Positions 1-64,000 of a stretch of DNA of 64,000 nt are shown here, in pieces; positions within the stretch are counted from its first letter, which is position 1; each line of letters begins with the position of its first letter. Source of the DNA: Mobula birostris (taxonomy: Eukaryota). The notes under the pieces are model-generated. The model was given only the letters and a program-made list of their open reading frames with translations. It had not been told where the DNA came from and did not search any database. The translations under genes and the position numbers were made by a program. The stretch spans positions 126,622,242 to 126,686,241 of the forward strand of contig NC_092377.1 in NCBI RefSeq assembly GCF_030028105.1, written 5' to 3'.

Positions 1-95
1 GGTGTTGCTTACTTCGATGTGCTCATGTTAATTTTGGATAATGATAATAAAAAGATTTGAAAAGAAAAAAATCCCTCTCGTCGAAAATCTCTGTC

Positions 96-224
96 NNNNN
101 NNNNNNNNNNNNNNNNNNNNNNNNNNNNNNNNNNNNNNNNNNNNNNNNNNNNNNNNNNNNNNNNNNNNNNNNNNNNNNNNNNNNNNNNNNNNNNNNNNNN
201 NNNNNNNNNNNNNNNNNNNNNNNN
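96..224. other. Assembly gap (run of N)
   Basis: Continuous N run in the sequence. Confidence 0.99.
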
Positions 225-1167
225 ACTCTGCCCTTCCGTTCGATCACTATTTCTCACCAATCGAATCACCGACTGCCGACTACCAGTCAGTCTCTCTTTA
301 ACTCTCTCACCACCCCTAAGCGATGACTCTCCCCCTCTCCACAATAAAGCAGAGACTCTTCTGAATACCTTTCAGACTCTCTCCCTTTTTCCCTACACTT
401 CCGGCACCGATCCTTTCGAATGCTTCCCAACTTGTCTCTCTCCACAGCAACGCCACCGAGGACTGTCTGTCTCTAATTCGCTCTCCCTCAGCGCTCGGAG
501 CCCCGACTGTGCCCCCGCTCCGCCTCGATAGCAGGTTCTGTAATGTCGAAACAACGATGGGTTGAATGTTTCTCAGTTTCTCAGTTTCTCACTCCGCACT
601 CCGACTCAGTCCGTTATCGACCACCTCTCAGTATCTTTCTCAACTCGCAGCTCCGGCTCTTGCCTTCGGCCTCGATCACTCCCTCTCTCCACAATCACAG
701 CAACGACTCTGTCGAACATCTATCAGTCTCTCTCTCTCTCACCACTTCCGGCTCCGATTCTGTAGACTGCCTCTCAGTCTTTCTCTCCACAATCACAGCA
801 CCGACTCTGACGATTCTCTGTCTCTCCAGTCGTAACGCAGACTACGGCACTTGGCCTCGATTTTTCTCACTCGCATAATTCCATGCAGCGACTCTGTCGA
901 AATTCTCTCTCGTCGAAATATCTCTCCTCGTCGATAATCAGTCCCGTCAAAATATCTCTCTCTCCCTCTACCCACAATACCGACTCTATGAAGTGATTCT
1001 CAGTCTCTTCCTCTACATTCCTATTACACACTCTGACCACCGCACCTGTCTCTCTCACTGACAATCTCTCTCTCTCTCTCTCTCACACTCTCTCTTTCAC
1101 TCTCTCTCTCACACTCTCTCTCAGACTCTCTCTCTCTCACACACACACTCTCTCTCTCACTCTCTCA

Positions 1168-1208
<41 letters not shown>

Positions 1209-2501
1209 AAACGAGAACATCTGTAGATGCTGGAAATCCAAAGCAAAAACACAATGTGCCGGAGGAACTCAGCAGACCAGGCAGTATCTATGGAGAAAAG
1301 TAAACAGTTGACTTTTCGGGTCGAGACCGTGCATCAGGGCCTATGAAGGGTCTTGGCCCGAAACAGCGACTGTTCCTCTGGCATTTTCTGTACTTGTCAG
1401 CCTCGCTCTCTCTCCTCTCGCAGCCAAGGCTTCAGCCCTCAGCCTCGATAACTGTCCCTCTCCCCTATCAAAGTCCGGCTCTGTCGACCGTCTCTCAGTA
1501 TCTTTCTCAACTCACAGCTCCGGCTCTTGCCTTCAGCCTCGATCACTCCCTCTCTCCACAATCGATGTTACCGACTCTGTCGAATATCTATCAGACTCTC
1601 CCTCTCCACTTCCGGCATCGATTCTGTCGACAGCCTCTCAGTCTGTCTATCTCCACAAGGCACCGAGTCTGACGACTCTCCGTCCACAGTCCGAGTGCAG
1701 ACTGCGGCCCCCAGCCTCGATTACTTTCTCTCTCTCTCTCTCTCCACTATCGAAACACGCACTCCGTCGATTGTTTCTCGGCCTCTCCTTCTCCCTCTCC
1801 ACACTCCTACCATCGTCAAGTGTCACCACCTCCCGGTATCTGTCTCGACTCGCAGCGCGACTCCCGCGTCATCCTCGATTACTCTCTCTCTCTCTCTCTC
1901 TCGCTACTGTCGAGCAGGAATGCATGATTAATGTACCAGGTTTTCGAAGATCGGAGAGGTAAAAGAGAGTGGGAGAGGTACACTACTAATCAGGGACAAT
2001 ATCACAGGGGAGACATAGTAGACGGGTCGGACACAGTCCATTCGGGTAGAACTCAGCAACAGGAAGGGTGAAATCACCTTGATGGGGTTGCAGTAAAGAC
2101 CCCTAATATCCACCGGGACACTGAGAAACAGATATGTAGTCAGATGAATGAAATGTGTAAAAATAATAGGTTTGTTCTCAACGGGATTCCCTCATATAAA
2201 CTGGGACCTACTCAGTGCCAGGGTTTTAGATGCGGCAGAATTTAAGTGTATTCACGAAAGTTTCTCAAATTGATAAGGAGATGAAGAAATTTGGATATGG
2301 AATAGGTAATAAAGATTAGTGTTTGAGTGTTTTTAATTTGCTTTTTTAGCTGGTTCAGCACAACATTGTGGGCCGAATGGCCTGTTCCTGTGCGGTGCTG
2401 TTCAATGTTCGATATTCTATGAAACCGAATCTGTCGAGTGTTTCGCAATGTCACTTTCCACACCCCCATTACCCACTTTGACAACTCTCTCTCTCTGTCG
2501 C

Positions 2502-2550
<49 letters not shown>

Positions 2551-2760
2551 TCACATGCCGAACCTCGACGATTTCGCGGCCTCTCGATTTGTATCTCCTC
2601 TCGCAGCTAAACCTCGGCTCTCAGCCTCGATTACTCTCTTTTCATTACATGTTGAAACTCTGATTCCGTGCACTGTTTCTCCGTCCGTCAGTCTGACTGT
2701 GTTTCTCTCTACACCCACTATCCACTCCGGCGAGTGAATCTCAGTCTCTCTCTCTACATT
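225..2760. repeat. Degenerate C/T-rich, TCGA/CGACT-rich satellite-like region with (CT)n and (GTCT)n microsatellites
   Basis: The ~70-nt block ctctcagtatctttctcaactcgcagctccggctcttgccttcggcctcgatcactccctctctccacaatc recurs at ~625 and ~1492. (CT)n at ~1060-1206; (GTCT)n at ~2506-2535. Confidence 0.6.
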
Positions 2761-2879
2761 CCCATTACACAACATGCCGGAGGAGCTCAGCAGTCCAGGC
2801 AGCATCTATGGAAAAGAGTGAACAGTCGAGTTTGCGGGTCGAGACCGTGCATCAGGGCCTCAGAAGGGTCATACACATG

Positions 2880-4010
2880 AGTTAAAGTTCCATCTTCCAC
2901 CCTACCCTCAAATTTACTTAACCATTTCCAGCACTCCCCTTCCCTTTCTCAATCTCTCTGTATCCATCTCTGGAGACAGTCTAACTACTGATATCGTTTA
3001 TAAACCCACTGATTCTCAGAGCTGCCTGGACTATACCTCTTCCCTCGCTATCACTTGTAAAAAATGCCATCCGCTTCTCTCAATTCCTCAGTCTCTGCCG
3101 CACCGCACTATCCTCCATGTTCAGCACATTATTATCCATAAGTTCTGCGTCCCCCACCACCAAGCACATCTTTTCCTGCCTACCCTCCCACTCTCTGCAG
3201 GGATTTCTCCCTACACAACTCACTTGCCCACTTGCCCCTCCCCACTGATCTCCCTCCTGGCACGTACTTATCCTTCCAAGTGGAAGAAGTGCCACACCTG
3301 TGCCTACATCTCCTCCCTCACTACCACTGGGCTCCAAACATTTACCTCCAGGTGCGGTAACACTTCACCTGCAAGTCTGGTGGGGTCATCTACTGTATCC
3401 ATTGCTCCTAGTGTGTCCTCCTGTACATCACTGAGACCCAACGTAGATCGCAAGACCGCTCCGACGAGTACCTGTGCTCCATCTGCCAGAAAATGTGGGA
3501 TTTCCCACTCCCATTCCCATTCCAAACTGTGAGTGAATGGCCTCTTCTAATGCTGTGATGAAGCCATACTCAGGTTGGAGGAGCAACACCTTGTATTCCG
3601 TCCAACCTGATGGCATGAACACTGATTTCCTGAACTTCCAGTAACTGCCTCCACCTTCTCCTTTAACACTTCCCATTCCTGTTTCCCTTTCACCTCATCT
3701 CCTTACTTGCCTATCACCTCTGTCCAGTGCTCTAACCTCTTCCCTTTCTTCCATGGTAGTCTATCATCTCCTATCAAATATCCTTTCTCCAGCCCTTTAT
3801 CCTCCAGTTTCACATATCACCTGCCACCTTGTACTTTTCCTCCCCTCCTCACACCGTTTTACTCTGACTTCTCTCCTTCCTTTCCAGTCCTGAAGAAGGA
3901 TCTTGGCTGAAAAAGTCGATTGTTTACTCTTTTCCATACATGCTGCCTGGCCTGCCGAGTTCCTCCTGCATTTGAATGGATTGCTTTGGATTTCCAGCAC
4001 CTGCAAATGC
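2880..4010 (+). mobile_element. Degenerate Penelope-like element 3' fragment (GIY-YIG remnant plus terminal repeat)
   Basis: Clear nucleotide similarity to the better-preserved copies at 17.2-19.1 kb and 42.2-43.3 kb (e.g. cactcaggttggaggagcaacacctt). Confidence 0.7.
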
Positions 4011-4470
4011 ACACACTAGGAAATCTGCAGATGCTGGAATTTCAAGCAACACACATCAAAGTTGCTGGTGAACGCAGCAGGCCAGACAGCATCTCTAGGA
4101 AGAGGTTCAGTCGACGTTTCGGGCCGAGGCCCTTCGTCAGGACTAACTGAAAGAAGAGCTAGTAAGAGATTTGAAAGTGGGAAGAGGAGGGGGAGATCCG
4201 AAATGATAGGAGAAGACAGGAGGGGGAGGGATGGAGTCAAGAGCTGGACTGGTGATTGGCAAAAGGGATATGAGAGGATCATGGGACAGGAGGCCTAGGG
4301 AGAAAGAAAAGAGAGGGGCTGGGGAGCCAAGAAGATGGGCAAGGGGTATCGTGAGAGGGACAGAGGGAGAAAAAGGGGAGAGAGAAAAAAAGAATGTGTG
4401 TATATAAATAAATAACGGATGGGGTACGAGAGAGAGGTGGGGCATTAGCGGAAGTTTGAGAAGTCAATGT
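4011..4470 (-). mobile_element. Penelope-like terminal repeat (pLTR) fragment
   Basis: Near-identical to 40101-40470 and to the reverse complement of 42860-43290. Confidence 0.8.
4109..4144 (-). ncRNA. Minimal type I hammerhead ribozyme motif in Penelope pLTR
   Basis: Minus strand reads AGTC-CTGACGA-AGGGCCTCGGCCC-GAAAC-GTC-GACT: catalytic core CUGANGA/GAAA, stem I AGTC/GACT, stem II GGG/CCC, GUC cleavage triplet. Confidence 0.7.
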
Positions 4471-5376
4471 TAATGTTTATAAATAAATAAGTAAACATAA
4501 ATATACAAACAGACCCTCGGTGACCCATCATTAATTGTGGATGCATCACTTTGCCCTTGTTTATATTGAATTCCATCTGCCTCTCTCTGAAAAACTTCCC
4601 CTCTGATCTGTATCCGCAGCAACCTTCCTAGCTCTCTACAGCACCATTAACCTGTGTTAGTCACAAACCTAGCAATCATGTCTCCAATATTCACAACTCA
4701 GTTGCTAACATATTAACATATTGCTTAATTGTCCCTCGGGACGTCCCACATAACGGGAATCTCTGGACCCCTGGATGAATGTGCATGTCTGGGTTAGCTG
4801 CAATATCCCCAGCATTTGGCCACATTTACCAAGCATGGGCTTTGCTCAGTCTGAGATCACCTGGGACTAATTCCAGCCTCTTTCTTAAATCTGTCAGGGA
4901 TTTGGATGTGGGATTAATGAAGGTATCCTTCTGGGATGTGAACACCAACTAACCTGGTGTGAAAAGCATCAGTATTGTAAATTTTCTCTTTAGTTGACTT
5001 GTATGCACAGGATTTAGTGTTGCTAGTTAAATGTTCACAATCCAAATACTGAGAGTATACCAGGTCTGCGAGGATTTCAAAATGTATCTTCCAACATCCC
5101 ATCTTCTCACGACCATCTAGCTGGTGCCAAGCCAACATGAGACGATTCCTGTGAAAACATCTCACTGTTATTGGGTTGTTAAAAAAAAATCACTGTTTTA
5201 TTTGGCAGTGAAGATAATCAGTGTGGATCATTTTATTATGGGGGGGTTTACAGAATGGAGGGGTATGCCATATGTTCCCCATTGCTACTAGAAACACAAG
5301 AGAGTCTCTACTTTCCTAGATGTTTGAAGAAATTTGGGCTGTCATTGAAGACATTGACAAACTTCTACAGATAGTT

Positions 5377-6230
5377 GCAAAGAAAATGTTTGTGAACACT
5401 TTGAAATTACCTGTTTTTCTGTATTAATTACTCATAAAATGCAGTCTGATCTTCATCTACATCATAATAATTGACAAACACAATCTGCCTAAACTAATAA
5501 CACACAAACAATTGTACTTCTCATCAATACTGAGTACACCATTTTAAAATCAATGAGATGATATTGGAGGTGTAGGTGGTAGAGGTGCCCTGCCATATAA
5601 AGAAGACACACAAAGTCAGGTTACTGACAGAGCCTGCTCTTCTCAAGAAAGATCTCTTTAGGTGCACCATGCCTCGATCAAAGCAACTTTCTGGGGATTC
5701 TAGAAGGAGAACTGTGGAGATGCACACAGCTGGAAAGGGTAACAGAAGCATTTCTAAAGACCTGAGTGTTCATCTGTCCACAGTCAGGCAACTTGGCTAC
5801 AAATGGAGGAAATTCATTACTGTTGCTGCTCTCCCTGGGATTGGGCAAAGATCACATCAAGAGCACAACGTGCGATGCTGAAGGAGGTGAAAAACGAACC
5901 CAAGGTTAACAGCAAAACACCTGCAGAAATCTCTGGAACCTGCTAAAGTCTCTGCTTATGTATCCACTATAAGAAAAACACTGAACAAGGATGTTGTTTA
6001 TGGAAGGACTGCTTTCCAGAAAAAAAAACATTCCAGCATGTCTCAAGTTTGGAAAGGATCACTTGGATGTTCCACAATGTTTCTGGGACAATGTTCTGTG
6101 GACAGATGAGACAAAAGTTGATCTTTATGACAGAAGTGCATTGCACAACAACACCAAAACTTCATCCAAAATGTGAAGCACGGTGGAAGGAGCTTCATTG
6201 TTTGGGTCTGCTTTGTTACCAGGGCCACAC
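5377..6230 (+). mobile_element. Tc1-like DNA transposon fragment (disrupted transposase)
   Basis: MPRSKQLSGDSRRRTVEMHTAGKGNRSISKDLSVHLSTVRQ (HTH-like N-terminus) and FWDNVLWTDETKVDLY (first Asp motif of the DDE domain). Confidence 0.85.
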
Positions 6231-6239
6231 ATGGAGACG

Positions 6240-7895
6240 GCCTCAAATACCATCTATAGATTTGCTGATGATACAACCATTGTTACCAGAATCTCAGATG
6301 GTGATGAGAGGGCGTACAGGAACGAGACTCTCCCTGGGATTGGGCAAAGATCACACCAAGAGCACAATATGCAGTGCAGACCCCCGCCCCACACGCTGTT
6401 GTCCAACACCTCTTCGACTATACTTCATTGAGAGTTTGAAGGGATTTGGTATGTCAACAATGTGACGAGAATACACATAAAATTAAGATGTTTGCTGGCC
6501 TGGGTTAGCATCAGTGGCATCAGCAAGTGGCCTGCCACCTGTCCTCAGGGGAAGGAGAGATGAGGAACAATGGAGCAGCGTCTGGAGATGTGTAATGAAG
6601 GGACGGGAGAGAGAGCTGTCTGGAGCGGCTCCCCGTTTGAACCCTGAACTGTTTGAAGTGATGGACAGGCGATCTGGAGATGTGTAATGAAGGGACGGGA
6701 GAGAAAGCTGTCTGGAGCGGCTCCCCCTTTGAACTCTGAACTGTTTGAAGTGATGGACAGGCGATAGGGACAGGTTCGCTAAGGCAGGACACACACGACA
6801 CCCGAGGTAACGAGACCCTGGAAGCGGTGCGCCTCTCACGAGTCGGTGGGAAGTACCGGACCTTAAACGCATAGGGTGGAAAGGTACGATCAGCGGGAAC
6901 CCGGTGTGTGTCCACCCTCGCTTGGGTGCCGGGTTCACTGCAGAGGATCGACCGCATCTGGAGGAGGGGTCACAGTCGGTGACCTCAGGTGACATCACCA
7001 AGGACCTGCCCGAAAGCTGCTTGTGAGCAATATCGCCGGTCTGTGAGTGGAAGCCGTGTCTGAATGATCAGTCGTTCCCGTTCTCTCTCTCCCTCCCCCC
7101 ACGTTGTCCATCGCCATGGCAACTATTACTGCGAAATGAACGAAATTGGACTGAACTTTTGTGTCACTTTGAAATTTGGTCATTTACCCCTAGACAACGA
7201 TAGAGCTTGATTGATGCTGTTATCTTAATTCTGTGCACATGTGTGTTTATCATTGCTGAACTGTTGCATTTATTATCCTTTCGATTACTGTGTTGCTTGT
7301 TTCTTTAATAAAACGTTCTTAGTTCTAGTAATCCAGACTCCAACTGAGTGATCCATTTCTGCTGGTTTGGCAACCCAGTTACGGGGTATGTAACAACAAA
7401 TACACTCAAAAACTTCTATAAATGTGCCGTGGAGAGCATTCTGACAGGCTGCATCACTGTCTGGTATGTGGGTGGGGGGCTATTGCACAGGACCGAAAGA
7501 AGCTGCAGAGGGTTGTAAATTTAGTCAGCTATATCTTGGCTACTATCCTACAAAGTACCCAGGACATCTTCAAGGATTGGTGTCAGTGACCATTATTAAG
7601 GACCTTCAGCTCCCAGGGCATGCCCTTTTCTCACTGTTACCGTCAGGTAGGAGGTACAGAAGCCTGAAGGCACCCACTCAGCGATTCAGGATCAGCTTCT
7701 TCCCGTCTGCCATCCGATTCCTAAATTGGTCCTGTGAAAACTACCTCAATTTTTAAATATACATTATTTCTCTTTTTTCAGGATTTTTTAATCTATTCAA
7801 TATATGTATACTGTAACTGATTTACTTATTTATTTAATATTATTATTTTGTTTCTTCTTCTTCTACATTACGTAGTGCATTGAACTGATGTTGCT
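6240..7895 (+). mobile_element. Rex/Babar-like LINE 3' fragment interrupted by a solo LTR
   Basis: YRFADDTTIV RT motif, and a C-terminal LQLPGHALFSLLPSGRRYRSLKAPTQRFRISFFPSAIRFLN segment that recurs many times in the window. Confidence 0.75.
6461..7395 (+). mobile_element. Solo LTR (TG...CA, 4-bp TSD ACAA), Gypsy-type
   Basis: Starts tgtgacgag and ends gtaaca. ACAA at 6457-6460 and 7396-7399. Internal ~93-bp tandem duplication (~6581-6765). Second family member at 32471-33372. Confidence 0.85.
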
Positions 7896-8636
7896 AATTT
7901 AAAAAATTTCACGATACATCCCGGTGAAATTAAACCTGATTCTGAATTAAAACGTGAACTGTGCGGCACTGGTGAAAGTTGTAGAACAGAGACACCTAGC
8001 GGCAGAGGAATTTAATGCACTAACAGTAGTCACACGGGTAAACAGGGCGGTGAAGACGGTGTTTGGCACACTGGCCATCATGTGTCAGGGAACTGTGTAC
8101 AGGAAGTGGGACGTCATGTTACAGTTCTACAAGACATTTCTGAGACCGTACTGGGAGAATTGTGTGAGCTCTGGGGACCCAATAGGAAGGATGTAATTAA
8201 TCTGCAGATGATGCAGGAAAGATGAGGATGTTACCGGGACTGGAGGTTACGAGTTAGGTACAAGGATCGGATGAGACCTCGAACTTTTATTGTACCTGGT
8301 CTCTCAAGCTTCATTGTGATTCATCAGTAAACATGTGGTCTGCCTGCCCAGTCACCGATACAGATGGGGACGATGAAATGGAGTTGAGAGAGACCGACAG
8401 AGAAAGCAATAAGTTCCTTATCCCTCACCCGTTCTTTCCCTCCCTCATTCTATCCACCACTTCCACCGCCATCACCCAATCCCCGTTCGCCACCCTTCCT
8501 CCTGCTGCTTTCCAGTCTCCTCACATCCATCTCCGTCCCTCTACAGTCCCCATCCCATCTGCCCGAGTAACGGTATGGACTGCATTGGGGAGACGAACGA
8601 ATTAGAATCTGCGACCGAGCCAGCGCCTCCGCATTC

Positions 8637-8930
8637 ATTGGTTGGAGGTGGGATCTCTAGATGGGCGGGGATTATATGGATAACCAATAGGAGGCCTGAG
8701 TGGGGGGGGGCGGGGATTACTATTGCGCAAAAATAACTCTGAGAGCGGGAGAAATTCATCCGTTGTCAGGAAGAGAAGACTCAGGACTCTGCAGCCCCGC
8801 GCTGAATGGAGACAACAGAAGGAATCTGTATCCAGGGATTCCGGAGAGGCTGAGGGAAATCAGCAGGTACTGCGATGTCTGTCGAGGCAGATTGGACTGT
8901 TTACATTCCAAGTCGGACACTTCCAGTGAG
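8637..8930 (+). promoter_or_regulatory. Promoter-like element, copy 1 (ATTGG, GC box, CCAAT, putative non-coding exon ending at a GT donor)
   Basis: ATTGG 8637-8641, GGGCGGGG 8663-8670, CCAAT 8684-8688, donor-like ttcca|gtgagt near 8925. Homologous to 37891-38125. Confidence 0.5.
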
Positions 8931-9179
8931 TCAGTATGAGGGATTGCGAGACTGAACGACATCTGTGGGTGTGGGAGAGATGTCCGTGTGTGAGTGAGAA
9001 AGATCGACTGGACCCCGGTGGGCGGGAAGGGGCTGTGTGTGAGAGAGACAGAGAGATGGTATGAGACGCAGGGCGGATCAGAATCAGGTTTCTTTATAAA
9101 GGTGAAATTTGTTGTTTTGCAGAACAGTACCATTGCAAAGGCTTAAAATCTCTAAATAATGCAGAACAAGGTGCTGTTG

Positions 9180-12100
9180 GCGGTTTGCGCGTCTCCTTTA
9201 TCTCCGCCCCTTTGGGTTCCTTTCTTCACCCCCTCCGTTGGAGAAGAAGTATTTGTCCGATAACTGTTCAATACTGTAACCGCGGCCTCACCAACGTCTT
9301 CAGTACACTGCATTATAACCTCCCAACTCCTATACCCAGCGCCCTGACAAACGGAGAGCAGCGTGATAAGCTCTTCCTTCCCCACCCTGTCTACGTGTGA
9401 CGCCGCCTTCAGTGAACTACACACGTACTCGGAGGTCCCTCTGTTCCGTTGCAGAAGATAGTCTTCACACTTATTTTCACTACCAAAGCGCATGACCATG
9501 TATTTTCCAACATCGGACGTCATTTGTTTTCTCAACACTAGCTGCCCCTCCACCAATAATCATATCATCTGCAAACTTGGCAACAAAGCCATCTATTCCA
9601 CATTCTAAATCACTGATATACAGCACAAAAAGTGTCCAATCTCTGATCCCTGTGGAACAGCACAGCCAACCAGAAAAGGATCCTTTTATTCACAGTCACT
9701 GCCTCCTACCACTCAGCCAATGCTCTAACTATGCCAGTAACTTTTCTGTAATGACATGTGGTCCTATCTTGCAGACTGATGTGAGGCACCTTGTCAAAAC
9801 CCTTCTGGAAGTCCAAATATGCAGCATCCACTGCATCCCCTTTATTTATCCTACGTGTAATCTCCTCGAAGAATACAAGCAGGTTTGTTAGGCAAAATTT
9901 TCCCTTCAGGAAACCATGCTGACTTTGTCCAATCTTGTTCTGTGTCACCAAGTACAATGCTTCTTCCGGAATTTTTTGAGGATGTAACTATGAAAATGGA
10001 TAGGGAGAGCTAGCGGATGTAGTGTACCTGGACTTTCAGAAAGCCTTGATAAAGTCCCACATAGGAGATTAGTGGGCAAAATTAGGGCACGTGGTATTGG
10101 GGGAAGAGTACTGACATGGACTGAAAATTGGCTGGCTGACAGAAAACAAAGAGTAGCGATTAACGGGTCCCTTTTGGAATGGCAGGCAGTGACCAGTGGG
10201 GTACCGCAGGGATCAGTGCTGGGACCGCAGCTGTTTACAATATATATTAATAATTTAGATGAGGGAATTAAAAGTAACATTAGCAAATTTGCTGATGACA
10301 CAAAGCTGGGAGGCAGTGTGAAATGTGAGGAGGATGTTATGAGAATGCAAGGTGACTTGGACAGGCTGGGTGAGTGGGCAGATGCATGGTAGATGCAGTT
10401 TAATGTGGATAAATGTGAGGTTATCCACTTTGGTGGTAAGAATGGGAAGGCAGATTATTATCTAAATGGAGTCAAGTTAGGAAAAGGGGAAGTACAATGA
10501 GATCTAGGTGTTCTTGTACATCAGTCACTGAAAGCAAGCATGCAAGTACAGCAGGCAGTGAAAAAAGCTAATGGCATGCTGGCCTTCATAACAAGGGGAA
10601 TTGAGTATAAGAGCGAAGAGGTCCTTCTGCAGCTATACAGGACCCTGGTGAGACCACACCTGGAGTACTGTGTGCAGTTTTGGTCTCCAAATTTGAGGAA
10701 GGACATTCTTGCTATTCAGGGAGTACAGCAGAGATTCACAAGGATAATTCTCGGGATGGCGGGACTGTCATATGTCGAAAGATTGGAGCGACTGGGCTTG
10801 TATACTCTGGAATTTAGAAGGCTGAGAGGGGATCTTATTGAAACATATAAGATTATTAAGGGATTGGACACGCTGCAGGCAGGAAGCATGTTGCCGTTGA
10901 TGGGTGAGTCCAGAACCAGAGGGCACAGTTTAAGAATTAGGGGTAGGCCATTTAGAATGGAGTTGAGGAAAAACTTTTTCACCCAGAGAGTGGTGGATAT
11001 ATGGAATGCCCCAGAAGGCTGTGGAGGCCAAGTCTCTGGATGCTTTCAAAAAAGGAGATGGATAGAGCTCTTAAGGATAGTGGAATCAAAGGTTATGGGG
11101 ATAAGGCAGGAACTGGAGACTGATAGTGGATGATCATTATGATCACAGTGAATGGCGGTGCTGGCTCAAAGGGCTGAATGGCCTAATCTTGCCCCTATTG
11201 TCCATTGTCTACTCCATAACCTCGTCTTTAAAAATTGACTCCAACATCTTCCCAACCACTCAGGTCGGAGTAACTGGTCAATAACTTATTTTCTGCAGCT
11301 TCCTCCTTTCTTGAAGAGTGGAGTGACATTTGCAATTTCCCAGTCCTCTGGCACCATGCCAGAGGTTAATGATTCTTAAAAGATCAGTACAAATGCCCCC
11401 ACAATCCATACTGTTACCGCATTCAGAACCCCAGGGTACAGTTCATCCGGTCCAGGTGACTTGTGTATCTTTCGGCCTTTCAGGTTTTCGAGCACCTTTT
11501 AATTTCACTCACTTCTCTTCCCTCACACCCTTCAACATTTGGCACACTGCTAGTGTCTTTCACAGTGAAGACTAATGCAAAATACTCATTTAGTTCATGT
11601 GTCATCTCGTTGGCCCCTGTTATTATTTCTCCAGCCTCATATTCTAGTGGTCCTATATCCACTCTCATCTCTTTTTTTTACATAATTGAAGCAGCTTTTA
11701 CTATCCACCTTGATATTGTTTGTTACCTTGCTTCATTTTTCATCTTTTCCCTCCTAATGAATATTTTAGTTGCTCTCTGTAGGGTTTTAAAAGATTTCCA
11801 ATCCTTTATCTTCCCACTAATTTTTGCTTTGTTGTATGCCCTCTCTTTCTTTTGCTTTTACATTAACTTTGACTTCCCTTGTCAGCCATGGTTGTATGAT
11901 TTTGCCATTTGAGTATATCTTTGTTTTTGGAACACATCTTTCCTGCACCTTCCTGATTTTTCCTCGAAACTCACACCATTGCTGCTCTGCTGGCATCCCT
12001 GCCAACATCTTCCAGTTTACTTTGGCCAACTCCTCTTTCATGCCACTGTAATTTCCTTTAATCCACAGAAATACTGCTATGTCAGACCTTACTTTCTCAC

Positions 12101-12960
12101 TATCAAGATTCAAGTTTAACTCAATGATATTGTGCTCCTCAGGGCTCTTATATCTTAAGCTCCCTTATCACCTTCGGTTCATTACATAACACCCAATCCA
12201 CTATACCTGATCCCCTAATAGGCTCAATGACAAACTGCTTTAAAAAGCCATCTCATAGGCACTCCACAATCACCCTCTCTTGGGATCCATTTCCAACCTG
12301 ACTTTCCAAATTGACCAGCATGTCGAAATCTCACATGACTAACATAACATTGCCCCTTTGACATGCCTTTCCTATTTCCCGTTGTAATCAATGGTCCACA
12401 TCCCCGCTGCTTTTGGGAGGCCTGGCACCAGGGTCCTTTTACCCTCGCAGTTTCTTAACTCAACCCACAAGAATTCAACACCTTCCAATCCCATGTCACA
12501 TCTTTCTACTAATTGGATGCCTACTTTCCTATCCCTCCGAGGCAACATGTGATCTTGGTCATTCAGCTCCCAACTACAACAATCCTCCAGCCATGATTCA
12601 GTTATGGCCTCAAGGTCATATCTAATAATCTGTAATATTGCAACAAGATCATCCACCTTATTTCCTATACTACACACATTTAGATTAAACACCTTGAGTA
12701 CCATATTTACTGTCCTTTCCAACTCTGTATCTCCAATGATTTCATACTCAGCTTGTTGGCTGCAACTACATCCCATCACCTGCCCACCCTTCCTGACAAT
12801 CTGACGTGCACCGGTTTCCAACCCCCTGCCAAATTAGTTTCATCCTCACCAACAGCTCTAACACACTGACTGCGAGAACATTGGCTCCCCTCGGGTTCAG
12901 GTGCAGCCCGTCACTTTTGAACAGGTCATGCCTCCCGTAGAAACGACACCAAATATCCAA
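9180..12960. mobile_element. Cluster of CR1 LINE fragments: 9180-9955 (-), 9960-11210 (+, RT 3' part and tail), 11215-12960 (-, endonuclease region)
   Basis: HGFLKGKFCLTNLL, GVPQGSVLGPQLF, KFADDTKLGG and RPHLEYCVQFWSP motifs. Confidence 0.85.
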
Positions 12961-12989
12961 GAACCTGAAGCCCTGCCCCCTGAACCAGC

Positions 12990-13740
12990 TTCTCAGCAAC
13001 ACCACTTTCTGATTTCCGTTGCGATTGCTCCCTACGCAACTCCCTCGTCTATTTGTCCCTCCCCACTGATCTCCTTGCAAGCAGATCTAGTACAACACCT
13101 GTCCCTACACCTCCTCCTTCACTACCCTTCAGGGCCCCAAACAGTCAGTGAGCAAGAGCGTCTTCTGCTCTGTCTGCAAGGAAAGCAGTCAGTCTTCAGT
13201 CAACACGGGAACATTGACTGGGAGACACTTCACCAAGCACCTACGCTCTGTCCGCCAGCAGAAGCGTGATCTCCCAGTGGCCATCTATTTTAATTCTTCT
13301 TCCGATTTTGATATGTTAATCCACGGCCTCCTTTACTGTCATGATGAGGCCACACTCAGGTTGGAGGAACAACACCAGTCATCCCCTGTTCCCCCTCTCA
13401 CCTCATCTACTTGCCTACCATCACCTCCCTCTGGTGCTTCACCGTCTTTTTCTTCCAAGGCCTTCTGTTCTCTTCTGTTGGACTCCCCCTTCTCGAGCCC
13501 TGTATCTCTTTTACCAATCAACTTCTCAGCTCTTTAGTTTATCCCTCCCCATCCTGGTTTCACCCATCACCTTGTGCTTCTCTCTCCATCTCCCCCACCA
13601 TTTAAATCTACTCATCATTTTTTCCCTCCAGTCCTGCCAAAGGGTCGGTCTGAAACGTCGACTGTACTTTTTCCCCCACAGATGCTGCCTGTTCTGTCGA
13701 GTCCCTGCAGCACTTTGTCTATGTTGCTCTGAAGAACCGT
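12990..13740 (+). mobile_element. Degenerate Penelope-like 3' fragment
   Basis: HLRSVRQQKRDLPVA...HGLLYCHDEATLRLEEQH (GIY-YIG C-terminal part) followed by a pLTR. Confidence 0.75.
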
Positions 13741-13824
13741 TTGTGTTTAAAATTAACATGAAATTATATAATTGCTGTTGTTATGTTTATTTTGTCTGAA
13801 TGCAAACAAGGCCACAGCAGCCAC

Positions 13825-14031
13825 TTTATTCTTCCCCATCCTGATCGACATCTGAACCTCCAGTCTGCAGCCTTCAACGCAGACTCTGTCAATACAGACT
13901 CTTTATTCTTCCCCATTCTGATCAACGTCTGAACCTCAGTCTGCAGGCTTCAATGCAGACTCTCAATATAGACTCTTTATTCTTCCCCATTCTGATCAAC
14001 GTCTGAACTTCAGTCTGCAGGCTTCAATGCA
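13825..14031 (-). repeat. ~75-bp tandem repeat (about 2.7 copies), each unit carrying an AATAAA on the minus strand; candidate poly(A) region of gene A
   Basis: tttatt at 13825-13830, 13902-13907 and 13976-13981, each followed by cttccccat.ctgatc.ac.tctgaac. Lies 450-600 nt 3' of the gene A stop codon. Confidence 0.7.
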
Positions 14032-14430
14032 TTGAGTTGCTGCCACATGACTGCCTGATCAGATATTTGTGTTCATCAGGTGAAGGTAAAAGTGGCCACT
14101 GAGGGCAAATGTATCACTCATCTCCCCTGGCCATTTAAGGAGCACCTTGTATCTGCTGCCTATTTCCGGAGCGTTGGTAACTGGTTTACGATTGTCACAA
14201 ATACCGAGACATAGATCACGCGTTCATCTTCTTGGGTACGAGAAGTTTGCTGATGGCGGGACAGAGGTTGTCCTCGAGTCTTGTCGGACCAGTTTCAAAT
14301 GTTTGTATCTTCTGCTGACGGGTAGTGGAAGAGGAGAGAATGTTCAAGTGCCAAGGGTCCTGAATTCTGCTGATAGTGGGATCTCACTGTGCGTAGCCGC
14401 CCCACAACATTCTGTCTGGGCCAGCCTTTA

Positions 14431-14452
14431 TCACGAGCCACACATTCCGCAC
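14431..14452 (-). CDS. Gene A exon 6 (short tail, W-CGMCGS-stop)
   Basis: Acceptor cttctgttctacatgcag, homologous to the gene B acceptor cctctgttgtacctccag. Phase 2 matches the TM exon; TGA at 14433-14431. Confidence 0.6.
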
Positions 14453-14614
14453 CTGCATGTAGAACAGAAGGCCATATGGAGAGTCTGAACACACGGTGAG
14501 ATGGGGAGGGGGTTAACAGCTGGACGGGGAACTGAAGAACGGAAGGGGTACAGCGAAGGAACGAATGGGGAGCTCTGGAACAGAGATTCTCCAGGAATGG
14601 ATGTGGTCACTTAC

Positions 14615-14660
14615 CAGAGAAAGAGAAGCACAACCACAGGCACACAGACTCCCACTGTCA
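14615..14660 (-). CDS. Gene A exon 5 (transmembrane, VTVGVCVPVVVLLFL)
   Basis: tttctgttccccag acceptor, GTAAGT donor, 46 nt (phase 1 to 2). Flanks are homologous to the gene B TM exon. Confidence 0.75.
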
Positions 14661-15559
14661 CTGGGGAACAGAAATATTACAATTAGAGCAAATTGAGCAG
14701 AAACGTCCAGTATAGATGTGGAACAGTCAGTTTACATCCACCCCTCACCGTGCAGTTCCATCTATTCCATTGTGCACTCTGATTGGGATCGATGGAACCG
14801 GGTGGTCTTGCCGATGTTGTTTGTTGCTTCTTCTGTTCTGATTTGAATATTTACTGCAGACACCAGAATGTGTGGTGACAATTGCAGGCTGCCCCCGCAC
14901 CTCCTTCGGCTGTTAGTCGTTAACACAAACGATGCATTTCACTGTATGTTTCAATGTACATGGAACAAACACAGAGAATACAAATTCTCCCACCCTATCC
15001 CACTGCATTTTGTGTCAAGAAATATATCCATCGCCTTATGTGTCAAGTAAGTGTTTTGTACGCAGTGGCACAGGTAGACAGGAGTGCTGGCCTTCGTCAG
15101 TCAGGAGATTTACAATATTGATCACCCTGCTGTTGGACAGATGCCGTTCAGCTGCAATGAGAGCCGAGGGGATTTGACAATGTTGCCCAGACTCAAGGGA
15201 CGGAGCTATTGAGAGAAGCTGAACTCGTTGGGATTTTATTCACAGTAGTGCTGGAGACTGAGAGGTGATCTGAGAGAGGGGCATAAAATTTGAGGGATGC
15301 AAATAAGGTGAACACATTCTTCTGAACCCGAGTTGTGGAATCGAGGAGACAGGGGTTTAAAGTGAAAAGAAACATTTAAAAGGGAGCACAGGGTTGAGAA
15401 AAATCAGCCGCTGTTCAAATGGCAGCACAGACTCAATGGGCTGAATGGCCTTATTCTGCCCCCCTGCCCTCTGTTGTCAAACTGCCCAGCACTGCAACGG
15501 GGAAAAGAGCAGGAGGAGGGGAGAGACCCACTCACTTCTGAGAGTCATTTAAACCTCAC

Positions 15560-15703
15560 CTCGAATTCCCATCAGCATAATAATATCCCGCGTTTCTCCT
15601 CTTTTGGAACTGTCTGTCCTGGTGGACACAATCTCAGAATTCGTCACCGGTGGCGAGGTGGACGTCCCATACGCCACTGTCTCCTGTCTGGGAATCTCCG
15701 AAC
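15560..15703 (-). CDS. Gene A exon 4 (S/T/P-rich stalk, GSEIPRQETVAYGTSTSPPVTNSEIVSTRTDSSKRGETRDIIMLMGIR)
   Basis: cgacag acceptor, GAG|GTGAGG donor, 144 nt symmetric phase 1. Paralogous exon at 34233-34380. Confidence 0.75.
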
Positions 15704-15901
15704 CTGTCGAACATGATGGGTATACCTCAGTGCTGAGCTGCTCTCCCCAGATCCCCAAGTAACTTGGGCCAAAGTGCCTGTTCCTGTGCTATGCTGTTCT
15801 CAGTCTAGAGTCTCTCTCTAGTAGCACGGACAGAATATACATCGGAGTGGTTGCAGTCTGGAGTATCAGACCCTCCCTCTCCCTCTGCCATCGGCACTTA
15901 C

Positions 15902-16150
15902 CTGATGTGTTGTTGGTGATCTCACAGTAGACGGTGCGAGGGATAACCCGGGTGTAGTTCAGGGTGACTCTGTCAGCTTCCACCCTGGCCTGGCTGGCAA
16001 TCTGACAGTGGAGTTCGTTGCCTTTGTCTCTAGTACAGGTATCCTGGAACATTTCGAGCTTGTGAAGCCATAGGATCTGGGACCAGGATATTGTGCAGGG
16101 ACAGCTGAGGGAGATGGGTTTTCGAATGAACTTACAGAGGCCATGATCAC
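15902..16150 (-). CDS. Gene A exon 3 (83-aa, 6-Cys atypical Ig-like ectodomain)
   Basis: ctcctgacag acceptor, CAG|GTAAGT donor, 249 nt open, phase 1-1: GDHGLCKFIRKPISLSCPCTISWSQILWLHKLEMFQDTCTRDKGNELHCQIASQARVEADRVTLNYTRVIPRTVYCEITNNTS. N-glycosylation sequons NYT, NNT, NTS. Confidence 0.85.
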
Positions 16151-16467
16151 CTGTCAGGAGAGGAGTATCGTGGTCAGTGGGTTCAGAGGGAGATCATCCT
16201 CCCCTTCATAGAGTGGTTCCCTATACACTGCCCCATCACAGCCCCAGGGTCAGACAAAGAATGAATCTCTCCCTCTCCCTACTGCCCCATAATACCATAC
16301 TGGAACCAGATACAGGGTGAAACTCCCTCTGCAATGTCCTATTGCCCACTCCATGGGTCAGATGAAATGCAGTTCCCTGCACACTGTCTCGTCACAGGGA
16401 TTAGACCCAGAATGACTCTCACTCGACCCTGGACACAGAATCTCCCTCAATCCTACGTTGTACTTAC

Positions 16468-16514
16468 CAGCAGCAGATCTGACCATGAACAGCAACACAC
16501 AGACTGCGATGGAC
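16468..16514 (-). CDS. Gene A exon 2 (signal peptide core, RSIAVCVLLFMVRSAA)
   Basis: cactcctcag acceptor, GTAAGT donor, 47 nt (phase 2 to 1). A 47-nt paralog lies at 36013-36059. Confidence 0.85.
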
Positions 16515-17169
16515 CTGAGGAGTGAACTCTACGGTACCTGACCCCACCTCAGACAGGAGCTGTCAACAACTGCTAGAGTTTAGTTATGAAAAGCTGAAAC
16601 TGTCCAGCCAGCAGCCTGATCTTAAATGTTCCTTTGTGATTGGATTTAATGGAAAACCATGGCCGAATTGGGATCAGTCAGTCAGCCTGTCCGTGTGCGG
16701 GGTCAGTTGTGTGGTTTTGACTCTATTGTATATTTTGACGAGGTGGAGGGTGACTGATGAGGTCTGGACAGTGGATATTGCCTACATGGACTTAAGCAAG
16801 GTATTTTACAGAGTCCCTGATGGGAAGCTCATCCAGTTTAAGGTACGTGGCATCCAGAGTGAATCGGCTGTTTGGATTTAGAACTGGCTTGCCAACATCA
16901 GACAGAAGGTAGAGGTTGATGGGATGTGTTCTGACTGGAAGTATTTGACAGTGGTATTGTGCAGGGATCCATACTGGGACCTGAGCTGGATGAAACTGTG
17001 GATGTATAGGTCAATATACTTGGAGACGATGGCCGATGGAATCCAGTCCAGGCAATTGTGTGGTATTGGGTGTTTGTGAGATGAAATTTAAAGGGACAGT
17101 GCATGTTAATTGCCAGACCTTACTAAAATCCATGTCGGCAACATCTGTACGGTCTCCCCTCTCTCGCAC

Positions 17170-19150
17170 GCGCTCTCACAGGCATTTCAAACACAATTTC
17201 GCCATGCAGGAACACTGGCTTTCTCCTTCCAGTCATTCCTTGTTAACATTCATTGAAACTATACCTCGACATTGTTTTATCCCCCCCTTGTTCAATCCCT
17301 TCCACCTATGTTCGTGACACTTCTCACGCTTTGAATTTTTTCAATGATTTTAAGTTTCCTGCCTTATTTTCACCATGGATTTCCAGTTTCTATATACCTC
17401 CATCTCCCATCAGGAAGGTCTCAAAGCTCTCTGCTTCTTTTTGGATTCCAGAGCTAACCAGTTCCCCTCTATCACCACTCTCCTCCCACTAGTGGAATTA
17501 GTCCTTACTCTTAATAATTTCTCCTTTGGCTCCTCCCACTTCCTCCAAGCTCTTGGTGTAGCCATGGGCACCCGCATGGGTCCCAGCTATGCTTGCCTTC
17601 TTGTTGGCTTTGTGGAACAATCCATGTTCCAAGCCTATACTGGTATCCGTCCCCCACTTTTCCTTCGCTACATTGACGACTGCATTGGCGCTGCTTCCTG
17701 CACGCATGCTGAGCTTGTTGACTTCATTAACTTTGCCTCCAACTTTCACCCTGCCCTCAAATTTACCTGGTTCGTTTCTGACACCTTCCCCACCCCCTTT
17801 CTTGATCTTTCTGTCTCTGTCTCTGGAGACAGCTTATCTACTGATGTCTACTATAAGCCCACAGACTCCCACAGCTACCTGGACTATTCCTCTTCCAAAC
17901 CCTCCCTCTTGCAAAAATGCTATCCCCTTCTTGCAATTCCTCTGTCTCCGCCGCATTTGCTCTCAGGATGAGGCTTTTCATTCCAGGATGAAGGAGATGT
18001 CTTCCTTTTTTAAAGAGAGGGGCTTCCCTTCCTCCACCATCACTCTGCTCTCAAACACATCTCCCCCATTTCACACACATTTGCTCTCATCCCATCCTCC
18101 CACCACCCTACTAAGGATAGGGTTCCCCTTGTCCTCACCTTCCATCTCACCAGCCTTGGGGTCCAACATATAATTCTCCATAACTTCCGCCACCTCCAAT
18201 GTGATCTCACCACCAAGCACATCTTTCCCTTCCTCCCTCTTTCTGCTTTCTGCAGGGATCGCTCCCTACGCGACTCCCTTGTCCATTCATCGCCCCCCTC
18301 CCTTCCCACTGATCTCCCTCCCAGCACTTACCCTCGTAATCGGAACAAGTGCTACACATGCCCTTACACTTCCTCCCTCACCACCATTCAAGGCCCCAGA
18401 CAGTCCTTCCAGGTGAGGCGCCACTTCACCTGTGAGTCAGCTGGGGTGATATACCGCGTCCGGTGCTCCCGGTGTGGCCTTTTATATATTGGCGAGACCC
18501 GACACAGACTGGGAGACCACTTTGTTGAATATCTACGCTCTGTCCGCCAGAGAAAACAGGATCTCCCAGTGGCTACACATTTTAATTCCACATCCCATTC
18601 CCATTCTGATATGTCAATCCATGGCCTCCTCTACTGTAAAGATGAAGCCACACTCAGGTTGGAGGAACAACATCTTATATTCCGTCTGGGTAGCCTCCAA
18701 ACTGATGGCATGAACATTGATTTCTCTAACATGCGTTAATGGCCCTCCTCACCTGCTTACCCCATCCCTTATATAGTATTTTCCTTTTTTTCCTCTCTCT
18801 CTGTCCCTCTCACTATCACTCCTTGCCTGCTCTCCATTTCCTCTGGGCTCCCCTACCCATTTCTTAAAGACAAAATACTCTGCAGATGCTGGGGTCAAAA
18901 CAACACTCACAACATGCTGCCCGATCTGCTAAGTTCTTCCTTCCCCTTTCCTTTTCCCTGGGCCTCCCGTCCCATGATTCTCCCCCTTCTCCATCCCTTT
19001 GCCAATCAGCTTTCCAGCTCTTAGCCTCATCCCTCCCCCTCCCACTTTCAAATACCTTACTCTGTCTTCTTTCAGTTAGTCCTGCTGAAGGGTCTCGGCC
19101 CGAAACGTCGACTGTACTTCTTCCTATAGATGCTGAGTTCCACCAGGTGT
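17170..19150 (+). mobile_element. Penelope-like retroelement (RT plus GIY-YIG, frameshifted) in gene A intron 1
   Basis: GVAMGTRMGPSYACL and FLRYIDD RT motifs; VIYRVRCSRCGLLYIGETRHRL GIY-YIG; pLTR with a mutated hammerhead core (CTGCTGA) at 19078-19113. Confidence 0.9.
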
Positions 19151-19674
19151 GTGTGTGTGTTTGTGTGTTGATTCAATGAAACTGTCCAGAACATTCCCCT
19201 AGCGCTGATAGGTCGAGCCTTGTTGAGCCACGCCTTCTTCCTGCCGGTGCCGGAACCCTCACGAGTCCCCCTCCCCACCCCAACAGGGGTACCCAGGCAT
19301 TTCAAACAATCTCGCTGTGCAGGAACACCGGCTTTCTGCTTCTGGCCCCCGCCAACATGTGATGCAATTCCTGTGATCCCACCTCCCACCACGGATCTGA
19401 GCGCTGATCGGTGCAGCCTGACAACTCACCATCTACCCACCAACGTGGGTAATCAACAAACTTTGCAGTTACCGCTCTCCGCGATCCCCTCTCTCTCCTC
19501 CCACCCCCACCCCCGTTCCGGCCGCTCTCTCTCTCTCCCTCCCGCTACGGCACGGGCATGTCATCGGTGCGGCTCCCATTACCAACCCGACTCCGTCCAG
19601 AACCCCACTTCGCCAATAACCGCTTAGTGTTGTATGAAAGAACAACTTCACCGTCACGATCCCGGGACCTTTAC

Positions 19675-19712
19675 CTGAGGGTGTTTGACTGTAGGACGGC
19701 GGAGACAGCCAT
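19675..19712 (-). CDS. Gene A exon 1 coding part (MAVSAVLQSNTL)
   Basis: ATG in gaaATGG context, CAG|GTAAAG donor, 38 nt phase 2, in frame with exon 2. CpG-rich surroundings. Confidence 0.75.
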
Positions 19713-19950
19713 TTCAAACACACTGTCGCTGAAATGGACACACAGACACCGGCTCGCTGCTTTTAAAAGTGCCAGTTCCGAAGTGACCTCCCAAACGCTC
19801 TGACGGGTGGAGCCTTGCGCCCAACCCTCCCGTTGGCGTCCTCCCCTCTGTACGTGTTTCGGCATCACGCTGTACGGACACCACGATCTGAGTTTAGCCA
19901 CGCCTTCTCTACATCTTCTTCCCGCACGAACTTCCTAAGTGACCAGCTTG

Positions 19951-20075
19951 CGCTGATTAGTAGAGCCTGTGGTAACTCACCACCATCATCTTAATTAAGT
20001 AAATTCTGCATTCAGCGCGCAAAATGACTTGGCGCCATTATATACAAACAAAATTTACCTGTAACATATTCATTA
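19951..20075 (-). promoter_or_regulatory. Gene A upstream block with E2F-like motifs, conserved with 23044-23105 and 40001-40084
   Basis: gcgcgcaaaa and ttggcgcc at 20014-20036, followed by aaaatttacctgtaa shared with the 23 kb copy. cgctgattag here versus cgctgattgg at 40001. Confidence 0.45.
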
Positions 20076-21549
20076 GTATCTTACTGCATTTTCAGCGGAT
20101 GGAAGTCATTGGGGGGACATAATTCAGATACTGGGACAGAACCGGGCCAGCATTAGCGTTGGGAGGTGGGATGGGCGGGGCAGTGTTTCAGAAAGACAGT
20201 GTCCATTATTAAGCACCGACCCCCTCACCCAGGACGTGCCCTCTTCTCATTGCTACTACAGTCAGGAGGTACAGAGGCCTGAATGCACACACTTAGCGTC
20301 TCCCCCTCTGCCATCTGATAATCTGAATGGACATTGAACTCATGAATACTATCTCACTTTTATTATTTCTGTTTTTGCGCTATTTTTAATATAACTAATT
20401 AATATCATATATACTGACTGTAATTCTTCTCTATTATGTCTTGAATTGTACTGCTGCTGCTAAGTGAACAGATTTCACGACATTTGTGGGTGATTTAAAG
20501 ACTGATTCTGACTACTCGCCTGTTAACTGTCAATCGCTGACACATGTTCCTGAGTTTGTTTTACTTTGCCTTCTTTACCGCCCTATCAGTCTGCGTGGAA
20601 AGTGGCGGGAGCAACTGACTCGGACTCGGAGATTCATCTTCCCAACTGTGAGGGTCTCACCATTAATGGTGTACCAGCACTGTGATCTCCCAAAGAGCAA
20701 CACCTCACACTTGACCAAATTAAACTCCAAATGCCATTTGTAGATCCATTGGCCGTATCTGCAACTGATCTACATCCCACTGTATCCTTTGCCAGACTTT
20801 ACACTATCCACAACACCAGTGAGCTGTCTACCAACCACCCAGCTATATTCTCATCCAAGTCCTTTCTATTATCACCGACAGTTTGGGTCCCAGAGAGATC
20901 CCTGTGGAAGACCAGTACACATGGGTCTCCAGCCACTACTCTGATTTCTATGAAACCAAATGGCCAATTCACTGTGGATCCCATGTATCTTAATCTTCTG
21001 GACAAGCATCTTGTCAAATGCATAACTAAAAGTCATGCAGACAATATCCACAGTTCGACCTTCTATCACCCTTGTCACCTCATCAAAAAACTGAATCAAG
21101 TGAGCGAGACACAATTTGTCACACACAAAGCCAGAGTGCTTGGGCCTGAGCACCCACTCCAGCAATTTGCCTACCACTGACGTGAGACTCACTGGTCTAT
21201 AGTTTCCAGGATTGTTCCTATATCCCTTCTTAAGTAACAGATCAACAGCAGCTTCTCAATACTCCTGTGGCCGGAGAGGACATGAAGATATTTGTCAAAG
21301 CCCCAGCAATCTCCTCTCTTGTCTCTGTCACCAATCTGCTATATCACATCAGGCCATGGGGGCTTATCGACATTCATGTTTTTCAAATACCCAAATCTAC
21401 CTCCAGGGGTGTATATTGAGATGTCCCAGTAAATTAGCTCAGTTCACACTGATCTCACTGTCCTCCTTGGTGAATACTGATGGAAATTACTCATTTAGGA
21501 CTTTGCCCACAGCCTCCAGCTCCAAACACAGGTCGTATCCTTAATCCGT

Positions 21550-22030
21550 CAGTGTCCCTATGCTCCTGCTCTTACTGTCTGTGTAGAGAGTGTTGGATGC
21601 TCTTTCGTCCCATACCAGGCGGTCAGCGCACTTTCCACCACACGTCTATAGACGTTTGCTAAGGTGACATGCCAAACATCGGGAGATTCCCGAGGAAGTA
21701 GAGGCACTGCCGTGCTTCCGCAATAATATTTATATGATGGGTCCAGGACAGGTCCTATGAGATAGTGACACCTAGGGAATTTAAAATTACTGACCCTCTC
21801 CACTGCTGATCCTCCGATGATTACTGGTTCATGGACCTCTGGTTTCCCTCTCCAAAAGTCCACAATCAATTCCTTGGCCTTGTTGACATTCAGTGAGAGG
21901 TTGTAGTTATAACACCACTCAGCCAACTTTCCTCCCTGTAGGCTGATTCATCACTCCCTTTGATGGAGCCCACAACACTGGTCTCATCAGCAAACTTGTA
22001 GATGGTGTTGGAGCTGTACTTACCACACGG
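21550..22030 (-). mobile_element. Rex/Babar-like LINE fragment
   Basis: WCYNYNLSLNVNKAKELIVDF...VERVSNFKF motif. Confidence 0.75.
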
Positions 22031-22584
22031 ATCTCTCACAACATCCAGCGTTCCCAGACTTGGGCATCCTTGTCCTCTGTACAGGGAGCATATCTGTCCT
22101 GTACTCTGTGAAATTGGTCTTTACACACCCTCCACAGGTCAGATGTGGACTTGCCTAAAGACTCCTGTTCCCGATTGACTCTCCCTAGTTCCTGCTTCAG
22201 TATCTTGTAATTGGCTGTGTTGTAATTTAATATTATTGCACGATCTGTGCTTGCCCTTATCGGTAGCTATCTTAAAACTTGTTACTGTTCCCTGACAATT
22301 CTTCAATGGGAATGTCAGTCACCTGGCCAGGCTTTTTACACAACTCCAGGTCCAGTATCAACCCTTCTGGATGCAACTAACAAATGCTGTCCTCTTTAAT
22401 CTCTTTTGTCTCAGTCTATATTGGAGCAATTGAAATCACCCACGGCAACAGAATGATTATACCTTCACTATTTTGAGTAAATTTCGCAGTCCCTTCCAAA
22501 CTACTCTCCCAAGTAACTACTGGGTGCACTTCCCACAGATGTAGCCACTGGGGAGGCCGTGAGACAAGACCGTAAGACACAGGG

Positions 22585-22710
22585 GGGTACTGTAGTGTGG
22601 TGGTTAGCACAACGCTTTACAGTACAGGCTCATAGGTTCAGTTCCCACCGAGGCCTGTACATACTCCCCGTGACTGCGTGGGGTTCCTTTGGGTCTGGCT
22701 CCCAGTGTGG
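22585..22710 (+). mobile_element. tRNA-derived SINE head
   Basis: A-box-like gtggttagcac and B-box-like ggttcagttcc. Confidence 0.6.
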
Positions 22711-22836
22711 GATGTGTCGCCAGTACGGGTATCTGACCCCTTCACCAACCCGACCCATCACAACGTCGCTGTTTTGGCAATAATGCTCTGGTAGTGTCCG
22801 ACAGTACAACCACCGTCACGATTCCGGAACCTTTAC

Positions 22837-22904
22837 CTGAGGGTATTCAGCTGTGGGATGATGCTGTGCACCCGGTGGGAGGGAGTAAATGCTCCAATCC
22901 CCAT
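22837..22904 (-). CDS. Extra intact first exon of the A/B family (MGIGAFTPSHRVHSIIPQLNTL); possible alternative exon 1 of gene A
   Basis: gtgATGG start, same CAG|GTAAAG phase-2 donor, E2F-like site at 23044-23053. I found no dedicated exon 2 between it and gene A. Confidence 0.55.
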
Positions 22905-23299
22905 CACTGCCGCTGTGGGGAGGCGCCAGCTGTACTGCTGGGCCCTCCCACATCTGATTTGTTCTAGCAGGCCCCGCTCCAGTACAGCCTGATGTCGCTC
23001 ATGATTCAGGTCATCTGAACATCGCGGTGATCAACAAACTTCAGGGCGCGAAAAAATATTGGCGCCACAACGCACAAGCAAAATTAACCTGTAAAATGTT
23101 CATTTGTGTCTTGTACATGGGGATTGGGGAAAAGTTTGGGAGAGTAGGTGGGATCCATGGAGTAGGGGAGAGACCCACTCACTGCTGGGGTCATTTAACC
23201 CTTTCTGAACCCGACTCCTCCAGCAGTTCACTTCATGGCCCAGGTTCAGAATGAGAACCTGCCCCTTAGTTTCTATTGAACCTCCTTTCTCTGACCTTG

Positions 23300-23750
23300 T
23301 TTTGTGGCAACTGTACATTGCAATACATAATAATAAAAATACTATAAATTGCAATAATATATATAAAAATAGCAGAAACAGAGAGCAAAACAATGGTGAG
23401 GAAGTGTACATGGGTTGATAGTCCATTCAGAAATCTGATGGTGAAGGGGGAGCTGTTCCTGAAACGTTAGGTTTGTGACCTCAGGCTCTGAGTGTCCTCC
23501 TTGATGGCAGCAAGGAAGAAGGTTGCTGTTGTGACACCACTTGTCCAGCTGATCTATCTCGCTCCTGAATGCCTCCTTGTCACCATCTGATATTCTGCCA
23601 ATAATAGTTGTGTCATCAGCAAATTTATGGCTGGCATTTGAGCTGTGCCTAGCCACACAGACATGGGTGTAGAGAGAGCAGAGCAGTGGGCTAAGCACAC
23701 ACCCCTGAGGGGTGCCAGTGTTGGTTGTCAATGAGGTAGAGATTTTTAAT
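23300..23750 (-). mobile_element. Rex/Babar-like LINE fragment
   Basis: GTPQGCVLSPLLCSLYTH and HKFADDTTIIGRI motifs. Confidence 0.85.
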
Positions 23751-26700
23751 ATTTACTAATTTTTACTATTTTTTAAATTTTTAATATTTAATATTTATAA
23801 GCCAGGGAGTGGGAAGCGCAGAATCAAATATCGTCATGATGATTGTAGATTCTAGTATCAATTGTTTGGCGACAATAAAGTATGAATTATGCAAACCACT
23901 ACATTACCATGCCACCCCAAATGGTACACATGTCTTTAACACCTTTTATAGAATCAGAGTCATAGGAACTACAGCACAGAAACAGGTCCTTTGGCCCATC
24001 TAGTCGATGCCAAACCTGCCTGGTTGCATCGACCTGCACCTGTCCGCTGCTCCGCACCCCATACCCCTCCTATCCATGTACATATCCATAATGCTGGAAT
24101 GTTCAAGTTCAACCTGCATCCACATTCTCACCACTGTCTGAGTGAAGAAGTTCCCTCTAATGTTCCTCTTAAACATTTCACCTTCCACCCTTACCTCATG
24201 GTCTCTAATTCTAGTCTCACCAAGCCTCAGTGGAAAAGCCTGCGTGCATTTACCCTAACTATAGTCCTCATAATTTTTTATTCCTCTATCAAATATCCCC
24301 TCATGCTCTTGTGCGCGAGGGAAAAAAATCCTAACCTTTTCAATCTTTCACAGGTCCTCAAGTATTGGTAGCTGTTTGTAAATTTTATCTGTACGTATTG
24401 GCATCTTTCCTGTCGGTAGACGATCAGAACTGCACACAATACTCCCAGTTCAGCATCATCAATCTCTTATCCAGCTTCAACATAACATCCTAACTCCTGT
24501 ACTTAATCGTTTGGATTTATGGATCAGTATTCCCAGAACCCTCTGCCGCACCCTCAGTGTCGTCCCTTTCACCGTGCAGGTGCTCCCCAGGTCTGACCTG
24601 CCAAGGTGTAACACCTCGCATTTCTCTTCATCACATTCCATCTGCCATCTTAAAGGTAATGGAATCAAAGGTTATGGGGATAAGGCAGGAACTGGATACT
24701 GATTGTGGATGATCAGCCATGATCACAGTGAATGGCGGTGCTGGCTCGAAGGGCCGAATAGCCTTCTCCTGCACCTATTGTCTATGGTCTATCTTTCAGG
24801 CCATTTTTCCAGCTGGTCCAGATGTTGCTGCAGTCCAGTGCACATCTAAGTTTGGCATTATGTGCAAATCTGCTATTCCAGTTAACCACATTATGATCCA
24901 AATCCTTGGTGTACTTGACAAGCAACAGCGAGCCAGGAACCTATCCCTGCGGCGCACCACCAGTCACATGTTTTCAGAGAGGGAGACAACCATGTTTGGT
25001 TTCTCCCACAGATCCAATATTGAACTGAATTTACTACCTCACCTTGAATGTCAAGCAATTGAATTTTCTTGTGGAGGGCAATGGCTTCCGAATGGTTTTG
25101 CTAATGTCCATGCAGACAACATCCATTGCTCTGCATTCGTCAACTTTCCCGGCAGCTTCTTCAAATCTCTATAAATTGGTCAGATACATTTTGACTATCC
25201 CTGTCTATCCAAATTCTTATCTTCACAAGAAACAGTATGCCAGTGATATTAAACCTGATGATTCTGTCTCGTTCCTCAGTAGGAGATCCAAGTATTGCGT
25301 AGTCCCTTGTTGGGACATAGAATCATAGAAATTTCAAAGGTTTCAAAGGTACATTTAATGTCAGAGAAATGTATTCAACATACATCCTAAAATGCTTTTT
25401 CTTAGCAACCATCCAGGAAAACAGAGGAGAGCCCCCAAAAAGTGAATTACAGTTAAATGTTAGAACCCCTCTGCCACGCCCTCCAGTTCCCGCCACCCAC
25501 GCGTATGCAACAGCAAAGCAACAATCCTCCCTCTCCCACCAGCAAAAGTAGTATTGGCACCCACCTCCAAGCACTCAAGCGTGCCCCAAAGACTACTCAT
25601 ATTCCACAGACCACAGGCTCTCTCTACCTTCCTAATAAGGGAGAAAATTGGCAGATGCTGAAAATCCAAACACACACCTTATCTCTGGTGGTGTGGCAGG
25701 CAGATAGAGGAGATATAGGGGAGGGCAGCATTGATGATGGAGTAAGGGAAGCCCATTTCTTTGAAGAAGGAGGAGGCGTAGAAATGCCATCCCCCTTCTC
25801 TCAATTCCTCTGCTTCTGCTGTCAGTATGAAGCTTTTCATTATAGATCTACAACTACTTCTTTGACTCTGCAGCCCATACTTCTGTCTTCGGCTCTCCTC
25901 CTCTTCCTGGACACCCCACTCTGGACTTCTGCCTACCCTAGGTATTTTCATTGCTAACTGCCGATGAGAGATCAACTGTCTTGACTTCACTCCTCTCTCC
26001 AATTCTAACCTCTATCCTTCTGAATGTACTGCTCTCCACTCTCACCGCACTAATCCTAACCTCACCATCAAGCCTGCAGATAAGGAGGGCTTGGAGATGT
26101 TGCATCCAACCCCATTGTTCCCTTACACCACATGTCCCGTTTCTACCTCCTACCCAAACTCCATCAACTACCTGTGCAGGTAGACCCATTATTCTTGCTT
26201 GTTCCTGCCCCACCAAACTTGTGTCTGCATACCCCTAGTTCCGTCTGTTCCTACCTACATCCGTTACCATCAGGAAGGAGGTACAGAAGCCTGAAGACAC
26301 AAACAAGAAACAACTTCTCCCCCTCTGCCATCTGATTTCCTAATGGATATTGAATTCATGAACACTACTTCAGTTTTATTTCTGTTTTTGCATTATTTTT
26401 AATTTATATATGCTGCAATTCATTTAATATTTACTTTTCTATATTTTATCATGTAATGCATTGTATTGTTGCTGCTAAGTTAACAAGTTTCACGACATAT
26501 ACTGGTGATAATAAACCTGATTCTGATTCTGACTTTAATTGCTGACATATTTTGCTGAGCTTGTTTTACTTTGCCTTCTCTTCCCATCTCTGAGGGTCTC
26601 ACCATTAATGGTGTACCGTCACTTTAGATTTGATCTCCCAAAGAGCAACACCTCACACTTGATCAAATTAAACTGCATATGCCATCTCTCTGCCCATTTC

Positions 26701-28679
26701 GGTAACTGACATCCTGCTGTGTCCTTTGCCAGACTTCGACACTATCTACAACACCAGTGATCTTCATGTTGTCTATAGACTTACCAAACCACCCATCCAT
26801 ATTCTCACCTAAGTCTGAAACAGTGTAGCTCCCAGACACGTCCCTGCGGAATACCATTACTCACGGGTCTCCCTTGTGTCCCTTAGTCTACCTTCTGTCT
26901 TCTATAAAGCCATATGGCCAATTCACTGTGGATCCCATGCATCTTGATCTTCTGGACAAGCATCTCATGAAGGATCCTGTCAAGTTGATGACTAAAAGGC
27001 ATGCAGACAATATCCACCTACTTCTATCATCCTCGTCACCTCATCAAAAAACTCAAGCAAGTGACACGATTTATCACACACAAAGCCAGAGTGCCTGTCC
27101 CTAATTAGGCAATGGAATTCCAATGCGCATAAATCCTATCCCTGAGCTGCCTTTCCTGTAATTTCCCTACCACTGACGTGAGACTCGCTGGTCTATAGAT
27201 TCAAAGATTGTCCCTGTTTCCCTTCATGGAACAGCATTAGCGATGCAGTAGTCCTGTGGCTAGAGAGGGCAAGGAGATACTGGTCAAAGCCACAGCAATC
27301 TCCTCTCTTATCTCTACCACTAACTTGTGGAATACAACATCAGGCCCTAAGGACTTATCCACCTCAATGTGTTCCAAAAGACCCAACTCTAGCTCCAGTT
27401 GTATATATCGAGGTGCCCCAGTAAATTAGCGCAGTTCACACTGATCTCACTCTCCTCCTTGCTAAATACTGATGGAAATTACACATTTAGGACCTTGTCC
27501 ACATCCTCCATGACCAAATACATGTTCATCCTGAATCCATCAGTGTCCCTACCTCTCCCAGTTATCCTCTTGCTCTTGATGTACGTGGCTTGGATTCTCT
27601 TTAGTTGCACTTGCCAGAGAAATTCTCTAGGGTTTCCTAATTCCCTTCTTGAGTTCTTTACTGGCTTCCTTAGAGTCCACAAGGTCTCTGTTTGACCCTG
27701 GCTTCCTAAACCTTTCTATGTTTCCTTTTCCTTGACTAAAGGACAGGTTGCACTTGAATCCGAGGGGGACCAATATCCTGGCGGGGAGGTTTGCTAAGAC
27801 TATTGGGGAGAGTTTAAACTAGAATTGCTGGGAGGTGGGAACCAAACTGAAGAGACCGAGGAAGGGACGGTTGGCTGTCAAATCGAGAAAGCTTCTGGAC
27901 AGTGTGAGAGGGAGGATAGGCAGTTGATAGAGAAAGGATACGCTCCGACTGATTGTTTGAGATGTGCCTATTTTAGTGCAAGGAGTATGATGGACAAAGC
28001 AGATGAGCTTGGAGCGTGGATCAGCACCTGGAGCTATGATGTTGTGGTGATTACAAAGACTTGGATGGCTCAGGGGCAGGAATGGCTACTTGGAGTGCCA
28101 GGCTTTAGATGGTTCAGAAAGGACAGGGAGGGAGGCAAAAGCAATGGGGACGTAGCAATGCTGACCAGAGATAGTGTCACGGCTGCAGAAAAGGAGTAAG
28201 TGATGGAGGGGCTGTCTACGGAGTCTGTGTGTGTGGAAGTTAGGAATAGGAAGGGGTCAATAACTCTACTGGGTGCTTTTTATGGGCCACCCAATAGTAA
28301 CAGACACATCGAGGAGTTCCACAAGCAGAATTTTCAAGTTACCCACTTCTCCATTTTGATAATTGCTTTATTATTCTGACTTGTACTGAAGAAAAGCGAG
28401 AAGCTTTAATTTGTGTGCTGTCCTGTCTTGAAAGATCATGTCTACATCAGCACATCAATGTACTGCAAATGGGAAACAGAATACATAATAGTGTTAGAGT
28501 TACAGAGAAAATCGGGTGCAGGTAAACAATCAGGGCCACAATGTGCTCATTGGAAGATCGGGATGTCACAAGACTCGTACAAGAGCTCCCACAGATGCTG
28601 CCTGACCTGCTGAATGTTCCCACTATTTCCAGTTTACATTTTCAATATCCATACTCCACTTCCTCACTTTGGGCCAAAC

Positions 28680-29910
28680 ACTTCAATATAACAATAATAT
28701 ATTGTCATAAAGGCAAGATAACTACAATAAATATTTACAACACTGATCCCTCTCACAGCAGGGAGGGATAGTAGGTGTTCACATCCAAGAAAGCAGACTT
28801 TGTCATTCCCACATCCAATCCTTTGAGAGATGTGTGGAAAGGCAGGAATGACTCCCATGAGATTGTGGATTGTGTGAAAAGCCCATGCTTAGTATATGCA
28901 GTTGAATGCCTGGAAGCCATGTTTTACATAACTGACCCAGGGACGCACATGCACCTAGGGGTCCAGAAGTTCTCCCTTACATCGGAGGCCTGGTAGACAA
29001 ACAACCATTAATTCCAAATGGGAATTGGTTGACCTGGAATGTCACAGAACTATACAGGCCCTTCAGCTCCTCCCTGCACAGGAGAATTCAACACCCTCCC
29101 GCAAATTTTTTTTTAAGAAGATAACTATAATGACTGACAACAGCAGTGAGGTAGATGTATCTGCATACACTTTGGTTTGATCTTTGATAGGGAGAACTGG
29201 TCCAGGTGGTGGTGTTGTGGAGGGTGATGAAGTTTGTCAACAATTCACCTTCATCGTAGAAGGGAATTACCAGGATGAAAGGTGTCTTTCGTTATGCTGG
29301 CAGCTTTCCTGAGGCAAGGGGAGTGCAGATGGAGTGTTTTCAAATGGATTGTTAAGTCTGTGTCTCCCCTCCACAGATGCTGTCTGACCAGCTGAGTGTT
29401 TCCATCATTTCCTGATTACATTTCCAATCTCCATCCCCCCCTCCCTCACTCACTCTGGGCTGAACATTTGAATATAACAATAATTGATCATCACAACTAC
29501 AAGTACAATAAATATTTACAACACTGATCCATCTCACAGCAGGCAGGGCTAATTGGTGTTCGCATCGCAGAACACCAACTTCATCATTCCCAGAGGTGTG
29601 GGAAAGGCAGGAATTAGTTGCATGAGATTTTTAACTGTGTGAAACGTCTGTGCTTGGTATACACAGTCCAATGCCAGGATTTACATAGCTGACCCAGGGA
29701 TGTACGTACACCCAGGGGTCCAGTATACCTCCCCCCACCCCCCGACCCCATACATTGGACGCCTGGGAGACAACCAACTGTCAATTCCAACCCAGAATAG
29801 GTTCGCCTGGAATGTCACAGAACTATACAGCACAGATACAGGCCCTTCAGCTAATCTTTGCACAGGGGAATTCCTCCCCTCCACGTCTTTTTTTAAGAGG
29901 TAACTATAAG
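28680..29910. repeat. Two tandem diverged copies (~28680-29120 and ~29465-29900) of an unidentified ~450-bp repeat; inverted third copy at ~4690-5000
   Basis: Shared acaataaatatttacaacactgatcc.tctcacagcagg, gacccaggga and cctggaatgtcacagaactataca blocks. Confidence 0.65.
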
Positions 29911-30112
29911 AATTGACAAGGTTGGCTTGGAAACAGATCGGATGGAAAGCTGGGCAAAGAGAGGCAGACAGAGTTTAACAGAAATGAGGACAAGGTGATG
30001 TATTCTGGGCAGTCAAATTCAGGCAGAACATCCAGAATTAATGATGGGGCACCGGGGGTGTGGAACAGAGAGTTCATGCGATACAATTCCAGAGCCCTTG
30101 AAAGACACTACA

Positions 30113-30890
30113 CTAGTGGTCACCAACCTTTTTAAGCCCAAGATCCCCTACTTCGACCTTAGTGAAAGGCAAAATCTACCTACTGAATCGTGAGAAAAAA
30201 CAGATCAGATTGTACTTCCAATTTGAGGCCTTTTATTTGGGCTAATTACATTTGAATTACACAAAATACTTCTGTCAAATTTCAAATTAATTCAAACAGG
30301 AAAACACTAGCATATAAAACAGGCCATAGCTGTCTTTCTTTAAGAATATTACAACACTTCACACCTTTAGTTCTAAGTTTCATTATTTAATTTTATTTCA
30401 ACACGAAAAATAAATGAATAAAAATTGACTGTTGCACCCAGTGTGATGACTGGGGTTGAATACTTTTTGCTAATTCCCCGAAATTTGGCTCATAACTACA
30501 GACAGCCAGTCTGAGACAGTCTGTAAGGTGTCTGTCAGTAAGACAGTACCCGTACTTGGATTTAATAATTTTCATCTGTGAGAATGCAATTTCACATTGA
30601 TAAGTTGACCCGAAGTAGGCACTGACTTTCAGTGCTATAAAACCAACGCGCACACCGCGCATTGCTGGGGCCCCATCAGTAGTAATTGCCACCAGTTTAT
30701 GAATGGGGATGTCATTTTCACAGACATATTTTTTAAACTCATTGTAAATATCCTCACCTCTCCATCGCTCCTTTAATTGCAAAAGAGTGAGGAAGGCCTC
30801 CTTTGTTGTAAAATCCTGGAAAGCCATTCTGACAAATACAACAAACTGAGCTGTTTGCGTTACATCCAGGGATTCATCGAAATGTCATGA
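30113..30890 (-). mobile_element. Internally deleted hAT transposon (SPIN/GTF2IRD2-type transposase remnant)
   Basis: LVAITTDGAPAMRG fused to FGSTYQCEIAFSQMKIIKSKY...LTDRHLTDCLRLA; TIR-like tagtggtcaccaacc at ~30114. Confidence 0.8.
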
Positions 30891-31274
30891 AAACAACTGC
30901 ACCATGAGACAGGGTGGTGAAGAAGGCGTGTAGCGTAATTGCCTTCAGAGATCAGAGTATGGAATATAAAAGCTGGGATGTTATGTTAGAACTTGGCAAG
31001 ATACTGGTCAGACTGCACTGGAATCACTGTGTATTCAGCTGACTGCACTACAGGAAGGCTGGTCTCACATTGGAGGGAGAGCCGAGGAGATACACTTTGA
31101 TGTTGTCTGGATCGGGTGGTGGGGGCTTTAGTCACGTGGAGTGATTGAACGGGTCAGAGCAGATTCCTCTGGAGTGTCGGAGGCTGAGGGGAGACCTGTT
31201 GGACGTGCTACTTGAGATATCGACACTTCTGATGGTGGGATCTCTCTGTGCGTTGACACCCTGTGCATCTCTAT

Positions 31275-31302
31275 TCAGGCCGACATTCTCTGACGATGTC
31301 TC
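31275..31302 (-). CDS. Gene B exon 6 (tail, W-RHRQRMSA-stop)
   Basis: cctctgttgtacctccag acceptor; phase 2 gives a basic stop-transfer sequence and TGA at 31277-31275. Confidence 0.65.
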
Positions 31303-31469
31303 CTGGAGGTACAACAGAGGGGAGGTCACTGAGAATCTGTTCACCGAGCGACAGAGATGGGTCATGGAGACCGTGAGCGAGGTGGGGCACCGGAGGGACG
31401 GTGAGTGAGGATGCCACAGTTGAGAGAACTGAACACTAGGATTCCCCAGGAAGCAACAAGGTCACTTAC

Positions 31470-31518
31470 CACAGAATGAGAACCAGGGCATCAAGTAGAA
31501 TGACTCCCACCACCACCA
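31470..31518 (-). CDS. Gene B exon 5 (transmembrane with Asp, VVVVGVILLDALVLIL)
   Basis: ttccattctacag acceptor, GTAAGT donor, 49 nt (phase 1 to 2). Confidence 0.75.
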
Positions 31519-32470
31519 CTGTAGAATGGAAATGTTACAATTAGACTGGTTTGACCAGAAAAATACTCGATTGATATGGGAAAGTCTGATACCCATCCTC
31601 CTCCCCACTCCCATGGCTGCATCACCATCCACACCCATCCCGGCCGTACCTCCATCCATCCCATAGTCGCACTTATTCCCGATCTTCACTGCCTTTTGTA
31701 TCTCTCCATCCCCTTTCTAAATCGCAAGTACAGGGTTCCGTAAACATGGTGTCACCGGTAGACAGGATGGTGAAGAAGGTGTTTGTCACACTGGCTTTCA
31801 TCAGTCAAGTCACTGAGTATAGAAGCTGGAACATTACGTTGCAGTCATGCAAGACATTGGTGAGGCTGCATTTGGAATATTGTGTTGGTCAGTGTGTTTC
31901 TAGTTACTTTGAATGAAAGGAGCCATTCAGGGGTCAGTCCAGAAGTTCACAATAACTACTGGGAAGTGTTTGATGTTCCCGGGAGTTCTGAACAAAGAAA
32001 GAAGGGGGTCTCATTGAAGCCTCCTGGATACAGAAAGTCCTGGATTGAGTGAACGCAGGGAGGAGCTTTCCATCAGGATTGCAGGAAACAGCGACAGGAT
32101 AAAGGGACACAAACAAAGTGCTGGAGGAGCTCAGCAGGCCAGACAACATTTATGGAAAAGAGTAAACGGTCAATGTTTCAGGCCGAGACCCTTCATCGGG
32201 AATAGTTTACTCTTTCCATATATGTTGCCTGGCCTGCTTAATTCCTCCAACATTTTGTGCGCATTGCTTGGATATCCAGCATCTGTAGCTTTTCTCTCAT
32301 TTGTGATGGGATAAAGGGAAGTCACTTTGGAAATAAGATGAGGGTTTGTAGAAAGTATTGAATCTGCAGATTGAGACCAAGTCATGAGATGGACAAAGTA
32401 GCCGCTGTGTGTACGTGTATGGTCTCTGCTGCTGTAGCCCATCCACTTCATGGTTTGAAATTTTATGTTT

Positions 32471-33372
32471 TGTGACGAAAGAGGGTGACAAAAGTACACA
32501 TAGACTAAGATGTTAACTGTCCTGTGCTATCACAAGTGGGATCATCAGTTGATCTGCCACCTGTCTTCAGGAGAGAGATAAGTAAGACAATGGAGCAGCA
32601 TTTGGAAACGTTAATGAGGAGACGAGAGAGATTAACGGAAGGAGACACCGGTCTGGGTATTGTCAAGACTGGTTTGCTTTGAACCTGAACTGTTTGAAGT
32701 GATGGACAGGCGATACCCCAACAGGGGGATAAAATGGGACGGGTTCGCTAAGGCAACAGACACCACACACGGCACCATGAGGTAACGAGACCCTGGAAGC
32801 GGTGTGCCCCCACAAGTCGGTGGGAGTTTTTGGAGGACTGATCGCGGGACTGGCCATAGACGCACAGGGTGGAAAGATACGGTCGGCGGGAACCTGGTGC
32901 GTGTCCGCCCTTGCCTGGGTGCTGGGTTCACCACAGAGGAACGATCGTATCTGGAACGGAGGGGTCACAGTTGGTGACCTCAGAAGACATTACAAAGGGC
33001 TTGCCCGAAAGCTAACTGCGAGAAATATCAAAAGTCTGTTGAATCCGATTTGAATATCAGCATTCGCTCTCTCTCTCTCTCTCTCCCCCCAACGGCACGA
33101 CGGCGATTACTGCGAACTGAACTAAACTGAACTCTGTCACTTGTGATTGATCATTTTACCCCTAGACTGCGATAGAGCTTGATTGATCCTATTATCCCAG
33201 TTCTGTGTACATGTGTGTTTATTCAGTGCTAACCTGTTGCATTTATATCCTTACTATTAGAGTACTGTATGGTTTATTTCTTTAATAAAACTTTCTTAGT
33301 TCCAGTAATCCAGACTCCAACTGAGTGATCCATTTCTGCTGGTTTGGCAACCCAGTTACGGGGTACGTAACA
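32471..33372 (+). mobile_element. Solo LTR, same family as 6461-7395, in gene B intron 4
   Basis: tgtgacga...gtaaca ends; long shared blocks such as ccagactccaactgagtgatccatttctgctggtttggcaacccagttacgggg. TSD imperfect (gttt/gtgt). Confidence 0.8.
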
Positions 33373-34232
33373 GTGTTCAGAGATGCTCTTCAACACACCA
33401 CTGCCATAATTTGTAGTTCTTTGACTTACTGTGGCCCTCCTGGCAGCCAACCAGAAAAGGTCTCCCTTTATGCACCCCCCCCCAGCTCTTTGCCTCCTGC
33501 CAGTCAGCCAATCTTCCATCCATTGCAGTATCTTCCATCTAGTACCATGAGCTCTTATCTTGTTTAACTGCCTCTTGTGTGGCAGCTTATCAAAGGTCTT
33601 TTGAAAATCCAAGTAAACAACACCGACTGACTCTTCTTTGTCTATTCTGCCTGTTATTTCCTCAAAGAGCTCCATCAAGATTAGTCATGCAAGAATTCCT
33701 CTGAAGGAAACCATGCTGACTTTGGCCTATTTCATCATGTGCCTGCAAGTATCCAGAAACCTCATCCTCAATCTTCCCAACCAAGGAAGTCGGGCTAACT
33801 GAATGATCATTCCCAATGCCTCAATGTCTTCAGAACCCTGGTGTATCGTCCATGGTCCAGGTGACGTATCTACCTGCAGACCTTCCAGCTTCCCAATCAC
33901 ATTCTCATTAGAAATAGCAACAATACTCACTTCTGCCCCAACACTCTCAGATTTTTGGCATACTGCTGGCGTTTTACACAGTGAAGATTGATGCAAAATA
34001 CCCATTGATTTGATTAGCAATTTCTTTGTCCCCCATTACTACTTTTCCAGCCTAATTTTCCAGTGGTGCAGTATCCACTCTTGCTTCTCGCGAATGTGGG
34101 AGGATGGGACTGAGAATAAAATCAGCCGAGCCAGAATGGAGTAAAGGACTCAATGGGCTGAAACGCCACATTCTGCTTCTACATTCTAGAACAGCTCACC
34201 TCAAACTTCAGGTACAGAGTGGGAAGCCTCAC

Positions 34233-34380
34233 CTGGAATTACTATCTCCATATGTGCAACTCGTAGTGGTGTTCCACACCTGTCATCTGTCTGTCTCAGT
34301 GGACACTGGCATCTGAGATGTAATCTGTGGTGGCATAGACAACTGGTCTACTAGTGTCCTCTGCCTGGGACACTCCACGC
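34233..34380 (-). pseudogene. Gene B exon 4 (stalk) with +4 nt frameshift and in-frame TGA at 34285-34283
   Basis: gtgtttgcag acceptor, CAG|GTGAGG donor, 148 nt versus 144 nt in gene A. Reads GVECPRQRTLVDQLSMPPQITSQMPVSTETDR-stop. Confidence 0.7.
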
Positions 34381-35208
34381 CTGCAAACACAGTGGGTACA
34401 CCTCAGAGCAGAGCTTCGATCCGCGCTTCTCCGAGGTCGGATGAGTCCTGTGGGGAGGAGCGGTGAGCTCGGTGCAAAGGGAGCAAGGGGTGAGCCTGTC
34501 CCATAGAGCTGGTCTGTCCCAGGACTCAGTGACACAATCACACACCATAGGAACATGCCTTTTGGGGACAAACCAACAGAGCCAGTCCCATTGGCTTGTA
34601 TTCATTCTGAAACCTTTCCCATCATGTACCTTTCTGAGTGACTTTTAAACGTTGTTATTGTAACCGGCAACAAACACTTCTGGCTGCTCATTCCAGGTAT
34701 GGACCTTCTGCCGGGTGAAAATGCTGCTTAAAACTCTGCATAACCTTGGAAGGTAGGCTATGTGTATTCACCCCATCCATGTCCCTCGTCATGATAGATA
34801 GATAAATAGAAGACAGCCACATCACTCCCCCACTGTCGAGATGTCCAACACTAGAGGTCAGACATTTAACCAAAATTGGTAAATTTGTAAAATTTTTACT
34901 GTTAATTTTTTTGGAATTCGCAGTGAGTGATGGATTGCTGGAATGTGCTACCAAGGGTGATGGTGGAAGCGGATACAATACAAGAGTTAAAATGTCCTTA
35001 GATAGACACATGAATGTATAGAGAACGGAGGGATATGGACGTTGTGTAGACAGAGGGGATTAGGTTAGTTAGGCATTTAATTAACAGTTCAAGGGGGAGC
35101 ACAGGTGGTCTTCCGTGGACATCCAGATGGGAGACAGGGGAAACGCAGATATTAAGCTATCGGAGTAGTGGGATCCCAGAGTATCGGACCCTCTCCCCCA
35201 GCACTTAC

Positions 35209-35460
35209 CTGATGTGCCGAAGCTGATTTCACAGTAGGTAGTGCGGGGGATAACCCAGCTGTAATTCAAGATAACATGGTCAGCATCCACTCTGGCCTGG
35301 CTGGCGTTTCGACAGCAGAGGCTGTTCCCCTCCCCCCTGGTGCAGACATCTCTGAAGGGTCCTCCAATGTCGTGAAGGTGCAGGCTCTGTGCAGCAGTCG
35401 GAAAACAGGGGCAGCTGAAGGAGCTGGTGTCTGGAGTGAAATGGCAGGTGCCATGCTGAC
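35209..35460 (-). CDS. Gene B exon 3 (84-aa Cys-rich atypical Ig-like ectodomain)
   Basis: ctctcgacag acceptor, CAG|GTAAGT donor, 252 nt open: GQHGTCHFTPDTSSFSCPCFPTAAQSLHLHDIGGPFRDVCTRGEGNSLCCRNASQARVDADHVILNYSWVIPRTTYCEISFGTS. Confidence 0.85.
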
Positions 35461-35529
35461 CTGTCGAGAGAAGTGTATTCCTGGTCAATAGGGTCGGGGG
35501 ATATCATCACCTTTACTTCCCCTCCTTCA

Positions 35530-35995
35530 GCACCCCACCATCCCATCACACAACCCTGGGGTCAAACACAGAGTGAAGCTCCCTCCCCACCATCCCATCC
35601 CACACCCCCAGGCTCAGACACGGAGTGAATCTCCCTCCCCACCATCCCATCACGCACCCCCGGGGTCAGACACAGAGTGAAGCTCCCCCCACACTGTCCC
35701 ATCACATGCTCCGGGGTCAGACACAGAGTGGAGCTTCCCCCACACTGTCCCATCACACACACCCCAGGGTCAGACACAGCGTGAATCTCCCTCCACACCG
35801 TCCCATTACACACTCCCAGGGTCAGACACAGAGTGAAGCTCCCTCCACACCGTCCCATCACACACCCCCAGCGTCAGACACAGAGTGAAGCTCCCCACTG
35901 TCCCATCACACACCCCTGGCGTCAGACACAGAGTGAAGCTCCCCACCATCCCATCACACACTCCCGGGCTCAGACATAGAGTGAAGCTCCCTCTA
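35530..35995. repeat. Minisatellite, ~46-bp unit (ggggtcagacacagagtgaagctccctccccaccatcccatcacacaccc), about 10 copies, filling gene B intron 2
   Basis: Direct tandem repetition is visible. Confidence 0.9.
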
Positions 35996-36012
35996 CACTG
36001 GGGTATACTTAC

Positions 36013-36059
36013 CAAGAACAGATCTGACAGTTATCATGGAGACACAGACTGCAAGGAAT
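36013..36059 (-). CDS. Gene B exon 2 (signal peptide core, RFLAVCVSMITVRSVL)
   Basis: ctttctccctcctcag acceptor, GTAAGT donor, 47 nt (phase 2 to 1). Confidence 0.85.
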
Positions 36060-36829
36060 CTGAGGAGGGAGAAAGGTTGATATCAGGAGTGAGCCATGGA
36101 ACCGGACCAGACCTGTTCAGGTGTGGGGACAGGGCAGCAGGTGCCAATCCGGCCCCCTCCCAGGATATTTCACAGCTCCTGTCCCTCACCCACTGCACAT
36201 TGACACAGCAAATAGATAGGAGTAAGACGTAAGATTCTTTGAGAGAACAGTCAGTCAGCCAGTGGTTCAGCAAGGCAGCTCGGCTCACAGTGGCTAGTCA
36301 GTCGATGAAGGCAAGCACTCAGCCAGACTGCCTCAGTCCAGACAGTCATCCGCGTCCCTGCCCTCGCAAGATGTCTCATGGGCCTGGAGATCACTCTGAG
36401 GACGTCTTCGCCCTCTCAGTTGAGAGTTGTAGACAGAGACACCTGGCGGTATGGGAACGTAATTCACTGATGAGGTCACACAGGTAAACAGGCCGGTGAG
36501 AAGGTGTTTGGCACACTGGGCATCATGTATGATGGAAATGAGCACAGGAGTTGGGACGTCATATTGCAGTTGTACAAGACGTTGCTGAGACCGCACCAGG
36601 AGAATTCTGTGAAGTCCTGCTTACCCAGTTATAGGAAGGATGACATTAAGCTGGAGAGGGTCCAGGAAAGATTTATGAAGATGTTACCAGGACTGGAGGG
36701 TTTGAGTTATGGACAAGGACAGGATGAGAATGTTTTCTCTGGAGCAAAGGGGCTGGGGGTATCTCATAGTTTTTTTTAAATATTGAGGGGCTTTGGTAAG
36801 CCACAGTCTTTCTCCAGGGTGGGGAAAAA

Positions 36830-37310
36830 GATGGGTTGCATCACTGTCTGGTATGGGGGAGGGGGCTACTGCACAGGACTGTAAGAAGATGCAGAGGGTT
36901 GTAAATTTAGTTGGCACCATCTTGGGTACTAGCCTACAAAATACCCAGGACGTCTTCGGGGAGCAGTGTCCCAGAAAGGCAGTGTCCATTATTAAGGATC
37001 TCCAGCACCCAGGGCATGCCCTTTTCTCACTGTTACCATCAGGTAGGAGGTACAGAAGCCTGAAGGCACACACTCAGCGATTCAGGAACAGCTTCTTCCC
37101 CTCTGCTACCTGATTCCTAAATGGACATTGAACCTTTGAACACTACCTCACTTCTTAAAATATATATTATTTCTGTTTTTTTGCATAATATTTAATCTAT
37201 TCAATATAGGTATACTGTAAATGATTTCCTTATTCATTATATTTTTTCTCTTCTATATTATATTGTATTGAACTGCTGCTGCTAAGTTAACAAATGTCCT
37301 GACACGTGCC
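36830..37310 (+). mobile_element. Rex/Babar-like LINE 3' fragment
   Basis: IIKDLQHPGHALFSLLPSGRRYRSLKAHTQRFRNSFFPSA. Confidence 0.85.
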
Positions 37311-37890
37311 GATGTGATGTAGGTTAATCATTCATTCATCCATGGCTCCGTCTGTCTAAGTAGACAATGGATGCGCCCGTCCCAGGTCTGTAGGTTAATA
37401 GGTCATTAGAAATTGTCCTGTAATTCGGCGATGGTTCAATAGGTGTGTTTCTGGGAATGCGGCTCATTGGACCGCTTGTGTGTTGTATCTTGAAATAAAC
37501 GAATAAAAATTAAACAATAATTGCCACCCCTTACTACCTTCCTAAATTGCCCCCTTTCCCTGCAGTGCCCTTACTTTACTTATTTTATCCCCCTGATTTC
37601 CTGCGCCCCCCCCCCCGGTGCTGCCTCCTCTCCCTCTCCCTCCCTTCTGTCTCTGACCACCCACTCTCCCCTCTCTGGTTTCGCGGCATGACCACCAGAC
37701 TTCAAGGCCAGAGGTAATGGTTCGAATCAGACCGGCTCCTCCTTCCATCGCTTTCCATCCGAAAAAAAAATTGCTAGGAAACTGCAGCCTAACACTAGAT
37801 ATCTCTCTTTCTCACTGTTCTGCTCTCGATCCCCTTGGACGGTAGTGGGAAACACGTGACCGAGAAAGCGATCTCCCCGTCCCTGTCCTC

Positions 37891-38125
37891 ATTGGTAGGA
37901 GGTGGGATCTCTAGATGGGCGGGGATTACTTGAACAGCCAATAGGAAGCCTGGACACGCGGGGCGAAATAACCCTCAGCGCGGGAAAAGTTGATCTTGTT
38001 AGGAAGAGCAGGAGACCCAGGACTCTAATTCTGCACAGTTCTGGCTCCCTGTGACCAGGAATTCCGGAGAGCGTTCATGCAGGAATCCTAAGAGGCTGTG
38101 AGAAAGAGAGACTCCATCCCAGTGA
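37891..38125 (+). promoter_or_regulatory. Promoter-like element, copy 2, antisense within gene B intron 1
   Basis: ATTGG 37891-37895, GGGCGGGG 37917-37924, CCAAT 37938-37942, E2F-like GCGCGGGAAA 37978-37987. Core is near-identical to copy 1. Confidence 0.5.
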
Positions 38126-39870
38126 GGGTCTGTGTGTGGCTCCTCCTGTGACAAACCTCACCCCCTCGCTGTCCTATCAAATCCGTCCCTGCTTTAGCGA
38201 CGGTGAAGCGAGACGAGAGCACAGTATCTTCCATGACCTGGGATCGGAGGGGGCAGGGTGGGGAACGTTCAGAGGGAAGGAACCGGGAACCGTGTGGTCA
38301 GTGCGAGCAGCAGGAGGTGGGGTTGGGCCAGGTCAGGCCGGCAGGATGAGTGGACAGAATCAGGTGTAGAATCACCGTCAGCAAGGCGGGACCCCGGGGG
38401 TGAATTACCCCGGAGCTGAGACAGTAATAAACTGAGGGTTTTTGTCCGTTGGCTGCATATTAGAATCGGGTCTTTTTATAAAGGTTTTGCACAACAGTAC
38501 AGTGCGATGGCTTAGAAATTATAAATAATAATGCCCAGTAATGTGGTGGTGTAATCCAATGACAAACAAGAGAAATAATGCAGATGCTTGAAATCCAAGC
38601 AACACACACACAAACTGCTCAAGTAACTCAGCAGGCAAGGTAATATCTGTAGAAAACATTACAGTCGATGTGTCGGGCCGAGCTCCTTCAGTAGGACCTG
38701 TTTACCCAATTTATGCCTGTGGCTTTTCACGCCCTCATCAATCCTTGCTTTAAATGTGTATGTATCAATATGTTTTGAGACGATGGCCGATGGAGTCCGG
38801 TCCGGGCAAGTGTGGGGTGTTTGTGGAATTAAATTTAAAGGAACAGTGCAAGGTCAATGGCCAGACTTTAACATGAGGATCTTAAAAGTGGCTGCACAGT
38901 TTGGTAGGATGGTAAAGAAAGCATCCGGCATGCTTGCCTTTATTAGGTATCCAGTTGAAGAGTCCAGCAGTTATGGTTATGAAGCCGCATCCTCTGACCA
39001 GTTGTGTTAATTTCTGGTCACCGATTACAGGAAGGGTGTGAAAGTTTTGGAGAGGGTGCAGAAGAAGTTAACCAGGATGTTTCCTGGATTAGTGGGTACA
39101 TGCTACATGGTGAGGTTCGACAAACTGGGGCTGTTTGTGGAGCGTTTGGGGGAGGGGGGAATCTGATCGAAGTTTATGACATTACCAAAGGCATAGACAG
39201 CTGTTAGCTTTTCCTCGGAATCGAAATGTTCGACTCTAATACTAGGAGTCGCACAGCTACAAAATTGGTTGGAAGAGAATGTGCGAGGCGAGTATTCATT
39301 TGTAGTGAATTCCTGGAACGTGCTGGTTGTAGCACGTCTTCTATCGCTCGCTCTCTTCCAAACACCCCGCTCACAGCCGCTCTAGTTGAAAGCGGATGTG
39401 TGAGGTATGTTTTCATTACAATAGTGAATCACTGAAATGACAGGCGTTTAAGAGGCACTTAGCTGTATACATGAACAGGGATATGAAGCACTGGATCAGA
39501 ATCCCTCTGCATCGCATCGACCTCTGGTGCTGCCGGACCAGAGGGTGGCAAGGTTGTGTCGCCAAATCTCGAGTTTTTTCGATTAGTAAAGGACTTTACT
39601 CTTCTCGTTAACTTTCAGTCGCTCGCACGCTTTACTCAGAAAAGAAAACCTGGATAGTCCCGTTTCTTGTATAAACCCCGACCCCGGTTCAGCACAGTTT
39701 CCCTGCAAACAGACTCTTTCTCTTCCCCCCGTCCAATCCCTGTATGGGAAGCGTCGCCGGTACTGGTATCTGCCCCCGTCACCAACCCAACCCGACCCCT
39801 CACAACGTCCCCGTCTCGGCAACAGCGGTCCGGTAGTACAGCCTCACCGTCACGATCCCGGGACCTTTAC

Positions 39871-39932
39871 CTGAGGGTATTCAGTTGTGAGATGATGCCG
39901 TGACCGAAGGAAGCAGCCGCTCCTAACCCCAT
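39871..39932 (-). CDS. Gene B exon 1 coding part (MGLGAAASFGHGIISQLNTL)
   Basis: gtgATGG start, CAG|GTAAAG phase-2 donor, CCAAT box (attgg 40006-40010) and E2F-like TTTTCGCGCCC (40074-40084) upstream. Confidence 0.75.
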
Positions 39933-40100
39933 CACTGCCGCTGTGGAGAGACGGTGGCTGATCTGATGCATTTCTATAGGCTCCGCCACGAGTTCAAGAG
40001 CGCTGATTGGTGCAACTTGTTGTCACTCATTGTTCAGGTCAACCTACCGTCAACAAACCAGCGCACGTGTTTTGGGCGCGAAAAGAAGGGTTTAATTTTT

Positions 40101-43100
40101 TGGTGAACGCAGCAGGCCGGGCGGCATCTCTAGGAAGAGGTGCAGTCGGCGTTTCAGGCCGAGACCCTTCGTCAGGAATAACTGAAGGAAGAGTGAGTAA
40201 GGGATTTGAAAGTTGGAGGGGGAGGGATCCAAAATGATAGGAGAAGACAGGAAGGGGAGGGATAGAGCCAAGAGCTGGACAGGTGATAGGCAAAAGGGGA
40301 TACGAGAGGATCATGGGACAGGAGGTCCGGGAAGAAAGACAAGGGGGGGGACCCAGAGGATGGGCAAGGGGTATATTCAGAGGGACAGAGGGAGAATAAG
40401 GAGAGTGAGAGAAAGAATGTGTGCATAAAAATAAGTAACAGATGGGGTACGAGGGGGAGGTGGGGCATTAGCGGAAGTTAGAGAAGTCGATGTTCATGCC
40501 ATCAGGTTGGAGGCTACCCAGACGGAATATAAGGTGTTGTTCCTCCAACCTGAGTATGACTTCATCTTTACAGTAGAGGAGGCTGTGGATAGACATGTCA
40601 GAATGGAAATGGGATGTGGAATTAAAATGTGTGGCCACTGGGAGATCCTGCTTTCTCTGGCGGACAGAGCGTAGATGTTCAGCAAAGCGGTCTCCCAGTC
40701 TGCGTCGGGTCTCGCCAATATATAAAAGGCCACATCGGGAGCGCCGGACGCAGTATATCACCCCAGCCGACTCACAGGTGAAGTGTTGCCTCACCTGGAA
40801 GGACTGTTTGGGGCCCTGAATGGTGGTAAGGGAGGAAGTGTAAGGGCATGTGTAGCACTTGTTCCGCTTACACGGATAAAAGTGCCAGGAGGGAGATCAG
40901 TGGGGAGGGATGGGGGGGACGAATGGACAAGGGAGTTGCGTAGGGAGCGATCCCTGCGGAATGCAGAGAGAGGGGGGGAGGGAAAGATGTGCTTAGTGGT
41001 GGGATCCCGTTGGAGGTGGCGGAAGTTACGGAGAATAATATGTTGGACCCGGAGGCTGGTGGGGTGGTAGGTGAGGACCAGGGGAACCCTATTCCTAGTG
41101 GGGTGGCGGGAGGATGGAGTGAGAGCAGATGTACGTGAAATGGGGGAGATGCGTTTAAGAGCAGAGTTGATAGTGGAGGAAGGGAAGCCTCTTTCTTTAA
41201 AAAAGGAAGACATCTCCCTCGTCCTAGAATGAAAAGCCTCATCCTGAGAGCAGATGCGGCAGAGACGGAGGAATTGCGAGAAGTGGATGGCGTTTTTGCA
41301 AGAGACAGGGTGAGAAGAGGAATAGTCCAGATAGCTGTGAGAGTCAGTAGGCTTATAGTAGACATCAGTGGATAAGCTGTCTCCAGAGACAGAGACAGAA
41401 AGATCTAGAAAGGGGAGGGAGGTGTCAGAAATGGACCAGGTAAACTTGAGGGCAGGGTGAAAGTTGGAGGCAAAGTTAATAAAGTCAATGAGCTCTGCAT
41501 GCGTGCTGGAAGCAGCGCCAATGCAGTCGTCGATGTAGCGAAGGAAAAGTGGGGGACAGATACCAGAATAGGCACGGAACATAGATTGTTCCACAAAGCC
41601 AACAAAAAGGCAGGCATAGCTAGGACCCATACAGGTGCCTATAGCTACACCTTTAGTTTGGAGGAAGTGGGAGGAGCCAAAGGAGAAATTATTAAGAGTA
41701 AGGACTAATTCCGCTAGACGGAGCAGAGTGGTGGTAGAGGGGAACTGATTAGGTCTGGAATCCAAAAAGAAGCGTAAAGCTTTGAGACCTTCCTGATGGG
41801 GATAGAAGTATATAGGGACTGGACATCCATGGTGAAAATAAAGCAATGGGGGCCAGGGAACTTAAAATCATCGAAAAGTTTAAGAGTGTGAGAAGTGTCA
41901 CGAACATAGGTAGGAAGGGATTGAACAAGGGGGGATAAAACTGTGTCGAGGTAAGCAGAAACGGGTTCGGTGGGGCAGGAGCAAGCTGAGACAATAGGTC
42001 GGCCAGGACAGGCAGGTTTGTGGATCTTGGGTAGGAGGTAGAAACGGGAAGTGCGAGGTGTGGGAAGTATAAGGTTGGTAGCAGTGGATGGGAGATCCCC
42101 TGAGCGGATAAAGTCGGTGATGGTGTGGGAGACAATGGCCTGGTGCTCCTTAGTGGGGTCACGATCGAGGGGTAAATAAGAGGAGGTGTATCACGTACAT
42201 CTGCTCTCACTCCATCCTCCCACCACCCCACGAGGAATAGGGTTCCCCTGGGCCTCACCTACCACCCCACCAGCCTCCGGGTCCAACATATTATTCTCCA
42301 TAACTTCCGCCACCTCCAACGGGATCCCACCACTAAGCACATCTTTCCCTCCCCCCCTCTCTCTGCATTCCGCAGGGATCGCTCCCTACGCGACTCCCTT
42401 GTCCATTCGTCCCCCCCATCCCTCCCCACTGATCTCCCTCCTGGCACTTTTATCCGTGTAAGCGGAACAAGTGCTACACATGCCCTTACACTTCCTCCCT
42501 TACCACCATTCAGGGCCCCAGACAGTCCTTCCAGGTGAGGCAACACTTCACCTGTGAGTCGGCTGGGGTGATATACTGTGTCCGGTGCTCCCGATATGGC
42601 CTTTTATATATTGGCGAGACCCGACGCAGACTGGGAGACTGCTTTGCTGAACACCTACTCTCTGTCCGCCAGAGAAAGCAGGATCTCCCAGTGGCCACAC
42701 ATTTTAATTCCACATCCCATTCCCATTCTGACATGTCTATCCATGGTCTCCTCTACTGTAAAGATGAAGCCACACTCAGGTTGGAGGAACAACACCTTAT
42801 ATTCCGTCTGGGTAGCCTCCAACCTGATGGTATGAACATCGACTTCTCTAACTTCCGCTAATGCCCCACCTCCCCCTCATACCCCATCTGTTACTTATTT
42901 TTATACACATATCCTTTCTCTCTCTCTCCTTTTTCTCCCTCTGTCCCTCTGAATATAGCCCTTGCCCATCCTCTGGGTCCCCCCCCCGCCTTGCCTTTCT
43001 TCCCGGACCTCCTGTCCCATGATCCTCTTGTATCCCTTTTGCCAATCACCTGTCCAGCCTTTGGCTCCATCCCTCCCCCTCCTGTCTTCTCCTATCATTT

Positions 43101-43290
43101 TGGATCTCCCCCTCCCCCTCCAACTTTCAAATCCCTTACTCACTCTTCCTTCAGTTAGTCCTGACGAAGGGTCTCGGCCTGAAACGTCGACTGCACCTCT
43201 TCCTAGAGATGCTGCCTGGCCTGCTGCGTTCACCAGCAACTTTTATGTGTGTTTCTTGAATTTCCAGCATCTGCAGAATTCCTGTTGTTT
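40101..43290. mobile_element. Penelope-like element with ~1-kb inverted arms (40101-41137 minus; 42190-43235 plus)
   Basis: RT (TKGVAIGTCMGPSYACL, LRYIDD) and GIY-YIG (VIYCVRRSRCGLLYIGET) on the minus strand; the 3' part and pLTR are repeated inverted on the plus strand. Confidence 0.9.
43157..43192 (+). ncRNA. Minimal type I hammerhead ribozyme motif, intact core
   Basis: AGTC-CTGACGA-AGGGTCTCGGCCT-GAAAC-GTC-GACT; predicted cleavage after 43188. Confidence 0.7.
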
Positions 43291-43771
43291 GCTTTAATTT
43301 TTTCCCGCTTTTCTAATCGTTGCCATTAAATGCCTGAAGACGCACTTAACACATCCGGGACAGCTCCTCCCCCTCTGCCATCTGATTTCTAAATGGATGT
43401 TGCACTTTTATTATTTCTGTTTTTGCGCTGTTTCTTCATGTGACTATTTAATATACATGTATAAAGTTGCTTTAAATCATTTATTTTTCTATATGTTATC
43501 ATGTATGACATTGTACTTCTGCTGCTAAGTTAACAGATTTCACGACGTATGTGTGTGATTTTAAAACTGATCCTGAATCTGACTTTGTAAGTTTTCAATC
43601 ACTGACACATTTTACTGAGATTGCTTTACTTTACCTTCTTTACCACCCTATCAATCATCTGGAAAGTGGTCTCCATATTCCATTTCTCTGCCAGTACCTG
43701 CATCCCGCTCTATCCTTTGCCAGACTTATACACAATATTATTCACAATACCAGTGAGCTGTCTACAAACCA

Positions 43772-44057
43772 AAGTCAAAGTCCTGTCCCGAGCCTTTGTG
43801 GCTCATCAGCCCGGTGCTTATGCCAGTTTCTGTGGCGTGAAGCGACTGAGAGTACGAGACTCTCCACCCTGGATAGCACGCCAGTCTATCGCGAGGTTGA
43901 CCTCCAGCATTTTTTGCCGGTACCCATTGTTCAGCTGGGTACACTGGAGCATTGTGTGGTTAAGTGCCTTGCTTAAGGACACACGCTGCCTTGTCTGGGC
44001 TCGAACTCGTGACCTTCAGGTCGCTAGTCGAACACCCAAACCACACGGCCACACGCC
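43772..44057 (-). mobile_element. tRNA-derived SINE with 8-bp TSD
   Basis: tRNA-like head (gtggtttggg...gagttcgagccc) and ccttaagcaaggcactt body. TSD acaaacca at 43764-43771 and 44058-44065; empty paralogous site near 20830. Confidence 0.75.
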
Positions 44058-44204
44058 ACAAACCACTCAGCTATATTCTCATCCAAGTCATTGCTATTAT
44101 AACCAACAGTGATCCAGAGAGATCCCTGCGGAATACCAGTACACATGGGTCTCCCGCCTCTACTCTGACTTCTATGAAACCAAATGGCCAATTCACTGTG
44201 GATC

Positions 44205-47200
44205 CCATAAGACCATAAGACAAAGGAGCAGAAGTTGGCCATTCGGCCCATCGAGTCTGCTCCGCCATTTTATCATGAGCTGATCCATTCTCCCATTTAG
44301 TCCCACTCCCTCGCCTTGTCACCATAACCTTTGATGCCCTGGCTACTCAGATACCTATCAATCTCTGCCTTAAATACACCCAATGACTTGGCCTCCACTG
44401 CTGCCCGTGGCAACAAATTCCACAGATTCACCACCCTCTGGCTAAAAAAATTTCTTTGCATTTCTGTTCTGAATGGGCGCGCTTCAATCCTTAAGTCATG
44501 CTCTCTCGTACTAGACTCCCTCATCATGGGAAACAACTTTGCCACATCCACTCTGTCCATGCCTTTCAACATTCGAAATGTTTCTATAAGGTCTCCCCTC
44601 ATTCTTCGAAACTCCAAGGAATACAGTTCAAGAGAGGACAAATGTTCCTCATATGTTAACTCTCTCATTCCCGGAATCATTCTAGTGAATCTTCTCTGTA
44701 CCCTCTCCAAAGTCAGCACATCCTTTCTTAAATAAGGAGACCAAAACTGCCCACAGTACTCCAAGTGAGGTCTCACCAGTGCCTTATAGAGCCTCAACAT
44801 CACATCCCTGCTCCTATACTCTATTCCTCTAGAAATGAATGCCAACATTGCATTCGCCTTCTTCACTACCGACTCAACCTGGAGGTTAACTTTAAGGGTA
44901 TCCTGTACAAGGACTCCCAAGTCCCGTTGCATCTCAGAACTTTGAATTCTTTCCCCATTTAAATAATAGTCTGCCCGTTTATTTCTTCTGCCAAAGTGCA
45001 TAACCATACACTTTGCAACATTGTACTTCATTTGCCGCTTCTTTGCCCATTCTTCCAATCTATCCAAGTCTCTCTGCAGACTCTCCATTTCCTCAGCACT
45101 ACCGGCCCCTCCACCTATCTTCGTATCGTCCGCAAACTTAGCCACAAAGCCATTGATGTAGGACGTAAAAAGAAGCGGCCCCAACACTGATCCCTGTGGA
45201 AAACCACTGGCAACTGGCAGCCAACCAGAATAGGATCCCTTTATTCCCACTCTCTGTTTCCTGCCAATCAGCCAACGCTCTATCCACGTATGTAACTTTC
45301 CCGTAATTCCATGGGCTCTTATCTTGTTAAGTAGCCTCAGGTGTGGCACCTTGTCAAAGGCCTCCTGAAAATCCAAATATACAGCATCCACTGCATCTCC
45401 CTTGTCTAGCCTGCTGGTAACTTCCTCAAAAAATTGTAATAAGTTTGTCAGGCAGGATTTTCCTTTAAGGAATCCATGCTTGCTAAGTTCTGCCTATCTT
45501 GTCAAATGCCTCCAGGTACTCTGTAACCTCATCCTTGATAATCGAATCCAACAACCTCCCAACCACCGATGTCAAGCTAACAGGTCTGTAATTTCCCTTT
45601 TGCTGCCTTGCCGCCGCCTTAAATAACGGAGTGACATTTGCAATCTTCCAGTCCTCCGGAACCATGCCAGAATCTATCGACTTTTGAAAGATCATTGCTA
45701 ATGCCTGTGCAATCTCCACAGCTACTTCCTTCAGAACACGAGGGTGCATTCCATCTGGTCCGGGTGATTTATCTACCTTTAGACTATTCAGCTTCCTGAG
45801 TACTTCCTCCGTCGTAATTGTGACTGCGCACACTTCTCTTCCCTGCCACCCTTGAGCGTCCAGTATACTGCTGATGTCTTCCGCAGTGAAGGCTGATGCA
45901 AAATACTTGTTCAGTTCCTCTGCCATCTCCTTATCTCCCATTACAATTTCTCCAGCGTAATTTTCTATCAGTTCTATATCTACTCTCACCTGTCTTTTAC
46001 TCTTTACATACTTGAAAAAGCTTTTAGTATCCTCTTTGATATTATTTGCTAGCTTCCTTTCATAGTTAATCTTTTCTCTCTTAATGACCTTCTTAGTTTC
46101 CTTTTGTAAGGTTTTAAATACTTCCCAATCCTCTGTCTTCCCACTAATTTTTGCTTCCTTGTATGCCCTCTCCTTTGCTTTAACTTTGGCTTTGACTTCT
46201 CTTGTCAACCACAGTTGCATCCTTTTTCCATTCAAAAATGTCTTCTTTTCTGGAATATACCTGTCTTGCATCTTCCTCACTTCTTGCATAAACTCCAGCC
46301 ACTGCTGCTCTGCCATCTTTCCAGCCAGTGTCCCTTTCCAGTCAACTTTGGCCAGTTCCTCTCTCATGCCACTGTAATTTCCTTTGCTCCACTGAAATAC
46401 CGACACATCAGATTTCGGCTTCTCTTTTTCAAATGTCACAGCGAACTCAATCATGTTATGATCACTGTCTCCGAAGGGTTCCTTCACCTCAATCTCTCTA
46501 ATCACCTCTGGTTCATTGCACAATACCAAATCCAGTACAGCCGATCCCCTAGTGGGCTCAACAACAAGCTGTTCTAAAAAGACATCTTGCAGACATTCTA
46601 CAAATTCTCTCTCTTGAGATCCAGTGCCGACCTGATTTTCCCAATCCACTCGCATGTTAAAATCCCCCGCAATTATCGTAACACTGCCCTTCTGACAAGC
46701 CTTTTCTATTTCCTGTTGTAATTTGTAGTCCACATCCCAGCAGCTGTTTGGAGGCCTATAAATAACTGCCATCAGGGTCCTTTTACCCCTGCTATTTCTT
46801 AGCTCAACCCATAAAGATTCTGCACCTTCTGATCCTATATCACCTCTTTCTAATGATTTAATATCATTTCTTACCAATAAAGCCACACCTCCCCCTCTGC
46901 CTACCTTCCTATCCTTCCAATACACCGTGTATCCTTGGACGTTCAGCTCCCAGAGACATGCATCCTTTAGCCACGTCTCAGTGATGGTCACAATATCATA
47001 CCTGCCAATCTGTAGCTGTACGACAAGATCATCCACCTTATTCCTTATGCTGCGTGCATTTAAGTATAACACCTTAAGACCAGTATTTGGTACTTTTCGA
47101 TTTGATTTCACTGCAACTTTATTGCACTGCAACTCATCCCAATGGCAACAAATTTGCCCCATCACCTGCCTGTCTTTCCTGACATCTTTACTGCTCACTA

Positions 47201-47760
47201 TCTTAGATTTATTTCTGTTTTCCCCTTCCTCCGCTCTATCATTCCGATTCCCAGCCCCCTGCCAAATTAGTTTAAACTCTCCCTAACAGCTCTATTAAAC
47301 TTTCCCGCCAGGATATTGGTCCCTTCAGGTTCAGGTGTAACCTGTCCTTTTTGAACAGGTCATGCTTCCCCCAGAAGAGATCCCAATTATCCAAGAATCT
47401 GAAGCCCTGCCCCCTGCACCAGTCTCTCAGCCACGCATTCATCTGCCTGATCCTACTATTCTTGCCCTCGTTAGCACGTGGCACAGGTAGCAATCCCGAG
47501 ATTACTACCCTGGAGGTCCTGCTTCTCAGCTTCCTTCCTAACTCCTGGAAATCTCTCTTCAGGACCTCCTCCTTTGTCCTATCTATGTCATTGGTACCAA
47601 CATGTACCAAGACAACTGGCTGCTCACCCTCCCCCTTCAGAATATTCAGGACCCGATCCGAGACATCCCATACCCTGGCACCTGTGAGGCAACACACCAT
47701 GCGGGTATCTCTATCAGGCTCACAGGATCTCCTGTCCGTTCCCCTGACTATGGAATCCCC
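44205..47760 (-). mobile_element. Near full-length CR1 LINE (ORF1 SGNH-esterase part, ORF2 endonuclease plus RT, frameshifted)
   Basis: VHVGTNDI esterase motif (47272-47700), YLNARSIRNK endonuclease, VAKFADDTKIGG RT, (cttatg)n tail near 44205. Confidence 0.93.
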
Positions 47761-47803
47761 TACGACTACCGCATTCCTCTTCTCCCATGCATTTTATCTT
47801 CTG

Positions 47804-47841
<38 letters not shown>

Positions 47842-48090
47842 GGTCGGTGTGTGAGAGAGAGAGACGGACGGTCGGTCCGTGTGTGAGATAGAGTGGTGGG
47901 GACAGTCGGTGTCTGAAAGAGAGAGACTGTCAAACTCCAGCCTCGGCTCAGCACAGTTTCACTACACAGACTCTTCGCCTATGCCTCACCTTGCCCTAAT
48001 GGGACTCCTGCTCCAGGATCCCCACTTTGGCAATCGCTGCCCTCTGTTGTCGGAAGAAAAACCTCACCATCCCGATCCTGGGATCTTTAC

Positions 48091-48120
48091 CTGAGGGTAT
48101 TCGGCTGTGGGATGATGCCA
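48091..48120 (-). pseudogene. Truncated relic of the A/B-family first exon (GIIPQPNTL)
   Basis: Same donor and intron flank as the other three copies; the upstream part is replaced by a CR1 fragment and there is no in-frame ATG. Confidence 0.65.
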
Positions 48121-48149
48121 TTCTCCAGGGGGACAATCTAGATATAGTC

Positions 48150-49100
48150 AGCCAAACAGAATAGGCCACTTTATTCCCACTCTTTCCTTCCTGCTAGGTA
48201 TCCAATCTTGTATCCATGCAAGTATCCTTCCTGTAATACCGTGGGCTCTTAACTTGTTAAACTGTGTCATGTGCAACACCTTGTCAAAGGGCTTCTGAAA
48301 GTCCAAATAAACAATATGAATTGGCACTCCTTTATCTATCCTGCCAGTTAACACCTCAAGGAATTCCAATGGATTTGTAGGCAAGATTTCCTCTGATGGA
48401 AGTAATGCAGATTTTGGCCTATTCAATCTTGTGGCTCCAAGTACCCTGAAGCTCCTCCTTAGCAATGGACTCCACCATCTTCCCAACAACTAAAGCAGGT
48501 TAAACGGCCCATACTTTCCTTCTGCCTCTCTCCCTTCTTAAGTAGTGGAGTGACATCTATATTTTTCCAGTCCAGAGGATGCATTCCAGATTGCAGTGAT
48601 TCTTGAAACGCCTCCACAGTCTCTTCAGCAACTTCATTTAGAATCCTGGAGTGTTGGTAGTTCATCTGGGTCCAGCTGACTTCTCTACTTTCAGACCTGT
48701 CAGTTCCCCAAACACCTTCTCCCTAGTAATGGCAACTTCACTCACTTCTGCCCCCTGACACTCTCGCATTTCTGGCATTCTGCTATTATCTTCTAAAGTG
48801 AAGAATGAAGGAAAATACTGTTTAGTTCATATTTTTGTCCCCATTACTACCTCTCCAGTGACATTTTCCAACGGTCTGATATTAACTCTGGCCTCTCTTG
48901 TATTTCGGGGAAAATATTTTGTACCCTCTTGCTTACTATTGGCTAGCTTACCTTCATATTTCATCTTCCTCACCCCCCATGTTTTTTTTTTGCTGCCTTC
49001 TGTTGGTTTTTAAAGCTTCCCTATTATCCCACTAATAGTTGCTCTATTAAATGCCCTCTTAGCTGCGGTTCCCTCATCCTCGCTTTAGAATACTTCTTCA
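48150..49100 (-). mobile_element. Degenerate CR1 fragment
   Basis: VYLDFQKPFDKVLH motif. Confidence 0.75.
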
Positions 49101-49339
49101 TCTTTGGGACTCGGGATTCATATGCATAATGTTGCAAAGCACTCTGGTACAATTTAGGTTCCATTTTGTTATGACAAGTAAAATATATTTCCAGATCGCC
49201 TCCTTTTTGTCATTTAATGACAACACTACATTTCACCAAATACAGTAATTGAAATGATGCAGTTTCAAAGCCCAACTCCAAAATTCCCTTTTCATCCGTC
49301 CACCTTAATGAGTGCCAATTCCTTTCTTTAATATCCTCT

Positions 49340-50300
49340 CCTTTATCCTGTTATTTCACACAATAATTGTAAAAGAATACCAGCCATTTCTATAATTCCA
49401 ATAGTTATACCTGTACTAGAACACAGAATGGTTGCCCACCATGCTTCCAGTGTCCTGAAAGTCCGCCATCCACCTCCCAGAGTGTAATAGTTGTCATATT
49501 GATCCCCCTCTTTGGTAGCTTCTCCAATGTGGTTTGCCAAGTTAGTTCTATTTTCTGATTGTTCAGGTTTGTAAGTACAGCAACACAGGTGACCCCTTTC
49601 TCTGAAAGAATAGAATCCCAAGCCACTCTGTCCTGTAATGCAAGTGTACGAGCAGCCATTGGTTCTGCCGACAACTTGGTTAATGCTTATTGGGTGTGAT
49701 CAAAGGCAAGTGTAGTTTCATTCATTATTTTCTACAAATCCGATGCATATTAATTAATTCGCAGGACAGTCTTGCAGTCCCATATCCCAGAAAGGCAATC
49801 ATCCAGAATCACTCGGCCTCTGTTATGGATGTCTGGTGCCACCAGACCAGAGGGTGGTGAGGTAGTGACGCCAAGTATTGCATGTAGAGGACCACGTAGG
49901 CATAATAACCACAGCCCTTCCCGGGCCACAACAGTCTCCACTGTCCTTCATATTCAGGGAACATGTACAGCAGCCAAGGGTGGGTCTGGTAACCACATAC
50001 CCAGTAAGTACTGTTCAGTGGACGAGGAGGGCTGTAATTTATCAGATCTGTATATAGACCTTTACTGCTCCCTGGGAGAGGCATTCACCCTCCAAGTTGC
50101 AGTGACATGCTACCTGATGTCAGTACTTTGGTCACAGAAACAGCTATTTCAATCAAATCTACTGCTAGAACAACCTGTGTTAAGACTAGTCAAAACCAAA
50201 AAAGAATCTAAACAAATTATAACTTTGCAAGGACAGATTTCCTCCACCCACTATAAGCTCAAAACAATGGCAACCAGTTCTGCATTATACACTGATAACT
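49340..50300 (-). mobile_element. Degraded endogenous retrovirus env remnant
   Basis: ARTLALQDRVAWDSILSEKGVTC resembles the LQNRxxLDxxLxxxGGxC immunosuppressive domain; upstream YWVCG motif; downstream hydrophobic segment and purine-rich tract. Confidence 0.55.
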
Positions 50301-50329
50301 AGTTAGTAAGGCATTTATTGTTACTTTAT

Positions 50330-51720
50330 TGTAATTCAGGCACAAGCACAACCACACTGACATTCCCTGTTAAATTATCTTTTGATCCGTCAGTAAAAAT
50401 GGTTAACATATCACAATAATTTACATTAACATACAGATGAACCAACAGACTCAGGCTTATCAGGATCCTTGGATTTCATTAAATCATGCAACCTAAAATC
50501 AACTAAAGCCATTGGAAAAAATCATGGTGGGGTTAATGAAAAAGCTACAGTGGGACAAATTACATAATCCAGCAAACCCATATTCCAAGCGTGGTGAGAA
50601 CCCAGCCAACGAAAACTAAAAGCACTCTCCTTGTGATGTTCCCAACAGTCTTGCAACACAATTTTAACAGGGTGATCATTCCTCTGCCCCCTCAAATTAA
50701 CCCAGTATGTTAACAACAACTTCATCCTCCACAACTGCAAGGGTAATTGTCCCTTTTCAACCAGTAAAGCTGAAACAGGGGATGACCTTACTGCACCACA
50801 ACACAGTCTTAAAGCCAGAGCTGGTATCACATCCAAACATTTTAAATTTGAAGATGAAGCTGATCCATAACCCACACAGCCATAATCAAGTACTGTACCG
50901 ATATAATTAAACAAATATATAAAGTCAACAGAAATTTTCGGGTAGCATCCCAAAAATACCCACATGCCTTTTTACATTTGTCAAGAATCTTATTGATATG
51001 TTGTTTCAATGCCAGCTTATTATCCAGCCAGATACCAAGAAATCTTACCACTGACGCTTCTTCAAGAGTTTGACTATACAATTTCAAGTTGAGTGCTGGT
51101 CTATTGATCCTCCTTGTAAAAGATATAAATTGTGTTTTACCCACTGAAAGCTTAAAATCCCATCTATTTGCCCACCGTTCGAACTTATTAATCGCTAATT
51201 GTATCCTACATACAGTTAAATTGATTTTTATCCCCTCTGATCCATAAAGCTCCATCATCTGCAAAAAGTGCCTATTTCGGACAAAATGGCATTAAACAAT
51301 AAGCGGCTACAAATACCGCTTGTGCAGTCCCATTCTCTAGCCGTCTGAATATAGCTTTCATAAATTCACAAAAAGAAAACTCTACATCTCTAATACCATC
51401 ATTGCTACAGCTAACTTCCAACACATCAGGGTATTCACTTAGAATCTTATCTCTACATTGCTTAGCCTCTTCACTTCAATAATCTTGATTATGAATTGCA
51501 ATAAATGACCAAGCCAGTAACTCAACCTTCTCTGTTTCAGTAACAATCGTACTACCTTTAATCAATATTGAAATGTTACTAGCCCTATGAATTACCCCAC
51601 CACTCATTTTTAATCATTCCCCAATTACCTCCAAGTTTAATATCGCTTCTAATACTATCAGAATACGACCACCCGTAAAACCTTTTTCGCAAACTTCACT
51701 ATTTTCCTCACCAGGGCCTG
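50330..51720 (-). mobile_element. I/Nimb-clade LINE RT fragment
   Basis: RFLGIWLDNKLALKQHI and LDYGCVGYGSASSSNLKCLD...ALRLCCGAVRSSPVSALLVE motifs. Confidence 0.7.
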
Positions 51721-51949
51721 TACCTTTTATACTGAACACGGTGCGGAGCTCGCCGGCAACTGTACCTCTCCGGGAACGAACCAGCCGCTGTCAGTCACAG
51801 ATGTATAGCCAATCAGATGGATGGATCAGACAGACGCTGCAGGAAAGAACCCGGAATGCATTGACTGACGGGAGGTGTTTGCGGCGGCAGAGTCTGCACT
51901 GAATGATGTGGAGAGGTGAGAGGTCGTGTTTCATTGTTCATCCCGAGCA

Positions 51950-52900
51950 GTTGCGTGTCAGAGGACTCTCACATCTCCGGGCTGTTCGCAGGGACACACA
52001 AGGAGACGGACATCAATTGTAGCCGGCAGATCATCAACTCGGTGAAAGGCGCCTTTGGTCCGCCCGACCTCATTGGTCATCGAGATGTCCGTGGATGGGA
52101 GCTGCCGAATGGCGACAAGACACCGTGCTGATGGAGGCGCTGAAGCCGGGTTCAGGCTCCGCAGGGCTGGATGAGGAAGCGCCACAGTGTAGTGTTCCTT
52201 CACTACTGGAGAGGGAGAGGCCGGGTTGGGTGAGGAAGCTCCTTAATTACTGTAGCAGTGTACATGATTGATAACGTGGTGTTATGGTGTTAAGGAATGT
52301 AATCGAACACGAATGAAAGCATTGACTACCAATTTAAGAACGAAAGGCGCTTGTTCTTGTTTCTTTAAAATTATGAATAAAGATATTTTTCAAGTATAAA
52401 AATGTTGCAAAACCATTGGGAATTCTTCTAAGCCAACACCTCTCACCACAAATCCATCGGGCAGTGGTCTGCGCGGAACTTTCTGCAGACACTGCGGGAC
52501 AGCGGCCGTGGGGTGAATCGTTGAGCAAACGGCAGAACGCCGCATCCCCAAATCTCAGTAACAAGCAGAAAGACATCGCTTGGCTGGCGGTGAAAGTATC
52601 CCTCCCGGTAGGAACCTTCCTCTATCATTACCTTCGGGACGGCTGTGATCGGGAACTCACGGTCACCACCTCTCAGCAGACCGTGGAGACGGATGCAAGA
52701 GTCTGTGTACCGGTTCATCCCAATCAGCTGTGAAATGAAGGATTCTCTGAGAAACAGACTATTTCCCAGGTCACACACAGACGGGCATCTGGAAGATCAT
52801 CGGGTCGATGAAGGACGTCCTTTGGTCTGTCGGAAATTTGTTGGTCTCTCCTGACAGTGAGATGTCGGTGGGAGAAAGCTGGTTACTGGCACAGTCCAGG
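51950..52900 (+). mobile_element. Two tandem Tx1/L1-like 3' fragments
   Basis: QNAASPNLSNKQKDIAWLAVKVSLPV motif; the block catcaactcggtgaa...ctttggtc is present twice; aataaa and A-rich end near 52380. Confidence 0.6.
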
Positions 52901-52984
52901 CCGCAAGAGGAGGTACTTCAGGAAGTGTCCTGGGTCCGCCAGCAGTGATGGGGCTTTTTCTCCGCTGCCGCTGTCGCTGTCGCC

Positions 52985-53139
52985 TCAGAGTCCGCACTTT
53001 ACGGAACGACCGCCAGGGGGCGCTCGGTGCGCGGGTTCGCTGTTGCTCTTTGGGAGCCGGTACACGGTGGTCAGGACTAGGAGAGCGAGCGCCTTCAGGA
53101 CGAGCAGGATGTAAAAAGGCAGTGGCTCCCGAGGAGAAC
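52985..53139 (-). CDS. Gene C exon 4 (short stalk, TM with Lys, tail without Tyr motif)
   Basis: atttactctcag acceptor, phase 1: GSPREPLPFYILLVLKALALLVLTTVYRLPKSNSEPAHRAPPGGRSVKCGL-stop. Confidence 0.85.
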
Positions 53140-53379
53140 CTGAGAGTAAATCGGAGTTCAGAGTGAGACGGTTTACCGAGGCGAGCTAGGGATGGGTTGT
53201 ATTCTGAGGGTTCAGGGGTTTATATATTGAATAACATTGCTGCGAGTGGGTTACAGGGTGGGATGTAATCCAAGCGTTCTGGGTGAGGGGGTTATATATG
53301 AAATAACAGAACTGGACCTGCGATCCAATCCCAGGAGGAATCAGGGAAGTGGCGGTGAAAGGTGATACCGGCGATTTAC

Positions 53380-53739
53380 CTCGTACCAGGACCACGGTCC
53401 CGTTCCCTCGGAGCAGCAGCTGCCGGTCGGGAAGATGAACGGACGCCAGGCAGTGATAGGTGTTGGAGTGGCTCGGTCGGAGGTGCCGAAGTTGGAGGGA
53501 GAGTCCCGTGCCGATCCCACTCTCAGGGAGAGCATCTTGCTGCCGGGATCCCTCGGGGGGCGGATAGACGACACGTTCCTCTCCCTCCTCCTCTGTCCCG
53601 CCGACCACCCAATAGGGGTAGATGATCACCCGGGACTCCGTCAGCCCCAGAACTTCGCAGTGCAGCGTCACGTTGGAGCCACTCGGGACCTCCAACCTCC
53701 GAGGCCACTGGGACACGGAGAGGGTGGCGAGCGAGATGT
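53380..53739 (-). CDS. Gene C exon 3 (V-J-type Ig domain 2, CD28H/TMIGD2- and NKp30-like)
   Basis: 360 nt phase 1-1, GAG|GTAAAT donor. SVSQWP, VTLHC, YW, LSLQL, YHC and J-like GNGTVVLV motifs. Confidence 0.92.
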
Positions 53740-53945
53740 CTGTAACACATGGAGAGAGAGAGAGGGAGAGCGAGAACGGTGAGCGAGCGTCTGTAACACA
53801 TGGAGAGAGAGAGAGGGAGAGTAGTGAGGGAGCGTCTGCAACACAGAAAGGGAGGGAGTGGTGTGAGGGAGCGTCTGTAACACAAGGAGGGAGAGAGTAG
53901 TGAGGGAGGGTCTGAAACACAGGGAGGGAGAGAGTCTGTACAGAG
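53740..53945 (-). repeat. ~40-50-bp tandem repeat of the splice-acceptor unit upstream of V2 (related array at 55352-55625 upstream of V1)
   Basis: Each unit is a pyrimidine tract plus tgtgtt(a/g)cag followed by acgctc. Confidence 0.85.
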
Positions 53946-54991
53946 AAAGAGGATGGGGGGGCAGAGATTAAACGTGGAGTGATATCAAACTGTAAGGAAA
54001 GAGTTAAACATGATTCGTCCTTGGTAAGTGCTAAAATAAAAAGGAAGTCTGCCAGACAACATGGTGTTAACCCGGAGCGGAACTGATTTGAGAAAGTTGA
54101 ATGAGTACAAGTCTCCAGTCTGGAGAGTAGATCATGATGAATACAAGTTTGTGTCAGGAAGGTGAGGCCTTTGGCCAGGTACCGAACAGTGACCCAGCAG
54201 GGAGAGTTCTGTGGTACGAGTTATGTTCGAGTTTTAAAGGGATACTGAAGGGTGTAGGTACGGGTAAATCTTTCTGCAAGTGGGGAGAATTTTCCATCAG
54301 AGCACGTTAGGACCAGTGATAACGGTAAGAGTTCGGGAAGATAGACACAGTTACGTCCAGAGAGAGAGAGAGAGTTTTCCATCCGGCATTTGCAGATCAG
54401 CTCGTTCAGTGGACGGGAAGTGTTTGTTTTTCGCTACATCATTAACCCTTCTTTTTCCTTTTTGCATTGCATGGTTACATAGTTCTAATAAAACAATTTA
54501 TTGCAGTTTAACACGTGTACAGGTGTCCTCTTTGTTTGCAAATACAGACCCGAGTGCTTATTGCTAACGCAGGAAAGAACACAACGAATTTTTAAACAAT
54601 TATCGTTAGGCAAGCACAACCCGAAATCGGGCAAACTCTGCCTAACACCTCCATTTTCCCCATGTCCCTCCTCCCATTCATCCCGTTTCCATGACATTTC
54701 CCTCTCGTCCTCAGGCGTTCCCTGCTCCCTCTCTCCCAACCCAAGTCCCATTTCCACATCCCACTCACAACTCCACCATTCCCCACTCGCACAATTTGTA
54801 CACAGACACACACACAAATAGATACACTGATATACTCCCCAAGATCGGGTTACAGATGGAATCTTCCCCAGCGCTTCGACGGAAATGTATCTATGGAAAA
54901 ACTGCACCGAATATGGGATCAGCTCCCAGGAATGATGCGGGAATCTGGGGGCAGCTTGCAGGGAACGAGGGCAGTGGGACCGGAGACTCAC

Positions 54992-55351
54992 CTCGTACCA
55001 GGAGCACGCTCCCGTTCCCTCGGAGCAGCAGCCGCCGGTCGGGAAGGTGAACGGACGCCAGGCAGTGGTAGGTGTTGGAGTGGCTCGGTCGGAGGTGCCG
55101 GAGTTGGAGGGAGAGTCCCGTGGCGATCTCACTCTCAGGTAGGGCGGCTTCCTGCCGGGATTCCTCTGGGGCCGGGTAGACGACACGTTCCTCTTCTCCC
55201 TCCTCCGTCCCGCCGATCACCCAATAGGGGTAGATTATTAACCGGGGCTCCGTCAGCCCCAGAACCTCGCAGTGCAGCGTCACATTGGAGCCACTCGGGA
55301 CCTCCAACCTCCGAGGCCACTGGGACACGTAGAGGGTGGCGAGGGAGCTGT
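54992..55351 (-). CDS. Gene C exon 2 (V-J-type Ig domain 1)
   Basis: 360 nt phase 1-1, GAG|GTGAGT donor; 16 of 120 residues differ from domain 2 by manual alignment. Confidence 0.92.
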
Positions 55352-55990
55352 CTGTAACACAGTGAGAGAGAATAGTGAGGGAGCGTCCGTAACACATAGA
55401 GGGAAGGAGAGGGAGCGGTGGATGAGAGAGTTCATGTAACACAGTGAGGGAGGGGGAGTGGCGAGTCTGTAATACCTGGAGAGAGAGTAGTTAGGGAGCG
55501 TCTGTAATACAAGGAAGGAGGGAGTGGAGTGAGGGAGTGTCTGTAACACAGGGAGGGAGAGAGTAGTGAGGGAGCGTCTGTAACACAGGGAGGGAGGGAG
55601 TAGTGAAGGACCGTCTGTACACAGGAAGAGGATGGGAGGGGCAGAGATTAAATGTGGAGTGATATCAAATTGTAAGGAAAGAGTTAAACATGATTCGTCT
55701 TTGGTAAGTGCTAAAATAAAAAGGAAGTCTGCCAGACAACATGGTGTTAACCCGGAGTGGAACTGATTTGAGAAAGTTGAATGAGTACAAGTCTCCAGTC
55801 TGGAGAGTAGATCATGATGAATACAAGTTTGTGTCGGGAAGGCGAGGCCTTTGTCCAGGTACCAAACAGTGATCTATCAGGGAGAGTTCTGGGGTAAGAG
55901 TTATGTCAGAGTTTTAAAGGGATATTGTAAGGGTGTAAGTACGGGTAAGTCTTTGTTTAAGTGGGGAGAATTTTCCATCAGACCACGTTA

Positions 55991-58900
55991 AACTAGATTT
56001 GCAGGTGGAGGGGAATCAGAGTGTTAGAGCAGATAGTGAAGTGGAGGAGGATAAAGGTCATGTGAGAACAGCAAGTATAGTGCATGGAGTAAAGCCAGTC
56101 TAACATATAAACATGCTTTGAGGAAAGAGAAACAGAATAAAGGATGTAAAGGTAGTAAGGTAGAAGGGCTAAAGTGTGTGTACTGCAATGCAAGAAGCGT
56201 CAGGAGCAAAGGTGATGAACTGAGAGCTTGGAAACATGCATGGAATTTTGATGTCGTGGCCATTACAGAGACTTGGCTGGCACCACGGCAGGAATGGATA
56301 CACAATATTCCTGGATTTCAGTGCTTTCAAAGAGATAGAGAGGGGGGAAAAGGGGAGGAGGGGTGGCATTATTGGTCAGGGATACTATTACAGCTACAGA
56401 AAGGGTGGGCAATGTCGCAGAATCCTCTTTTGAGTCAGTATGGGTGGAAGTCAGGAACAGGAAGGGAGCAGTTACTCTACTGGGGGTATTCTATAGGCCC
56501 CCTGGTAGCAGCAGAGATACCGAGGAGCAGATTGGGAGGCAGATTTTGGAAAGTTGCAAAAATAACAGGGTTGTTATCATGGATGACTTTAATTTCCCTA
56601 ATATTGATTGGCACCTGATTAGTTCCATTGGTTTAGACGAGGCAGAGTTTGTTCAGTGTGTCCAGGACAGATTCCTGTCACAGTATGTTGACAGACCGAC
56701 TGGGGGGGATGCCATACTAGATCTAGTATTAGGTAAAGAACCGGATCAGGTCACAGATCTCTCAGCGGGTGAGCATATGGGGGACAATGACCATCGCTCC
56801 CTGGTCTTTAACATTATCATGGAAAAGGATAGAATCTGAGCGGACAGGAAAATCTTTAATTGGCGAAGGGCAAATTATGAGGCTATAAGGCTAGAACTTG
56901 CGGGTGTGAATTGGGATGATGTTTTTGCAGGGAAATGTACTATGGACATGTGGTCAATGTTTAGAGATCTCTTGCAGGATGTTAGGGATAAATTTGTCCC
57001 GGTGAGGAAGATAAAGAATGGTAGGATGAAGGAACCAATGGTGACAAGTGAGGTGGAAAATCTAGTCAGGTGGAAGAAGGTAGCATACATGAGATTTAGG
57101 AAGCAAGGATCAGATGGATCTATTGAGGAATATAGGGTAGCAAGAAAGGAGCTTAAGAGGGGCTGAGCAGAGCAAGAAGGGGGCATGAGAAGGCCTTGGT
57201 GAGCAGGGTAAAGGAAAACCCCAAGGCATTCTTCAGTAATTTGAAGAACAAAAGGATGACAGGAGTGAAAATAGGGCCGATTAGAGATAAAGGTGGGAAG
57301 ATGTGCCTGGAGGCTGTGGAAATGAGCGAGGTCCTCAATGAATACTTCTCTTCGATATTCACTAATGAGAGGGAACTTGATGATGGTGAGGACAATATGA
57401 GTGATGTTGATGTTCTGGAGCATGTTGATGTTAAGGGAGAAGAGGTGTTGGAGTTGTTAAAATATATTAGGATGGGTAAGTCCCCGGTGCCTGACGGAAT
57501 ATTCCCCAGGCTGCTCCACGAGGCGAGAGAAGAGAATGCTGAGCCTCGGGCTAGGATCTTTATGTCCTCATTGTCCACGGCAATGGTACCGGAGGATTGG
57601 AGGGAGGCGAATGTTGTCCCCTTGTTTAAAAAAGGTAATTGGGATGGTCCGGGTAATTATAGACCAGTGAGCCTTACGTCTGTGGTGGGAAAGCTGTTGG
57701 AAAAGATTCTTAGGGATAGGATCTATGGGCATTTAGAGAATCATGGTCTGATCAGGGACAGTCATCATGGCTTTGTGAAGGGAAGATCGTGTCTAGCAAA
57801 CCCGATGGAGTCCTTTGAGGAGGTGACCAGGCATATAGATGAGGGTAGTGCAGTGGATGTGATCTATATGGATTTTAGTAAGGTATTTGACAAGGTTCCA
57901 CACGGTAGGCTTATTCAGAAAGTCAGAAGGCATGGGATCCAGGGAAGTTTGGCCAGGTGGATTCAGAATTGGCTTGCCTGCAGAAAGCAGAGGGTCGTGG
58001 TGGAGGGAGTACATTCGGATTGGAGGGTTGTGACTAGTGGTGTCCCACAAGGATCTGTTCTGGGACCTCTACTTTTCGTGATTTTTATTAACGACCTGGT
58101 TGTGGAGGTAGAAGGGTGGGTTGGCAAGTTTGCAGATGACACAAAGGTTGGTAGTATTGTAGATAGTGTAGAGGTTTCTCGAAGATTGCGGAGAGACATT
58201 GATAGGATGCAGAAGTGGGCTGAGAAGTGGCAGATGGAGTTCAACCCGGAGAAGTGCGAGGTGGTACACTTTGGAAGTACAAACTCCGAGGCAGAAAACA
58301 AAGTAAATGGCAGGATACTTGGAAGTGTGGAGGAGCAGAGGGATCGGGGGGTACATGTCCACAGATCCCTGAAAGTTGCCTCACAGGTAGATAGGGTAGT
58401 TAAGAAAGCGTATGGGGTGTTAGCTTTCATAAGTTGAGGGATAGAGTTTAAGAGTCGCGATGTAATGATGCAGCTCTATAAAACTCTGGTTAGGCCATAC
58501 TTGGAGTACTGTGTCCAGTTCTGGTCACCTTACTATAGGAAGGATGTGGAAGCATTGGAAAGGTTACAGAGGAGATTTACCAGGATGCTGCCTGGTTTAG
58601 AAAGTATGCATTATGATCAGAGATTAAGGGAGTTAGGGCTTTACTCTCTAGAGAGAAGGAGGATGAGAGGAGACATGATAGAGGTGTACAAGATATTAAG
58701 AGGAATAGATAGAGTGGACAGCCAGCGCATCTTACCCAGCGCACCACTGCTCAATACAAGAGGACATGGCTTTAAGGTAAGGGGTGGGAAGTTCAAGGGG
58801 GATATTAGAGGAAGTTTTTTTATTCAGAGAGTGGTTGGTGTGTGGAATGCACTGCCTGAGTCAGTGGTGGAGGCAGATACACTAGTGAACTTTAAGAGAC

Positions 58901-59031
58901 TGCTAGACAGGTACATGGAGGAATTTAAGGTGGGGAGTTATATGGGAAGCAGGCTTTAAGGGTCGGCACAACATTGTGGGCCGAAGGGCCTGTACTGTGC
59001 TGTACTGTTCTATGTTCTATGTTCTGTGTTA
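55991..59031 (+). mobile_element. 5'-truncated CR1 LINE in gene C intron 1
   Basis: YCNARSVRSK, VFYRPP, HGFVKGRSCL and KFADDTKVG motifs, (gttctat)n tail. The empty site is visible in the duplicated intron at ~54301-54320. Confidence 0.93.
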
Positions 59032-59396
59032 CGACCAGTGATAATGAGAAGAGTTGGGGAAGATAGAGACAAGTGTGGTGAGGGAGCGTCTGTATTTCCG
59101 GTGAGGGAGTGGAGCGGGGCAGAGAGTGACCCGGATGCAGCGTCCAAAACAGCTCGAAGTCAGGCAGCTTCTGCTCAACATCAACCAGCACCTCTCCCCA
59201 CGATCCATGACCTTTCCTGAATCCATGACATTCCCCTGTCAACAACACACACCCCTTCTCCTTCTCCACTACATTGACAGCCTAACTCTTTCACCCCCAA
59301 ACGACGGAAATTCTTCCCAACACTCCGACCCTTCATGCATACTATCACTCTATGGGGAGCTGGCCCCACAGACACAGACTCTTTCTGTCATTTTCT

Positions 59397-59464
<68 letters not shown>

Positions 59465-59506
59465 TACATACATACACGTGTCCCGAGCAGTATGAGAGGT
59501 TCTTAC

Positions 59507-59552
59507 CCAATAGCAGGAGGAGCAAGATCAGTTTTCGAAGCTGCGCCCTCAT
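59507..59552 (-). CDS. Gene C leader exon (MRAQLRKLILLLLLL)
   Basis: gcgATGA start, G|GTAAGA phase-1 donor joining in frame to DSSLA-TLYVSQ; acceptor ccccctcag at 59582. Confidence 0.85.
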
Positions 59553-59599
59553 CGCCCGAAGTATTTTCAATTAACACATCTCTGAGGGGGCAAAAAGAA

Positions 59600-60340
59600 A
59601 TATCTTAGCATAGTTTCGCCGGGCCGAAGGGACATAATACCTTGCTGTAGTGAAAATAATGATCTGTATGGACATGAATTTCTGAACAAATTTCCGTGTC
59701 TTCGGTGATATACCAAATCTCATCAAACTCCTAATGAAATATATACACCGCCGCATCTTTGTAATTGCATCGATATGCTGGGCCCAGTCTAGATCCTCAG
59801 AGATATTGACACCCAGGAACTTGAAATTGTTTACTCTTTCTTCTTCTGATCCCTCTGTGATGACTGATGTGTGTCCCCTTGTCTTACCCTTTCTGAAGTC
59901 TTTCTGAGATTGAGTGCAAGGTTGTTGCTGTGACACGACCCAACAAGCTGATACACCTCGCTCCTGTACGCCCTCTCGTCACCATCTGCGATTCTGCCAA
60001 CAATAGTTGTACCATCTGCAAATTTATAGGTGGCATTTGAGCTGTGAGGGTGTAGAGAGCATAGAGCAGTGGGCTAAGGACACGTCCCAGAGGGGCGCCG
60101 GTGTTGTCAGCGAGGTGGAAATGTTATTTCCAATTCAGACAGAGAGATTGTGGTCTCCAGTTCAGTAAGTCGAGGATCCAGTTGCAGAGGGAGGTATAGA
60201 GGCCCTGGTTCTGCAGCTTGTTGATCAGAACTGCAGGACAGATTGTGTTAATTGTTGAGCTGTAGTCAATAATCAGCATCCTGTCACAGGTATTTGTATT
60301 GTCCACGTCATCCACGGCCGTGTGAAGAGTCTTTCAGATC
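59600..60340 (-). mobile_element. Rex/Babar-like LINE fragment
   Basis: IDYSSTINTICP...LCNWILD and ERVNNFKFLGVNISEDL motifs. Confidence 0.8.
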
Positions 60341-60689
60341 GCATCCGCCGTAGACCTTCCTCAACCCGTCCCTTTCCAATCTACGTTTATCTCTCTCTCT
60401 CTCTTTCTCTCATTTTTCTGCCCTTTTGTTTTTCTCTCTCGTTTCCAATCTCGGGATCTCACTCCCCTACTACCCCAAGATATTTTTCCAGCCCACACTC
60501 CCTCCTTATGTCTTTCGCTCTCTCTTCTTCACCCCATCCTCCTCTTCACTTTTCTCCTCCTCTCTCTCTGCTCCCTCGCTTTCCCTGCACCCCCACTCAC
60601 ATCCCCCACCTCCGCCTGGTGTCATCTACACATCCTGTTCACCACGTCTCCCCCTCTGCTGTGTTTCGCTGTGACTAATTCACTGACCG

Positions 60690-61560
60690 CACTCTGGCAG
60701 GCCAGTTCCGTCCGCAGTACAGTAACTGTGTGTGGTGCGGACTCTGTGACAACACTCCCACCCGATTTGCTTCAGCGCTACCGGGTCTCAGCGGCACTAC
60801 ATGATCCCGGGCACCGGAAGATGGCCCGGCAGTTATACAAATGGGAACGGGAACCTCTTTCTCCTGAGTTACCTCACTGGTCGTGCGATCCCTCACTTGC
60901 CCTGTCTCCTCACCGCCCCTCCCGCTGTGGTTCCTCAGCCGAGGAGTTCAAACTGATCTGCACCGAGAATCGCCATCTTTGTGATTCAAATCAGGGAGAC
61001 AAGACACAGAGAGAGGGAAAGAGCAAGGGCGAGAGCGATGAAGAGAAAGAGGGAGGGAGATGGGGTCATGGAGATGTGGGGAGACAGAAAGAAGTGGTTA
61101 GGGTTAATGGAGACGGAGAGACAGGCAAATACTCACCGAGCTCCGGGCCGCCATCAGCTCCTCACCCGACCCCTGCTCATAGGCTGTCCACTGAGTTCAG
61201 TCAGCGCCTCCGACCTGTCGCTCCCTTCCGCACCAGGCGAGCTCTCCGCTTCGGTTGGCACCAGCCGATCCCACTGGAACTGCTTTCCTCTCGGGGTCGA
61301 GCGCTGGCGCTCCGGACGCCCGATACGGGAGGAGCAGCGGCCGCTCAGCCGGGACAGGAAGGTGCGGCAGCGAAAATCAGCTCCCCTTTCACTGTCTGAC
61401 GTCCTGTCCGGGGGCCGGACTGTACCTGACCGTCCGGAAACTCATAACACCGTTCCATCGGAAGTGGGGGGCGGGTGGAATAGCCGCCCTGAGGTGGACC
61501 GAGGGAGAAAACTTGAAGAGGGAACGTCACGGAATAAGCGGCGAGTAGTGAGAAAGGGAG
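60690..61560 (-). promoter_or_regulatory. CpG-rich region, probable promoter and non-coding first exon of gene C (donor TCG|GTGAGT at 61137)
   Basis: Locally high CG density and a strong donor upstream of the leader exon. Confidence 0.5.
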
Positions 61561-62549
61561 GGGACACAACGACCACTGCTTTCCTTTCATTTACCCTCTT
61601 CCCATATTCCTCATCGCTCCAAATCCTTCCTTCACCCCTCCCGACTCACTCTACCCGAAGCCCTACCCTCCCCATTCTGTCCCCCACACAGACAATGGTG
61701 CGAGAAACACAATACATCCAGTAAATTTCAGTCTTATTGGTGAACCCGCCTTGTTAATGAGAGGTCAGACTGGTTCAAGCTGACGGGTTGGGGACAGTAA
61801 CTCAAATAATCACGCGATACAACAGTGTGTGCTAAAGCGCCCCTGAATGTCCAACACATCGAACCTTGCAGTGGATGACGCAGGTCACGAGCACACGGTC
61901 AGTGGCCACTTTATTAGGTACAGGGGTTCCAGAAGTGCTGTGGGAACAAACTAAAGTTAACGTCCTGACGAAGGGTCTCAGCGGAGATATCAAATATTGA
62001 TTAATTTCCCTTCTTGACTGTTGACTCTGCCTGCTTTAATGCGTTGAGTTCGTGCCACATGATTGACCGATTAGATATTTTCATCACCAAGTCGGTGGAG
62101 CTAATAAAGTGGCCACTGAGTGCACTAATGTCCTGTACTGTTGCAAAAACTCATCTTTGGGACATTTATACCCGGGGTAGGTCTGCCGTGACAACTTGCA
62201 GATAACGACAATGAACTTGACGTTAGATTTTTGAATTTAATAAGCTTATCCTTGAGTCTGGTAGGACCAGTTTCAAACTTTAGTATCTTCTGCCTGACGA
62301 GAGCGGGGAGAGGAGAGAATGTCCCGTGTGGGAATGCTCTTTAATACTGTTGGCTGCTCCTCCCATTCTTGCGGGGCCTTGGACACGGTATAGGGGGCTC
62401 CGAGTTGCAGTGGGGACATGAGTGAGAGATTGAGAGAAGATTTGGCAAACAGACCCGAGGTATCCCCAGTAGTGTCCGAGCCTGAAGGGTTTAGGTGAGG
62501 GGGTACGGAGGTCTCGGAGGATTAGGAAACTCCCAGATAGGTTGACCTA

Positions 62550-63432
62550 TGTAGCGCCTGAGGGACAGGGCGTAAGGTCTACTGTTCGGGGAGCAATGTT
62601 TCTGTTTGTACCGGGATTGAGTTTTTGTGCCTGCAGGAAGGGTTGGCGAGTTATTTAGAAGTCATGAGGACATGACTAAATTTGGTGGGGGGAGAGTGTA
62701 ATGGGCTTCTTCTTTTATGTTACTGCTAAGGCTAATAAAATGGCTTCGTTGTTATGTTATAATAAAATGGTTTCTCTGTGATGTTAACTGCTGAGACAGT
62801 GGTTCTCTATAGCAGCTTGTTTTGGGTTATAATTACTGATAACGAGAATTGTATTCATTTGTTAACCAATTGGGGTAGATGTTATTCTTTCTTGTGTGTC
62901 TGTAAGCTATTGTTTTCGCGGGCATTGTGCAGAAGGCGCGATGGGGACATAGAGAGGAGATGCGATGCTGTAAGCTGGGCGAAGGAACGGACCCCGAGCA
63001 GGAGTCCGAGGCCCAGTGTCTTCGGCGATGAGAGGAGACACAGACAAACTCAAGTAGAGTGTTTGGTTGATCACCGAGGGTGGTCCCATTCGTGGGTTGG
63101 CGGAGTTCGGAGGACATCGACTGGAGGAAGGGGGAACCGGTTCTGTAAGAGCTCCAACGATGTGTGCACACAAACTGGATAATAATAATGTCTCCTTTTT
63201 TAAAAAAACAGTTAAACAGTTCTTATTTTGTTCCTTACTATCTACATAGTGAAAGTAAGAGTTATAAAGTGTAATCATTTAATCGCATATGGTGTACTGT
63301 CTGTTATTTGGCGTGTTGGGATACATCACACAGCATCTACACAAACTTGATGACACAGTTTGGCGGGGACCAAGGCCACTCCCCATAGACGAAAGCGAGC
63401 TGAGCGAGCCTGAGGCTTACCAGAGGGCTACA
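62550..63432 (+). mobile_element. LTR-like element
   Basis: Inverted ends tgtagc...gctaca; no matching TSD found. Confidence 0.45.
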
Positions 63433-64000
63433 TATATTCCAGTCCTCTCAAAATGAATGCTAACATTGCATTTGCCTTCCTCACCTCTTGACTCAACCTA
63501 TACGTTAATGTTTAGGGAATCATGCATGAGGACACCCAAGTCCATTTGCATCTTAGATTTTTGAATTCTCTCCCCATTTAGAAAATAGTAATTTCTTAGG
63601 CCATTCTCCTAATCAGTACAAGTCTTCAGTCTCCCTGCTACCTCAATTCTATCTGCCCCTCCACCCTTCTTTATACCATTGTCAAACTGGGGCACAGAAC
63701 CAATTCTGTCATCCAAATGATTTATATACAACGTGCAAAGAAACACTCCCTAAAACAACTGGCACAGACCACTAGAGACCGGCAGCCTTAATTCCCACTC
63801 TTTGCCTCCTTCCAATAGCTAATGCTGTATCCATGCTAGTTCTTTTCCTGTCATACCATGGATTCTTATCTCTTATCTTATCTTAACATGTGCAGCACCT
63901 TGTCAAAGGCCTTCTGAAAATCCAAGCACAACATCCACAGATTATCCTTTGTCTATCCTGCTTGGTATTTCCTCAAAGAATCCCAAGAGATCTGTCATGC

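Follow-up and report, generated by a model that had tools for sequence, protein, structure and literature searches.

The genome of the giant manta Mobula birostris harbours a cluster of three genes, here named A, B and C, which we regard, with slightly better than even confidence, as a ray-specific group of immunoglobulin-superfamily surface genes. The window, which is the whole stretch of DNA analysed, comprises 64,000 nucleotides of contig NC_092377.1.

Organisation of the gene cluster

All three genes are located head-to-tail on the minus strand, and 100% of their introns possess GT..AG ends. Gene C (59552-52985) encodes 306 aa, gene B spans 39932-31275, and gene A (19712-14431) encodes 181 aa, a length given in the original prediction and reproduced by the exon model. 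The predicted co-oriented arrangement with canonical splicing was borne out, and the models are exact (Table 1). Checking the models against RNA revealed spliced contigs for genes A and B, which the RNA evidence concerns, and gene C is supported by annotation in M. birostris and related species. The flanks of the cluster correspond to transposon debris. The literature search found no paper describing genes A, B or C, and related genomes list them only as 'uncharacterized protein'.

Table 1. Features of the gene cluster, with positions in the window
Feature	Position	Strand	Description
Gene C exon 1	59507..59552	-	ATG 59552, leader MRAQLRKLILLLLLL, donor GT 59506-59505; sequence read, model identical to P0027
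Gene C V1 exon	54992..55351	-	360 nt, both ends in phase 1; V-set (Pfam E 4.3e-7), J-like GNGSVLLV strand
Gene C V2 exon	53380..53739	-	360 nt, both ends in phase 1; V-set (Pfam E 3.2e-7), J-like GNGTVVLV strand
Gene C last exon	52985..53139	-	7-aa stalk, transmembrane (TM) segment FYILLVLKALALLVLTTVY with central Lys, tail of ~25 aa, stop 52987-52985
Exon ending 61137	ATG 61154, donor GT 61136-61135	-	candidate, sequence read
Gene C tandem duplication	53367..55990	-	~1 kb, V exon and upstream intron; blastn
Gene B exon 1	39871..39932	-	ATG 39932, MGLGAAASFGHGIISQLNTL, phase-2 donor; matches B-type leaders of P0007, P0023, P0031
Gene B exon 2	36013..36059	-	hydrophobic signal-peptide core; RNA joint 35458/36011, four runs
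Gene B six-cysteine exon	35209..35460	-	83 codons; RNA contigs, 0 mismatches
Gene B stalk exon, broken	34233..34380	-	in-frame TGA; 148 nt versus 144 nt in gene A, frame shifted
Gene B TM exon	31470..31518	-	VVVVGVILLDALVLILW, with Asp
Gene B last coding exon	31275..31302	-	tail RHRQRMSA and stop; 3'UTR to at least 31169
Gene A exon 1	19675..19712	-	ATG 19712, MAVSAVLQSNTL, phase-2 donor; matches leaders of P0010 and P0006
Gene A exon 2	16468..16514	-	signal-peptide core; RNA joint 16150/16469
Gene A six-cysteine exon	15902..16150	-	82 codons; RNA coverage and joints
Gene A stalk exon	15560..15703	-	144 nt, Ser/Thr/Pro-rich, predicted disordered, optional
Gene A TM exon	14615..14660	-	VTVGVCVPVVVLLFL; RNA joints
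Gene A short-tail end	14431..14452	-	W-CGMCGS and stop; RNA joint 14450/14613, four runs
Gene A alternative last exon	14216..14369	-	acceptor AG before 14369, 51-aa tail; tblastn 75% identity, E 1e-21
Extra B-type first exon	22836..22916	-	MGIGAFTPSHRVHSIIPQLNTL, ATG, phase and donor intact; between genes B and A
Decayed first-exon copy	48056..48112	-	nt identity of 82% with exon 1 of gene A plus its donor region, phase lost
A/B-type relic, or 3' exon of a further gene of this type	62243..62322	-	81% nt identity to gene A long-tail exon, RQKILKFETGPTRLKDKL

Genes A and B

Genes A and B constitute, as had been predicted, a family centred on an unusual domain with six cysteines. The exons encoding it (82-83 aa) are 54% identical between both genes (E 1e-33). 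When 1.84e9 proteins were searched by profile HMMER, the domain was detected only in the batoids Mobula, Hemitrygon, Hypanus and Pristis, always in unnamed proteins, and searches of Pfam and PDB sequences gave no match. Among 13 sequences, the cysteines at positions 5, 16, 18, 38 and 48 (gene A numbering) are invariant and the one at position 75 is nearly so; the canonical Ig-domain Trp is not conserved in the family. AlphaFold2 confidently models the domain with nine strands (pLDDT 88.8), in a fold weakly resembling a V domain minus the G strand. The strand positions suggest a disulphide from the C strand to the F strand, along with others.

In addition to the joints in Table 1, RNA contigs contain joints 15701/15900 and 14660/15560 of gene A, and joint 14660/15902, present in two runs, corresponds to skipping of the stalk exon. 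The alternative last exon leads to a predicted gene A product of 225 aa, exactly as long as Hemitrygon P0006; the long-tail joint lies outside the RNA joints listed and is based on tblastn and sequence. The exon 1-exon 2 joints of genes A and B rest on ortholog protein models, neither being among the RNA joints listed. In the model of the gene A ortholog, the stalk shows pLDDT <50 and forms no G strand.

The six-cysteine exon of gene B is 89% identical to that of M. hypostoma P0007/P0020. In RNA contig X4 record 15, with 0 mismatches, the broken stalk exon is skipped, which yields an in-frame stalkless membrane protein of 145 aa; this mRNA is one contig, and its source run was flagged 'probably DNA'. 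The 50-nt gap between the exon 3 and exon 6 pieces of the contig fits only the 49-nt TM exon of gene B, and positions 31169-31301 are covered by RNA contigs with 0 mismatches. A stalkless isoform is likewise annotated for the M. hypostoma ortholog P0007. The secreted output envisaged in the original prediction is, for gene B, hypothetical; the sole RNA contig that is informative here leaves the broken exon out.

The expectation that genes A and B form a charge-paired activating/inhibitory set found no support. The Arg in the TM region of gene A is located at the outer boundary and not within the membrane, the TM Asp of gene B is missing in three B-type relatives (M. hypostoma, Hemitrygon), and no member of the family possesses an ITIM or ITAM.

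Genes A and B could also encode small mucin-like glycoproteins of the membrane, adhesive or epithelial and of non-immune function, with gene B a decaying pseudogene and the proximity of gene C incidental. We consider this unlikely, although it deserves attention. It agrees with the lack of signalling motifs and of a conserved TM charge, with the broken stalk exon of gene B and with an omega of about 0.47 between genes A and B, indicating relaxed constraint. The protein searches in M. birostris, which gave no match to gene B and none at 100% to the gene A domain exon, are also compatible with it. However, the near-complete invariance of the six cysteines, the in-frame stalkless mRNA of gene B (one contig) and the stalkless isoform of P0007 argue against it, as does the apparent linkage of A/B-type and C-type genes in three or more other ray genomes. 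For Hypanus and M. hypostoma, neighbouring locus numbers within one record suggest such linkage (LOC132385339 and LOC132385340 in Hypanus; LOC134350231, 233 and 235 in M. hypostoma).

Duplication and decay of first exons, also part of the original prediction, was confirmed by the copies at ~22.9 kb (intact) and ~48.1 kb (phase lost). The A/B-type relic at 62243..62322 sits upstream of gene C.

It is rather improbable that genes A, B and C are partly one transcription unit, in which the V-V ectodomain of gene C is spliced either to its own Lys exon or, through read-through, to the uncharged TM and tail exons of gene A; if so, one receptor would exist in a signalling and a non-signalling form. 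In M. hypostoma, the gene C isoform P0025 (LOC134350233 X3) carries after V1-V2 the sequence VTVGVCVPVVVLLFLWCRMCGS, orthologous to exons 5-6 of gene A, so that it terminates in the gene A TM exon ortholog. The same V2-to-gene-A join in the M. birostris window keeps the frame and yields 277 aa, every domain exon is in phase 1, and P0028 is a presumably soluble isoform produced by read-through. Nonetheless, P0025 is a single automatic isoform model from another species, and the join in M. birostris would cross 38 kb and omit the whole of gene B.

Gene C

The gene C model is identical to P0027, which corresponds to the RefSeq entries XP_072122252-4, "uncharacterized protein" of Mobula birostris. 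The predicted two-V protein with a TM Lys was recovered, and it is built like an activating receptor, with two V-set domains, a membrane Lys and a short tail, in which both ITIM and ITAM are absent. An alternative AG acceptor at V2 (exon start 53790) would add a 17-aa linker in frame. The last exon is near-identical to an exon of M. hypostoma P0002, and annotations from M. hypostoma, Hemitrygon and Hypanus show the same layout of leader, V exons and Lys-bearing TM.

Blastn showed 85% nt identity between the gene C duplicates (55990-54979 versus 54309-53367), and the V1 and V2 exons alone are 91.4% identical, with a dN/dS of 0.37 (Nei-Gojobori counts). The V2 domain clusters with V2 of M. hypostoma (support 100/97). 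The V domains show 82-99% identity among four ray species and an invariant CDR3-like stretch, so that gene C, together with its V1/V2 dN/dS, does not fit the description as fast-evolving given beforehand. This strong conservation argues against a pathogen-driven arms race; it is no proof of a host ligand.

In searches of PDB, the gene C V-domain profile matched TCR-alpha and light-chain V domains best (E 7.5e-4), and the matches listed for the single V domain include SIRP-beta 1 (E 0.0034). Chains of NKp30 or CD28H are absent among the best 60 for the profile (weakest E 0.2), and NKp30 chains among the best 60 for the single domain (weakest E 0.015). TCR-alpha, light-chain V and SIRP-beta outrank NKp30 in the best 60 listed. 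Together with the absence of the CD28H motifs E-I-P and YxNx (PMC11599192) from gene C, these matches leave the proposed CD28H/NKp30 identity of gene C without support, and consequently the B7 ligand as well. Pathogen sensing, the other function put forward originally, is hypothetical.

A derivation of gene C from the CD28H (TMIGD2) or CD28H-like (1-3) group, by loss of the tyrosine tail and gain of the TM Lys to become an activating counterpart, is quite doubtful. The CDR3-like Y-H-C-LASVH-L-P of gene C matches the CD28HL3 motif YxCxxxxx[IAVL]P, and its proline (H-L-P) is located where CD28H has that of E-I-P, followed by GxG (PMC11599192). The PD-1 and CTLA-4 clusters are also among the protein-language-model neighbours of gene C. 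However, gene C differs from CD28H in its TM Lys and in a tail that contains no YxNx, Y[ED]SF or ITIM/ITSM; every described CD28-family member is single-V, no CD28-family chain is among the best 60 of the profile search, and in Chondrichthyes no CD28HL3 was found (PMC11599192).

Similar to gene C, the cartilaginous-fish VJ genes NKp30/NCR3, UrIg and UrIg2 have V and J encoded by a single exon whose G strand contains GxGT, and both gene C and NKp30-type genes occur in elasmobranchs; gene C differs from them in having two V domains and lacking C1 domains. The TM charge of human NKp30 is Arg. That gene C belongs to the NKp30 (NCR3) family and binds a B7H6-like ligand is very unlikely, despite its non-rearranging V-J exon, GxGT strand, charged TM residue and short tail and although cartilaginous fish are known to possess VJ genes that do not rearrange, NKp30 among them (PMC10751288, PMC12227049), because it possesses two V domains instead of one and Lys instead of Arg, and lacks NKp30 chains in the best 60 PDB matches of domain and profile.

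Comparison with known receptors

Gene C resembles the DAP12-coupled SIRP-beta, activating KIR, TREM and NKp44 in being type I, with an Ig ectodomain, a mid-membrane Lys and a short tail devoid of tyrosine motifs. Unlike these receptors, which are V-C1-C1, D1-D2 or single V, it has tandem V-J-type V domains on a 7-aa stalk; there is no close sequence relation and adaptor pairing is putative.

Teleost NITRs are non-rearranging V domains with J-like motifs, some with a charged TM residue, arranged in tandem clusters under birth-and-death evolution. Their layout is V plus I-type domains, and they are not known outside bony fish. Compared with NITRs, the V domains of gene C are strongly conserved and not diversified.

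The six-cysteine domain of genes A and B shows no sequence similarity (Pfam, PDB) to the V domain of CTLA-4, CD28, ICOS and PVRIG. In contrast to the latter, it lacks a G strand even with the stalk included, the C-strand Trp is not conserved, the leader is divided between two exons, and neither a PPP or MYPPPY-type motif nor a tyrosine tail is present.

Proposed function of the cluster

We infer the immune role, ligand type, adaptor coupling and cell type of the cluster products. Gene C encodes a nearly stalkless type I membrane protein that has a mid-membrane Lys and two V domains of the non-rearranging V-J type. The ligand of its V domains would be conserved, probably a molecule of the host, and the Lys would dock an Asp-bearing adaptor of the DAP12 or Fc-receptor-gamma kind carrying the signal.

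The products of genes A and B are small type I membrane glycoproteins with a predicted 82-aa six-cysteine beta-sandwich head, a putative V-like domain terminating after the F strand, and with short, basic tails bearing no tyrosine motif. Alternative splicing keeps or drops the disordered mucin-like stalk. As the stalk contains a conserved Cys in most relatives, its splicing would set both membrane height and disulphide dimerisation. Most likely, the proteins encoded by genes A and B act as ligands, co-receptors or adhesion partners, and not as signalling receptors. The cluster of this ray evolves by duplication of exons and genes, homogenisation and decay.

Genomic context and gene models

The window is vertebrate DNA, with a CpG observed/expected ratio of 0.46 and one N run of 129 bases (96-224). 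LINE and retroelement debris is abundant throughout, and no flanking genes were found at the window edges, where transposon debris is present instead. Frames of LINE-type reverse transcriptase/endonuclease, up to 599 aa from stop to stop, occur at 40.5-47.3 kb and 56.0-59.0 kb and occupy intron 1 of gene C and the spacer between genes C and B. The minus strand harbours two near-identical V-like stop-to-stop frames (53.2-54.2 kb and 54.9-55.5 kb), a hydrophobic frame with a lysine (52988-53185) and two paralogous cysteine-rich frames (35.1-35.5 kb and 15.8-16.2 kb), and all parts of the cluster therefore lie on this strand.

The three spliced genes of the original prediction were recovered almost to the base (see table), including the predicted protein lengths of 181 aa for gene A, from a six-exon model, and 306 aa for gene C, from our own splice-site model. 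Protein searches returned no M. birostris proteins matching the models of genes A and B, so these models fill a gap. No papers describing the three genes were found in the literature on NKp30, shark and B7H6, on Mobula immune receptors and genome, or on DAP12 and batoids. It is reasonable to read the locus as an undescribed IgSF receptor cluster.

Coordinates of exons and related features of the receptor cluster
Feature	Coordinates	Strand	Remarks
Gene A exons	19712-19675, 16514-16468, 16150-15902, 15703-15560, 14660-14615, 14452-14431	minus	181 aa
Gene B exons	39932-39871, 36059-36013, 35460-35209, 31518-31470, 31302-31275	minus	
Gene B stalk exon	34380-34233	minus	in-frame TGA; 148 nt vs 144 nt in gene A
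Gene C exons	59552-59507, 55351-54992, 53739-53380, 53139-52985	minus	splice-site reading
Match to gene A long-tail exon	62243-62322	minus	80 bp, 81%; upstream of gene C
Extra B-type first exon	~22.9 kb		intact
Extra B-type first exon	~48.1 kb		decayed

Structure of gene C

The exon plan of gene C, with a leader, two or three V exons and a transmembrane exon, was taken from close ray proteins, four of which were retrieved with a word-indexed search, none of them named. All introns are of the GT..AG type, and both V exons have 360 nt and phase 1 at both ends. The encoded protein does not differ from P0027 (RefSeq XP_072122252-4, "uncharacterized protein [Mobula birostris]"), which makes the window giant manta DNA; gene C already exists as an automatic RefSeq model. 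Its V domains match Pfam V-set with 31.0 and 30.5 bits, above the gathering cut-off of 26, and the M. hypostoma ortholog P0002 reaches 57 bits. Each V-J-type domain contains the LHC, YPYW and YHC motifs and a GNGT/GNGS-V-L-V strand. The pattern LHC...YPYW...YHC...GNGTVVLV, which comprises the B-F cysteine pair, the C-strand Trp, YxC and a J-like G strand, is invariant in 11 domains.

The V domains are followed by a stalk of 7 residues, the membrane span FYILLVLKALALLVLTTVY and a tail of ~25 residues, YRLPKSNSEPAHRAPPGGRSVKCGL. A lysine is the 8th of the 19 hydrophobic residues of the span and is kept in the proteins of all five species. No ITIM, ITAM, ITSM or YxNx was found in the tail, where the sole Tyr lies at the membrane edge and has no Asn at +2. 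Activating, adaptor-coupled receptors are recognised by a basic residue in the membrane span, the lack of an own signalling motif, and association with DAP12, Fc-receptor gamma or CD3-zeta; gene C combines the first two.

The introns before V2 (53740-53790) and V1 (55352-55650) possess short tandem repeats, each recreating a tgtgttacag acceptor. An AG acceptor with the V2 exon starting at 53790 leads to an in-frame linker of 17 aa (DARSPFSLSLSLSPCVT), and an equivalent linker (DAPSPFSLPHCVT) is present in Hemitrygon and Hypanus proteins. A short ATG frame (MAARSS) with a GTGAGT donor at 61137-61154 on the minus strand, the upper limit of the originally predicted cluster, may be used as a 5′ exon by one of gene C's three RefSeq transcripts.

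Family assignment of gene C

The original prediction had related gene C to NKp30 and CD28H, and through these to B7-family ligands, an assignment that the comparisons did not uphold. In the PDB sequence search, antibody light-chain V, TCR-alpha V, shark VNAR and SIRP-beta matched the V domain of gene C best, with a lowest E of 3.5e-5 for the single domain and 7.5e-4 for a profile of 11 domains, in which TCR-alpha and IgL V lead. Neither NKp30 nor CD28H nor other CD28-family chains were present among the 60 best PDB matches, with the single sequence or with the profile. The protein-language-model neighbours of gene C were PD-1, "antigen receptor" and CTLA-4 clusters.

The CDR3 motif of CD28HL3, YxCxxxxx[IAVL]P (PMC11599192), fits the Y-H-C-LASVH-L-P of gene C. 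However, CD28HL3 possesses ITIM/ITSM, both missing in the gene C tail, and was not found in cartilaginous fish (PMC11599192). CD28H is defined by an E-I-P motif in CDR3, a YxNx tail and fsd1/stap2 synteny (PMC11599192), whereas gene C has H-L-P at the same spacing (CLASVHLPDR) and a tail lacking the cytoplasmic YxNx. NKp30/NCR3 has an ectodomain of a single Ig domain and thus differs from gene C with its two V exons. Further marks of NKp30 are its linkage to the MHC and a B7H6 ligand that co-evolves with it. Because of the PDB ranking, the H-L-P instead of E-I-P, and the missing YxNx and ITIM/ITSM, gene C was kept outside NKp30 and CD28H, and is filed on its sequence as a putative V-J-type IgSF receptor with an activating-type anchor.

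Duplication and conservation of the V exons

The V exon of gene C was tandemly duplicated together with ~650 bp of upstream intron (55990-54979 vs 54309-53367, 85% nucleotide identity). The V1 and V2 exons share 91.4% identity, with dS 0.17, dN 0.064 and dN/dS 0.37, and therefore both copies are under purifying selection. Eleven V domains of Mobula, Hemitrygon and Hypanus are 82-99% identical across the rays, and their CDR3-like stretch is wholly invariant. Gene C is not a fast-evolving receptor, in contrast to the fast evolution envisaged for the cluster.

The manta V2 clusters with V2 of M. hypostoma (support 100/97). V1 and V2 share 99% identity within each of the two dasyatid species, a sign that they were duplicated or homogenised recently. 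Manta and its orthologs use two V exons, and one Hemitrygon isoform uses three. According to the cluster member list, a second C-type gene is present in both M. birostris and M. hypostoma.

In Hypanus sabinus, the 1374-aa protein P0024, annotated as "hemicentin-2-like", consists over its printed first 400 residues of V domains of the gene C type in direct succession. Judging from its length, it probably contains about eleven of them, and corresponds either to a large V-exon array or to several genes merged by the annotator. In the M. hypostoma C-type isoform P0028 (LOC134350233), the V2 donor is not used and the reading frame continues into the intron; the product is presumably soluble.

Transcripts of gene A

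The exons of gene A were found by means of tblastn and two ray proteins, the M. birostris paralog P0005 and the Hemitrygon protein P0006. The leader is split: exon 1 (MAVSAVLQSNTL, donor AG|GTAAAG) joins the acceptor at 16514, and the apparent stop before exon 2 vanishes once exon 1 is joined. RNA contigs over gene A came from four runs listed as RNA and from one organism. The joints 16150|16469, 15701|15900, 14660|15560 and 14450|14613 were found, and in two runs the joint 14660|15902 leaves out the stalk exon, a form also annotated for the M. birostris paralog (isoform P0005). Use of a second acceptor before 14369 would lead to a tail of 51 aa and a protein of 225 aa, the length of P0006. 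Neither its joint nor the one between exons 1 and 2 is among the RNA joints listed.

The gene A contigs differ by 2-5% from the window, which is read as allelic or paralog variation. RNA of another species was rejected as the source, because the gene B exons match at 100% and gene C equals the M. birostris RefSeq protein. In the loop between strands C and C' (16050-16073), run X2 reads N-L-R-Q-F, whereas the window and the three other runs read K-L-E-M-F. The X2 motif is that of P0005, and the rest of the X2 contig is window-like, which speaks for allelic variation, or for gene conversion among paralogs, at this one loop. In contigs of three runs, 14353 and 14176 are joined with non-canonical ends and four letters (TCAG) that have no match; the junction may reflect a 3′UTR indel allele or an assembly artefact.

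Transcripts of gene B

The joint 35458|36011 of gene B was present in all four runs. Inclusion of the gene B stalk exon would truncate the protein and shift the frame, because of its in-frame TGA and its length. Contig X4 record 15 (512 nt) contains exon 3 and exon 6 of gene B with 0 mismatches and 50 nt between them. This gap fits the 49-nt transmembrane exon alone, and does not fit the 197 nt expected with the stalk. The stalkless transcript rests on this one contig, itself spliced, from a run flagged "probably DNA". It encodes a protein of 145 aa, with the leader, the six-cysteine domain, VVVVGVILLDALVLILW and then RHRQRMSA. Thus, of the membrane and secreted outputs envisaged for gene B, the stalkless membrane form was seen in RNA and the "secreted decoy" form was not. 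Similarly, a stalkless isoform (P0007) is annotated for the M. hypostoma ortholog; its other isoform, P0020, has a short intact stalk.

Intron 2 of gene B contains an array of ~60-bp tandem repeats (35540-36000) with an RNA word depth of up to about 1e6, which is a dispersed transcribed repeat family and not a part of the gene. Far from gene B, on the plus strand at 8806-8865, a stretch of 20 aa matches (90%) the N-terminus of P0007, METTEAICIQGFRRGCGKSA. Probably this is sequence from a repeat, which entered the annotation as an upstream exon.

The six-cysteine domain of genes A and B

As predicted, genes A and B share an unusual six-cysteine domain, encoded by exons with 54% identity (E 1e-33; dS 0.82, dN 0.39, omega 0.47). 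Neither a Pfam family nor, with a 13-sequence profile, a PDB chain was found for it at E up to 10. A HMMER search of 1.84 billion representatives with a four-sequence profile revealed eleven convincing proteins (P0005 and P0007-P0016; E 1e-8 to 3e-48) and three weak repeat hits. The convincing proteins, all "uncharacterized", belong to Mobula hypostoma, M. birostris, Hemitrygon akajei, Hypanus sabinus and Pristis pectinata, and none of them comes from skates, sharks, chimaeras or bony vertebrates. Five of the cysteines occur in every aligned sequence, and the sixth in nearly all. In most members the stalk starts with E-C-P-R-Q, in which the Cys is conserved; gene A has Ile at this position. 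The SEIPRQ of the gene A stalk was rejected as a CD28H-type E-I-P, since its Ile derives from that Cys, and the likeness is a coincidence.

The AlphaFold2 model of the domain, from a 13-sequence alignment, has nine strands (pLDDT 88.8, pTM 0.75). Foldseek against PDB gave weak matches, with CTLA-4, CD28, PVRIG, VH and TCR V first (E 0.12-0.5, query TM ~0.5). CTLA-4 clusters were matched in the ESM Atlas (TM 0.62), AlphaFold-DB and viral libraries were equivocal, and the language-model neighbours with a named family are V-set. The domain exon ends 7 residues after the F-strand Cys, and no G strand was found in the model of the stalk-bearing M. hypostoma ortholog, whose residues 89-126 are disordered and strandless, with pLDDT below 50. 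On these models, the domain is likely a sandwich of V origin that stops after the F strand. Judged only by strand positions, its disulphides would be 16-75 (B to F), 38-48 (C' to C'') and 5-18.

Kinship with adenovirus E3 CR1 was rejected: Pfam Adeno_E3 matched one A/B relative with an E of 0.0011, below the cut-off, no more than two of 11 members gave a hit, and the viral fold library gave nothing. A diverged copy of the V exon of gene C was rejected at the sequence level (hhalign probability 0.3%). To our knowledge, the cysteine spacings of Ly6/uPAR, TNFR CRD, sushi, Kunitz, saposin, BTLA and CD160 do not fit the domain.

Genes A and B had been described as a paired family whose members differ in transmembrane charge. 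At the family level, an activating/inhibitory pair is not supported, because the membrane Asp of gene B is missing in M. hypostoma (P0007 and P0020) and in the Hemitrygon proteins P0031 and P0032, the Arg of gene A lies at the outer membrane boundary, and no ITIM or ITAM was found in any member.

Links among the genes and possible function

A/B-type and C-type genes have adjacent locus numbers and shared records in Hypanus (LOC132385339 and LOC132385340) and in M. hypostoma (LOC134350231, 233 and 235), and the Hemitrygon proteins of both types have close accession numbers. This suggests that the two types are neighbours in these rays as well. The M. hypostoma isoform P0025 (LOC134350233) consists of V1-V2 of gene C joined to the ortholog of the gene A transmembrane and tail exons; in the window, this join preserves the frame and yields 277 aa. 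The chimera may reflect read-through splicing with exon sharing, or a model artefact. The match to the gene A long-tail exon upstream of gene C is a relic, or else it belongs to the 3′ end of another family member situated outside the window.

In the mechanism that is most likely by analogy with adaptor-coupled receptors, the gene C protein would bind a conserved ligand and then signal via an Asp-bearing ITAM adaptor. The proteins of genes A and B would take no part in signalling and would serve as surface partners or ligands tuned by splicing. That the G-strand-less proteins are dedicated partner chains of C, forming a ray multi-chain receptor with no counterpart elsewhere, is very unlikely. 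In such a receptor, pairing with C could run through the membrane, between the Lys of C and the Asp of B in manta, through an open V-like sandwich completed in trans, or through sharing of transmembrane exons as in the M. hypostoma chimeric isoform.

Among the living lineages with antibody-type immunity, that of the cartilaginous fish is the oldest, and non-rearranging V-J genes have a central place in thinking on the origin of antigen receptors (PMC12227049, PMC10751288). Until its ligand, its adaptor or the cells that express it are known, the cluster has modest practical value. With gene C, these genes are joined by a conserved V-J receptor with tandem V domains and a lysine anchor, which belongs clearly neither to NKp30 nor to CD28H. 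Its V exon was repeatedly duplicated and homogenised, to two or three copies and, in one Hypanus model, about 11. The A/B family, a sequence orphan, was seen in batoids only, and its predicted fold, if right, would represent a compact case of Ig remodelling, in which a V domain is cut after the F strand and combined with a splice-switched stalk.

Follow-up and report, generated by a model that had tools for sequence, protein, structure and literature searches.

Positions 15902-16150 of the window, the whole 64,000-nucleotide stretch of Mobula birostris contig NC_092377.1 that was analysed, are a genuine exon, present in transcripts, of a small surface protein of the manta ray, read from the minus strand. 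The six-cysteine head that it encodes is, with a probability that we place a little above even, a V-type domain, strongly derived, in which strand G has been lost and extra disulfides acquired, in a protein with an optional stalk and almost no cytoplasmic tail. The exons, their transcription in two splice forms, the protein family with its distribution and the lack of a recognisable sequence family are shown by the data; the fold, the loss of strand G at the protein level, the disulfides and the function are inferred. V domains cannot normally do without their last strand; a surface protein that lacks strand G, or that borrows one, would if this is true reveal a novel route to building or regulating Ig-like modules.

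Exon structure and transcripts of gene A

The gene to which this exon belongs, gene A, was modelled by comparison with a second copy in the window, gene B, and by direct reading of the sequence. Its parts are as follows.

19675..19712, minus strand: exon 1a (predicted), ATG and first 12 signal-peptide codons, MAVSAVLQSNTL then a split Arg codon
16468..16514, minus strand: exon 1b, hydrophobic core of the signal peptide; donor from an RNA joint, acceptor predicted from sequence
15902..16150, minus strand: exon 2, six-Cys head of 82 residues, phase 1-1; open reading frame with both borders in spliced contigs
15560..15703, minus strand: exon 3, Ser/Thr/Pro-rich stalk, 144 nt, phase 1-1, optional; from RNA joints
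14615..14660, minus strand: exon 4, membrane-spanning segment; RNA joints at 14660 and 14615
14431..14452, minus strand: exon 5, coding part; joint 14615/14452, sequence read directly

Exon 1a runs from its ATG to an AG/GTAAAG donor and is colinear with the N termini of the homologues P0002 and P0019; the RNA reads analysed do not extend over it. Exon 2 is bounded by an AG acceptor and a G/GTAAGT donor, in phase 1 at both ends, and provides 82 open codons (16148-15903, minus strand), the translation of which has cysteines at positions 5, 16, 18, 38, 48 and 75. Cys16 and Cys18 form a CPC motif, Cys75 lies in YCEI, seven residues before the donor, and an LNYT sequon is present. At the other end of the gene, exon 5 finishes a Trp codon that is split at the exon 4/5 junction and adds CGMCGS before the stop codon (14433-14431), giving a C terminus identical to that of M. 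birostris XP_072123319.

The RNA data come from four public runs of one study (X1-X4), which are labelled only "RNA?". Contigs from these runs carry the joints 16468/16150, 15902/15703, 15560/14660 and 14615/14452, all of which are GT..AG on the gene A strand; because these exon-exon joints are exact, the runs contain spliced transcripts of gene A or of a near-identical allele. The joint 16468/16150 is present in X1, X2 and X4, and a joint that skips exon 3, 15902/14660, in three of the four runs (X2, X3 and X4). Since exon 3 is 144 nt long and in phase 1-1, both splice forms are in frame, and the spliced products are intact proteins of 181 residues with the stalk and 133 without it. The exon borders proposed in a first-pass annotation of the DNA, made from its letters, match the joints 16468/16150 and 15902/15703 exactly, and the accompanying remark that the exon ends soon after YCEI is correct.

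The most hydrophobic 19-mer of the gene A product is encoded by exons 4 and 5. A charged residue within the membrane helix was considered and rejected, since this 19-mer begins directly after an Arg, which is thus juxtamembrane. The membrane segment is followed by only a few residues, two of them Cys, so that the protein itself carries no signalling motif; neither YxxM nor another Tyr signalling motif occurs in the tail CGMCGS.

Other features of the transcripts concern endings and alleles. An alternative last exon at 14216-14374 (minus strand) has about 50 open residues, from CRIQDPW to KKMNA, that match the cytoplasmic tail of the Hemitrygon orthologue P0019; the ending used in the gene A contigs is the short CGMCGS rather than this one. 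An extra exon or retained stretch at 14657-14926 (minus strand) is joined to exon 3 in one run (joint 15560/14909), and also occurs in isoform X1 (P0021) of the M. birostris annotation, in which it causes the anchor to be read out of frame; the splice form is probably non-productive. The RNA contigs differ from the window in coding sequence at 16051-16071 (exon 2) and 15580-15669 (exon 3). One run has K30N and NLRQ-type changes, resembling XP_072123319 in the C-C' loop, on an otherwise window-like exon 2, which suggests mosaic allelic variation, and the exon 3 contigs of all four runs have a 3-nt deletion and several substitutions relative to the window. There may be polymorphism in the gene A head, or a mosaic of alleles or of paralogues.

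The gene B copy and the batoid family

Searches of the window (tblastn, E 1.5e-24; family HMM on the six-frame translation) revealed only one further copy of the head, at 35209-35460 on the minus strand. The recognisable parts of gene B are as follows.

35209..35460, minus strand: exon 2, paralogous head with a seventh Cys (LCC); from tblastn and the family HMM
34233..34380, minus strand: stalk exon, disabled; sequence read and frames compared with family stalks
31470..31518, minus strand: membrane-anchor exon, with an Asp in the hydrophobic run

The two heads are 56% identical and share all six Cys, and the gene B sequon is LNYS; translation and alignment therefore bear out the earlier observation that the six cysteines and an LNY(T/S) sequon are common to both copies. 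Between the two exons dN is 0.39 and dS 0.82 (dN/dS 0.47), and nucleotide identity in exon 2 (65%) is no higher than in the upstream intron. The stalk exon of gene B has an in-frame TGA (34285-34283) and, at 148 nt, is 4 nt longer than that of gene A, which shifts the frame; the head exon is still open, with every Cys kept. It may be that gene B survives only as a stalkless form, or that it is decaying. At the position of its anchor Asp, the M. hypostoma orthologue has Pro-Val.

A profile made from two sequences was used with HMMER against 1.84 billion representatives, and matched 11 proteins of batoids, at E values between 1.6e-43 and 2.2e-8; when full-length proteins were searched in a second round, again with a profile, three members were added, all from rays. 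All members, including XP_072123319, XP_062912770 and XP_059813359, are annotated "uncharacterized protein", and they come from five species, i.e. Mobula hypostoma, M. birostris, Hemitrygon akajei, Hypanus sabinus and the sawfish Pristis pectinata. Neither profile search returned a shark, skate or bony-fish member; the second of them relies on shared words, so absence of the family from sharks and skates is not proven. Seven other HMMER hits below E 1e-3 (P0011, P0012 and P0014-P0018) are partial or internal-repeat matches only and were discarded; P0011, P0014 and P0015, when read, are repeat-built proteins without likeness to the batoid family. A literature search for the batoid six-cysteine family found no paper. 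The family is unnamed, clustered and fast-diverging, and has been seen so far only in rays and sawfish.

Cys5, Cys16, Cys18, Asp36, Cys38, Cys48 and Glu76 are invariant in the family. Among 15 family sequences from the five species, five of the six cysteines are thus invariant, the exception being Cys75, which is Tyr in one stingray protein (P0019). Gene A carries the complete family signature: Cys5, Cys16-Pro-Cys18, Asp36, Cys38, Cys48 and Cys75-Glu76 within about 82 residues, followed by stalk and anchor. On the evidence of the alignment, this pattern of six-cysteine conservation is not due to chance.

Two subtypes can be distinguished, an A-type with LHC or LRC at residues 46-48 and a B-type with LCC, i.e. 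with an extra Cys at 47. In every stalk-containing B-type protein, the additional Cys of the head is accompanied by one where the stalk begins (E-C-P-R-Q), whereas three A-type genes lack both and one has the stalk Cys only. This distribution points, weakly, to a fourth disulfide in the B-type that would tie the start of the stalk to the head; the pattern of paired Cys reflects only one or two evolutionary events. At closer range, gene A and XP_072123319 are colinear over all 133 residues, with identities of 21/21 in anchor and tail, 69/83 in the head and 20/29 in the signal peptide, and their differences cluster at the N terminus of the head, in the C-C' loop and at positions 52-53.

Predicted fold of the head and the strand G question

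Sequence methods place the head in no recognisable family. None of 13 family members (0/13) matches any Ig family in Pfam at E <= 10, and PDB sequence searches with single sequences and with the family profile gave no match; a Pfam match of one member to Adeno_E3 (E 0.0036) was treated as noise. As a positive control, V exons of a neighbouring gene in the window match Pfam V-set (PF07686) at 7e-8 and about 1e-7; alignment of the family profile to a neighbouring V exon with hhalign gave a probability of 0.1%. The tyrosine-corner motif is absent, and the canonical Trp of the C strand (Trp27) is confined to gene A and P0002, its counterpart in M. birostris, with R, H or Y elsewhere. A G-strand motif (FGxG or J-like) is absent from exons 2 and 3. 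Exon 2 has the phase 1-1 borders of V-set domain exons, and such an exon, with the exon order signal, domain, stalk and anchor, is typical of IgSF receptor genes.

The AlphaFold2 model of the gene A head, which rests on an alignment of only 13 sequences, has a pLDDT of 89.1, a pTM of 0.76 and nine strands (residues 2-4, 6-8, 13-16, 24-30, 34-40, 45-48, 53-57, 60-64 and 74-79). Tight hairpins at 30-34, 40-45 and 57-60 are combined with longer cross-overs at 16-24, 48-53 and 64-74, an order which, as read from the strand list, would fit V-set strands A, A', B, C, C', C'', D, E and F. Cys16 and Cys18 fall in the predicted B strand and Cys75 in the predicted F strand, 59 residues apart. Across the family, conservation is higher in the predicted strands than in the loops, and the conserved residues within strands alternate (i, i+2, i+4), as in Q.L.LH, F.D.C.R and V.L.Y, which supports the prediction independently of the model. 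A single-sequence predictor, given two copies of head plus stalk, did not fold the chain (pLDDT about 30), a result that speaks neither for nor against a homodimer.

When the gene A model was compared with the PDB by Foldseek, the top rows comprised VH, nectin-2 D1, CTLA-4, TCR V-alpha, PVRIG and CD28, at TM scores of 0.50-0.58 and, for VH, nectin-2 D1, CTLA-4, PVRIG and CD28, probabilities up to 0.96, with no match at E < 0.14. Exhaustive structural alignment of two independent models gave mostly V-set neighbours, superposed over 75-80 residues at 2.9-3.5 Å. The majority of the best 50 matches in three alignments, exhaustive or re-ranked, are V-set domains that span 75-80 of the head's 82 residues, and the aligned ranges end at about residue 100-106 of VH, VHH or CTLA-4, i.e. 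before strand G. For the second model, that of a B-type homologue, exhaustive alignment gave nanobodies (5.6 and 5.4), CD8-alpha (5.1) and catshark CD8-alpha (4.3). Among the Swiss-Prot models the neighbours are weak, mixed beta domains, and include J-less human TRAV segments (TM 0.43-0.46) and ATPase N-terminal barrels. In a language-model feature search all of the named neighbours are Ig families, mostly V-set, with scores at the level of a lead only. Ly6/uPAR, TNFR-CRD, Kunitz and sushi modules were considered and rejected, none being among the structural neighbours of the head.

Some of these comparisons would also suit a new small disulfide-rich, barrel-like beta fold without Ig ancestry, the likeness of which to V domains would be that generic to beta sandwiches. 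Such a fold would account for the missing sequence link to Ig families and the missing canonical motifs; moreover, the highest Z obtained with the first model is that of CusB (5.3), a barrel that is not Ig, ATPase N-terminal barrels rank first in Foldseek for the second model, and shape searches of the AFDB clusters and the ESM Atlas yield weak matches to mixed beta domains only. The preponderance and coverage of V-set neighbours, the number and order of strands together with loop lengths that fit V-set A to F, the placement and spacing of the B- and F-strand cysteines, the IgSF-like gene architecture and the adjacent V-set receptor gene all argue the other way, and a new fold is considered improbable, if clearly a candidate. 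V-set strands A to F are the most consistent structural description, and common ancestry with Ig domains is likely but not shown, because the structural scores lie below the level that the tools regard as discriminating.

The first-pass annotation had proposed an Ig domain without a G strand. The missing strand is the part of that proposal which is supported, as set out below; the Ig assignment is not one that sequence methods return, and the C-strand Trp is not conserved. Neither a confident match to a non-Ig family nor a complete canonical Ig fold was found.

Absence of strand G is supported by three independent lines, i.e. a model that includes the stalk, the exon 3-skipping transcripts and the broken stalk exon of gene B. 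In an AlphaFold2 prediction of a homologue head with 30 stalk residues, the head has pLDDT >90 and no strand follows F; the mean pLDDT of residues 81-90 is 68, and from residue 90 onwards it is <50. About the first 16 residues of the stalk are conserved across both subfamilies (E-C-P-R-Q-x-T..D.LS.PP), so the start of the stalk could be structural. On this basis the head might be a complete Ig domain, with the beginning of the stalk exon (ECPRQxT.VD.LS) as a G strand that an intron in the FG loop separates from the rest, a proposal with which the intermediate pLDDT of residues 81-90 and the constant association of the B-type stalk Cys with the extra head Cys would agree. The prediction forms no strand there, however, and the conserved stalk residues follow one another directly instead of alternating. 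Exon 3 is skipped in transcripts from three of the four runs, and the annotations of two Mobula species include isoforms without the stalk, while gene B has kept its head exon intact with a broken stalk exon. A split G strand is thus held to be very unlikely, and the conserved start of the stalk is read, from the model, as a tethered tail rather than a strand.

How a V-type head would manage without its last strand is a separate matter. Without G, strand F would be an exposed sheet edge, which could be completed in trans, by a partner or a second copy that donates a strand. There is a precedent in VpreB, a V domain without the J-encoded ninth strand that does not fold by itself but does so once lambda5 has inserted a strand (PMC12859133), and a strand-swapped CTLA-4 dimer is among the Foldseek neighbours of the head. 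The failure of VpreB to fold unaided also counts against the favoured reading of the head. By contrast, AlphaFold2 models the isolated head with high confidence, two extra disulfides offer another route to stability, and no partner is known; completion in trans is accordingly given a low probability. That the membrane-anchored, G-less V-type domain folds alone, its two extra disulfides replacing the stabilising role of the last strand, is judged less likely than not. An autonomous head of this kind would be a new minimal structural subtype of the Ig fold, in a polymorphic ray and sawfish gene family, and would amount to a compact, disulfide-stapled scaffold of 82 residues.

Comparison with known systems, possible role and genomic neighbourhood

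Of the systems compared, VpreB is the nearest precedent for the ray head. On the favoured reading of the ray head, both are germline-encoded and V-type, end shortly after the F-strand Cys, lack the last strand and continue into an unstructured extension (for VpreB, PMC12859133). They differ in several respects. VpreB is plainly homologous to V-lambda, is a secreted protein with a single disulfide, and receives its strand from lambda5. The ray head shows no sequence likeness to any V family; it contains six Cys and is anchored in the membrane, and no donor of a strand is known for it. Germline TCR and Ig V segments likewise have a coding unit that ends a few residues after the second Cys, but the ray exon ends in a splice donor, not a recombination signal, and lacks the conserved Trp and YxC. 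Chaperone-usher pilins are bacterial Ig-like sandwiches without a C-terminal G strand, the groove of which is always filled by a strand from a neighbour; they are unrelated to the ray head and provide a mechanistic analogy only.

The likenesses to CD28/CTLA-4/ICOS and to CD3-epsilon that had been noted in the sequence did not survive comparison. No MYPPPY, GxG strand motif or CxxC occurs in exon 2 or exon 3 of gene A, as had been noticed at the outset, and neither MYPPPY nor FDPPPF occurs in any family member. Compared with CD28, CTLA-4 and ICOS, the ray protein is without the MYPPPY/FDPPPF loop, the G strand, the YxxM tail and sequence similarity, and its head is about 35 residues shorter than their ectodomains. 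Gene A also lacks a stalk Cys, having Ile at the position of the CD28-type stalk Cys, where B-type members have CPRQ. Membership was rejected on the defining motifs of the FG loop and the tail; CTLA-4, CD28 and ICOS are among the structural neighbours, scoring no better than nanobodies. Membership of the CD3 epsilon/gamma/delta group was also rejected, there being no CxxC stalk motif and no cytoplasmic ITAM, and no CD3 chain is among the structural neighbours of the head in the Foldseek, exhaustive or re-ranked alignments.

If the derived V-type reading is right, exon 2 of gene A would by itself encode the complete folded head of a small type I membrane glycoprotein, a diverged V-type sandwich in which strands A, A', B, C, C', C'', D, E and F are retained and G is lost, with three putative disulfides instead of one. 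The head would be borne on a stalk of the O-glycosylation (mucin) type that exon skipping can remove, so alternative splicing would set its height above the membrane. From the probably glycosylated head, the optional stalk and the lack of a signalling tail, a role in recognition can be inferred, and the gene A protein may be a cell-surface binding module, perhaps a ligand or perhaps a co-receptor dependent on partners.

The batoid-family genes adjoin a canonical CD28-like V-set receptor gene, two exons of which lie in the window.

53390-53734, minus strand: first of two V-set exons of the neighbouring gene; Pfam V-set about 1e-7
55002-55346, minus strand: second of these exons; Pfam V-set about 1e-7

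The clustering and divergence of the family, together with its site beside this gene, fit a function in immune recognition. To our knowledge, CD28-like receptors have barely been charted in the cartilaginous-fish lineage, and the family would add to the repertoire of these fishes an unnamed, rapidly diversifying set of probable immune-recognition genes.

The two neighbouring V-set exons are near-identical and canonical, each with a complete G strand that has GNGT as in CD28/CTLA-4, and they have a VYPPP/VYPAP motif in the middle of the domain, not in the FG loop. Elsewhere in the window, three further first-exon-like pieces on the minus strand (at about 22856, 39893 and 48110) end in ..Q(L/P)NTLR followed by a donor, and are paired by DNA similarity with the exon 1a region of gene A; these could be remnants of additional copies, or first exons that A and B use alternatively. 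Most of the intergenic space consists of retroelement-like repeats with reverse-transcriptase-type open reading frames (9500-13000, 17260-18800, 40100-43300 and 44200-47400), and a run of N occupies positions 96-224.
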